The notes: generated by a model not told the origin, from the letters alone. A DNA stretch of 36,392 bases from an uncultured Candidatus Saccharibacteria bacterium (GCA_964360035.1 CAYHUJ010000003.1:1-36392); one strand, 5' to 3'; positions 1 to 36,392 are shown, numbered from the stretch's first letter. Numbers and translations: made by a program.

Positions 1-57
1 TACAAATTAGCCGCCGAGCGAAGCGAGGCGGGCAACTCGCATTTGCAAAATCCTTTC

Positions 58-147
58 TGGCGGAGGCGGGAGGATTCGAACCTCCGATGGGATTTCTCCC
101 ATAGTTGCTTTCCAAGCAACCGCACTAGACCACTATGCGACGCCTCC
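58..147 (-). tRNA. tRNA-Ser(GGA), CCA encoded
   Basis: Reverse complement GGAGGCG...GTTGC-TTGGAAA-GCAAC, long variable arm, GGTTCGAATCC...CGCCTCC-G-CCA. Confidence 0.96.
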
Positions 148-150
148 ATT

Positions 151-182
151 AAAGAAAACGGGGTTTTAATCCCGTTTTCTTT
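151..182. terminator. Inverted repeat / probable intrinsic terminator
   Basis: AAAGAAAACGGG-gttttaat-CCCGTTTTCTTT, between the 206..538 gene end and the tRNA. Confidence 0.55.
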
Positions 183-205
183 ATAACCGATTTTTCCCAA
201 AAAAT

Positions 206-538
206 CTATATCTTGAATTTCTCTCCCAGCCGGCCGATGAGCGGCAAGGGCTTTGCCTTGCCGGAAAGGGCGTTGACTATCCCGATAAGCCACAGAACAA
301 AGAAAAAAACCGCTCCTATGGGCATTATAATGAACCAGCCGATAAACGGCACGGCGCTGACAATGCCCCAAATAACGGCGGAAATAAACAGCACGAGGCC
401 CTGGCGGCTGTGATATTGGGCGTATTCGCTGTCTTTTTTGAGCAAAAGAGGCAAAACAAAAAGAATTCCCAGATAAGCGACCACCGCCCAAAGCTTATTT
501 TCTTCAATATCCTTATTTTTATTTTCTTGTTTTTCCAT
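206..538 (-). CDS. Small membrane protein, DUF4870/Tic20-like
   Basis: Three hydrophobic segments with the pattern AYLGIL...YHSRQGLVL...IVNALSG...PLPLIG. Confidence 0.75.
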   Translation of the reverse strand: MEKQENKNKDIEENKLWAVVAYLGILFVLPLLLKKDSEYAQYHSRQGLVLFISAVIWGIVSAVPFIGWFIIMPIGAVFFFVLWLIGIVNALSGKAKPLPLIGRLGEKFKI

Positions 539-592
539 AAAAATTTTGAATGTTTTGACTTAATGTTGCGCGACCTTTTAATTTGAAAACGA

Positions 593-1483
593 TTAAACGC
601 TCATTTCCATCAATGCTTTTATTCTTTCTTCAACCGGCGGATGAGTCATAAAAAGCTTGTGAAAAAACGAGGTCTTGTTTTTACCCTTAAACGGATCGTC
701 CAGCCACAAATGCGCCGTGGCGTTGCGGGCGGAACGCATCGGCGTCCGGTCGGTGGAAATTTTCTCAAGCGCCCGCGCCAGACCCTCCGGATAGCGCGTC
801 AGCAGAGCGCCGGAAGCATCCGCTAAAAATTCCCGCTTGCGCGAAATAGCCAATTGAATAAGCATCGCCGCGATGGGCGCCAAAACCGCTCCGACAATCG
901 CCAAAATCGCGAAAATGTTTCCCCCGCCGTCGCGGTCGCGCCGGCCGCCGAAATAAAGAGAACGCAAAAACATATCGGAAATGATGGAAATAAAGCCGGC
1001 CATCACCACGACCGCCGTGGAAAGCAGCATGTCGCGATTGCCGATATGCGAAAGTTCGTGCGCGATTACCCCCTCAAGCTCCGAGCGATCAAGCCGCTCC
1101 AGAAGGCCGTCCGTCACCGCGACGACGGCGCGTTTGGGACTTCTGCCGGTGGCGAAAGCGTTGGGCGATTTTTCGCGAACGAGATAAACTTTCGGCATCG
1201 GCAAACCGGCCGTTATCGCCAGATTTTCAACGATATTGTAAAGCTCCGGCGCGTTTTTTTTCTCCACTGGTTCGGCGCGGGTCATCGCCAAAACGATCTT
1301 GTCGGAAAACCAGTAGCTCAAAACGTTCATCAGAACGCTGAAAACGACGGCGGCGTAAAGAATCGTCGGATCGCCGTAATAGCCCGATATCGCCCACCCG
1401 AAAAGGATAATCAACGTAAAAAAAAGCGCGAAAAACATCCAGGTTTTTCTGATATTGGAATCTTTGTGGGTATAAAGCGTCAT
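593..1483 (-). CDS. htpX: Zinc metalloprotease HtpX (M48)
   Basis: PNAFATG, HELSH (HExxH), SRKREFLADA and THPP motifs; N-terminal TM helices; linked to lemA. Confidence 0.95.
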   Translation of the reverse strand: MTLYTHKDSNIRKTWMFFALFFTLIILFGWAISGYYGDPTILYAAVVFSVLMNVLSYWFSDKIVLAMTRAEPVEKKNAPELYNIVENLAITAGLPMPKVYLVREKSPNAFATGRSPKRAVVAVTDGLLERLDRSELEGVIAHELSHIGNRDMLLSTAVVVMAGFISIISDMFLRSLYFGGRRDRDGGGNIFAILAIVGAVLAPIAAMLIQLAISRKREFLADASGALLTRYPEGLARALEKISTDRTPMRSARNATAHLWLDDPFKGKNKTSFFHKLFMTHPPVEERIKALMEMSV

Positions 1484-1487
1484 ATTC

Positions 1488-1814
1488 TCACGCCTTTTTT
1501 TGCGCCAAAGCGATTTCCAGCCGCTTAACCCGCTCTTCCAAATTTTGTAGTTTATCCAAATCGGCCTTGCTAAGTAATCGCATTTTCAAATCGGCAATTT
1601 CGGATTTAATATCCTCCAAAGAAGCCTCTATTTTATCCAGACGGCCGTCTATTCCGTCAAAGCGGACGTCTATTTTATCCAGACGGACGTCAATAAAATC
1701 CAATTTTTCTCCAAAAACTTGAAAGTCGGATTGGATCGCCTCCAAAACAACCGTGAAGCGGTCGCGCTCGCCGCCGTTTTTCTTTTTTGTTATTTTGGTT
1801 TTCGTTTTAACCAT
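1488..1814 (-). CDS. Small coiled-coil hypothetical protein with heptad repeats
   Basis: Tightly packed between lemA and htpX; DVRLDKI/DVRFDGI/DGRLDKI heptads; resembles 17625..17936. Confidence 0.75.
   Translation of the reverse strand: MVKTKTKITKKKNGGERDRFTVVLEAIQSDFQVFGEKLDFIDVRLDKIDVRFDGIDGRLDKIEASLEDIKSEIADLKMRLLSKADLDKLQNLEERVKRLEIALAQKKA
1627..1689. repeat. Three tandem 21-bp repeats encoding heptads
   Basis: tctattttatccagacggccg / tctattccgtcaaagcggacg / tctattttatccagacggacg. Confidence 0.85.
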
Positions 1815-1821
1815 AAAATCG

Positions 1822-2388
1822 CTAAAATTTCACTTTCACCGCTTCTTTTTCTTCCGCTTCCGCCTCAAAGAATTTTTCTTCGTGAAATCCGAAAAGACCG
1901 ACGACCAAGTTGACGGGAAACACGCTTATTTTGGTGTTGAGATCCCTGACATTGCCGTTGTGGAAGCGCCGCGCCGCCTGGATTTTGTTTTCGGTGTCGG
2001 CCAGTTCGCGCTGAAGGTCCAAAAAATTAGCATTGGCTTTAAGGTCGGGGTAATTTTCCGCCACCGCGAAAAGCGTTTTTAGGGTGTTGGTCAAAACGTT
2101 TTCGGAATTCTCCCGTTCCAGCGGCCCACCCGCCGCGCCGGCCACGGCCGCGCGCGCTTTGGTAACGTTTTCCAGAACGCCTCTCTCGTGCTGTATATAG
2201 CCCTTGACGGCCTCTATCAAATTCGGAATAAGGTCAAACCGCCGCTTCAGCTGAACGTCAATGTCGGAAAGCGCCTCCCGCACCCGGTAGCGCAGTCGCA
2301 CCAGCGAATTGTAAGTGAAAACCAACCACAAAACGACAACGGCCAAAACGGCGTAAATGATATTTAACGGCGTCATATAAGCAGCCAT
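1822..2388 (-). CDS. lemA: LemA family protein
   Basis: N-terminal TM; YNSLV...IDVQLKRRFDLIPNL; AVAENYPDLKAN; ENKIQAARRFHN. Confidence 0.95.
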   Translation of the reverse strand: MAAYMTPLNIIYAVLAVVVLWLVFTYNSLVRLRYRVREALSDIDVQLKRRFDLIPNLIEAVKGYIQHERGVLENVTKARAAVAGAAGGPLERENSENVLTNTLKTLFAVAENYPDLKANANFLDLQRELADTENKIQAARRFHNGNVRDLNTKISVFPVNLVVGLFGFHEEKFFEAEAEEKEAVKVKF

Positions 2389-2444
2389 ATTTTTAAATTA
2401 TTTTAATTACTTCAAACATAGCATTTCTAACGCGGCAAATCCAA

Positions 2445-4112
<1,668 letters not shown>

Positions 4113-4146
4113 TCAAAATATAAACGTTAATTGGCAATTCGGAAAT

Positions 4147-4437
4147 TTATTCCAAAATCGCGAGTATGTCGCCCTCGTCGCCGACCAGATACTTCTTGCC
4201 GTCCAGCTCCACTTCGTCCGGGCCGTACTTCTTAAAAAGCACGACGTCGCCGACTTTGACCGACATCGCGACGCGCTCCCCTTTTTCATTCAGTTTTCCC
4301 GGACCGGCCGCCACTACTTTTCCTTTGACCGGCTTTTGCTTTTCCGCCGTGTCGGGGAGCACGATGCCCGATTTGGTTTTCTGTTCTTCTTCAATCGCTT
4401 CCAAAAAGACGTGATCCGACAATGGTTTAAAATTCAT
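4147..4437 (-). CDS. groS: Co-chaperonin GroES
   Basis: KPLSDHV...TKSGIVLPDTA...GPG...VKVGDVV; directly upstream of groEL. Confidence 0.98.
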   Translation of the reverse strand: MNFKPLSDHVFLEAIEEEQKTKSGIVLPDTAEKQKPVKGKVVAAGPGKLNEKGERVAMSVKVGDVVLFKKYGPDEVELDGKKYLVGDEGDILAILE

Positions 4438-4479
4438 CTATTTTTTTCGTTAAATTAAAAATAATTGGTTTTTAACATT

Positions 4480-4506
4480 TTGGCAATCCCGACCGTTGAG
4501 TGCCAC
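4480..4506 (-). promoter_or_regulatory. CIRCE operator (HrcA site) upstream of groES
   Basis: GTGGCACTC-N9-GATTGCCAA on the minus strand versus consensus TTAGCACTC-N9-GAGTGCTAA. Confidence 0.85.
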
Positions 4507-4519
4507 TTCTTAATGGTCA

Positions 4520-4547
4520 ATTTTAGTCATTGGAAAAATATTGTCAA
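4520..4547 (-). promoter_or_regulatory. Sigma70-type promoter of groES-groEL
   Basis: TTGACA (4547-4542), 16 nt, TAAAAT (4525-4520), just upstream of CIRCE. Confidence 0.65.
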
Positions 4548-4575
4548 TACTCCCCTTCCCCTTTCCAAAAACGGT

Positions 4576-4602
4576 AAAAAAAGCCCCCGTGTTTCAAGGG
4601 GC
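4576..4602 (-). terminator. Intrinsic terminator overlapping the stop of 4594..4956
   Basis: GCCCC...GGGGC stem followed by T7 on the minus strand. Confidence 0.6.
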
Positions 4603-4956
4603 CGGTTCCGCTTTCCGCATTATGAAAAGATGGAACGTACCGATGTTCGCCCGGACGTTTTTGATTATTTTTCGCAAGACCTTCTTGACGTCGGCGACAT
4701 CGTGCTTTTCTTTCGCCGCGAGAGCCATTATGAACGGGTATTTCTGGTAATGATACCCGAGCTTTTTGGGAGACGACTTGACTTGAAGAGGAAGAACGAG
4801 ATTCTCTTCCAAAAAAATGAGGAAATCTATCCCGTTGGAATCCAGATGGCCGTTTTTGGCGGAGCGGCGGAAACCGACAATCAGATTTTCCGTTTTTAAA
4901 ATTTCCAGCGCCTGCACTACTTTTTCTTCCGCGGGATTTCGCTCTCCGTAGCCCAT
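4594..4956 (-). CDS. Hypothetical protein with a PD-(D/E)xK-like nuclease motif
   Basis: E...D-x-x-G-I-D-F...L-Q-V-K-S-S; G-rich SD (AGAGGGGGGG) upstream. Confidence 0.6.
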   Translation of the reverse strand: MGYGERNPAEEKVVQALEILKTENLIVGFRRSAKNGHLDSNGIDFLIFLEENLVLPLQVKSSPKKLGYHYQKYPFIMALAAKEKHDVADVKKVLRKIIKNVRANIGTFHLFIMRKAEPAP

Positions 4957-5060
4957 TCGTCCCCCCCTCTAAAAAGCGCGGCAACAATGGCAATTATTGA
5001 AAAACTGCTTTTATAATAACAACCGCCGCCGAAAAGCGCAAATGTCAAACTTCGCGGTTT

Positions 5061-5918
5061 TTACAAATCACGCGTTGTCAGTTTCGCCTCTATTTTATTA
5101 TCCGGATGGAATTCCAGTTCCTCGTCGGTGTATTTAAAACGCGGAGCATAGCCGGTTTTTTCTTTCTTTAAACTGTTTTCAATACGCAGAATCTGAATTT
5201 TTTTTAGCAATTTCTCCAGCCAATCCCCCGCCGTTCCCCCCAAAGCCGCCTCCGGGGCTTTTTTCGGCGCGAAGCGGCCGGCCGGCCGGAAACGCAGATC
5301 GTTAAACCGTTCTTTTCCGAAAAGATTCCCTAAAATCTCCGGGGAGCCGCAAAGCGGCACTAAATTTTTAAAAAGCTGCCGCTGGTAAATATTGCCGTTT
5401 TTTCCGGCGCCAAAAGACGCCGCGGTGACGAAATGGTTCAGGCAAATTTTATCGGCGGCCTCGTCATGCGTCATTATTCTCTTGCGGCGGTAACCGAACA
5501 AACCGAAAACCAGAGCGGCGAAAAAGCGGGCGGTAAAAATCCGGTTCCGGCGGGCGAAAATTACGACGTCAAAATCGGAACGGCCGCCGACGTTGCCCAG
5601 GCACATTGAGCCGCCTCCCAGAACAAAATCGGCGAAAGGAACCAGCGAAAAAAAACGGGCTCGCTTCAAAAAAACTTTCCATTTTTTATCCGCCAGAACG
5701 TCCTGAAATTTCCGATCCGAAACGTCAAACGGCTTCGCGGCGTAAAACCCCTGCGACCGGAAAACGGCGCCGCTTCGGACAAGCCCGTCCAGTTTTTCAA
5801 GTATTGATAAAAAAGAGGCCTCGCCGTTTTCGGAAACGGCGCGCCGGAGCTCCGGCAGCGTCAGCGGGCGATTTAAAAGAGAATAAAATCCGAGAATTTC
5901 GGTTATTTTTTCAGGCAT
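5061..5918 (-). CDS. Nucleotidyltransferase-fold protein (Pol-beta type G-S...DxD) with possible N-terminal winged helix
   Basis: GGSMCLG...SDFDVV motif. ATG at 5918 overlaps the rmuC stop (ATGCCTGA) and is preferred over TTG at 5930. Confidence 0.65.
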   Translation of the reverse strand: MPEKITEILGFYSLLNRPLTLPELRRAVSENGEASFLSILEKLDGLVRSGAVFRSQGFYAAKPFDVSDRKFQDVLADKKWKVFLKRARFFSLVPFADFVLGGGSMCLGNVGGRSDFDVVIFARRNRIFTARFFAALVFGLFGYRRKRIMTHDEAADKICLNHFVTAASFGAGKNGNIYQRQLFKNLVPLCGSPEILGNLFGKERFNDLRFRPAGRFAPKKAPEAALGGTAGDWLEKLLKKIQILRIENSLKKEKTGYAPRFKYTDEELEFHPDNKIEAKLTTRDL

Positions 5919-6969
5919 CGCTTCCGTCAATTTTCTTTATTTCTTCCGAAGAAATACCGACGGCTTCGCCGCCGATTTTCAAAACGTCCTTGTCAATCTG
6001 CCGGAATTCCTTAAAAGCGCTGTTGTACATATTTACGGAAGTCTCCAAATGTCCGCCGAGTTTTTTGAAATAAGAATCAAAATTCAAAAGATGGCGGCCG
6101 AGATCGCCGACCCGTTTTCGGATTTCTTTGGCCGATTCTTCAATCTGAAGCGCTTTCAACCCCTGCAAAACCGTTTGAAGATACGCCAGAAAGGTCGTGG
6201 GGGAAACAATCATCACGCGCTTTTCGCCGGCGGCGTACTGGATCAGGTCGCGCGTTTCCGATTTGATCGCCCCCACTTTATTGACAAGCAGATCGTAATA
6301 AACCGCCTCGGCGGGTATGAACATAAAAGCGAAATCCATCGTGCCTTCCTCCGGTTTGATATACTTGGCCGTTTCGTCAATTCTCGTTTTAAGGTCGTTG
6401 CGGAAAGCCGTTTCCAATTTTGTCCGCTCCGTTTCGTTGCGCTCTTCCAAAAGCCGGTTGTAATTTTCCAAGCTGAATTTTGAATCAACGGGAATGATTT
6501 TATCGCGCACGAAAATCGCGGCGTCCACGATGACGCCGTCTTGGAAAGCGTACTGCATTTTAAAAGAGCGTGGCGGCAGAACGTTTTCTAAAACGGTTTC
6601 AAGGTAATACTCCCCCAAAATGCCCCGCTGTTTCGGATTTTTCAGAATGTCCTGCAGGTTTTGCAGCTGGTCGGCGAAATTGACGACCTGCCGGTTCGTT
6701 TCGTCCAATCTCGCCAGCCGCTCCGTCACGTCTTTTATAATCTTCACGCTTTCTCCGAATTGGTGACGCATCTGCTGCTGCATCGCCTCGCCCGACTGGC
6801 CCAGCTTGACGTCAAGCGTCCGGGCGATTTCGTTCATTTGATTTTGTAAAAGCAGGAGGGTCCCGTCGCCGGTTTCCGGTTTTTTTGCCGCTCTTTTCAG
6901 CAAAACAAAAAGCGCGGCAAAACCGCCGACAAGGAAAAGAATAATCGCCGCCAAAAGATAAAATTCCAT
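5911..6969 (-). CDS. rmuC: DNA recombination protein RmuC
   Basis: N-terminal TM plus coiled coil; KQRGILGEYYL, VDSKF, DFAFMFIPAE, VSPTT. Confidence 0.93.
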   Translation of the reverse strand: MEFYLLAAIILFLVGGFAALFVLLKRAAKKPETGDGTLLLLQNQMNEIARTLDVKLGQSGEAMQQQMRHQFGESVKIIKDVTERLARLDETNRQVVNFADQLQNLQDILKNPKQRGILGEYYLETVLENVLPPRSFKMQYAFQDGVIVDAAIFVRDKIIPVDSKFSLENYNRLLEERNETERTKLETAFRNDLKTRIDETAKYIKPEEGTMDFAFMFIPAEAVYYDLLVNKVGAIKSETRDLIQYAAGEKRVMIVSPTTFLAYLQTVLQGLKALQIEESAKEIRKRVGDLGRHLLNFDSYFKKLGGHLETSVNMYNSAFKEFRQIDKDVLKIGGEAVGISSEEIKKIDGSDA

Positions 6970-7058
6970 TTTTTTGCCTTGAATTACGAAATGCTTTTCA
7001 GATGATTTTTATTGATTTTCGTCGCGAGGCGAAGTTTAGAAAAATCAGGCAGTATAAA

Positions 7059-8150
7059 TTAACTTAGGAGCTCCTTTTTTAATTCTTCCAGAATCGCCCG
7101 GGCTTTCGCATTTAAATGTTTGGGCGTTTTCACTTCAAGCTCAACAAAGAGATCGCCGCGGCCGCCTTTCGTGCTTGGCATTCCCGCTCCTTTTATTTTC
7201 ACCGGTTCTTTGAGATTGAAGCCGGCGGGAATTTCAAAAACGACTCCGCCTCCCGAAACGGCCGGGGCTTCAATCTTGCCGCCGAGCAGAACGTCCAAGA
7301 ATCCGACTTCCTTCCTTGCGAAAAGGTCGTCCCCTTTGCGCGCGAAAACGGGATGAGGCGGGATTTTCACGATTACGTAAAGATCGCCGAAGCCGGCCTC
7401 GTTTTCGCCGGCTTCTCCGCCGCCGACGATTTTTATTATCTGTCCGTTGTCAATTCCGGGAAAAATATTTATTTCAATATTTCTCGCGCCCCTCGCTCTT
7501 CCTCCGCCGTCGCAGGAACGGCATATTTTATTCGGCGTCTGGCCGGTTCCCCGGCATTTTTCGCAAGCCCTCACCTGGGAAAAATTTCCAAAAAAGGTGT
7601 CGCGGGTTTCGCGAATCTCGCCGCGGCCGTCACAGGAAGCGCATTTTACGAAGCCGGCTTTCGGGTCGTGCCCCTTGCCGCCGCATTTTTCGCAGTAAAC
7701 AAGGGATTCAATTCCGATATTTCTCTTTCCGCCCCTAAACGCCTCCTCCAAAGTCAATTCCACGGCTATTTTCATGTCCGAGCCGCGCCGATAAGTGCGC
7801 CGTTTTTGCTTTACGCCAAGTCCTTCAAAAAAAGCGTCAAAAAAATCGCCGAGATTGGAAGAATCAAATCCTTCGCCGCCGAAATCAAATGAAAAACCGC
7901 CGAAACCGGGACCGCCGGAAAAATCAAATCCGCCGCCTGGCTGGCCGGAAAAAACGCGGCCGAAACGGTCGTATTGGGCGCGCTTTTCCCCGTTGGAAAG
8001 AATCTGGTACGCTTCGTTTATTTCCTTGAATTTCTTATCGTCGCCGCCGGTTTTGTCCGGATGGTGCTGATGCGCCAGCTTGCGATACGCTTTTTTAATT
8101 TCCTCGTCCGAAGCGCTTTTGTTTATTCCCAGAATTTTGTAATAATCCAT
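7059..8150 (-). CDS. dnaJ: Chaperone DnaJ
   Basis: J domain with HPD, G/F region and four CxxCxGxG repeats. Confidence 0.97.
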   Translation of the reverse strand: MDYYKILGINKSASDEEIKKAYRKLAHQHHPDKTGGDDKKFKEINEAYQILSNGEKRAQYDRFGRVFSGQPGGGFDFSGGPGFGGFSFDFGGEGFDSSNLGDFFDAFFEGLGVKQKRRTYRRGSDMKIAVELTLEEAFRGGKRNIGIESLVYCEKCGGKGHDPKAGFVKCASCDGRGEIRETRDTFFGNFSQVRACEKCRGTGQTPNKICRSCDGGGRARGARNIEINIFPGIDNGQIIKIVGGGEAGENEAGFGDLYVIVKIPPHPVFARKGDDLFARKEVGFLDVLLGGKIEAPAVSGGGVVFEIPAGFNLKEPVKIKGAGMPSTKGGRGDLFVELEVKTPKHLNAKARAILEELKKELLS

Positions 8151-8168
8151 AAAAAAATCGCTTGAAAA

Positions 8169-9152
8169 TTATTTTAAAATGACGATCTCGCGGCTGCGAC
8201 TTTCCAAAACGATAATGAACGCGCCGAGAGCGAGCAAAACCTCGTAAACCAGAAACGCGGCAATTTCCGCTCCCCACACCGCGAAAATCGCGAATCCTTT
8301 CAGCGTCAGAGCCAGTAAAAGAATAACCGACCAGACAACGATCGTTCTATTTTCCGGCGAAAGACCCGCGTATCCGTTCTCCATCGCCCGATACAAAAGG
8401 GAGTCAAGTTTCTCGCCGCCGCTTATTTTAACTCCCAAAAAATCCGAAATCTGGACCAGGAGTTGTCCGGACGCTTCACCGGTCAGCTGACGACGGACTT
8501 CTTGAGGCAACGCGGCGAAACGGGGGTCGCCCTCCACGCTTTTCAGGGAAAAATCCGCCACGATTTTATCAATGGGGCTGTTAATGTCAAACCCGGGAAT
8601 AAAATAGGCAATCATCCCCGACGTTGGCGCCAGGATTTCTCCCAGCGCTTTTTCGCTCAGAAAAAATCCGCCCGTTCCGCTCATATAAACGTAATAAACG
8701 GCGCAGGCGGCGACAATCAGGGCGTTGCTCGCTTTCGGCAAGGCCGCTCTGCCGATTCGGAAAAAATTTATCTTGAGCGTGTTTTTCAGGTCGTTTACGC
8801 CGCCGGCATTCGCCCAGATCAGCAGGAGAAAAACCGCCGCCAATCCCGCCAGTAGCGCCTGCGAAAAAAAGTCGTAAAAAAACGCGAAAATCGCGACGCT
8901 TTCCAGAAAGAGAATGAAAATCCGCCGGTTTAAATTTTTGACGAAAAACACCTGCAACAAAAAGAGGGCCAAAAACACGCAGGAGGACGCCGCGAACATA
9001 ATCCAGTCGCCGGCACCGTCAAAAAAAGCCCTTAATTCCCATCCGAAAAACAGCGCGGAAAAAACCGTCAAAACGGCCAGGGTCGCGACCTTCAAAATGG
9101 AAATGTCCACATCGGCGCTGTTTCCGGCGCCGCTGCTTGTAAAATCTGCCAT
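8169..9152 (-). CDS. Multi-pass membrane protein of unknown function between dnaK and dnaJ
   Basis: About 7 hydrophobic segments and a soluble loop; 4-nt gap after dnaK. Confidence 0.8.
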   Translation of the reverse strand: MADFTSSGAGNSADVDISILKVATLAVLTVFSALFFGWELRAFFDGAGDWIMFAASSCVFLALFLLQVFFVKNLNRRIFILFLESVAIFAFFYDFFSQALLAGLAAVFLLLIWANAGGVNDLKNTLKINFFRIGRAALPKASNALIVAACAVYYVYMSGTGGFFLSEKALGEILAPTSGMIAYFIPGFDINSPIDKIVADFSLKSVEGDPRFAALPQEVRRQLTGEASGQLLVQISDFLGVKISGGEKLDSLLYRAMENGYAGLSPENRTIVVWSVILLLALTLKGFAIFAVWGAEIAAFLVYEVLLALGAFIIVLESRSREIVILK

Positions 9153-9156
9153 AATT

Positions 9157-11001
9157 TTAGTTTTCGGGGGGCGTCTGTTCGCTTTCCGGATTCTGGTTCT
9201 TATTGTACATCGCCGCGCCGATTTTTTGAAGTTCCAGAGAAAGCTCTTCAGCGGCCGATTTGATTTCCTCGGCGGTTTGCGAACCCCCGATCGCGGCTTT
9301 CGCTTTTTCTATTTTTTCGCCGACGGCCGATTTTAAGTCGGGGGCGATTTTGTCTCCCGCTTCCCGCAGCGACTTTTCCGCCAGATACACGGCGTTTTCG
9401 GCGGCGTTGCGCGCTTCCACCAGTTCTTTTTTCTCTTTATCCTCGTCGGCGTGCGCCCGCGCTTCCGTCGTCAACCGTTCAATTTCCTCTTTTGACAAAC
9501 CGGTTGACGCTTCAATGCGGACGGATTGCGTTTTGCCGCTCGCCTTGTCTTTCGCGGAAACGTTCAAAATGCCGTTGGCGTCAATGTCAAAAGTCACTTC
9601 AATCTGCGGAATGCCGCGCGGAGAAGGCGGAACGCCGTCAAGAATGAATTTCCCCAGATCTTTATTGCCGGACGCCATTTCCCGCTCTCCCTGAAGAACG
9701 TGGATTTCAACGGAGGTTTGATTGTCGGCGGCGGTGGAAAACGTCTGCGACTTGCCGGTCGGAATCGTGGTGTTTTTTTCAATGATTTTCGTGAAAACGC
9801 CGCCGAGCGTTTCAATGCCGAGAGAAAGCGGCGTTACGTCCAGCAGTAAAACATCCTTGACGTCGCCCTGAAGAATGCCCGCCTGCGCCGCCGCTCCGGC
9901 CGCCACGACTTCGTCCGGATTGATTCCTTTATGCGGCTCCTTGCCGAAAATTTTCTTAACCGCTTCGCCGACCGCCGGCATGCGCGTCTGGCCGCCGACA
10001 AAAATAATCTCGTTGACGTCTGCGATTTTCAGCCCGGCCTCTTCAACGGTTTTTTTCGTCAGCTCCACGGAACGGTCAATGTATTCCCTTACCAATTCTT
10101 CCAATTTCGCCCTTGTAACCTTCATCAAAAAATGCTTCGGCCCCTCTGCCGAAGAGGTGATATAAGGCAGATTGACCTCGGTTTCAAACGCGGTGGAAAG
10201 CTCATGCTTGGCCTTTTCCGCCGCCTCTTTTATCCGCTGAAGCGCCAACGGGTCTTTGGAAACGTCAATGCCTTCTTCTTTTTTGTATTCGGAAACGAGA
10301 TATTCAATAAGTTTTTTGTCAAAATCGTCCCCGCCCAGATGCGTATCGCCGCCAGTCGCCTTTACTTCCACGGTGTTATCGCCGACTTCCAATACGGAAA
10401 CGTCAAATGTGCCGCCGCCCAAATCGTAAACGACGATTTTTTCGTTTTTCTGCCTGTTTAACCCGTAAGCCAGAGCCGCGGCCGTCGGTTCGTTGATGAT
10501 GCGCCGAATCTTCAAACCGGCAATTTCGCCGGCGTTTTTCGTCGCCTGACGCTGGGAATCGTCAAAATAAGCGGGAACGGTTATTACCGCTTCTTCTATT
10601 TTTTCCCCCAGTTTCGCTTCGGCGTCGGCCTTCAGCTTCGCCAAAACCATCGCCGATATTTCTTCCGGTTTGTAAAAACGGTCGCCCATTTTCACTTCCA
10701 CGCCGCCTTCGCCGGATTCTTTCATTTCAAAAGGAAGCCAGGCCTTGTCGCGCTGGACTTCTTTGTCGGAAAATTTTCGGCCGATAAAACGCTTGACGGA
10801 GAATATCGTGTTCTTGGGATTCGTCACCGCCTGCCGCTTGGCCAAAACGCCGACGAGGCGCTCTCCCGACTTGCTCAAAGCGACGACCGACGGCGTCGTC
10901 CGGTTACCTTCGGCGTTTTCAATTATTTTCGGCTCCCCTCCTTCAATGACGGCGACGGCCGAATTGGTCGTGCCCAGATCTATTCCGATGATTTTAGCCA
11001 T
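9157..11001 (-). CDS. dnaK: Chaperone DnaK (Hsp70)
   Basis: [44 protein letters not shown]. Confidence 0.99.
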
Positions 11002-11046
11002 ATTTTTTTCTTTAATTTTTATTTACTTTAAATTATTTACTTGGAA

Positions 11047-11565
11047 TTATTTAAATAATCTTACCCGCGCCGGCCTGATGACGCGGCCGCGGAGAGAATA
11101 TCCTCTTTCTATTTCCTCCGCCACCGTCCCCGGCTCCCCCTCTCCGTCCGTTTCGGCGATCGCTTCATGAACGGCCGGATTGAATTTATCGCCGGGCAAA
11201 ACGGCTACGCGTTCAAGGCCCCGTTTTTTCAGCGCGTCTTCCAGTTGAGCGCGAATCATCAAAACGCCCCTATTCCGCTTTTCATCGCCGTCCGCCACCG
11301 CCAAACTCAAATCAAAACTGTCCAGCACGACGATCAATTCCCTCATCAGATCGTCATTCGCGAATTTGGCGATTTCTTCAAGTCGTTTCAGTTCGTCTTT
11401 TTTATAATTCAACAGGTCCGCCTTCGCCCGTTTCCAGCCGTCCAGATATTCGCCGCTCTGCTTCCGGCATTTTTCAAGCTCATCCGCCGCTTCGGCGGAT
11501 TTCCCTTCTCCTTCGCCTTGCGGCGAAGACGGCGCTCCCCCGTTTTTTTTATCGTCTTTTTCCAT
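11047..11565 (-). CDS. grpE: Nucleotide exchange factor GrpE
   Basis: RAKADLLNYKK, FNPAVHEAI, GYSLRGRVIRPARV. Confidence 0.96.
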   Translation of the reverse strand: MEKDDKKNGGAPSSPQGEGEGKSAEAADELEKCRKQSGEYLDGWKRAKADLLNYKKDELKRLEEIAKFANDDLMRELIVVLDSFDLSLAVADGDEKRNRGVLMIRAQLEDALKKRGLERVAVLPGDKFNPAVHEAIAETDGEGEPGTVAEEIERGYSLRGRVIRPARVRLFK

Positions 11566-12283
11566 TGATTTTTGTTTTTAATGATATTCTTCTCTTTATT
11601 CCCATAAGTGATTTGATATTTTTTTTATAATCCATTTTTTTGGAACCAACGACGGCGATCACGTTCCTTTCTCCGCCGACGACGCAGACATCCACGATAG
11701 CCGCCAATTGGGCGCTGCGAGTCAAAAAATTTTTCCCGATAAAAACCCGCGGCGCCGGAAAATCGTCCGTCAGGCGGCCAGCCAGCTTTTTCATTCTCTC
11801 GCTCAGATTTTCAAAATCGCTGATGATTTCGCGCAAATCGCCCCGTTCCGGAAAATCAACGCTTTCAATCAGTTCGTCCAGCCCCTTTTTAAAAATTTCT
11901 TCTTTTTCCGCCACGCAGAGAGCGCCGAGCGACTTCATCTGCCGCGATAAAAGGGAAACAAAAAGTTCGCGTTCGCCTTTCAGCAGATCATCCGCCAGAT
12001 CGCCAATCCGCTCCCCGTCGGCAAAAAAACCGGCCGACGCCGCATCGCCTAAAATCCGTTCGGCAAAAAAAGCGTAAGCGCGGTCGCTGGGAACCCTTCC
12101 GCCGGAAACATGCGGCTGAACCAGCCAGCCCCCGCTTGTCAGGTCGCTTAAAATCATCCGAATCGCCGCCGGTTTTATCCCGAAATCATACCGTTCGTAA
12201 AGCCAGTCGGAACTTACCGGCCTGCCCGTCCTAATGAATTCTTCAACGGAGCGTTCCAAAATGCGCCGATCGCGTTCTTTCAT
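11549..12283 (-). CDS. hrcA: Heat-inducible repressor HrcA (shortened)
   Basis: ERDRRIL...PVSS...AAIR...QPHVSGGRVPS; C-terminal VVGSKKMDY. Start moved to ATG 12283 because the CIRCE and promoter lie inside the longer ORF call. Confidence 0.88.
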   Translation of the reverse strand: MKERDRRILERSVEEFIRTGRPVSSDWLYERYDFGIKPAAIRMILSDLTSGGWLVQPHVSGGRVPSDRAYAFFAERILGDAASAGFFADGERIGDLADDLLKGERELFVSLLSRQMKSLGALCVAEKEEIFKKGLDELIESVDFPERGDLREIISDFENLSERMKKLAGRLTDDFPAPRVFIGKNFLTRSAQLAAIVDVCVVGGERNVIAVVGSKKMDYKKNIKSLMGIKRRISLKTKINGKRR

Positions 12284-12290
12284 TGCGTCC

Positions 12291-12327
12291 ATTATAAATT
12301 TTAGCACTCTCTTGTCAAGAGTGCCAA
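12291..12327 (-). promoter_or_regulatory. CIRCE operator with embedded sigma70 promoter for hrcA-grpE-dnaK-dnaJ
   Basis: TTAGCACTC-tcttgtcaa-GAGTGCCAA at 12301-12327; TTGACA (12318-12313), 16 nt, TATAAT (12296-12291). Confidence 0.92.
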
Positions 12328-12348
12328 AAGGCGGGCGCGGAAAATTCA

Positions 12349-14040
12349 TCAGTATGTTCTCGCCAGAATGTCCAAATCCCGCTTTTTCAAAAAGGCGAGG
12401 CGTTCAAAGTTGGCGTCCTCGGAAATAAACTGCGCCACCTGCTGGCCGCCGATAAAATGCGGCAAAATCACGTAGTCGGCGCCTTCTTCGTAAAGAAGCC
12501 GCGCCTCCCATTCTTCCATCGCCGTCATTATTATTTTCGGCCCGGCGGAAGCGGAGAAATGCCGCTTGACGCGGCTCAGAAGAAAAAGATTGTCGTTGAC
12601 GTCCGGAACCGTGGAGATGATAATCCGCGCGTCAAAAATATGGATGTCGTCCTGGATTTCCTCGTCGGCGATATCGCCATAGACGACGTAAAACCCCTCG
12701 CCCCCAAGCTTCTGGACGACATCGGGATTAAAATCAACGATTATCACCCCCTCTTTCGGCAAAACGGACAAAAGATGCTGACCGAGACGGTGGGCGCCGG
12801 CAAGAACGATATGCTCTTTCCAGCCCTTTTCCGTCAGCGCTTTTTCTTTCGGCTGTTTTTTTTCAAAAACCGACAAAAGCGGCGAAAGTAGAGAGTAAAG
12901 GCGGTCGCCGTAAATAATAAGGTACGTGGACCCCGTAATCGTAACGATACCCACGAGAGTGATAAGCGAAACTTCGCTCTCTCCGAAATGGCCGACGCCG
13001 CGGCCAAGCTGCATCAGCACGAAGCTGAATTCGGAAATTTGGGCCATGGTAATCCCCGACAAAAAACTCGTTCTTTTTTTATAGCCCAGAAGGCCCATTA
13101 AAATCATCACAATCAAAGGATTGCCGATAAGCACGAACAGGGAAAAAACGGCGACCGTCGGCCAAATTTCGGAAATGTCGCCCAGCGCGAGAGTTGAGCC
13201 GAGAACGATGAAGAAAACGATGATGAAAAAATCGCGCAGCGGCCTGATGCGCGAATGGATTTGAAAGTGCTCGGCGGAAAACGAAAGGGCGATGCCCGCC
13301 AAAAACCCGCCGATTTCCAGCGAAAGCCCGATCCAGGAAGAGGAAAAAAGATACGCTATACCCAGCGCCCAGGCGATGCTTAACAGAAACAAAAGTTCCT
13401 GCGATTTGGCGATTGTTTTTATCAAAGCGGGAATGACGTTTTTGCCCATAAAGAAAATCGCGGCAAAAAGAACCGCCCCCTTCAGGAAAACGAGAAGAAA
13501 ATCAAAAACGCCCGGGCTGTTTCCGGAAGCGCCGAAACCGGCCAGAAAAACCAGCGCGGCCAGAGCCAGAAGGTCCTGAATCAAAAGAACGCCGACCATC
13601 AGCCGCCCGTATAAGCTATGCAGGTCTTTTTTCTCGGAAAGCAGTTTGACGACGATGATGGTGCTGGAAAACGTCAGGGCAACGGCGATATAAACGGAGG
13701 CGATAACTGAAAAGCCGAGAAATTGAGCGAGAAGAAAGCCGATGACGGCCGTAAAGGCGACTTGCCCGAGACCGACAATAACCGCCGCTTTTCCGATATT
13801 CTTCAGGCCGGTAACGTTCATTTCAATGCCGACCAGAAATAAAAGCAGAGTGATGCCGATGCGCGACATTATTTCCAGCGTCTCCTTGCTGTCCAGCGCC
13901 AGATATCCGAGCGGACCGGCGATGACTCCGGTGAGAATGTAGGCCAAAATAGGCGGCTGTTTCAAAAACCGCCCGATAAGCGCGAATACGCCGGCAATCA
14001 TTAAAATAACGGCGATTTCAAAAAATCCTTTTTCAATCAT
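12349..14040 (-). CDS. CPA2/Kef-type cation:proton antiporter with C-terminal RCK (TrkA-N) domain
   Basis: Many TM helices; LLLFLVGIE, FSSTIIVVKLL, QISEFSF; C-terminal GAHRLG...VVYGD...GADYVI. Confidence 0.92.
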   Translation of the reverse strand: MIEKGFFEIAVILMIAGVFALIGRFLKQPPILAYILTGVIAGPLGYLALDSKETLEIMSRIGITLLLFLVGIEMNVTGLKNIGKAAVIVGLGQVAFTAVIGFLLAQFLGFSVIASVYIAVALTFSSTIIVVKLLSEKKDLHSLYGRLMVGVLLIQDLLALAALVFLAGFGASGNSPGVFDFLLVFLKGAVLFAAIFFMGKNVIPALIKTIAKSQELLFLLSIAWALGIAYLFSSSWIGLSLEIGGFLAGIALSFSAEHFQIHSRIRPLRDFFIIVFFIVLGSTLALGDISEIWPTVAVFSLFVLIGNPLIVMILMGLLGYKKRTSFLSGITMAQISEFSFVLMQLGRGVGHFGESEVSLITLVGIVTITGSTYLIIYGDRLYSLLSPLLSVFEKKQPKEKALTEKGWKEHIVLAGAHRLGQHLLSVLPKEGVIIVDFNPDVVQKLGGEGFYVVYGDIADEEIQDDIHIFDARIIISTVPDVNDNLFLLSRVKRHFSASAGPKIIMTAMEEWEARLLYEEGADYVILPHFIGGQQVAQFISEDANFERLAFLKKRDLDILARTY

Positions 14041-14097
14041 TTGCCGTTAATTAAACCAAATTTTAAATGAAAAATGAAGCGTTAAAAAAACCCGCTT

Positions 14098-14616
14098 CTA
14101 CGGCGAAGCGGGAGCGGAATAATCAACGACGCATCCGCGGTCAAGAGAGTCAAAATCAACGATCAGGCGGATGACTTTGCCGTTTTTAATCTTCACTTTC
14201 GCGGTCGCCATCCAGTTAAAAACGCTCAATTCGCCTTCTTTACCGATGACGTGATCGGAAAACATCATCACCGCCCAAAGAAAGCCGGAAACATCGGAAA
14301 AGGCGCTTTCATCAACAGCCGTTTTGAACAGCCGCCTTTCCCACCGGCCGATTTTTTTGTAGAGGCCGTCGCGAAATTTCGCCACAAAGTCCTCGCGGTA
14401 ATTTCTTTCCAAATCAACCGCCGTCGGCATTGCGGGGATGGCGGAGAACCGTTCGGCTTTCCGGAAATCGTTTTCCACGAGAAGCGCGGTTAAAAACTCG
14501 GCGGCCGTCTTCTTGTCGTTATTTTCCGTTCCGGCGGCGTCGCTGTCGCCGGAAAAATAAAATGAGAAAACAAGAAAAACGGCGAGAAACGCAAACGCGA
14601 TTCGCGTTTTCGGCAT
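14098..14616 (-). CDS. Secreted hypothetical protein
   Basis: N-terminal signal-like hydrophobic segment; SD GAAGGAGG upstream. Confidence 0.7.
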   Translation of the reverse strand: MPKTRIAFAFLAVFLVFSFYFSGDSDAAGTENNDKKTAAEFLTALLVENDFRKAERFSAIPAMPTAVDLERNYREDFVAKFRDGLYKKIGRWERRLFKTAVDESAFSDVSGFLWAVMMFSDHVIGKEGELSVFNWMATAKVKIKNGKVIRLIVDFDSLDRGCVVDYSAPASP

Positions 14617-14618
14617 GG

Positions 14619-14924
14619 TCAGCCCTCCTTCGGAAAATTGTCAATGTAATACTGCGTGTCCGGCTTTTTCAAAAGGCCGTCCCGGAAAAGCCGCCATTTG
14701 ATGGCAAGGGGCGTTTCTCTCCGCGCCCGCTCAAAATGCTCTTCCGCTTCTTCCAAAAACATCGCCTCGGAGCGCGCGAGCCCCATTGTTTGCCATCTTT
14801 GCTTAAACAGCCCGCTCTGGCGATATGCCAGAAACGACTGCCGCGCCAGCCGCTCGTAATAAAACCGGAAATAAAACAGACAAAGAAAATCAATCAAACC
14901 GCCGCGTTTCGGAAAAGACGCCAT
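14619..14924 (-). CDS. Hypothetical protein
   Basis: ATG at 14924 preceded by AAGGAGG at 6 nt; 2-nt gap to the next gene. Confidence 0.55.
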   Translation of the reverse strand: MASFPKRGGLIDFLCLFYFRFYYERLARQSFLAYRQSGLFKQRWQTMGLARSEAMFLEEAEEHFERARRETPLAIKWRLFRDGLLKKPDTQYYIDNFPKEG

Positions 14925-15016
14925 TTTCCGCCTCCTTGAATTCTTAAGTGGCAAAGAACTTACTCAAATCAGAACACGAATCCGCCCCAAAAATCAATCC
15001 GGCGGGCGGCTTGACG

Positions 15017-15041
15017 AAATTAAATTCCGCGAGATTTAAAA
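15017..15041. repeat. 25-bp direct repeat, left flank of hicBA
   Basis: aaattaaattccgcgagatttaaaa, identical to 15573-15597. Confidence 0.92.
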
Positions 15042-15287
15042 TTATTCGCTATAAAAATGGGATTTCAATTCACTCTCGGGAATATACTTCGGGGCTTGAC
15101 GGTAGATAGCTTTAATCGTTCCCTTGTCTAATTCCGGATGGCCGGGAATGGTTAATGTCTGTTTCGCGCCGTCGGAAAGAATTCTGACTAATTTAATATG
15201 ACTGCCTTTCCGGGCAGCCACGGAAAAACCAAAGATAAAAAATATTTTTACCGCTTCTTGACCGGAAAAAATTTTAAGCTTTGGCAT
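15042..15287 (-). CDS. hicA: HicA family toxin (mRNA interferase)
   Basis: MPKLK...GF...RKGSHIKL...TIPGHPELDKGT. Confidence 0.88.
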   Translation of the reverse strand: MPKLKIFSGQEAVKIFFIFGFSVAARKGSHIKLVRILSDGAKQTLTIPGHPELDKGTIKAIYRQAPKYIPESELKSHFYSE

Positions 15288-15507
15288 GAACCAAGGAATC
15301 AACTTCGAAATTGGCTAAAACGGAGGGTTCAGCGGCTAAATCAAAATCTGACAAATTTTCTCCTTCTAATTGAAGGCTGATTGCTTCTTGAAGATTGCAA
15401 ACTAATTCATCGAGGGTTTTCCCCTGAGTAACAACGGGCAAATCCAAACACTCGGCAATATAGTATTTATCGCCTTTATAAATATGAACTTGGATAATTT
15501 TTTTCAT
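15274..15507 (-). CDS. hicB: HicB family antitoxin (short form, no obvious DNA-binding domain)
   Basis: YIAECLDLPVVTQGKTLDEL..NLQEAI.L.LE; overlaps hicA. Confidence 0.88.
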   Translation of the reverse strand: MKKIIQVHIYKGDKYYIAECLDLPVVTQGKTLDELVCNLQEAISLQLEGENLSDFDLAAEPSVLANFEVDSLVHAKA

Positions 15508-15516
15508 AGTAAATTT

Positions 15517-15546
15517 ATAGTATCACAATCAAAAAATCAAAGTCAA
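15517..15546 (-). promoter_or_regulatory. Promoter of hicBA
   Basis: TTGACT, 18 nt, TACTAT with extended TG; ATG 9 nt downstream. Confidence 0.6.
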
Positions 15547-15572
15547 ACGCGGGTAATTTTAATATCTTATCA

Positions 15573-15597
15573 AAATTAAATTCCGCGAGATTTAAAA
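15573..15597. repeat. 25-bp direct repeat, right flank of hicBA
   Basis: Identical to 15017-15041. Confidence 0.92.
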
Positions 15598-15641
15598 AGG
15601 CGCCGCTTCGTTGCGACGTCCTGTTTTTTTCGTCTTGATTT

Positions 15642-16010
15642 TCATCGGGCCTCAACCAGCGCCCGAAGAAAATTTTCAAACCGCTCCAGCGACGCAAACG
15701 GCTTTTGCAGCGCGGCGTCAACGCCGGCGGCAAACGCCCGCCTTTCCACCTCATCGCCGAGATCGGCGGTCATCATTACCACTTTAACCGCCGGAAAATG
15801 CGCCTTGACGAACCGCGCAACTTCAAATCCGTCGCGCTTGGGCATCTGGCGATCCGTCACCACCGCGTCCAGTTCGCCGGAGAGATTTTTGACAATTTCA
15901 ATCCCCTCCTCTCCATCGGCGGCAACCGTTACTTCGTGCCCGAAAGCCGCCAATCCGGCCGCCAGCATCGTTCTTAGACTTTGATGGTCTTCCACCACCA
16001 AAATTTTCAT
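15642..16010 (-). CDS. Single-domain response regulator (CheY-like receiver)
   Basis: ILVVED, VVTDRQMP..DG, MMTA, LQKP. Confidence 0.92.
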   Translation of the reverse strand: MKILVVEDHQSLRTMLAAGLAAFGHEVTVAADGEEGIEIVKNLSGELDAVVTDRQMPKRDGFEVARFVKAHFPAVKVVMMTADLGDEVERRAFAAGVDAALQKPFASLERFENFLRALVEAR

Positions 16011-16156
16011 CGTTGGCCCCCTTTCAAAAAATCAACGAAGAACTAAAGATTCTATTAATAAAGACAACCATGACCCAAATTACTTGTCAAATTCATGCCG
16101 CAAAAGTCAATTATGGATGTTAAGCTTCCATAGGGCTTAAAAGTCATCGTCGTCTT

Positions 16157-17611
16157 TTAACTGCCGAGGGGTATTGCCAAGAGGGTGCGTCTCCAGAAAG
16201 AGCTGGTTCCTCCGCCGCTAACTAAATATTTGAGCACGACAGTGTGACTGCCGGCGGAAAGATTTATAATCGCCACTCGAGAAACAACGCCTGTGCCAGC
16301 CTGCGACCAAATTTCGCCATACATAATATCCTTATTAACGCCATCAATGGATACTATTATTTGAGAATTGGCCCCACTAGTACCGTTGGATGCGGTAACT
16401 GAATAACTGATTAAAACATCTTGGGCTTTATTTAACGAAATAGATATGGTATCAGGGGTAGTTAATTGGGTCCATGTAGTAGAGGTGGTTGTTTCCTGTG
16501 TCCCTACGTCACTTTGCTGGCGATTCTTCATTTCCGTAACCAATAAACCGTTGGCATTAAGAGAGCCGTTGACATCCAGTTTACTCGCCGGCGCCGTCGT
16601 TCCGATGCCGACGTTGCTATTTGAAGAAAAGAAAAGCGTTGAAGTGGCAACTTGCGCGCCGGAAGAGTTAAAAGTAACGGCTTGACCTTCGGAACCGACT
16701 ACCATTGAAGCAATGGGGTTGCCGTTAAAATAAAGCGTGCCGCCTTGATTATAAAGAGCGTTGGCGGCGGCGCTCGGCGTGGTTGAAGCGAGAGTAATGG
16801 CGCCTTGCACGGCAAGACGGTTTGAAGGCGTCGTCGTTCCGATGCCGACGTTGCCGGAATTGGTATTGTAAATGTCGGTGCTACTCGCGTTCCAGCCGCC
16901 GAGAAGATTCCAGGAACCGTTACGATAACCGCGGAAAACGTTATCGGTCGTGTTGTAATAAATCGCGCCGTTTGATCCGGCGGGGTCGCTCGCGACAGAG
17001 CCGAGATAAAGAAGGTCTGACAAACGAAGAGTCGCCCAGCGAGGATTGGAGGCGCCGATGTTGAGCGTGCCGTCGGCGTTGGGAAGCAGATCGGTGTCAA
17101 AAGTGGCGGCGGAAACACGGGCGATAGCCGAACGAAGCGTCCGCGAAGCCATCTGCTGGGGATTTTCCGTATTGTAAGAAAGCGACAAATCAACCGTCAC
17201 GCTGTCATGCGCGCCGGGATTCTGATATTTGCGGAAAACGAGCCCGTCCACTTTCACCTGCGAGCTCGTCAAGGTCGTCGTGGCGCCGGCTCCCTGTTTC
17301 AAATAAACGGCGGCGGTGTCCGAAGAAATCAAAATTGGATCAAGGGCGGCGTCTTTCATCCGCAATTTTAAAACGGTTTCGCCGCTTCCCGCGGACATTT
17401 CAATCAAGCTGGATTCGCGTACCAGCCGCTGAATCGTCTGCATTACGAAATTCGCCTGCTGGGCCACCTCCGCCGAAGACGTCTCGCGGCTCTGAACTCT
17501 TAAAACGATGGTCAATATTCCAACGCCGGCACTCGCCACCACCGCGAAAATGGCGATGTAAACGATAAGCTCAACGAGCGAAAATCCTTTTTGCGATTTT
17601 TCTTTTTGCAT
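16157..17611 (-). CDS. Long type IV pilin-like protein with prepilin N-terminus, NVGIGT repeats and a distinct C-terminal domain
   Basis: KG|FSLVELIVYIAI class III signal; two NVGIGTT repeats; Ser/Thr/Gly/Asn-rich beta domains. Confidence 0.88.
   Translation of the reverse strand: MQKEKSQKGFSLVELIVYIAIFAVVASAGVGILTIVLRVQSRETSSAEVAQQANFVMQTIQRLVRESSLIEMSAGSGETVLKLRMKDAALDPILISSDTAAVYLKQGAGATTTLTSSQVKVDGLVFRKYQNPGAHDSVTVDLSLSYNTENPQQMASRTLRSAIARVSAATFDTDLLPNADGTLNIGASNPRWATLRLSDLLYLGSVASDPAGSNGAIYYNTTDNVFRGYRNGSWNLLGGWNASSTDIYNTNSGNVGIGTTTPSNRLAVQGAITLASTTPSAAANALYNQGGTLYFNGNPIASMVVGSEGQAVTFNSSGAQVATSTLFFSSNSNVGIGTTAPASKLDVNGSLNANGLLVTEMKNRQQSDVGTQETTTSTTWTQLTTPDTISISLNKAQDVLISYSVTASNGTSGANSQIIVSIDGVNKDIMYGEIWSQAGTGVVSRVAIINLSAGSHTVVLKYLVSGGGTSSFWRRTLLAIPLGS
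16595..16854. repeat. Two identical 23-bp repeats inside the pilin gene
   Basis: cgtcgttccgatgccgacgttgc at 16595-16617 and 16832-16854 (encodes NVGIGTT). Confidence 0.9.
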
Positions 17612-17624
17612 AATGCTGATTCGT

Positions 17625-17936
17625 TTATGGCCTTTTTCTTTCCAATGCTATTACGCGCTTTTCCAACGCTAAAAATTCGTCGCGGCTGACTTTTACTTTT
17701 AAATCGTTGCGAATAAGATGCAGCTCGTCAAAAACCATCTCAAATTTATAATTAATCTCGCTCCGAAATTCGCGAAATTCGCGATGATTTTCATCAATCT
17801 TCTTTTCCAGCGCTTGATGCCCTTCCGCCACCAGCCCCAATTTTGAATCAATGTCTTCTAAAACAACGCCGAATCGGCGGGGGAAAGCGCCCTCGGCCGT
17901 TTTTCCGTTTTTTGATTCTTTGCTCTTTCCGGCCAT
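17625..17936 (-). CDS. Small coiled-coil hypothetical protein, similar to 1488..1814
   Basis: RFGVVLEDIDS...LEKRVIALE versus RFTVVLEAIQS...LEERVKRLE. Confidence 0.75.
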   Translation of the reverse strand: MAGKSKESKNGKTAEGAFPRRFGVVLEDIDSKLGLVAEGHQALEKKIDENHREFREFRSEINYKFEMVFDELHLIRNDLKVKVSRDEFLALEKRVIALERKRP

Positions 17937-17978
17937 ATTAAATTCATCATATCAAAAACGCGGGAGGATCGCAATCTG

Positions 17979-18007
17979 TTCTTGCCTCGCCGGTGTGGAT
18001 AACTTAC
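17979..18007. repeat. 29-bp direct repeat containing a DnaA box, left flank of the RelE module
   Basis: ttcttgcctcgccggtgtggataacttac, identical to 18557-18585. Confidence 0.92.
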
Positions 18008-18058
18008 CGCAAGATTATTTTCAAAAAAATCCGAAACTTGACGGAGGCGGGAATCGTT

Positions 18059-18310
18059 TCAATCGTAAATTTCGCCTCGTTTGGCAACTTTGAGAATATA
18101 AATAGCGTTATTCTTAACATCAAAAATCAGCCGATAATCCCCGACCCGAAAACGGCGGTTGCCCTCTTGGTGATTTGTAAGATGTTTGGCGAATTTTAAA
18201 GGATTTTCCCGGCTTGCGTAAAAGCGCATTTTATCAACGATGCGTTTTTGGACCGAATGGGGCAAATTTTCCAATTGCTTGGCGGCTTTGCGGGTATAAA
18301 AAAACTTCAT
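18059..18310 (-). CDS. relE: RelE/ParE family toxin
   Basis: AAKQLENLPHSVQKRI...RRFRVGDYRLIF...ILKVAKRGEIY; TGATG coupling to the upstream gene. Confidence 0.88.
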   Translation of the reverse strand: MKFFYTRKAAKQLENLPHSVQKRIVDKMRFYASRENPLKFAKHLTNHQEGNRRFRVGDYRLIFDVKNNAIYILKVAKRGEIYD

Positions 18311-18504
18311 CAAAAGCCGAGTTTCTTAAACAGCGCCTCTTGGGAGATTATTTTCTTCCGATTTATTTCTTTTCTGGCCTCGCGAACGTCCATTAAATTT
18401 TCCACATACGACAAAAAAACCCCGAAGCGTTCGTCAAGTCTTTTCAGGCGGCGATATTCCGCTTTTGAAATGAAAATTTTATCCCTTGTCGCGATATTGG
18501 CCAT
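18310..18504 (-). CDS. Putative cognate antitoxin
   Basis: 64 aa, translationally coupled upstream of relE; ends ISQEALFKKLGF. Confidence 0.75.
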   Translation of the reverse strand: MANIATRDKIFISKAEYRRLKRLDERFGVFLSYVENLMDVREARKEINRKKIISQEALFKKLGF

Positions 18505-18512
18505 GATTGATC

Positions 18513-18540
18513 ATGTTATCAAAATAAAATCAAAAGTCAA
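18513..18540 (-). promoter_or_regulatory. Promoter of the antitoxin-relE pair
   Basis: TTGACT, 16 nt, TAACAT with extended TG; ATG 8 nt downstream. Confidence 0.6.
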
Positions 18541-18556
18541 AACGGTCAGTCTCCGT

Positions 18557-18588
18557 TTCTTGCCTCGCCGGTGTGGATAACTTACAAT
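18557..18588 (+). promoter_or_regulatory. Right 29-bp repeat copy forming a probable cysS-dnaB-recR promoter with a DnaA box in the spacer
   Basis: TTGCCT (18560-65), 17 nt, TACAAT (18583-88); TGTGGATAA at 18572-18580. Confidence 0.65.
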
Positions 18589-18620
18589 TGACGATAAACA
18601 AGCCGCCAAACGACGCCGTC

Positions 18621-20000
18621 ATGAAAATCTACAACACTTTAAGCGGAAAAAAAGAAGTCGTAAGGGCTTCCAAGCGGCCGCTCAAGTTTTTTGTCTGCGG
18701 CCCGACGGTTTACGATTATTCCCACATCGGCCACGCCCGAACCTACGTCGCTTTTGACATCGCCGTCCGCTGGCTTGAGTTTTCGGGCTTCAAAGTTTTC
18801 TATCTTCAAAACATCACCGACGTTGACGACAAAATAATCAACCGCGCCAAAAGTGAAAACAAGAATCCCCTCGCCCTCGCCCGCTTCTTTGAAAAAGAAT
18901 ACCTGAAAGACATGAAATCGCTCGGCGTCGTTTCCGTGGATAAATACGCCCGCGCCGCCGGCCACCTCAAAGAAATAAAAAGGCAAATCGCCGCTCTGCT
19001 GAAAAAAGGATTCGCCTACCGAACCAAAAGCGGCGTTTATTTTGAAGTAAAGAAATTCGGCGGATACGGCAAACTGTCGCGGCAGAATCTTGAAGAAACG
19101 CGGCGCGGCTGGCGGATAGAGCCCGATCCGGAGAAGAAAGACCGCTTGGATTTTGCCCTCTGGAAAAACCGGCAGGCCGGCGAATTGGCGTGGCCGTCGC
19201 CGTGGGGCGCGGGACGTCCCGGCTGGCACATTGAAGATACCGCCATCGCCGAAAAATTTTTCGGCCCGCAGTACGACATCCACGGCGGAGCGGTTGACCT
19301 GAAATTTCCCCATCACGAATCGGAAATCGCCCAGGCGGAAGCGGCGTCCGGAAAAAAGCCGTTCGTGAAAATTTGGATGCATACCGGCTTTCTCCTCGCC
19401 GGCGGCGAAAAAATGTCCAAAAGTTCGGGAAATTTCATCACTATCCGGGACTTTCTCAAGAACCGCGGCGCCGCGGCGTTAAGAATGCTGGTCGCCTCCC
19501 GCCATTACCGATCCCCTCTTGATTACGAAGAATCGCTTGCCGAAAACGCCGAAAATTCTCTGCGCACCATCGGGGAGTTTCTGGAAAAAACGGGGCTGGC
19601 GAAAAATCGCGGAATAAAAAAAGGAGCCGTAAAAAGCGGCGGCGAAAAGAAATTCGCCGAAGAATTCAAAAAAGCGATGGACGACGATTTCAACACCCCG
19701 AAAGCGCTGGCGGCCGTTTTTGATTTTATCGCTTCGCTTCAGAAAGATTTATGGACGCTTTCTCCCGCCGCCGCGAAAAAAGCCGGCGATTCCGTCCGAA
19801 AACAGCTCGCCATTCTCGGAATTGAAGTCAAAACGGCCGAAATTCCCCGGAAAATAAGGGCTTTGGCGGCAAAACGGGAAGAGTTGAGAAGAAATAAACA
19901 GTTTATCCCCGCCGACGACTTGAGAAAAAAACTGGAAGAGTTAGGATATGCCGTAGAGGACACCGCGGCCGGTCCGTATATTAAACCGCTTAAACGCTGA
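18621..20000 (+). CDS. cysS: Cysteine--tRNA ligase
   Basis: CGPTVY, HIGH, DFALWK, GRPGWHIE, FPHHE, KMSKS; ATG 18621 (MKIYNTL) is the typical start. Confidence 0.97.
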   Translation: MKIYNTLSGKKEVVRASKRPLKFFVCGPTVYDYSHIGHARTYVAFDIAVRWLEFSGFKVFYLQNITDVDDKIINRAKSENKNPLALARFFEKEYLKDMKSLGVVSVDKYARAAGHLKEIKRQIAALLKKGFAYRTKSGVYFEVKKFGGYGKLSRQNLEETRRGWRIEPDPEKKDRLDFALWKNRQAGELAWPSPWGAGRPGWHIEDTAIAEKFFGPQYDIHGGAVDLKFPHHESEIAQAEAASGKKPFVKIWMHTGFLLAGGEKMSKSSGNFITIRDFLKNRGAAALRMLVASRHYRSPLDYEESLAENAENSLRTIGEFLEKTGLAKNRGIKKGAVKSGGEKKFAEEFKKAMDDDFNTPKALAAVFDFIASLQKDLWTLSPAAAKKAGDSVRKQLAILGIEVKTAEIPRKIRALAAKREELRRNKQFIPADDLRKKLEELGYAVEDTAAGPYIKPLKR

Positions 20001-20044
20001 CAGAGCCATAAACAGGGTCACAAAAAACATTTTTTTAAATTTCA

Positions 20045-21388
20045 ATGATTAAAGCAAAACTTCCCCCGCAGGACATAGAAGCCGAACAGGCCGTCCTGGG
20101 AGCAATGATGGTTAATAAAAACTCCGTTATCAACGTGGCCGATTCTTTGACTCCGGAAGAATTTTACAAACCGGCCCATCAGAAAATTTACGAAACGATG
20201 CTGGAGCTTTTCAGCCGGCGCGAACCGATAGACATCGTCAGTTTGACTTCGGCCCTCAAAAAAAGAAAAGAGCTGGAAAAAATCGGCGGCTCCGCCTACC
20301 TGACCGAGCTGGCCAATGCCGTTCCCTCATCGTCCCACATTGAGCATTACGCCGGAATCGTCAAGGAAAAAAACATTCTGCGCGAGCTTATCGGCGCCTC
20401 TTCGGAAATAATCGAAAACGCGTTCGGCGGCTCTTCGGACATTGAAGACCTCCTGGACCACATTGAACAAAAGGTGTTCGCCATCACCAATCGCTCGCTA
20501 CCGCAGAAATTCATCGCCGTCAAAGACGAGCTGAAAGACGCCTACGAACGGATTGAGAAATTGCACAAGGGAGACGGCGCTCTGCGCGGCGTCACCACCG
20601 GATTTGACGGTCTTGACCACTACCTCTCCGGCTTTCAAAAATCGGATCTCGTCATTTTGGGCGCGCGGCCGTCGCTCGGGAAAACCGCCCTGGCGCTGGA
20701 CATCGCCCGCCACGCCGCCATCAAAGGAGGGGTTCCGGTCGGCATATTCTCACTGGAAATGTCGCGCGAACAGGTAATTGACCGCCTGATTTCGGCCGAG
20801 GCGCAGGTGCCTCTCTGGCGGCTGCGCACCGGACGGCTGCAGGATGAAATTGAATTTGAAATGATCCGCGAAGCGCTGGACCGCCTGTCGCGGACGCCGA
20901 TTTTCGTTGAAGACACCCCCTCGCCGAACATTCTTCAAATGCGGGCGATGGCGCGCCGCCTTCAGGCGGAACAAGGGCTGGGGCTTCTCATCGTTGATTA
21001 CCTTCAAATGATCCAGCCCCGAACGTCAAGCGATTCCGTCGTTCAGCAGATAACGGAAATTTCGCGGGGACTAAAATCGCTGGCCCGAGAGCTGAACATT
21101 CCCGTTTTGGCGCTTTCCCAGCTGTCCCGCGGCGTTGAGCAACGGGAAGTAAAAATCCCCCGCCTTTCCGATCTGCGCGAGTCCGGCTCCATAGAGCAGG
21201 ACGCCGACGTCGTGATGTTTATTTACCGGAAAGACCGCGAGTATTCCAGCGTCGCGCCGGAAGAACAAAACACGGCCGAACTAATCATCGCCAAACACCG
21301 CAACGGGCCGCTGGGCACCGTCAAATTGAAGTTTGATCCCGAAAAGGTGAATTTCAAGCAGATTGACACGACTTATTCAATCCAATAA
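20045..21388 (+). CDS. dnaB: Replicative DNA helicase DnaB
   Basis: PPQDIEAEQAVLG, ARPSLGKT, VDYLQ, SQLSR, LRESGSIEQDAD, KHRNGP. Confidence 0.98.
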   Translation: MIKAKLPPQDIEAEQAVLGAMMVNKNSVINVADSLTPEEFYKPAHQKIYETMLELFSRREPIDIVSLTSALKKRKELEKIGGSAYLTELANAVPSSSHIEHYAGIVKEKNILRELIGASSEIIENAFGGSSDIEDLLDHIEQKVFAITNRSLPQKFIAVKDELKDAYERIEKLHKGDGALRGVTTGFDGLDHYLSGFQKSDLVILGARPSLGKTALALDIARHAAIKGGVPVGIFSLEMSREQVIDRLISAEAQVPLWRLRTGRLQDEIEFEMIREALDRLSRTPIFVEDTPSPNILQMRAMARRLQAEQGLGLLIVDYLQMIQPRTSSDSVVQQITEISRGLKSLARELNIPVLALSQLSRGVEQREVKIPRLSDLRESGSIEQDADVVMFIYRKDREYSSVAPEEQNTAELIIAKHRNGPLGTVKLKFDPEKVNFKQIDTTYSIQ

Positions 21389-21399
21389 TTCCGCCTTAT

Positions 21400-21999
21400 A
21401 TGCCGCCGGAGCCGATCAGAAAATTCATCAGCCGCTTTTCTTCCCTGCCGTCAATCGGCCCCCGCCAAGCCGCGCGGCTGGCTTTTCAACTGATAAGCCG
21501 CGGCCGGGAGGAAATCAAAGAGATCGCGGACACCGTCGCGGGACTTCAAAAAATCGGCGTTTGCGGACGCTGTTTTTTCATCCACGAAAACGAAAACGGC
21601 CTTTGCGGAATCTGCTCCGACAGCGGCCGGAAAACGGGCGTTATCGCAATCGTTGAAAAAGAAACCGATCTGCTGTCCTTGGAACGGACGGGAGAATTTT
21701 CCGGCCGATATCTCGTGCTGGGACGCCTTGATAAAGGAGGGCTGTTTGAAAATGCCCAAAAGGGACGCCTGCAGTCGCTTGTTAAAACAATTAAAAAAGA
21801 ACTCGGCGGGAGCGCCGACGAAATCGTCATCGCCGTCAGTCCCACCACCGTCGGCGACCTCAACGCCTCCGTTATCGCCAAAGAATTGCGCCCTTACGCG
21901 AAAAAAATAAGCCGCCTGGGACGCGGACTTCCGACCGGAGGAGAAATAGAGTTCGCCGACGAAGAAACGCTGGGAGAAGCCCTCAAAAACAGAAATTAG
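21400..21999 (+). CDS. recR: Recombination mediator RecR
   Basis: HhH LPSIGPRQAARLA, C4 zinc finger CGRC..CGIC, Toprim, GLPTGGEIEFADEETL. Confidence 0.95.
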   Translation: MPPEPIRKFISRFSSLPSIGPRQAARLAFQLISRGREEIKEIADTVAGLQKIGVCGRCFFIHENENGLCGICSDSGRKTGVIAIVEKETDLLSLERTGEFSGRYLVLGRLDKGGLFENAQKGRLQSLVKTIKKELGGSADEIVIAVSPTTVGDLNASVIAKELRPYAKKISRLGRGLPTGGEIEFADEETLGEALKNRN

Positions 22000-22024
22000 G
22001 AGCGCTTGTTCAAATCCTACACTC

Positions 22025-22336
22025 CTAAAAACTGATTTTGCCGATTTTCACTTCGGTGAAATGCTGCCGGTGTCCTTTTTTCTTACGAAAGCGGTTTTTG
22101 GAGTGATATTTAAAGACGATTTTCTTTTTGTCCCGCCCCTGATTCAAAATTTCTCCGGCAACCCCGGCTCCTTCAACGTAAGGCGCGCCTATTTTAATCT
22201 TTTCGCCATCGGCCAAAAGCAGAATTTTGTCAAAAACAACGGCGCCGCCGTTTTCGCCGTTTAATTTCTCCACCTTGATTTTTTGTTCCGAAGAGACCCT
22301 GTATTGCTTCCCTCCCGTTTCTATGACTGCAAACAT
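22025..22336 (-). CDS. rplU: 50S ribosomal protein L21
   Basis: MFAVIETGGKQYRV...GHRQ. Confidence 0.98.
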   Translation of the reverse strand: MFAVIETGGKQYRVSSEQKIKVEKLNGENGGAVVFDKILLLADGEKIKIGAPYVEGAGVAGEILNQGRDKKKIVFKYHSKNRFRKKKGHRQHFTEVKIGKISF

Positions 22337-22381
22337 AATGTCGGTTATTATTATTCAACCGCGGCGCGCTGTCAACACCGC

Positions 22382-22418
22382 CAACAATCTAAGGACGTCT
22401 GACGTCCTTAGATTGTTG
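22382..22418. repeat. Perfect 37-bp palindrome (18-bp arms, 1-nt centre)
   Basis: caacaatctaaggacgtc-t-gacgtccttagattgttg. Confidence 0.92.
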
Positions 22419-22435
22419 AAGGAAGGATGTCCGCT

Positions 22436-22786
22436 TTAATTTATCTTTATTATCGCCAAAACGGCCGTAGAAACCAGAATACCGAAAACAAGGCCGGCGC
22501 CGGCTAAAACGTAAGACAGAAACCGCTCCCGGTCAAAAACGGCGGATGCTAAAAATAAATTTACCAAAAGCGCCATCAGCGCGATCGCCAAAATTTCATA
22601 AAGGTCGGAGGCCGTTCCGAGGGCATCCACGCCGCGAAAGGCGTCCCAGTGGATGATAAGAGGAGAAGCGCGATCGGAGTACTCCACGTAAACGGCGGAA
22701 AATCCGATAATTAAAAAAAACAGCGCGGCGATAAAAAGCGCGATCAGATATTTTTCATTGATTATTTTCGGAAGTTTGAAGATCAT
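22436..22786 (-). CDS. Small three-TM membrane protein
   Basis: Hydrophobic segments with a PLIIHW...GVD loop. Confidence 0.7.
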   Translation of the reverse strand: MIFKLPKIINEKYLIALFIAALFFLIIGFSAVYVEYSDRASPLIIHWDAFRGVDALGTASDLYEILAIALMALLVNLFLASAVFDRERFLSYVLAGAGLVFGILVSTAVLAIIKIN

Positions 22787-22845
22787 CTCATTTCAGCGGT
22801 AAAACTTTGGCGCGGTTATACGCATCTCGCGCGAGGTTGGTTATG

Positions 22846-22918
22846 TGCCCCCACGGGGAATCGAACCCCGGTTTCGGCGCTGAGAACGCCGCGTCCTGGG
22901 CCACTAGACGATAGGGGC
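22846..22918 (-). tRNA. tRNA-Glu(CTC)
   Basis: GCCCCTA...CGGCG-TTCTCAG-CGCCG...GGTTCGATTCC...TGGGGGC-A; CCA not encoded. Confidence 0.95.
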
Positions 22919-24133
22919 CGCTTTAATCTCCTCCACAACCTTATCCAAACCGACGGCGCGGGACGCTTTTATCAGCACGACGTCCTTCGGCCGAAGAAAA
23001 TCCTGAACCGCTCTTCCCGCTTCTTCCGCCGTATCAAAAGAAACGACGTTTTCCTTCGGCATTCCGGTTTTCGCGGCGGATTCGGCGATAAGTTTCGCCG
23101 CCGCGCCGACGGTAACGAGAATGTCGGCTGATTTAGCCGCCAGCCGGCCGACCGTTTCATGCGCCTGGATTGAATATTGCCCGATTTCCAGCATATCGCC
23201 AAGAACGGCGATTTTTCTCGCGGCCTTCAATTCCTTTAGCGCGTCCAAAGCGGAATGGACGGAGAGCGGGGAAGCGTTGTAGCTGTCGTCAATAATGAAG
23301 GAACCCTTTATTCCCGCCAAAATCGCCATTCGTCCTTTCGGAGAGCGGTAATCTAACAGAGCTTCGGAAATTTTAACCAGATTGAGCCCCGAAATCAAAC
23401 CGACGCAGGCGGCGGCGGCGGCGGCGTACGCGTGCGTCTTTCCGAAAACGCCGTCCAGCCGCGTCGGAACGAAACTCCCTCCGTGCTCCAGCTTGAAAGA
23501 AACCCCCTCGGGAGCGCCGTTTTCCGAGCGGTTTTCAAAAGCGGAAATACGGACGTCGCTCCCCTCGCCGAAACCGAAAGTCATTATTTTGGCGCGGGTC
23601 CGCTCTTTCATATCCATCACCGCTTCGTCGTCAAAATTAAGAACGGCGAAACCCGCGACGGAAATATCTTCAATCAGCTTGGATTTTTCGCGCGCCACGG
23701 CGTCCGGTCCGCTGTAAAATTCAACATGCGGCGGAATTTCGCCGACGGCGGTAACGACGCCGATCTTCGGCCGGGCGATTTCCAGAAGATATTTTACGTC
23801 GCCCGGCTTGTCGGCGGCGTATTCCAAAACCAGCATTTCCGGATACTTGAACAAACGGCGGGGAAGCAGCAATCTGACGATTGAGAACGAAATTACCGCG
23901 CCCCAGAAAAATTTGCCGCCGATATTTTCGGAGCCGCTCAAAATCGTCAGCGGCACGCCTATTTCATTGTTGAAATTTCCCGCCGTGGTCCGCGCCGGTT
24001 TTATTTCGCTCACGACCGCGCGAACGGCTTCTTTGGCCGATGTCTTGCCGACGCTTCCGGTTATGGCGATAATTTCCGGCTCAAATTTCCCGACCGTTTT
24101 CGCGGCGAGATTTTTGATGATTTTTTTCAGCAT
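22904..24133 (-). CDS. murF: UDP-N-acetylmuramoyl-tripeptide--D-Ala-D-Ala ligase MurF (lacks the usual N-terminal domain)
   Basis: ITGSVGKTS, NNEIGVPLT, DDSYNASP, LGDMLEIG, LIKASR; start at ATG 24133 or 24154. Confidence 0.9.
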   Translation of the reverse strand: MLKKIIKNLAAKTVGKFEPEIIAITGSVGKTSAKEAVRAVVSEIKPARTTAGNFNNEIGVPLTILSGSENIGGKFFWGAVISFSIVRLLLPRRLFKYPEMLVLEYAADKPGDVKYLLEIARPKIGVVTAVGEIPPHVEFYSGPDAVAREKSKLIEDISVAGFAVLNFDDEAVMDMKERTRAKIMTFGFGEGSDVRISAFENRSENGAPEGVSFKLEHGGSFVPTRLDGVFGKTHAYAAAAAACVGLISGLNLVKISEALLDYRSPKGRMAILAGIKGSFIIDDSYNASPLSVHSALDALKELKAARKIAVLGDMLEIGQYSIQAHETVGRLAAKSADILVTVGAAAKLIAESAAKTGMPKENVVSFDTAEEAGRAVQDFLRPKDVVLIKASRAVGLDKVVEEIKAAPIV

Positions 24134-24155
24134 ATTGACGAAAATTACGCTCATT

Positions 24156-25790
24156 TCAATCAATGATTAAATTATCCGGCGAAACGCCGTAGTAATTCAA
24201 AGCGAACAGGGCCAGTTCCCTGAAAGCCGGCACGACCGTCATTCCGGCAAGCGTCGCCCGCGGTTTGTCCAATTTTATCAGAATAATAAACCGGGGATTG
24301 GATACCGGCGCGAAACCGACGAAAGTATGGATAAAACTATCCGAGTATCCGCCTTTTGTAAAGTCGGGAATCTGCGCCGTTCCGGTTTTGCCGGCCACGC
24401 GATAATTCGGAATGGCGGCGATTTTCGCTTTTTCCACGGCCGATTCCATCATTTTCGCCGTTTGTCCGGCCGCTTCCGCGCTGACAACGCGGCGAATAAC
24501 CGTCGGTTCAAGCGAAGCGTTGACGCGCGGCCGCATCAGAACGCCGCCGTTGGCGATAGCCGCGACGGCGTTGATCAATTGGAGCGGAGTGACGGAAACG
24601 CCCTGCCCGAAAGAAGCGGTGGCAAAATTAATGTCGCGGGAATTGCTTTTCAGATTTTTCAAACTTCCGGGCAATTCTCCCGGAAGATCAACTCCGGCTT
24701 TTTCCTCAAAACCGAATTTTTTCAAATAATCGTAAAAAAGGGCGTGGCCGATGCGGCGTTCGGCAAAAACAGCGCCGGTATTGACCGAGCCCTCAATAAC
24801 GCCGGTCATCGTCAGTTTTCCGTGCGCCTTAAGATCCCAGTTTTTGATGGTGCGGCCGTTTATGGTCAACTTGCCGTTGTCGTAATAGGCGGTATCGGGC
24901 GTTATCTTTCCGGAGTCCAGACCGGCCGCCATGGTAATGACTTTAAAGACGGAGCCGGGTTCGTAAATTTTTTGCGTCGCCGGATTTAAAAACAATTTAA
25001 CGCTTGATTTGTCGTAATTATTCAAATCAAAATCGGGATTGCCGGCCATCGCCAAAATTTTTCCCGTTTTCGGCTCTTCAATAATGATGGTTCCTCCTTC
25101 GGCTTCAAATTTTTCCGTCAGTCCGGCCAGAATTTTTTCCGATTCGTCCTGCAGATTGCGGTCAACGGTCAAAACGACGTCTTCGCCATAATCGGCGCTC
25201 GTAATTTTATCGCCGACGGCCCCTTTCACTTTTCCGTAAAGCCGCTCGTCATAAAAAAGCTCGATGCCGTAGCGACCGGCCGTTTTTTCGTCATCAACGC
25301 TGGCGCCGACAAAACCGAGAAGGTGGGAGGCGGAATTGCCCATCGGATAGTAGCGCATCATTCGGCCGTCAACGTAGATCCCCCCCAACCCCGACTCTTT
25401 CGCGGCCGTTATTTGTTGCGCCGCCGCTTTTTTAACCAATAATTCGTAAAGGTCGCCTTTTTTACCAAACATTTTCAGCAATTTTTCCGCGTCAATTTCC
25501 ACGATGGGCGAGAGGATTTCCGCCGCTTTTTCCTTGTCCGCGATTTCATCGGGAACGGCGAAAATGGACGCAAATTCCTTGTTAAGCGCCGCCGGAATGA
25601 GATTTCCGTTCCGATCGGTAAAATAAATTTTGCCCCGCCTGGATTCCAGAAGATCGGCCGGCTGGTTTTGGGAAGCCGCCCGCGCGGAATAATAATCCCC
25701 TTTTTCAAGCTGAATATTATAAAGGCCGAAAATCAAGGCGGCGTATAAAACGCCGAAAAAGCTTATCGCGATTATAAAGCGGACGCCCAT
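24156..25790 (-). CDS. ftsI: Class B penicillin-binding protein (FtsI-like)
   Basis: RRGKIY, RYYP, GIE, EPGSVFK (SxxK), SVN (SxN), GKTGTAQ; dcw context. Confidence 0.9.
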   Translation of the reverse strand: MGVRFIIAISFFGVLYAALIFGLYNIQLEKGDYYSARAASQNQPADLLESRRGKIYFTDRNGNLIPAALNKEFASIFAVPDEIADKEKAAEILSPIVEIDAEKLLKMFGKKGDLYELLVKKAAAQQITAAKESGLGGIYVDGRMMRYYPMGNSASHLLGFVGASVDDEKTAGRYGIELFYDERLYGKVKGAVGDKITSADYGEDVVLTVDRNLQDESEKILAGLTEKFEAEGGTIIIEEPKTGKILAMAGNPDFDLNNYDKSSVKLFLNPATQKIYEPGSVFKVITMAAGLDSGKITPDTAYYDNGKLTINGRTIKNWDLKAHGKLTMTGVIEGSVNTGAVFAERRIGHALFYDYLKKFGFEEKAGVDLPGELPGSLKNLKSNSRDINFATASFGQGVSVTPLQLINAVAAIANGGVLMRPRVNASLEPTVIRRVVSAEAAGQTAKMMESAVEKAKIAAIPNYRVAGKTGTAQIPDFTKGGYSDSFIHTFVGFAPVSNPRFIILIKLDKPRATLAGMTVVPAFRELALFALNYYGVSPDNLIID

Positions 25791-26083
25791 GACTGATTCG
25801 CGTTTAAGTATTGGGGATTGCCGTCCAGAGTCAATCCGTTATCCAGAGCGGCCGCTTCCAGGGCGGAGGCGTCCACCAGTCGGTAATAATCGTTTTTCAG
25901 CTCAACGTTGGCGAGTTCGCCGTCGCGGAGTAAAAGAGATTGCCGCTCTATTTCATGGCGCAAACTGACGGTTTGATTGTATTCAAAAACATAAGCCGTG
26001 CCGGCCAAAATCAAAGCCGCCGCCAGGAGCAGAATCCGGACATTTTCTTTTATAAGACCCCTTCTCGGTTGAAATATGGTCAT
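25772..26083 (-). CDS. FtsL-like bitopic coiled-coil protein
   Basis: TM plus leucine-rich coil, located between rsmH and ftsI. Confidence 0.65.
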   Translation of the reverse strand: MTIFQPRRGLIKENVRILLLAAALILAGTAYVFEYNQTVSLRHEIERQSLLLRDGELANVELKNDYYRLVDASALEAAALDNGLTLDGNPQYLNANQSWASAL

Positions 26084-26101
26084 AATGATAAAATTTAGAA
26101 T

Positions 26102-26995
26102 TTAAAATGGGGAATTCGGCCTTTTCAGCGCCGCGGCCCTTAATTTCGCCGAACGGCTGCGGGGATTGGCGCGAATTTCTTCCGGCGACGGCGATACCGG
26201 TTTTTTCGTTAAAATCAAAAAATTTTTTTCTTTTTCCATTTTTTTGAAATATTTTTTTACCAAACGATCTTCCAGAGAGTGAAAGGAGATAACGGCGACG
26301 CGCCCCTCCGATTTTAAAATTTTTTCAAGACCGCCCAACAGCCGTTCCAGATTTTCCAGTTCGCCGTTAACGTAAATCCTTAACGCCTGAAAAGTCCTCG
26401 TCGCGGGATGAATCCGCCCCCGCTCGTAGTTTTTCGGAAGCGCTTCTCCGACGATACCCGCCAAGTCCCCGCTCGTTTCTATCCGTTTTTTTCTTCGCCG
26501 TTCCACTATTGCCTTGGCTATCTTTCTGGAAAACCGCTCTTCCCCGAATTTGTAAATGACGTCAGCCAGTTCCTTTTCGCCCAGTCCGTTCACGACGTCC
26601 GCCGCCGTTACGCCGCTTTTGGAATCGTCATAGCGCATTATCAGCGGCTCGTCTTTTGAAAAACTGAAGCCCCTCCCCCCAAGCTGTTCCGAGGAAAACC
26701 CCAGATCAAGCAGCAGGCCGTCGGCTTTCGGCAATTCCAATCGCTTTAAAATCTCCGGCAAATCGGCGTAATTTCCCCGCGTCAAAACGATATTCCGCCG
26801 GCCGCCAAACCCGCCCTCCGCCCGTTTTAACGCTTTTGCGTCCCAATCAACCGCCAAAAGCTTTCCCCGAGGGCCGATTTTTTCCAAAATCGCCGCCGCG
26901 TGCCCTCCCCCGCCGAAAGTTCCGTCAATGAAAAACTCTCCGGATTTCGGGTCAAGTGTTTTTATCGCTTCCTTTAAAAGAACGGGGATGTGCAT
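26102..26995 (-). CDS. rsmH: 16S rRNA m4C1402 methyltransferase RsmH (MraW)
   Basis: HIPVL, DGTFGGGGHA, DLGFSS, HPATRTFQALRI, SFHSLEDR, NPRSRSAKLR. Confidence 0.97.
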   Translation of the reverse strand: MHIPVLLKEAIKTLDPKSGEFFIDGTFGGGGHAAAILEKIGPRGKLLAVDWDAKALKRAEGGFGGRRNIVLTRGNYADLPEILKRLELPKADGLLLDLGFSSEQLGGRGFSFSKDEPLIMRYDDSKSGVTAADVVNGLGEKELADVIYKFGEERFSRKIAKAIVERRRKKRIETSGDLAGIVGEALPKNYERGRIHPATRTFQALRIYVNGELENLERLLGGLEKILKSEGRVAVISFHSLEDRLVKKYFKKMEKEKNFLILTKKPVSPSPEEIRANPRSRSAKLRAAALKRPNSPF

Positions 26996-27058
26996 ATCGG
27001 CTTCGTTATCTTCTCGCTTCGCTATGATTAAAATTTCTTGTCATCGCATTGCCGAAAG

Positions 27059-27490
27059 CTAAATTCCCAATTCCCCCAATTTCTCCGCTATTTCGTCCGA
27101 GGCGCCTTCCGTTTTTTTCTTGTACGCGCTCCAGTTTCCGGCGTCCCAAATTTCCATCCTGTTGTAAAGTCCGGCGACAACCGCTTCTTTTTTCAAATCG
27201 GCGTATTGCCGCAGATAGTCCGGTATCAAAATCCTTCCCTGCGAATCAATTTCCGCTTCCGTCGCCCCCGCCAGCATCAGCCGGGCGAAGGCGCGGGAGT
27301 TCGCCTGCGCCAGCGGCAAAGAAATCAGCTTTTGCGCCAACGCTTCCCAGTCGCTCGCGGTAAAAACGAAAAGGCACCGGTCAAGTCCGCGCGTAACGAT
27401 AACGGCGTTTCCCATCTTGCTTCTGAATTTCGCCGGCATCGCCACCCTCCCCTTTGCATCCAAATTGTGTTTATACTCTCCCAATAACAT
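27059..27490 (-). CDS. mraZ: Transcriptional regulator MraZ
   Basis: GEYKHNLDAKGR...DSQGRILIP...EIW. Confidence 0.97.
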   Translation of the reverse strand: MLLGEYKHNLDAKGRVAMPAKFRSKMGNAVIVTRGLDRCLFVFTASDWEALAQKLISLPLAQANSRAFARLMLAGATEAEIDSQGRILIPDYLRQYADLKKEAVVAGLYNRMEIWDAGNWSAYKKKTEGASDEIAEKLGELGI

Positions 27491-27537
27491 AAAACTTTTT
27501 CCAAATTTTAAATTCTCAATTCCCGACTTCGCTTAAG

Positions 27538-27635
27538 TTATCCCCAGAAACGGACAAAAACGGGCACTTATCCCCATAGTTATCCACACTTCCCCACTTT
27601 TGTTTAATGTTAAGCCACCGCGACAACAAAGTCAA
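27538..27635 (-). promoter_or_regulatory. mraZ promoter with MraZ-type repeats and overlapping DnaA boxes
   Basis: TTGACT, 17 nt, TAACAT (27635-27607); TGGGG-N5-TGGAT-N5-TGGGG; TTATCCACA at 27580-88 and TTATCCCCA at 27538 and 27568. Confidence 0.72.
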
Positions 27636-27639
27636 AAAT

Positions 27640-27668
27640 AATAAAAGCCCTTAAAAGGGCCTTTATTG
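27640..27668. terminator. Hairpin / probable terminator
   Basis: aataaaagccct-taaa-agggcctttatt. Confidence 0.5.
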
Positions 27669-27773
27669 AAGCGGCTTTTCGGATTTATTCAAAAGTTTTC
27701 CACAGCGGCCGTCGGACTCGCAAAAGCTTCGCGGTTTTAAAACACCGCGAAAAATATTGCGGCGCTGAAGGAC

Positions 27774-28511
27774 TTATGCCTGCAAAAGCTTTTTTAAAAT
27801 AAGCATTCCCTCGTTGCCGTAAGCGCCGGCTTTTTGCATCGCTTCCGAAAAGTGGTCTTTGCCGCGCAACGCCGGCAAAGACGGAGAGTGCGGAATTATT
27901 TCATAGGAAACGCCGCAGGCGGCGGCAACTTCGTCCAGGGGCGCGTCATAAGGCCTGTCGTAATAAGGATACAGCCGCGCCGCGCCGCCGGGTTTCAGTA
28001 TTCGCGCTATTTCCCCGATGTTCACTCTTTTGCTTTCCGGCGTCGTCAGGTAAAGCGTTCCAAACAGCGAAAAGACGACGTCAAAAGAATTGCTTTGAAA
28101 CGGCAATTTCGTGAACAAAGCGGAAATGAGGTTCATTTTTCGCGCTCGCTGGCTTTCCGAAAGAAGAAGGTCGCCGTGGCGCTTCGCCAAAGACGCGTCC
28201 AGGCAGATTATTTTCGTATCGGAGAACCGATGAGCCAGCTGGCGGGCGAATTTTTGGAACTCCCCCGAACCGAGATCTAAAATTGTTTTTCCTGCCAGCT
28301 CTCCGGCGTCAATCTGAAGAAATTTTTCGTATTCCCACAAATCGCGGTCGGTCAGCATCGCTTTTTCCGGCTGTTCCCCTCTTCTGATTTTTTCTTCCGA
28401 TTCTCTCCCTGAATAACGCCCCGCGCCGTAAATAAAAAAACGGCGGCGATTTTCGTCGTTATTTTCATTGTCCGAATTATCCGAAAAAACCTGATTCAAA
28501 TTTTCCCGCAT
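27774..28511 (-). CDS. Class I SAM-dependent methyltransferase
   Basis: ILDLGSG, LPFQSNSFDVV, RILKPGG. Confidence 0.85.
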   Translation of the reverse strand: MRENLNQVFSDNSDNENNDENRRRFFIYGAGRYSGRESEEKIRRGEQPEKAMLTDRDLWEYEKFLQIDAGELAGKTILDLGSGEFQKFARQLAHRFSDTKIICLDASLAKRHGDLLLSESQRARKMNLISALFTKLPFQSNSFDVVFSLFGTLYLTTPESKRVNIGEIARILKPGGAARLYPYYDRPYDAPLDEVAAACGVSYEIIPHSPSLPALRGKDHFSEAMQKAGAYGNEGMLILKKLLQA

Positions 28512-28560
28512 TTACCTATAAATTATGACACAAACCCCGATCGTTAAAAAGGCCCCGTTC

Positions 28561-28635
28561 TGGTGGGCGCGATAGGAATCGGACCTATGGTCTTCGCAAT
28601 GTGAATGCGACGTTTTACCATTAAACTACGCGCCC
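28561..28635 (-). tRNA. tRNA-Val(CAC), CCA encoded, atypical T loop (TCCGA)
   Basis: GGGCGCG...TCGCA-TTCACAT-TGCGA...ATAGG-TCCGATT-CCTAT-CGCGCCC-A-CCA. Confidence 0.92.
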
Positions 28636-28684
28636 GTTCACCAAAGCTCATCTCAAAAATAACAAATAAAAGAAAAAAAAGCAA

Positions 28685-28719
28685 AACAAAAAACCCCGCT
28701 TATCGGGGATTTTTGTTTG
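28685..28719 (-). terminator. Terminator after rplL
   Basis: aaacaaaaaaccccg-cttat-cggggatttttgttt. Confidence 0.7.
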
Positions 28720-28738
28720 ATTTTGATTCAACGCTTTT

Positions 28739-29131
28739 CTATTGCAATTCCGCCGTCGCGCCGACTTCTTCCAGTTTTTTCTTCAATTCATCGGCATCGG
28801 CCTTGCTCAAGCCCGTCTTGACGGCTTTGGGGGCGGCGTCAACGATGTCTTTCGCTTCCTTCAGGCCGAGTCCCGTCACTTCTTTGACGATCTTAATGAC
28901 GTTTATCTTTTGATCTCCCACGGCTTTCAAGACGACGTCGTAAGCGGATTTTTCCGCCGCGGCCTCTCCGCCGCCGGCTGACGCGGCCGCTACCGGCATC
29001 GCCGCCGAAACGCCGAATTTTTCTTCAAGCACCTTGACGAGCTCGGCGAGCTCCATCACGGTCAATTTCTCCACTTTGGCAACAATGTCCTGAAATTTCT
29101 CCGGAACATTGACGTTTTTTTCTTCCAACAT
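28739..29131 (-). CDS. rplL: 50S ribosomal protein L7/L12
   Basis: [15 protein letters not shown]...KINVIK...GLGLKEAKD. Confidence 0.98.
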
Positions 29132-29165
29132 TTTTTTTATTTGATTAATGTTAATGACGATTTTT

Positions 29166-29660
29166 TTACTTCGCGGCCGCTTTCGCTTTTTCGCTCAAGA
29201 CGTACATAAACGCCCGGATGGGTCCGGCCAAAACGCCGACAACCCGGCCAAGTAAGACATCCCGCGACGGCAGACTTCCGACGGCCATCACCGTCTCGGC
29301 GGCAAGAAATTCTTTTTTCTCCAGATCGTAAGCGCCGAGAATTTTGAATTTCTTGTTTTCTTTGGCGAACTTGGCAAGCGGAGACGCCGCATCGTTCAGT
29401 TCCAGCGGAGAAAAGATCGTTCCCATCTGGGCTTCAAACCGTTCCGGGTCAAAATCTACTCCGGTTTCTTTCAAGGCGATTCTTAAAAGCTTCTTTTTTA
29501 CGACCTTGAAAGACGCTCCCTTCTCCGAAAACGCCCGCCGCAATTTCCGCAATTCTTCCACGCTCACTCCGCCGAAATCGGCGAAAAGCAGATTGCGGCT
29601 TTTTTCCACGGCCGCTTTGCTTTCTTTGATTGACCGCGCCTTTTCTTCCCGAGTCAGCAT
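29166..29660 (-). CDS. rplJ: 50S ribosomal protein L10
   Basis: Upstream of rplL; [11 protein letters not shown]...VVKKKL...LPSRDVLL. Confidence 0.95.
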
Positions 29661-29679
29661 ATTTTTTTTAAATAAATAA

Positions 29680-29785
29680 AAACGGCCTTTTGAGCCGCGG
29701 ACAACGCCAAAAATATTCGGCGTCCTCGACGGGACTTGTTTCGCCTCAATTTCGCTTTGAAGCGGACGCCCGTTGTCTGCGGATT
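29680..29785 (-). ncRNA. L10 leader (rplJ autoregulatory RNA)
   Basis: CCGCAGACAACGGG...CCCGTCGAGG matches the conserved AGAC..GG/CC..CGAGG core; followed by hairpins upstream of rplJ. Confidence 0.7.
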
Positions 29786-29792
29786 CGCGATA

Positions 29793-29821
29793 ATACTACG
29801 GCGTCTCCTGTTTCGTGTCAA
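29793..29821 (-). promoter_or_regulatory. rplJ-rplL promoter embedded in the 3' end of pcm
   Basis: TTGACA (29821-16), 17 nt, TAGTAT (29798-93). Confidence 0.7.
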
Positions 29822-30434
29822 TAGCGCCGTCCTTGACCAGCGGAACGAAGCTGTAGCCGAAAAACTCTTTGGTTTTGAATTCGTCGGCGCCCGTTTTGTC
29901 AATTAAAACGATACTCTGGCCGACCGGCGCCACGATTCGTCCTCCTATTTTAAGTTCGCTCTTCCAAACGTCGGGAATTTTATCGGCCGAAGCGGCGGCG
30001 ATGATTTTATCGTAAGGGGCGTTTTCCGGATACCCGCGCGAACCGTCGCTAAGCAAGACGTTCGCCGCTCCCGACTCAATAAACCCGCGTTTGGCGATGT
30101 TTTTTTCCGCCATAAAACGCAGCTCCGAAATTCTCTCCAGCGCCGTCACTTTGCAGCCCAACTGTGCCAAAAGAGCCGTTTGCCATCCCGAACCGGCGCC
30201 GATTTCCAAAACGTTCTCCCCTTCCTTCGGCTCCAGAAGTTCCAGCATAAAAGCCACGACCAGCGGCTGGGAAATCGTCTGCCCGTGACCGATGGAAAGC
30301 GGCTCATTGGCATAAGCCCTGCTTTTCAGATCTTCCGGCACGAAATCGGCCCGGTCGATTTTTCCAAACGCCTCAATAATCGCAGGCGTTTTCAAATAGC
30401 CGGCTGAAACCAGATAATTCACCAGTTCCTCCAT
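29796..30434 (-). CDS. pcm: Protein-L-isoaspartate O-methyltransferase
   Basis: AYANEPLSIGHGQTISQP, VLEIGAGSGW, APYDKI, FVPLV. Confidence 0.95.
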   Translation of the reverse strand: MEELVNYLVSAGYLKTPAIIEAFGKIDRADFVPEDLKSRAYANEPLSIGHGQTISQPLVVAFMLELLEPKEGENVLEIGAGSGWQTALLAQLGCKVTALERISELRFMAEKNIAKRGFIESGAANVLLSDGSRGYPENAPYDKIIAAASADKIPDVWKSELKIGGRIVAPVGQSIVLIDKTGADEFKTKEFFGYSFVPLVKDGAIDTKQETP

Positions 30435-30522
30435 TAATTATCATTATACCAAAAATAAAGAAAAAAAGGAGGAATCCGGAAGGAGGCGGTGAATTTTAAA
30501 TAAAACCTCCGCGAAGGCGGAT

Positions 30523-30549
30523 AAAAAAACCCGACCTTGACGGTCGGGG
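30523..30549 (-). terminator. Intrinsic terminator after the phosphoesterase gene
   Basis: CCCGACC-gtcaa-GGTCGGG followed by T7 on the minus strand. Confidence 0.75.
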
Positions 30550-30554
30550 GTGCC

Positions 30555-31634
30555 TCACTTTTTATTGTCGTCAAACATGATCGGCGCGTAAATCGTCACG
30601 CCGCGCTTTCTGTCTATCAAAAAGAACGCTTGCTTCGGCGGTTCAAAGTCCGCCTTAATTGAAATCGCGAACGCGTTATAACCGATCAGCGATCCGTTGG
30701 AGATGAACCTCACGTCGTGCTTGGCCTGATGGAAATGGCCGAACACGTCCAAGTCGGCATGCTTGGCCCGGCTCCATTGCGAAATGGCTTTATTGACCGG
30801 AATATAGACGCCACCCACGCCGCCCTGATAGCGGATCATGTGGCCGTGATGGAATCGGATCGTTCGTCCGTATACTTCCACGTACGAATGATAACCGTCG
30901 GCCAACAGAAACTTCACGCGCGGCTCGCTTTTGAATTCCCGGGCGAGACTCGCGTAAATCATATATTCCAGCGAGTGGCCCCGTTCGGTGGTAACGCGCG
31001 TTTTCGGAGTGGTGCGCGCGTGATTGCCGGAATGGCACGGAATGACGATTTCGTCAAATTTCCCGTTTTCCAGCAAAAAAACGATGCCGGAAGTCAGCAG
31101 TTCGCGGGCCTTATTCGCCGCGTCAATCGGGAGCAGCTGGTTTCCTTCCGCGAGCTCCTCGTGAATGTCGTTGCTGAAAAAATCTCCCAACAGCGCCAGC
31201 ACCAGCGTCTTGATAACAGTGGCCTGCCTGTTGATTTCCACCAAGCGCAGTCCGTTGCGAAAAAACTGCGCCGCGCGGCGGCAGGCGATATCAAGATCAA
31301 ATCTATTCAGACCGTTGACGACTCCGGGATCAACCCGCTCTTCAATATGCCAATCGCTGGCAATCATAAAGGCGGTTGACTCCGAATCGCCGGCAGGAGT
31401 TTTCGGATTGATCTTGAACGTTTCCGCCGGCCCGCTAAAGGCCACGAGCGCTTCGTTCTGACGCTCCAACTCGTGCAGTTCGCCGAGCGCGGAGCGGTAC
31501 TTCGCCTTCAGGCGCTTCAATTCCCGGTCGCCTTTCGCGAGCCGGCTCTCAAGGCGCATTTCGTCGCGCGCCTTTAAACGAACAGGGTGCTTTTCTCCGT
31601 CGTTCTCAACATTCCCCTTCTTTTTCTTGGCCAT
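30555..31634 (-). CDS. Calcineurin-like metallophosphoesterase with N-terminal coiled coil
   Basis: SDWH, LGDF, SGNH, HHGH, GHFH, NGSL motifs; SD AAGGAGG. Confidence 0.88.
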   Translation of the reverse strand: MAKKKKGNVENDGEKHPVRLKARDEMRLESRLAKGDRELKRLKAKYRSALGELHELERQNEALVAFSGPAETFKINPKTPAGDSESTAFMIASDWHIEERVDPGVVNGLNRFDLDIACRRAAQFFRNGLRLVEINRQATVIKTLVLALLGDFFSNDIHEELAEGNQLLPIDAANKARELLTSGIVFLLENGKFDEIVIPCHSGNHARTTPKTRVTTERGHSLEYMIYASLAREFKSEPRVKFLLADGYHSYVEVYGRTIRFHHGHMIRYQGGVGGVYIPVNKAISQWSRAKHADLDVFGHFHQAKHDVRFISNGSLIGYNAFAISIKADFEPPKQAFFLIDRKRGVTIYAPIMFDDNKK

Positions 31635-31724
31635 TTCTCCTCCTTATGGCTTATGTTGTGGCTTATGCGATTATGAAAGATCTCGCGATAATTATCGTAC
31701 AAGAAGTTCTTTTTTGTAAAGAGG

Positions 31725-31760
31725 AAAAAATCCCGCCGTTAGTCAACCTTGCGGCGGGAT
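31725..31760 (-). terminator. Intrinsic terminator
   Basis: ATCCCGCCG...CGGCGGGAT followed by a T run. Confidence 0.7.
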
Positions 31761-31764
31761 GAAA

Positions 31765-32058
31765 TCATTGCCGGGGGAAATATCTTCCCAGCAGCTCGCT
31801 TTCGTCGGTGGAGTAAACGCTCAACTCCAACCGCAAAACTTTAATCTGCTCGTCTATCGCCTCCAAAGAAACGCGCGACAGCTCAAATCCTTTAATCATC
31901 AGCATTAAAAAGTTCGAATCGGCCGTTCTGGCGCGGCAAAATTCATCGTGCGCCGTTTTGCCGAGCGCCAGCCAGGCACGCCGCAAATTTTCCATCGCGA
32001 CGATATTGTCGCAGATTTTCTTTTCCCGATCGCTCAGCCCTTTAACGATTTCGTCCAT
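31765..32058 (-). CDS. Hypothetical helical protein
   Basis: ATG 32058 preceded by GAGGAGG; followed by a terminator. Confidence 0.6.
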   Translation of the reverse strand: MDEIVKGLSDREKKICDNIVAMENLRRAWLALGKTAHDEFCRARTADSNFLMLMIKGFELSRVSLEAIDEQIKVLRLELSVYSTDESELLGRYFPRQ

Positions 32059-32134
32059 CTCACCCTCCTCGCGGCTGGTTTTGATCGCCGGATTATGAAT
32101 ATAAAAGAGCCGCTTTATTGTCGTTAAAAGCGGC

Positions 32135-32515
32135 TCAAAAATCAAGCCGTTGACGCCTTTTCAGCAATTCGTCAAACAGCTTTTCGTAAATAAACTTCAG
32201 ATTATCCAGCTCTCCGCCACGCATTATTTCCAGCGCGCTGTGACCGCCGAAATCGTCGCGGGGCGTTATCATCCATAAAACAGCCATTTCCTTCTTTAAA
32301 GAATATCCGTCGGCGAACAGACAGCTCATGAGATTGCCGATGACCCTAAGATAGGAAATGCGCTCTTCAATGTCGGAAACGGCCGACCAATGTTTCGGAA
32401 CGCCGCGCAGTTCCGCAGAAGCGCAGCCGAGAAAAATATCCTGATCTTTTCTGGAAATACCCAATCCGTCCAGCGTCATCCGAATGGCGCCGATTTCCGT
32501 CGCGGTTACCGGCAT
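32135..32515 (-). CDS. Antitoxin Xre/MbcA/ParS-like protein (DUF2384-type C-terminus)
   Basis: A..WM.TP...FGG.SALE.M..G....L pattern; TGATG-coupled to the upstream transglycosylase. Confidence 0.65.
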   Translation of the reverse strand: MPVTATEIGAIRMTLDGLGISRKDQDIFLGCASAELRGVPKHWSAVSDIEERISYLRVIGNLMSCLFADGYSLKKEMAVLWMITPRDDFGGHSALEIMRGGELDNLKFIYEKLFDELLKRRQRLDF

Positions 32516-33354
32516 CACGAATCCCTTTCTTTCAGGTAATCGCGAATGGCTTCGCGATAAGCTAAAGTCGCTTTGACGTAAGCGCGACTGTGATTGTATT
32601 GAAAAATCGCCTTCTCCATCGCCGCCGCGTCGCCGCTCCGGTAGCCGGCCGCTTTCAAAAAATTGGCGGCGGAAAAAATGGCGTCTTCAAAATCAAACAG
32701 GTCAATTTTGCCGTCGCCGTTGCCGTCAACCGCCCGCAAGCGATAGCTGGAAGGCACGAATTGAACGAGCCCAAAAGCGCCCGCCCACGAACCTTTCAAC
32801 TCAAAAATGTCCGCCTTGCTTTCACGAACGAGCAAAAACAAACTCACCAACTCTCCCTTGGCCCAGTCGGACCTTCGTTTGGAGTGGAAAAAGAGAGTGC
32901 TTAGATTATTGATGACGAGTTCGTTTCCCAGATATTTTCCGAAATACGATTCCACCCGCATTATCGCCAAAACGGCAAAACGATCAACGCCGTATTTTTT
33001 TTCGGCCTTTTGAAAAGCGAATTCGTAGCGATTGGCGACGTATTTTCCGGACGCGAGCGATTCTTTATTCAGCAAGCCGAATTCCTCGGAAAAATAGTTG
33101 AACGATTTGGCGGAGATTTTTGATTTCAGCCGCCGGGCCAGTTCGGCGTTAAAACGAACGCGCTCGTCCAGAAAGACGGCGTTAATTTCCGCCTGGCTGA
33201 AACCCTTTTTCCGCAATTCCTTGAATAAGGATTGATATCGCGCCGAGGAAAGCGCCTCCGACGGTTTTTGCGGCTCAACGGCCGCCCAAGACGGCGGCGA
33301 AAACAGCCATAGCGAACAAACGGCGACCAACGGAAGAATCTTCGGGATCTTCAT
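32515..33354 (-). CDS. Secreted lytic murein transglycosylase, MltB family
   Basis: Signal peptide; VESYFG catalytic Glu; GSWAGAFGLVQFVPSS; EF-hand-like DGNGDGKID; YNHS. Confidence 0.92.
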   Translation of the reverse strand: MKIPKILPLVAVCSLWLFSPPSWAAVEPQKPSEALSSARYQSLFKELRKKGFSQAEINAVFLDERVRFNAELARRLKSKISAKSFNYFSEEFGLLNKESLASGKYVANRYEFAFQKAEKKYGVDRFAVLAIMRVESYFGKYLGNELVINNLSTLFFHSKRRSDWAKGELVSLFLLVRESKADIFELKGSWAGAFGLVQFVPSSYRLRAVDGNGDGKIDLFDFEDAIFSAANFLKAAGYRSGDAAAMEKAIFQYNHSRAYVKATLAYREAIRDYLKERDS

Positions 33355-33448
33355 AGCGACGACCTCCTCTTTGAGAGTTTATGACATTTTCAAATTACTG
33401 CCATAAGCATAAAACTCCGCAACGACAACGTCAATAAAGTACGCGCGC

Positions 33449-33486
33449 AAAAAAAAATCCGCCGAATTGCTTCGGCGGTGGGGATT
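33449..33486 (-). terminator. Intrinsic terminator
   Basis: CCGCCGAA-gcaa-TTCGGCGG followed by a long T run on the minus strand. Confidence 0.75.
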
Positions 33487-33763
33487 AATGCTTTCTTTTT
33501 TCGTAAAAGGAAACGTCCGTCTTAAACCTTCCCGACGCCTTATTCAACCGATAAGCGACAACTCGGCCAAAAAAATTATCAACGTTGTCCGCGGCGATCA
33601 AGAGACAACCCCGGAAAGTCAGAGCTTTGGCCTCTCCCAGAACGCGATAATCGCTCCGGTCGCCTAAAAGTTCGTAAATTCTTTTCCGAAAAACCGCCCT
33701 CCCTATTTTCTTTTCAATAATCCGGAAATGAACATCAGCCTTTCTGATTCTCAATCTGCCCAT
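33485..33763 (-). CDS. Basic hypothetical protein downstream of tRNA-Trp
   Basis: ATG 33763 preceded by AAAAGGAGG; followed by a terminator. Confidence 0.6.
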   Translation of the reverse strand: MGRLRIRKADVHFRIIEKKIGRAVFRKRIYELLGDRSDYRVLGEAKALTFRGCLLIAADNVDNFFGRVVAYRLNKASGRFKTDVSFYEKRKH

Positions 33764-33809
33764 TGTTTCCTCCTTTTTGATTTTCAAGGTTCCGCCGCCA
33801 AATCTCCGG

Positions 33810-33880
33810 CGGGTCCAGAGGGAATCGAACCCCCATTAACGGTTTTGGAGACCGTCGTTCTACCGTTGAACTATGAACCC
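33810..33880 (-). tRNA. tRNA-Trp(CCA)
   Basis: GGGTTCA...ACGGT-CTCCAAA-ACCGT...GGTTCGATTCC...TGGACCC-G. Confidence 0.95.
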
Positions 33881-33945
33881 GTTTCAAACGGAATCGTTGC
33901 TCCACTTTGAAATCGCCCATCCCCGCAAAATTTAAGAAAGCTGTG

Positions 33946-34116
33946 TTATTTTTTGCTTTCTTTGTGCGTCGTTCTTTTCCGGCACCATTTGCAGTGCTTC
34001 TTCAGTTCCAGCTTTTTCGTAGAAGTTTTCTTGTTTTTGCGCGTATAATAATTCGTCCGCTTGCAATCGGCGCACCGCATCCTTATCAAGTTTTCCGAGT
34101 ATTTTGATTTTGCCAT
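33946..34116 (-). CDS. rpmG: 50S ribosomal protein L33, zinc-binding form (56 aa, absent from the ORF track)
   Basis: MAKSKYSENLIRMRCADCKRTNYYTRKNKK...KLELKKHCKWCRKRTTHKESKK. Confidence 0.95.
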   Translation of the reverse strand: MAKSKYSENLIRMRCADCKRTNYYTRKNKKTSTKKLELKKHCKWCRKRTTHKESKK

Positions 34117-34135
34117 TGATAGTCAATTAAAACTT

Positions 34136-34165
34136 ATCATAATCCGCCGCCAAGCGAATTGTCAA
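34136..34165 (-). promoter_or_regulatory. rpmG promoter
   Basis: TTGACA, 18 nt, TATGAT. Confidence 0.6.
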
Positions 34166-34222
34166 TTTTTCTCGCTTATATCGGCGGCGGGCCGGCCCGT
34201 TTCGGCCGTCGATTCGCAATTG

Positions 34223-34295
34223 AGCCCACGAGCAGAATTGAACTGCTGACCTACTCCTTACCATGGAGTTGCTCTACCAGCTGAGCTACGTGGGC
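34223..34295 (-). tRNA. tRNA-Thr(GGT)
   Basis: GCCCACG...ACTCC-ATGGTAA-GGAGT...GTTCAATTC...CGTGGGC-T. Confidence 0.95.
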
Positions 34296-34365
34296 ATTTT
34301 TTTAAGATAAGCTTAAATTATTCGGGCTAAAAGTCCAGAGCCCAGTCCCGTTACCGACGTCAACA

Positions 34366-34437
34366 AGCCGAGAGCGAGATTCGAACTCGCGACCTACTGT
34401 TTACAAAACAGTTGCTCTACCACTGAGCTATCTCGGC
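34366..34437 (-). tRNA. tRNA-Thr(TGT)
   Basis: GCCGAGA...ACTGT-TTTGTAA-ACAGT...GTTCGAATC...TCTCGGC-T. Confidence 0.96.
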
Positions 34438-34506
34438 ATTCGTAACGGGGATTAAAGGGCGGTATCGCTAACCAAAAAGCCGGTCAATTTTCCGAAAATC
34501 AGATTT

Positions 34507-34593
34507 TGGTGCGGCGGGCAGGATTCGAACCTGCGCAGCCACAAGGGCGACAGATTTACAGTCTGTTGCGATTGACCGCTCCGCCACCGCCGC
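34507..34593 (-). tRNA. tRNA-Tyr(GTA), CCA encoded
   Basis: GCGGCGG...ACAGA-CTGTAAA-TCTGT, long variable arm, GGTTCGAATCC, CCGCCGC-A-CCA. Confidence 0.96.
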
Positions 34594-34601
34594 ATTTCGC
34601 G

Positions 34602-34982
34602 CTATTGCTTTAACTCTCCGTCGCCGCGTTCCGAGGGGATAATTTTCGCCTCGCTTTCCTTTTCCCCGCCCGCCGATTCCACCATCTCCTTGAAAGTCGG
34701 CCTGGAAAAACCGGCGGCCGTTTTTTCTTTTATCCTGCCGATATGCTTGTTCAGGGCGTTGTCAAGGCGCATAATGGTCACTTTCAGCCGCCGTAAAAAT
34801 TTTTCAACGGACGCGCTGATGATAACATCCGCTTTTTCCAGAGGCAAGGACGCCAGCCAGCGGTCAAGGGCGTTTTTTGATTCTCCTTCTATTTCATTAA
34901 CCCGCGGAACCGCCCGCGAAATTACGTAAATAATCGCACCGACGGCGGCGAAAAAAGCAAATTGCAGAATAAAGTTATACAT
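34602..34982 (-). CDS. Membrane-anchored hypothetical protein downstream of tsf
   Basis: N-terminal TM (ILQFAFFAAVGAIIYVI) then a helical region; 6-nt gap after tsf. Confidence 0.75.
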   Translation of the reverse strand: MYNFILQFAFFAAVGAIIYVISRAVPRVNEIEGESKNALDRWLASLPLEKADVIISASVEKFLRRLKVTIMRLDNALNKHIGRIKEKTAAGFSRPTFKEMVESAGGEKESEAKIIPSERGDGELKQ

Positions 34983-34988
34983 AAAACC

Positions 34989-35432
34989 TTAAAGCTCGTA
35001 ACGGCAAAATTTGCCCACTTTTATGTTCTCGCCCATTTTCGCGATCGCCCTGTTTATCAGATCGCCGATGGTCAGTGACTCGTCGCGAATATACGGCTGA
35101 ACGAGCAGAGCTTCCGTATTTTCGGGATTCATAGCCGCTATCTGCATCGCCAATTGCCTGGCTAAATTCTTAAAATCGTCAACGCGCGCGACAAAATCGG
35201 TCTCGCAGCGCAGTTCAAGCAAAACTCCGACGCGCTCGTTATGAATGTACGAATCTATCACGCCCGCGCCGGTGCCACGCTCGCCTTTTTTAGCCGCTTT
35301 AAGAAGACCTTTTTCGTGAATGACGGCGATCGCTTTTTCAAAATCGCCGGTCGCTTCCTCAAGCGCCTTTTTGCAATCCATTACTCCGGCGCCGGTCGCT
35401 TCCCTTAATTTTTGGACATCGCTCGCGGCCAT
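34989..35432 (-). CDS. tsf: Elongation factor Ts (very short, 147 aa)
   Basis: [32 protein letters not shown]. Confidence 0.96.
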
Positions 35433-35465
35433 TGATTATTATATTTTACTTTTTAATTGATTAGA

Positions 35466-36293
35466 TTAACCGTTGACCGTCTGTTGAGCGACGGCTGTTT
35501 TTTCCGCCGCGCCGGCGGACTGCCCCGCCGAAGCGCCGACTTCCCTTCTTCCTTCTTCAATCGCGCTTTCCAAATTGCGCAAAAACCACGAAATGGCGGA
35601 GCGCGAAACGTCGTTGCCCGGCACCGGATATTCAACCGATTCCGGATTAGCGTCGCTGTTTAGGACGGCGACGACGGGAATTTTCAGACGCCGCGCCTCT
35701 CTTAACGCCGTGGCGTGTTTATTAACGTTGATAATCACGACCAAGTCGGGAATTTTCGCCATCGTTTCCAGTCCGGTGAAAATAAGGGACAACTTGTCCA
35801 GTTCGCGGCTTAAAACGACGCGCTCCTTTTTGGTGTATTTTTCCAGCTGGCCGGATTCTTTGTCGGCTCTCAATTTCTTCATGTAATCAATGCGCTTGGA
35901 AAGAGTCTTGAAATTCGTCAGGGTACCGCCCAGCCAGCGGTTGGTAACGCGGGGGAAACCGATTTTTTTTGCCAGTTCTTCAACCGCCTCCCTCGCTTCG
36001 GCCTGCGTCGCCACAAATAAAATCGTCGCCCCCGCTTTTATTTTATTCCTCACCGCCTCTTTCGCTTTTTCCATCGCTTCAACGGTGGCGTTCAAATCAA
36101 AAAGCTCAAGGCCGTTACGGGTCGCGAAAATAAACGGTCTCATCCGCGGATGCGTTTTTGATTTTTTGTGGCCGTATAAAACGCCCGCGGAAATCATTTC
36201 CTTTAAAATTTCCACGGTTTTGGGGTCAGCCGCTTCAATGTTCAGCGGTTCGCCGCTCGTCTGCGCGGCGGCCTTGATCGTATCGTCGGTCAT
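35466..36293 (-). CDS. rpsB: 30S ribosomal protein S2
   Basis: AGVLYGH, RWLGGTLTNF, A.REA..L.IP, PGND. Confidence 0.97.
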   Translation of the reverse strand: MTDDTIKAAAQTSGEPLNIEAADPKTVEILKEMISAGVLYGHKKSKTHPRMRPFIFATRNGLELFDLNATVEAMEKAKEAVRNKIKAGATILFVATQAEAREAVEELAKKIGFPRVTNRWLGGTLTNFKTLSKRIDYMKKLRADKESGQLEKYTKKERVVLSRELDKLSLIFTGLETMAKIPDLVVIINVNKHATALREARRLKIPVVAVLNSDANPESVEYPVPGNDVSRSAISWFLRNLESAIEEGRREVGASAGQSAGAAEKTAVAQQTVNG

Positions 36294-36328
36294 ATCAGGA
36301 GAGTATATAAGACAAAAAAAAATCTGTA

Positions 36329-36392
36329 AAGACCCTTCGCCTGCCGGCGCCGGTCAAAGAAGACAACGTTGACGCGGTTTACGAAAAGGGCA
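36329..36392 (-). promoter_or_regulatory. Possible structured rpsB leader (may be cut off by the window edge)
   Basis: GCCCTTTTCG...CGAAGGGT can pair to close a stem upstream of rpsB. Confidence 0.35.

Follow-up and report, generated by a model that had tools for sequence, protein, structure and literature searches.

A boxA-like motif ahead of AAGGAGG-led accessory genes in a Parcubacteria genome

Described boxA elements and the genome under study

The antiterminator of rRNA operons (rrn) consists of a boxB hairpin, boxA and boxC, and its complex contains NusB, NusE (S10), NusA, NusG, S4 and SuhB; boxA is the RNA word to which the NusB-S10 heterodimer binds. The motif described here resembles boxA in sequence, and NusB, S10, NusA and NusG are all encoded in the genome that carries it, but unlike the rrn element it precedes protein-coding genes, usually lies at the extreme 5' end, and has neither a hairpin before it nor a boxC-like partner. 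So far, the mRNAs known to bear a boxA come from just a handful of genes in each genome. It occurs in the 5' UTR of suhB in E. coli and Salmonella and of a parE-like toxin gene in Citrobacter koseri (PMC5725501), and there, as in our genome, the boxA-type word stands on the mRNA of a non-rRNA gene, downstream of the transcription start and ahead of the ribosome-binding box, with anything from a few to tens of nt separating it from that box. In suhB, boxA and SD are 6 nt apart, and insertions of as much as 100 bp do not abolish repression (PMC5725501). That paper gives 0-7 putative boxA sites per gamma-proteobacterial genome, with few targets per species to be expected, against approximately 25-40 in the 690 kb studied here; it also describes an end effect that includes Rho-dependent termination and requires SuhB, and neither rho nor suhB was found in our genome. 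A further difference from the E. coli case is that no Nus-factor gene here carries the motif. The third comparison is with cyanobacteria, where GAACCTTGAAAA is annotated as boxA in 16S-23S spacers (PMC8461337); the identical 12-mer is common to three unrelated leaders in our genome, and one of these sites (site 7 below) follows a tRNA gene, as does the spacer element. That element belongs to another phylum and to an rRNA spacer whereas ours is on mRNAs.

The window, 36,392 nt in length, is one whole contig of the 690-kb genome (G000, rated 100% complete) of an ultra-small groundwater bacterium of the Parcubacteria. An AAGGAGG box is present in 85 of its 674 crudely defined genes. The boxA-like motif is missing from the core genes, which have mRNAs that are either leaderless or AT-led. 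Transcript starts are predicted from the positions of -10 boxes; the one metatranscriptome run gave only short contigs of low depth, incapable of showing starts. All thirteen 16S 3' ends that were read in the order, including that of a relative of the same genus (G001), lack CCTCC and consist of GGATCA followed by an A/T-rich tail, and uL1 was not found in G000, which fits the subgroup without anti-SD in Tsurumaki et al. 2022 (PMC9297842). Judged from these sequences the AAGGAGG box should be unreadable for the ribosomes of the lineage, and to call the genes SD-led is thus itself a puzzle. Yet the spacing of the box is SD-like, peaking at 5-6 nt ahead of the start codon (positional peak -13 to -8) in a count where the starts are partly chosen by the box itself, and the box is conserved in G001, so that some factor must read it. 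The open puzzle is thereby sharpened: the anti-SD is lost, and a defined class of genes still keeps a perfect AAGGAGG at the right distance from the start.

The motif and its sites in the window

Genes with the motif typically share a layout of a sigma70-type promoter, the motif, the AAGGAGG box and the start codon. The consensus is A-G-[T/A]-[T/A]-[T/C]-T-T-T-[G/A]-A-[A/C] or GAACCTTGAAAA, and it usually begins 6-8 nt downstream of the -10 box: 27 of the 38 assigned sites start 6, 7 or 8 nt past it, and eight start 11-15 nt past it. The most conserved column is the G at position 2 (0.94), and conservation continues past the T-run (0.80 for the A of position 10). At 8.5 bits the family is a loose one, with the "dialects" GAACCTT, GTTCTTT and AGTTTTTT. 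Many members have short runs of two or three T (GAACCTTGAAAA, AGATCTTTCAT); a run of at least three T within the first ~8 predicted transcribed bases is found in the AGTTTTTT and CTTT members and not in those with GAACCTT. The distance from motif to AAGGAGG varies from ~3 to more than 40 nt.

The initial annotation had listed seven strings on the minus strand of the window as motif sites, and all seven are present where it placed them. Five of them fit the motif, the third is marginal, and the fifth is part of an intrinsic terminator.

4995..5006, minus strand: motif site 1, AGTTTTTCAATA; posterior 0.97, at the predicted +1
5041-5036 and 5018-5013, minus strand: site 1 promoter, -35 TTGCGC and -10 TATTAT with a 17-nt spacer; motif starts 6 nt after the -10 box
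4970-4961, minus strand: G-rich box of site 1, followed by ATG 4956 of a 120-aa gene without Pfam family
14949..14960, minus strand: motif site 2, AGTTCTTTGCCA; posterior 0.91, fits the motif, upstream promoter weak
14937-14931, minus strand: AAGGAGG of site 2, followed by ATG 14924 of a 101-aa gene without Pfam family
14616-14098, minus strand: the gene after the site 2 gene, with its own AAGGAGG
16033..16044, minus strand: site 3, AGTTCTTCGTTG, marginal; begins 4 nt after the -10 box TAGAAT (16054-16049)
16010-15642, minus strand: gene downstream of site 3, a single-domain response-regulator receiver
31672..31683, minus strand: motif site 4, AGATCTTTCATA; posterior 0.98, at the predicted +1
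31720-31715 and 31696-31691, minus strand: site 4 promoter, -35 TTTACA and -10 GATAAT; motif starts 7 nt after the -10 box
31645-31639, minus strand: AAGGAGG of site 4, followed by ATG 31634 of a 359-aa gene without Pfam family
32103..32136, minus strand: intrinsic terminator of the Xre-like gene, read from the sequence; 10-bp stem (32136-32127 paired with 32116-32107), 10-nt loop, T-tract 32106-32103
33387..33399, minus strand: motif site 6, AGTAATTTGAAAA; posterior 0.99, at the predicted +1
33434-33429 and 33411-33406, minus strand: site 6 promoter, -35 TTGACG and -10 TATGCT with a 17-nt spacer; motif starts 6 nt after the -10 box
33370-33363, minus strand: AGAGGAGG downstream of site 6, followed by ATG 33354 of a lytic transglycosylase gene (SLT_2)
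33781..33792, minus strand: motif site 7, exact GAACCTTGAAAA, 16 nt past tRNA-Trp (33880-33808)
33775-33769, minus strand: AAGGAGG of site 7, followed by ATG 33763 of a 92-aa gene without Pfam family

At site 3 the model favours a neighbouring T-run, TGATTTTTTGA (posterior 0.47). We reject site 5 (32111-32100, minus strand), which is the 3' arm and T-tract of the terminator listed above. The hairpin, which starts at the upstream gene's stop codon, has a counterpart in G001 whose stem is preserved through G-U wobble changes and whose T-run is longer. Of the three promoters that had been proposed, TTGCGC-17-TATTAT and TTGACG-17-TATGCT were confirmed, each with the motif 6 nt behind it; TTGATT-17-GACAAT, the one assigned to site 5, falls within the terminator hairpin. 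No convincing promoter was found between tRNA-Trp and site 7, which therefore probably sits inside a transcript. With this site and the eight that start 11-15 nt past the -10 box, the motif need not be at +1, and this argues for an RNA element rather than a promoter element.

Enrichment, conservation and likeness to rrn leaders

The boxA-like motif is real, strand-specific and restricted, genome-wide, to AAGGAGG-led accessory genes. Exact GAACCTTGAAAA has three copies on the two strands of the genome, and all three are in sense leaders of AAGGAGG-led genes, a compartment covering 0.48% of the sequence space; when one mismatch is allowed, 5 of 10 copies are found there. GAACCTT is present in 6/72 AAGGAGG-led upstream regions against 0/314 others, AGTTTTT in 12/72 against 3/314, and AGTTTTTT in 9/72 against 1/314. 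Two-fold cross-validation by contig rediscovered the motif in each half. With a match of at least 8 bits located 4-9 nt past the -10 box counted as a score, 19 of 53 held-out leaders scored, compared with 3 of the 196 scorings of controls (98 non-SD leadered genes, each taken twice; p = 8e-12). The proposed enrichment in SD-led leaders at a position fixed relative to the -10 box is thus borne out, and so is the absence of the motif from core genes: it stands 4-9 nt past a -10 box in 23/53 AAGGAGG leaders and in none of the 98 non-SD leadered genes. Matches of at least 10 bits in AAGGAGG leaders number 30 in sense and 5 in antisense, with a model that was trained on those same leaders. The genes do form an accessory class, but they are not all orphans: a Pfam family (E <= 0.01) was assigned to 22 of the 40 motif genes that were scanned, with several of these matches falling under the curated cut-off.

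In footprinting against G001 the spacers have diverged, whereas promoter, motif and AAGGAGG are conserved. At site 4 this holds for the -35 box, the -10 box, the motif (as AGGTCTTTTAAAA) and AAGGAGG, and the orthologue of site 6 has AGTGTTTTAAAAA in the same place. The order of promoter, motif, purine box and start is also seen in G221, G197, G189, G028 and G001, all of the same order, and with AAGGAGG as the box it recurs in four other families of the order. G003 has AGTTCTTC-type versions of the motif, and its motif and box are adjacent or 2 nt apart (AGTTCTC-AAGGAGG, AGTTCTTCT-AAGGAGG). The 12-mer GAACYTTGAMAA shows no enrichment across 81 genomes of the order (78 occurrences vs 92 of the reversed control), and for this word only the context is special.

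Column by column the motif parallels GYTCTTTAANA, the gamma-proteobacterial boxA consensus with which Baniulyte et al. 2017 (PMC5725501) worked. A perfect GYTCTTTAANA is absent from the sense leaders, and all six matches in the genome are antisense in coding DNA; with up to one mismatch, AAGGAGG leaders contain 6 matches, a density of 0.9 per kb, whereas five other compartments have densities of 0.09-0.24 per kb and the antisense strand of the same leaders has no match. No 16S or 23S gene was found in the G000 assembly, and the comparison with rrn is thus with relatives alone. Of 16 rrn leaders from the same order, 9 have a match of at least 10 bits to the model derived from mRNAs, a comparison that is partly circular because the sites were found with that model; examples are AGAACTTTGACAAT, AGAACTTTGATAAT, AGGACTTTAACAAT and AGCTTTTTTAAAAC. 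These AGAACTTTGAC(AAT)-type elements lie ~25-40 nt into the leader and, in the examples read by eye, mostly directly after a hairpin, which is the classical boxB-boxA order; the resemblance to boxA that had been pointed out includes them. In the reverse direction the rrn-derived pattern GAAC[CT]TT[GAT]A[AC]A has 11 matches in G000, six of them in sense AAGGAGG leaders. The relatives' rrn leaders fit the E. coli-type consensus poorly: 3/12 have at most one mismatch, a level that shuffled leaders reach in ~4% of trials. De novo discovery on rrn leaders gave GAaCTTTgaCAA, mixed with -35 boxes (TTGACAA). The rrn sequence of G001 (3' half of 16S plus spacer) has no motif-like word in the spacer, and a metagenome scan for a closer rrn operon found none, the best 16S identity being 91% over 349 nt.

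What may read the motif, and to what effect

We tentatively read the motif as a lineage-type boxA that would load NusB-S10 on ~25-40 accessory mRNAs and probably control their elongation or translation rather than counter Rho, an interpretation that we favour while placing it somewhat short of probable. Genes for NusB (C6:24431-24814), S10 (rpsJ, C13:11553-11837), NusA and NusG are present, as would be needed. The nascent boxA RNA would recruit the NusB-S10 heterodimer, which together with NusA and NusG would stay attached to RNA polymerase. One possible outcome is faster elongation that resists pauses and hairpin terminators; another is that the element would govern, as in E. coli suhB, how readily ribosomes reach the start region close by. 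Either would tie the expression of the gene class to the free pool of NusB and S10, and hence to ribosome synthesis. Neither Rho_RNA_bind (PF07497) nor TIGR00767 matches in the genome, and the classical Nus function that had been suggested, protection from Rho termination, is therefore without a target here and not a likely outcome. A SuhB-type protein (inositol-monophosphatase family, PF00459) has no match in G000 either. The motif is absent upstream of nusB, nusA, nusG and rpsJ, so there is no sign of autoregulation.

Several points count against boxA. Two parts of the known system, Rho and SuhB, were not found, the Nus-factor genes lack the motif, and the relatives' rrn leaders are poor matches to the E. 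coli-type consensus. One protein pair may not bind all of the dialects of so loose a family. An effect on initiation would equally account for the T-run, the near-invariant G2 and a start held at 6-8 nt past the -10 box.

It is unlikely, though by no means far-fetched, that a factor other than NusB-S10 reads the element in the 5' UTR, which together with AAGGAGG would serve leadered mRNAs as their expression signal; small RNAs and RNA-binding proteins (S1-type, CsrA-type binder, nuclease guard) are candidates. The strict co-occurrence of motif and box speaks for it, none of the 98 non-SD leadered genes having the motif, as does the demand for a reader that comes from the missing CCTCC and uL1 and from the spacing and conservation of AAGGAGG. 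No candidate reader was identified, however, the likeness to rrn-leader elements is left unexplained, and the variable distance between motif and box argues against one bipartite site.

A distinctly unlikely reading is that the motif is initially transcribed sequence acting on RNA polymerase, by slow promoter escape or UTP-sensitive reiterative transcription, with A at +1, G at +2 (in the core-recognition-element pocket) and the T-run at +3 to +8. Reiterative transcription of this kind is known from pyrBI, codBA and upp of E. coli, which have a purine start and then a T-run in the first 8-10 transcribed bases, as is predicted for the AGTTTTTT and CTTT members. The starts of the 27 of 38 sites, the conservation of G2, the enrichment of AGTTTTTT and the lack of structure in the leaders (median MFE -4.2 kcal/mol, mean z -0.29) are all consistent with it. 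Unlike the E. coli examples, however, many members have only two or three T, positions past the T-run are conserved, and site 7 and eight other sites lie away from +1. One 12-mer is identical in three unrelated leaders, and the same element is found well inside rrn leaders, behind a hairpin. The genes are also outside pyrimidine metabolism, with the exception of one that is thymidylate-kinase-like.

Returning to the boxA reading, its boldest extension, which we regard as quite improbable, is that in a Parcubacterium without Rho and 16S anti-SD the 5'-terminal boxA and AAGGAGG together form a second expression channel for ~5-10% of the genes, parallel to leaderless initiation. NusB-S10 would mark the transcripts, a partner other than the 16S tail would read AAGGAGG, and Nus factors would regulate the accessory class genome-wide instead of being dedicated to rRNA.

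We give very little credence to a cis anti-SD, in which the pyrimidine tract would pair with AAGGAGG and mask the start or form a protective 5' stem. CCTT, CTTT and TTTT are able to pair with AAGG, AAAG and GGAG, and the minimum-energy fold of 7/29 leaders has at least four motif-box pairs, but these folds are weak and no better than shuffles, no co-variation of motif and box variants is apparent by eye, and the adjacent or nearly adjacent elements of G003 leave no room for a loop. Chance, T-rich words in AT-rich intergenic DNA, is hardly credible: the family is degenerate with 766 model matches of at least 10 bits genome-wide, one site of the seven turned out to be the T-tract of a terminator, and a simple EM likelihood on whole upstream regions does not place the AAGGAGG set above the non-SD sets, in which terminator-like motifs dominate, but strand bias, cross-validation, the three exact 12-mers, the fixed position and the conservation in G001 all speak against it.

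If the boxA reading is true, a boxA-type word on dozens of accessory mRNAs would make the Nus factors a global regulator, and would give a first handle on expression control in candidate-phyla bacteria, which are poor in classical regulators. The gene lists, the motif model and the promoter geometry make the questions of boxA and AAGGAGG testable.

Leadered and leaderless genes

The window makes up the entire contig C3 of the source genome, an assembly of 690,295 bases in 50 contigs with a completeness rating of 100%. It carries the chaperone block hrcA-grpE-dnaK-(unknown)-dnaJ and, farther on along that strand, groES-groEL, a K+/H+ antiporter gene, a pilin-like gene and seven tRNA genes, beyond which an Rfam scan of the window returned nothing, and it is rich in small genes without a Pfam family. 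Across the genome, a crude call of the longest open reading frames, scored on codon usage, gave 674 genes. An AAGGAGG-type box lies 3-11 nt before the start in 85 of them and is missing before the remainder, dnaK, dnaJ, grpE, groES and groEL included. Where these non-SD genes have a predicted sigma70-type promoter, the -10 box ends 5-10 nt before the ATG in 46 of 180, a position from which leaderless messages are predicted; other non-SD genes have short A/T-rich leaders. Many core genes would accordingly be expressed from leaderless mRNAs, to judge by their predicted promoters. For the AAGGAGG-led genes the median distance from -10 box to start codon is 43 nt, and it falls below 15 nt in 0 of 54.

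Examples of the two classes in the window
31645-31639, minus strand: AAGGAGG box
33775-33769, minus strand: AAGGAGG box
14937-14931, minus strand: AAGGAGG box
17936, minus strand: start predicted leaderless, TATAAT-like -10 box
15507, minus strand: the same
22336, minus strand: the same
18504, minus strand: the same
28511, minus strand: the same
30434, minus strand: the same

The AAGGAGG boxes have the spacing of Shine-Dalgarno sequences, and they are conserved in the same-genus relative G001 although its 16S rRNA has no anti-SD. All 13 16S 3' ends read in the order, G001 included, end in GGATCA followed by an A/T-rich tail, and a conserved CCTCC occurs nowhere in these 16S sequences. An excerpt of Tsurumaki et al. 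2022 (PMC9297842) places anti-SD loss in a subgroup of Parcubacteria that largely overlaps the group lacking uL1. A search for uL1 in the source genome did not find it, and in the wider class the anti-SD pattern GGATCACCTCCTT is present in 36 of 151 genomes. AT-rich words before non-SD starts were tried as possible pairing partners of the A/T-rich tail, but -10 boxes and the ATG itself confound their positional peaks.

Two CCTCCTT copies 7 nt apart occupy minus-strand positions 30493-30473, directly before the -10 box of a gene that starts at 30434 and is near-leaderless. The pair seemingly lies within a terminator region, GGAGG pairing with CCTCC ahead of a T-run, and read on the opposite strand the copies are two AAGGAGG boxes ahead of a 4-codon ORF.

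The DNA runs containing the genome hold 0.93-0.99 of its sampled words, and one RNA run (X15) holds 19%. On 16400-36392 the latter gives 38 short contigs, of depth about 2-4 and scattered across genes, from a library that may include DNA and in which starts, ends and strand are not readable from the contigs. In the pilin-like gene (16157-17611), contigs of an independent groundwater DNA run omit 213-215 bases at 16617-16833, and contigs from the RNA library end loosely at these positions too, which suggests that this segment of the surface protein is variable among strains.

A promoter-anchored motif in the AAGGAGG leaders

The initial annotation had pointed to seven boxA-like strings on the minus strand, and reading the sequence we find all seven in place.

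Motif sites in the window
Site 1, 5006-4995, minus strand: good motif site
Site 2, 14960-14949, minus strand: motif fits, promoter weak
Site 3, 16044-16033, minus strand: marginal, 4 nt past TAGAAT; a neighbouring word gets posterior 0.47
Site 4, 31683-31672, minus strand: good motif site
Site 5, 32111-32100, minus strand: intrinsic terminator
Site 6, 33399-33387, minus strand: good motif site
Site 7, 33792-33781, minus strand: good motif site

Two of the three promoters quoted with these strings hold, TTGCGC-17-TATTAT and TTGACG-17-TATGCT, each ending 6 nt before the motif; the third, TTGATT-17-GACAAT, falls within a hairpin. At this site 5, 32136-32127 pairs with 32116-32107 in a 10-bp stem that closes a 10-nt loop and is followed by a T-tract. 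The stem, which begins at the stop codon of an upstream Xre-like gene, is retained in G001 with wobble changes and a longer T-run. Given the hairpin, the T-tract and the conserved stem, site 5 is an intrinsic terminator. The motif-led genes of the window encode a lytic transglycosylase, a receiver domain and four proteins without a Pfam family.

Around site 7 the order is rpmG (34113-33944), tRNA-Trp (33880-33808) and a 92-aa gene (33763-33485) without a Pfam family; nusG itself lies on contig C22, where a secE-like reading frame apparently stands directly before it. In many bacteria the order is tRNA cluster, rpmG, tRNA-Trp, secE, nusG.

A listing of leaders shows the same words on many contigs ahead of AAGGAGG-led genes. 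Candidate boxA-type RNAs are GAACCUUGAAAA, AGUUCUUUAAC and AGUUUUUUGAC. With patterns fixed beforehand, and with sense leaders of AAGGAGG-led genes amounting to 6,633 of 1,380,590 positions, all three exact copies of GAACCTTGAAAA on both strands of the genome fall in this compartment, as do 5 of 10 copies with at most one mismatch; the 29,385 positions upstream of non-SD genes contain none, and no copy lies antisense. GYTCTTTAANA with at most one mismatch has six matches in AAGGAGG leaders (0.9 per kb), against 0.09-0.24 per kb in five other compartments and 0 antisense of the leaders. Expectation maximisation (EM) on whole upstream regions reached a likelihood of 99.8, above five shuffles (70.9-83.9) and below four random non-SD sets (103.5-123.5), which were dominated by terminator-like GC-stem and T-run motifs, and the later tests therefore used discriminative k-mers, with the -10 box as an anchor for EM. 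The k-mers GAACCTT (6/72 AAGGAGG-led upstream regions versus 0/314 others), AGTTTTT (12/72 versus 3/314) and AGTTTTTT (9/72 versus 1/314) set the two classes apart.

From the 24 nt after the predicted -10 box in 53 AAGGAGG-led leaders, EM gave A-G-[T/A]-[T/A]-[T/C]-T-T-T-[G/A]-A-[A/C] (8.5 bits), with a site at posterior >0.5 in 38 leaders. The motif begins at 6 nt past the -10 box in 18 leaders, at 7 nt in four and at 8 nt in five; eight of the 38 sites lie away from +1, 11-15 nt past the -10 box, and site 7 stands behind tRNA-Trp. That core genes lack the motif, as had been claimed, agrees with the scores at 4-9 nt after the -10 box, where at least 8 bits are reached in 23 of 53 AAGGAGG-led leaders, on which the model was trained, and in 0 of 98 non-SD leadered genes. 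The enrichment persists under cross-validation, a two-fold split by contig in which each of the 98 control genes was scored by both models: the halves independently yield cAGtTtTTTgA and aGtTcTTT.Aa, and the held-out leaders score in 19 of 53 cases, the controls in 3 of 196 scorings (Fisher p = 8e-12). At 10 bits or more, the same leaders contain 30 sense matches against 5 antisense ones.

Likeness to rrn leaders and conservation in the order

The motif columns parallel GYTCTTTAANA, the boxA consensus used by Baniulyte et al. 2017 (PMC5725501, in part), and GAACCTTGAAAA is, in an extract of PMC8461337, a string annotated as boxA in cyanobacterial rRNA spacers. The rRNA genes of the source genome are absent from its assembly, and G001, the sole genome of the same genus and family, has only the 3' half of its 16S; when metagenomes were scanned with 24 nt of that 16S, none of the 34 contigs recovered was of the same genus, and the best match was 91% identical over 349 nt. 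The comparison was made on 16 rrn leaders of the order, nine of which match the mRNA-derived model at 10 bits or more. Matches of at least 8.5 bits occur at 2.9 per kb in these leaders against 0.25 per kb in the 16S gene interior. The best are AGAACTTTGACAAT/T (two genomes), AGAACTTTGATAAT, AGGACTTTAACAAT, AGCTTTTTTAAAAC and TGTATTTTGACAAA. Most of the matches inspected lie, as read by eye, directly 3' of a hairpin, which resembles the boxB-boxA order of a classical antiterminator. A pattern written from the rrn sites, themselves located with the mRNA-derived model, GAAC[CT]TT[GAT]A[AC]A, has 11 matches in the source genome, six of them in sense AAGGAGG leaders. GYTCTTTAANA matches the rrn leaders weakly, with a minimum of one mismatch in 3, two in 5 and three in 4 of 12 leaders, at most one being reached in 92 of 2400 shuffled trials. 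De novo discovery on the rrn leaders returned GAaCTTTgaCAA, mixed with -35 boxes, and several of them open with GGCTCT[T/G]AAAA 6-7 nt past the -10 box.

The strongest conserved word of the rrn leaders is TTTTTAGTTGTCCCAA (loci L002-L012, L048, L060, L064), the complement of which occurs in some trailers (TTGGGACAAC-type); judged from this pairing it is probably a leader-trailer processing stem. In the same loci a hairpin GTTGATCGAGGAGCC...CTCGA, shortly after 16S, is common to many spacers.

G001 has 76-87% nucleotide identity to the window region. At site 4 it conserves the -35 box, the -10 box, the motif (AGATCTTTCATAA against AGGTCTTTTAAAA) and AAGGAGG, the spacer between motif and box having diverged, and at site 6 it retains the motif as AGTGTTTTAAAAA. 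In G003, a genome of another family, such boxes precede 11% of genes, and several leaders read, after a -10-like box, AGTTCTTCAAC..., AGTTCTC-AAGGAGG or AGTTCTTCT-AAGGAGG. An order-wide over-representation of GAACYTTGAMAA was rejected, as 81 genomes hold 78 matches (in 45 genomes) versus 92 for the reversed control. Among 30 occurrences in 29 loci, four were automatically flagged with a purine box and start next, and by eye five show promoter, motif, purine box and start (G221, G197, G189, G028, G001) and one is an rrn leader. Since the count stays below the control and some loci have this arrangement, the excess of GAACYTTGAMAA is one of context, the raw word count showing none.

Possible readers of the motif and the genes behind it

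We tentatively favour boxA, because it is the sole reading that would cover the rrn-leader likeness, the strand specificity, the conservation beyond the T-run and the occurrence away from +1. The Nus-type antitermination regulon that the initial annotation proposed has part of its machinery in the genome: nusA, nusG and nusB, the last located after rpmF and a terminator, were found and rpsJ is encoded, while searches for rho (PF07497, TIGR00767) and for an inositol-monophosphatase-family (SuhB-type) protein found neither. No motif, as a sign of autoregulation, was seen before nusB, nusA, nusG or rpsJ. As rho was not found, an effect of boxA would likely be on elongation or ribosome access. For suhB, the consulted portion of PMC5725501 describes boxA-bound Nus factors that still repress translation when moved as far as 100 nt from the SD; an RNA loop that reaches the polymerase is reported as the means.

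A different RNA-binding reader acting together with the AAGGAGG box is a plausible if rather unlikely alternative, and we think it unlikely that the motif is an initially transcribed sequence that affects the polymerase, through the +2 G pocket or slippage at the T-run; each would leave some of these four features uncovered. Pairing of the motif in cis with the AAGGAGG box is improbable, as folds are weak (mean z -0.29), at least four motif-box pairs form in only 7 of 29 leaders, and the two elements are adjacent in G003. Chance is hardly credible. An alternative-sigma or ECF promoter, with the motif as -35 and AAGGAGG as -10, was rejected because the motif-box distance is not fixed, being about 3 nt at the least and more than 40 nt at the most.

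An mRNA-borne boxA is in itself known, with 0-7 putative sites per gamma-proteobacterial genome and few targets per species expected, according to passages of PMC5725501. Literature searches, judged on titles and the opening lines of abstracts, turned up nothing on boxA-type leaders in CPR bacteria, nor any paper on leaderless mRNA together with Shine-Dalgarno in Patescibacteria. What appears new is some 25-40 putative boxA-type leaders in one 690-kb genome, of a lineage in which rho was not found and the anti-SD is lacking.

The genes behind the leaders have accessory functions, as had been thought, and are not all orphans. A scan of 40 motif- or box-led genes from outside the window assigned 22 to a Pfam family at E <= 0.01, several under the curated cut-off, and 18 to none. 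Among the families are a Pup ligase, three B12-binding radical-SAM enzymes, three GNAT or formyl transferases, a thymidylate-kinase-like protein, three M12-type metalloproteases, a trypsin-like protease, NifU, alanine dehydrogenase, a Fic protein, NeuB, amidase_3, a cation-efflux protein, DUF218 and an HDOD protein. A recent horizontal origin was considered and rejected, for the AAGGAGG-led genes differ only slightly from the rest in composition (GC 0.525 versus 0.515, GC3 0.62 versus 0.60), which leaves a foreign origin unsupported.

Two astacin-like paralogues, on contigs C22 (about 9330-9393) and C23 (about 5680-5743), have a common leader with the motif (AGTTTTTCAAC / AGTTTTTTAAC), then an identical GC-rich hairpin GGCCGTCCCCGCGCGGGAC..GCCGG and an AAGGAGG-type box. 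On contig C10, 16599-21699 holds four consecutive AAGGAGG-led genes, and the Pup-ligase homologue, the one gene of its group scanned, has exact GAACCTTGAAAA in its leader, with a 52-aa ORF and a 520-aa gene behind it, so that a Pup-type tagging cluster may be present here, in a CPR genome.

Follow-up and report, generated by a model that had tools for sequence, protein, structure and literature searches.

Insertion of a TA Cassette Upstream of cysS

How does a small toxin-antitoxin (TA) cassette that carries no mobility gene become inserted into the promoter region of a host gene, and where do the direct repeats on its two sides come from? This question is raised by a locus of an uncultured, ultra-small Candidatus Saccharibacteria bacterium of groundwater (genome G000; 690,295 bases in 50 contigs), for which we analysed the whole of contig C3 (36,392 nt), referred to in the following as the window. 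An exact 29-mer (TTCTTGCCTCGCCGGTGTGGATAACTTAC) is present on the plus strand at positions 17979–18007 and 18557–18585, with a start-to-start distance of 578 bp. Two matches were found in the window when up to three mismatches were allowed, and two matches were obtained in 0 of 100 shuffles. Across the complete genome the 29-mer gave two forward matches and no reverse match, and the control pattern gave none. The identity of the two copies ends sharply, since the 12 nt on their 5′ side and the 10 nt on their 3′ side are unrelated.

The copies enclose an insert of 549 bp (18008–18556), a complete foreign TA transcription unit on the minus strand that is absent from the related genome G001. Its GC content is 0.41, compared to 0.52 in the flanks. 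ORF and family searches revealed no mobility gene within the insert, the only ORFs being the two TA genes. Together with the next three bases (AAT) the right copy forms an intact promoter of cysS, TTGCCT-17-TACAAT (18560–18588, plus strand), which was found by the promoter scan and is followed 33 nt downstream by the ATG of cysS (18621–20000, plus strand; cysteinyl-tRNA ligase, PF01406, E 7.8e-112), the essential host gene targeted at its promoter. The left copy retains the −35 element TTGCCT and is followed by CGC; its −10 element is thereby broken (TACCGC), and it is absent from the promoter-scan list. These results agree with the first-pass annotation, which had described an exact 29-bp repeat around an antitoxin-relE cassette, a right copy that continues into the likely cysS promoter and a left copy that breaks off within the −10 element; we can add that the repeat is unique in the genome.

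To the left, the insertion site is bordered by a host gene for a 103-aa protein (17625–17936, minus strand) that is conserved in G001. The other genes of the window have housekeeping functions: M48 peptidase, LemA, GroEL/ES, RmuC, DnaJ, DnaK, GrpE, HrcA and a cation antiporter, and further DnaB, RecR, Mur ligase, PBP, MraW, MraZ, ribosomal proteins and EF-Ts. No transposase was found by family searches of the window genes.

The Inserted Unit Encodes a Predicted Type II TA Pair

The distal gene of the insert (18059–18313, minus strand) codes for an 84-aa toxin of the ParE/RelE superfamily, which matches PF05016 (ParE_toxin, E 1e-9) with 39.3 bits at a cut-off of 23 and with 38.1 bits in a six-frame search. 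The protein has no NCBIfam match, and it shares 55–70% identity with 10 homologues. The putative antitoxin gene (64 aa; 18310–18504, minus strand) overlaps the toxin start by 4 nt. Neither Pfam nor NCBIfam contained a match to its product at E 0.01, and the gene is conserved directly upstream of the toxin gene in 12 of 15 loci. Judged from sequence, the pair is a predicted type II TA system of the RelE/ParE superfamily. It is transcribed from a promoter of its own, for which the promoter scan listed TTGACT-16-TAACAT with an upstream TG (18513–18540, minus strand), and this promoter contains a motif, TTGACTTTTGATTTT, that is common to homologous cassettes. The distribution of the cassette is patchy: among 401 genomes that were sampled from the order (251 genera), 14 genomes in 12 genera have the putative antitoxin. 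Retro-insertion of a transcript was rejected as an origin, because the −35 and −10 elements of the cassette lie inside the insert (in the window and in genomes G021 and G101).

Empty Sites Contain a Single Copy of the Repeat

The genus is represented by one other genome, G001 (85% complete). Its matches to the window cover the left flank of the insertion at 17633–17879 (75% identity) and then the sequence from 18556 on (81%), homology setting in again exactly at the right copy. Between these two matches there are about 149 bp in G001 versus 677 bp in the window. The corresponding site, on contig C25 of G001, reads TTTCTTGCCTCGCCCGTGTGGATAACTTACAATGGACG, is followed by cysS, and harbours no cassette. 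The single copy of the repeat is identical to the window's 29-mer at 28 of 29 positions, has the same −35 and −10 elements and is located directly before cysS. Homology to G001 is found in the DNA to the left of the window's left copy and is lacking to the left of the right copy, from which the order host, repeat, insert, repeat, host follows. The 29-nt repeat is thus duplicated host promoter DNA, as the first-pass annotation had proposed, and the related genome retains the empty site with a single copy.

A second pair of filled and empty sites leads to the same picture. In G101 a homologous cassette is inserted between two copies (31/33 identical) of the 33 nt with which a membrane-protein gene begins, start codon included. 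On contig C99, a genome of the same genus, G056, has the same upstream DNA; there the gene continues beyond one copy of the 33-mer, and ~64 bp take the place of the 750 in G101. Both clean empty sites that were found therefore hold a single copy. G056 possesses its own copy of the cassette at another place, without a repeat. The repeat in G111 belongs to the coding sequence at the 3′ end of a tsaD-like gene.

For two further repeat-flanked cassettes of G000, on contigs C5 and C7, no syntenic DNA was found in G001, and for locus L063 and the G111 locus the flanks were not conserved in the relatives searched. Locus L057 was rejected as a clean empty site: its flanking genes are adjacent in relatives and separated by ~1.95 kb in that genome, and the region is a composite hot spot. 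Within this 1.95-kb insertion hot spot, which also holds a TA cassette, there is a ~95-nt repeat (L057 1608–1705; G403:C19), and copies of it with 79–98% identity are scattered over five or more other contigs of the same genome.

Support for the Junctions from Independent Assemblies

The junctions of the insert were compared to contigs from other studies. Contig X10 (another study) spans 17618–18378 and crosses the left repeat, X11 (a third study) spans 18098–18661 and crosses the right repeat, and X14 (a fourth study) covers the right junction from 18492 to 18627; none of them shows a difference to the window. Contig X3, possibly from the source sample, spans 15477–19200. Because contigs of other studies bridge each junction unchanged, the structure at 17979–18585 is not an artefact of one assembly. 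Among the contigs of four runs covering 14500–19200, no joint skipping from 17979 to 18557 and no circular form was seen; as contigs drop rare variants, this absence of an empty or circular form says little about the population. Metagenome scans gave no match with the repeat pattern, and 15 stretches, none homologous to the window, with an 18-mer.

The G000 assembly does contain artefacts. On contigs C4, C8, C10, C12, C16 and C29 there are seven exact 55-nt repeats with a spacing of exactly 155 nt, and a gap of 100 N lies between the members of at least one pair (on C8). These are scaffolding artefacts that stem from unmerged, overlapping contig ends. An assembly or binning error, with the cassette misjoined to the cysS promoter through a short word common to both, could draw on this precedent, but the independent contigs from three other studies cross the left or right junction without difference, and an equal structure occurs in many unrelated assemblies. 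We give such an error hardly any credence.

Further Repeat-Flanked Cassettes in the Same Genome

A hicBA cassette with its own repeat (15010–15597, minus strand; hicA 15042–15302, hicB 15274–15507) is a neighbour of the relE-type cassette. Its repeat copies at 15010–15041 and 15566–15597 are 32 nt long, 29/32 identical (91%), and share an exact core of 25 nt; in line with the first-pass annotation, this repeat and the 29-nt repeat are unrelated. At the corresponding place G001 has a different hicB-type cassette between conserved neighbours. The earlier proposal of two cassettes that each lie within a duplication and lack a mobility gene stands in part. It is borne out for the relE-type cassette, the repeat of which derives from the host; for the hicBA cassette the repeat itself was confirmed, and its host origin is not demonstrable, given the different cassette in G001. 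In Neisseria, minimal mobile elements or allelic cassettes at hot spots are exchanged by means of flanking homology. Such an exchange fits the hicBA site with its different cassette in G001. However, it needs no target duplication and leaves the 29-nt repeat of the cysS promoter unexplained.

The region around the hicBA cassette (14938–16826) is a variable hot spot. G001 has there a different, 74-aa hicB-type gene and a truncated hicA, lacks the response regulator (window 15642–16010), and encodes a pilin-like protein with a different C-terminal part. Part of the gene for the 484-aa N-methyl (pilin-like) protein, at 16541–17011, is covered by metagenome contigs with a summed depth of up to ~1300 and many joints; it contains a repeated GIGTT-type motif (23-nt repeat at 16595/16832) that many organisms have in common.

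G000 was scanned for exact repeats of at least 16 nt with a spacing of 100–3000 bp. The repeats fell into several classes: the two cassettes of the window, two further cassettes, REP-type palindromes, repeats within paralogous genes and the scaffolding artefacts. As REP palindromes form a separate class in G000, an action of REP/RAYT was rejected.

The first of the two further cassettes, a third TA cassette of this genome, is located on C5 (11373–12304; locus L036, ~1074–2005) directly after a NUDIX gene, between exact 23-nt repeats (TTTATCCGCCTTCGCGGAAGACC) that start at 11373 and 12282. It encodes an MntA-like nucleotidyltransferase (NF047752, E 1.5e-12, below cut-off) and HepT (PF01934, E 2.4e-31). 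On the left, its inner end forms a perfect hairpin, which occurs twice on contig C2 of G001 and is therefore a REP-like element. The other one, on C7 (20410–21120; locus L037, ~1011–1721), has repeats of 23 nt, or 27 nt with one indel, that start at 20410 and 21098, and contains a single gene for a 98-aa cysteine-rich protein without a family match, with its own promoter-like site and hairpins.

Four six-frame family searches (ParE/RelE, HicA, HepT and PIN; other TA families are outside this count) identified seven toxin loci in G000, three of ParE/RelE, three of HicA, one of HepT and none of PIN. Exact flanking repeats of 23–29 nt are present at three of the seven; the remaining four have scores of 11 or less. 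A TA cluster on C4 (13000–16500) comprises a ParE/RelE pair at ~13045–13541 and a hicBA pair at 15960–16437 and adjoins a degenerate IS481-like transposase fragment (14213–14422; rve match below cut-off). No flanking repeats were found in this cluster.

The genome-wide search for mobility enzymes in G000, which covered PF00665 and PF00589 only, resulted in one tyrosine recombinase (C7:18745–19266) and one sub-threshold rve fragment on C4. A trans-acting enzyme may be responsible for cassette movement, and two forms of such action were considered, the first one with the tyrosine recombinase as catalyst. It would integrate a circular cassette, with the repeat as att core, comparable to cis-mobilisable elements and islands at tRNA genes. 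Recombination at att would be expected to leave a direct repeat around the insert and one copy at the empty site, and the recombinase gene of G000 is ~1.1 kb from the repeat-flanked cassette on C7. Nevertheless, the four repeat-flanked cassettes of this one genome carry unrelated repeats of 23–32 nt, in which no common motif is visible by inspection, and homologous cassettes elsewhere have other, host-derived repeats that correspond to a promoter, a gene start or a gene 3′ end. Since the repeats differ and are host sequence, attP would need to be re-invented for each site. In addition, an integrase is missing both within the insert and next to it, and we consider an att-type integration highly improbable. 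Integron cassettes and cis-mobilisable elements with TA genes resemble the cassettes described here in being small, movable TA units, promoter-bearing or promoter-less, with a patchy distribution. They differ from them in that here no attC-like or common core was seen, no integrase is nearby, and the repeat is local host DNA.

Flanking Repeats Recur Around Related Cassettes

In order to compare loci, we used a flank-repeat score, for which the left and right flanks were matched directly and without gaps and the highest-scoring stretch was taken (+1 per match, −2 per mismatch). An order-level scan of 15 loci revealed flanking repeats in the window (29/29), in G101 (31/33), G033 (21/21) and G111 (21/23), and an AT-rich one in G021 (17/17); the scores of shuffled controls were 9–14. 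Six further intact loci had no repeat, one locus was ended by a contig end, and three join the antitoxin to another partner.

A toxin alignment over GTDB species genomes provided a cross-phylum set of 79 loci, of which three were dropped because a contig end was too close. Scores of at least 14 were reached by 17 of the remaining 76 loci of the window's toxin family and scores of at least 17 by 14 of them. In the controls (n = 245; intervals of matching length in the same loci, at an offset of 1300 or 1900 bp) the corresponding numbers were 4 and 2. Flanking repeats are thus enriched at TA loci (17/76 versus 4/245 at a score of at least 14), and of the two outcomes that the first-pass annotation had named as refuting its reading, a lack of such enrichment and empty sites devoid of the single copy, neither was found. 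The other 59 toxin-family loci score below 14, and four of the seven TA loci of G000 are without a flanking repeat; either decay of the scar or other insertion routes account for such loci. The titles of the repeat-positive records name CPR groups, Gammaproteobacteria (78/82 nt), Deltaproteobacteria (51/56), Chloroflexi and a Methanophagales archaeon. Flanking repeats at this toxin family are hence not specific to CPR bacteria.

Among the HicA loci of the order, 4 of 26 had a score of at least 25, and none of 49 controls reached 17. Two of the four high-scoring loci are clean (73/76 and 25/25) and two are tandem hicBA arrays. In these arrays, L205 (G007:C74) and L208 (G062:C64), related hicBA cassettes follow each other, and the repeated stretches of 64–149 nt include the promoter and the hicB start. 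Our data demonstrate that flanking repeats recur around TA cassettes.

We tabulated 18 repeat-flanked inserts, leaving out one duplicate record and two weak cases (scores 14 and 15). The inserts have lengths of 477–855 bp, and in 13 of the 18 the GC content is lower than in the flanks. Their repeats are 17–82 nt long, 86–100% identical, and differ in sequence and length from site to site; in comparison to other cassettes they gave only matches of 12–15 nt. Among 11 cassette-bearing loci, pairwise similarity is limited to the TA pair (roughly 400–485 nt), and no flank is held in common. In G101 and G120, two genomes of one genus, the cassettes are 91% identical and lie in different contexts.

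A different repeat was thus observed at every site, and neither element ends nor mobility genes were found. No terminal inverted repeats above control level were detected in 21 inserts (scores 1–6, equal to controls). The cassette ends vary as well, with 19–93 nt before the antitoxin gene and 15–89 nt after the toxin gene, and in G101 ~80 nt beyond the region common to G120 were carried along. A DNA transposon or MITE was rejected as the source of the inserts on the grounds that terminal inverted repeats are lacking and the duplications, at 17–82 nt, are not of fixed length. Integration by a ruler mechanism, as in CRISPR or casposon systems, was rejected since the lengths vary.

The second form of action in trans is that of a transposase which moves a non-autonomous element and cuts the target with a long and variable stagger, as is reported for some insertion sequences of Mycoplasma and mycobacteria. 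IS1634 and IS1549 are insertion sequences with long, variable target duplications. Such duplications are in print also for Mycoplasma IS1630 (PMC2853133), which is similar to our cassettes in its flanking direct repeats of tens of bases and variable length; elements of this type encode a transposase and have defined inverted ends, and the cassettes have neither. The degenerate rve-type fragment beside the TA cluster on C4 speaks for this reading. Yet this fragment, the sole rve match in G000, does not reach the family cut-off, the window contains no transposase, the cassette ends differ between homologues, and the 21 inserts lack terminal inverted repeats above control. It is very unlikely that a transposase of this kind was at work.

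The locus in G033 deserves separate consideration. Here (L027, G033:C44, 410–1420) a relE-type cassette is found directly upstream of a hicBA pair, and the 21-nt repeat lies in the promoter of this adjacent pair and contains the promoter motif of the cassette family. The motif, TTGACTTCTGATTTT, hardly differs from the promoter of the window's cassette and also resembles the hicBA promoter of the window; possibly it represents a promoter or operator that CPR TA cassettes have in common. Recombination between similar promoters accounts for the G033 repeat no less well than target duplication does. As it consists of the cassette-shared promoter motif TTGACTT(C/T)TGATTTT, it hints that a short homology is able to guide one of the junctions.

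Recombination of this sort is also part of another possible history of the cysS site, in which a circle carrying the 29-mer from the same site of a sister strain enters by Campbell-type homologous recombination with the single chromosomal copy, so that the repeat would stem from spread inside the lineage rather than from the primary event. Excision from repeat to repeat would yield such a circle, and the G033 repeat, a promoter motif common to relE cassettes and the adjacent hicBA pair, looks as if similar promoters had recombined. On the other hand, with 17–29 nt the repeats offer little length for RecA-dependent recombination, the contigs of the four runs included neither a circular nor an empty form, and the origin of the first duplication is merely displaced. 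We judge this history to be unlikely.

Relation to Restriction-Modification Units with Long Target Duplications

The first-pass annotation had called the way of insertion undescribed. This part of its claim does not hold, as a comparable process is in print for restriction-modification (RM) systems. Furuta, Abe and Kobayashi 2010 (PMC2853133) describe RM units that were inserted with a long target duplication and without a mobility gene. Their account reports empty sites in related genomes, repeats that often span the start or stop of a neighbour, and an enrichment of direct repeats around 4132 RM systems. It calls the mechanism unknown and suggests a property common to RM systems, e.g., double-strand breakage. 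The account is repeated in the review by Mruk and Kobayashi 2013 (PMC3874152), which gives the repeats as of the "order of 100 bp". The screens in PMC2853133 applied repeat cut-offs of >20 or >30 bp, and with 29/29 nt the repeat of the window is above the former and just below the latter. The insertion mode is therefore already known for RM systems, and the TA cargo is the extension. Beyond these two publications, Nobusato et al. 2000 (Gene 259:99) is said to be the founding paper on RM units that insert with a long duplication of the target.

As far as the class is described in these sources, the likeness comprises a small unit without mobility gene, direct repeats that far exceed ordinary target duplications, a related genome with a single-copy empty site, repeats that vary in length and sequence and often extend across the start, stop or regulatory boundary of a neighbour, and a cargo of the addiction type. 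Because the repeat spans such a boundary, the neighbouring gene survives. The differences are that the cargo is a type II TA pair in the window and a type VII TA pair elsewhere in G000, that the repeats are 17–82 nt long in contrast to the "order of 100 bp" in PMC3874152, and that the hosts include CPR bacteria. RM cargo is a property of all the cases that have been described and not of the insertion process.

Full-text literature searches, with subscription papers outside their coverage, returned no report of TA cassettes with such duplications. In a Mycoplasma study (PMC8562856), flanking direct repeats at one TA region are called "scars of previous recombination" in the passage that mentions them.

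A Proposed Course of the Insertion

Taken together, we regard it as probable that a foreign TA unit was inserted at cysS with a 29-bp target duplication and belongs to the class of insertions with long target duplication. A self-contained type II TA unit, consisting of its own promoter, the small antitoxin gene, the ParE/RelE-family toxin gene and a weak terminator-like tail, entered the cysS promoter, and 29 bp of the target were duplicated in the process. As the right copy and the three following bases keep the complete TTGCCT-17-TACAAT promoter, cysS would stay expressed; the left copy is a truncated leftover.

Tentatively, we suggest that host repair or replication, rather than an enzyme of the cassette, makes the duplication. 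The cassette would then be a passive DNA fragment with arbitrary ends and no transposon. The duplication could arise when a break with widely staggered ends is filled in by the host, or when synthesis switches template, leaving the host strand to copy foreign DNA and re-entering it 29 nt upstream. TA and RM modules would be over-represented among the surviving insertions because addiction or defence selects for their retention, and in compact genomes those duplications would survive that preserve the promoter, start or stop of the neighbour. Afterwards, deletion from one repeat to the other could remove the cassette cleanly.

The toxins of the cassette families (type II and type VII, by family assignment) are not known to cleave DNA. 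This argues against DNA breakage made by the cargo, as suggested for RM systems in PMC2853133. Since the RM phenomenon extends to such cargo, a process of the host is indicated and not one of the cargo.

Implications for TA Modules in Reduced Genomes

TA modules are called mobile, and the movement of a chromosomal TA module without a carrier element has seldom been shown at base resolution. The locus at cysS offers an exact scar and an existing empty site, together with recurrence around one toxin family in several phyla. The repeats predict that the insertion can be cleanly reversed, and the mechanism of insertion can be tested in a laboratory strain. It is conceivable, though we would not call it probable, that a general, enzyme-free pathway exists by which host replication or repair captures arbitrary fragments and duplicates 17–100 bp of the target, and that it provides addiction-type modules (TA and RM) of bacteria and archaea with their main route of colonisation and of clean exit. 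If so, a nuclease of the cargo would be unnecessary, contrary to the sole hypothesis in print. For the reduced genomes considered here, duplication of a neighbour's promoter, start or stop would explain how modules of this kind can be inserted harmlessly into tiny intergenic spaces.
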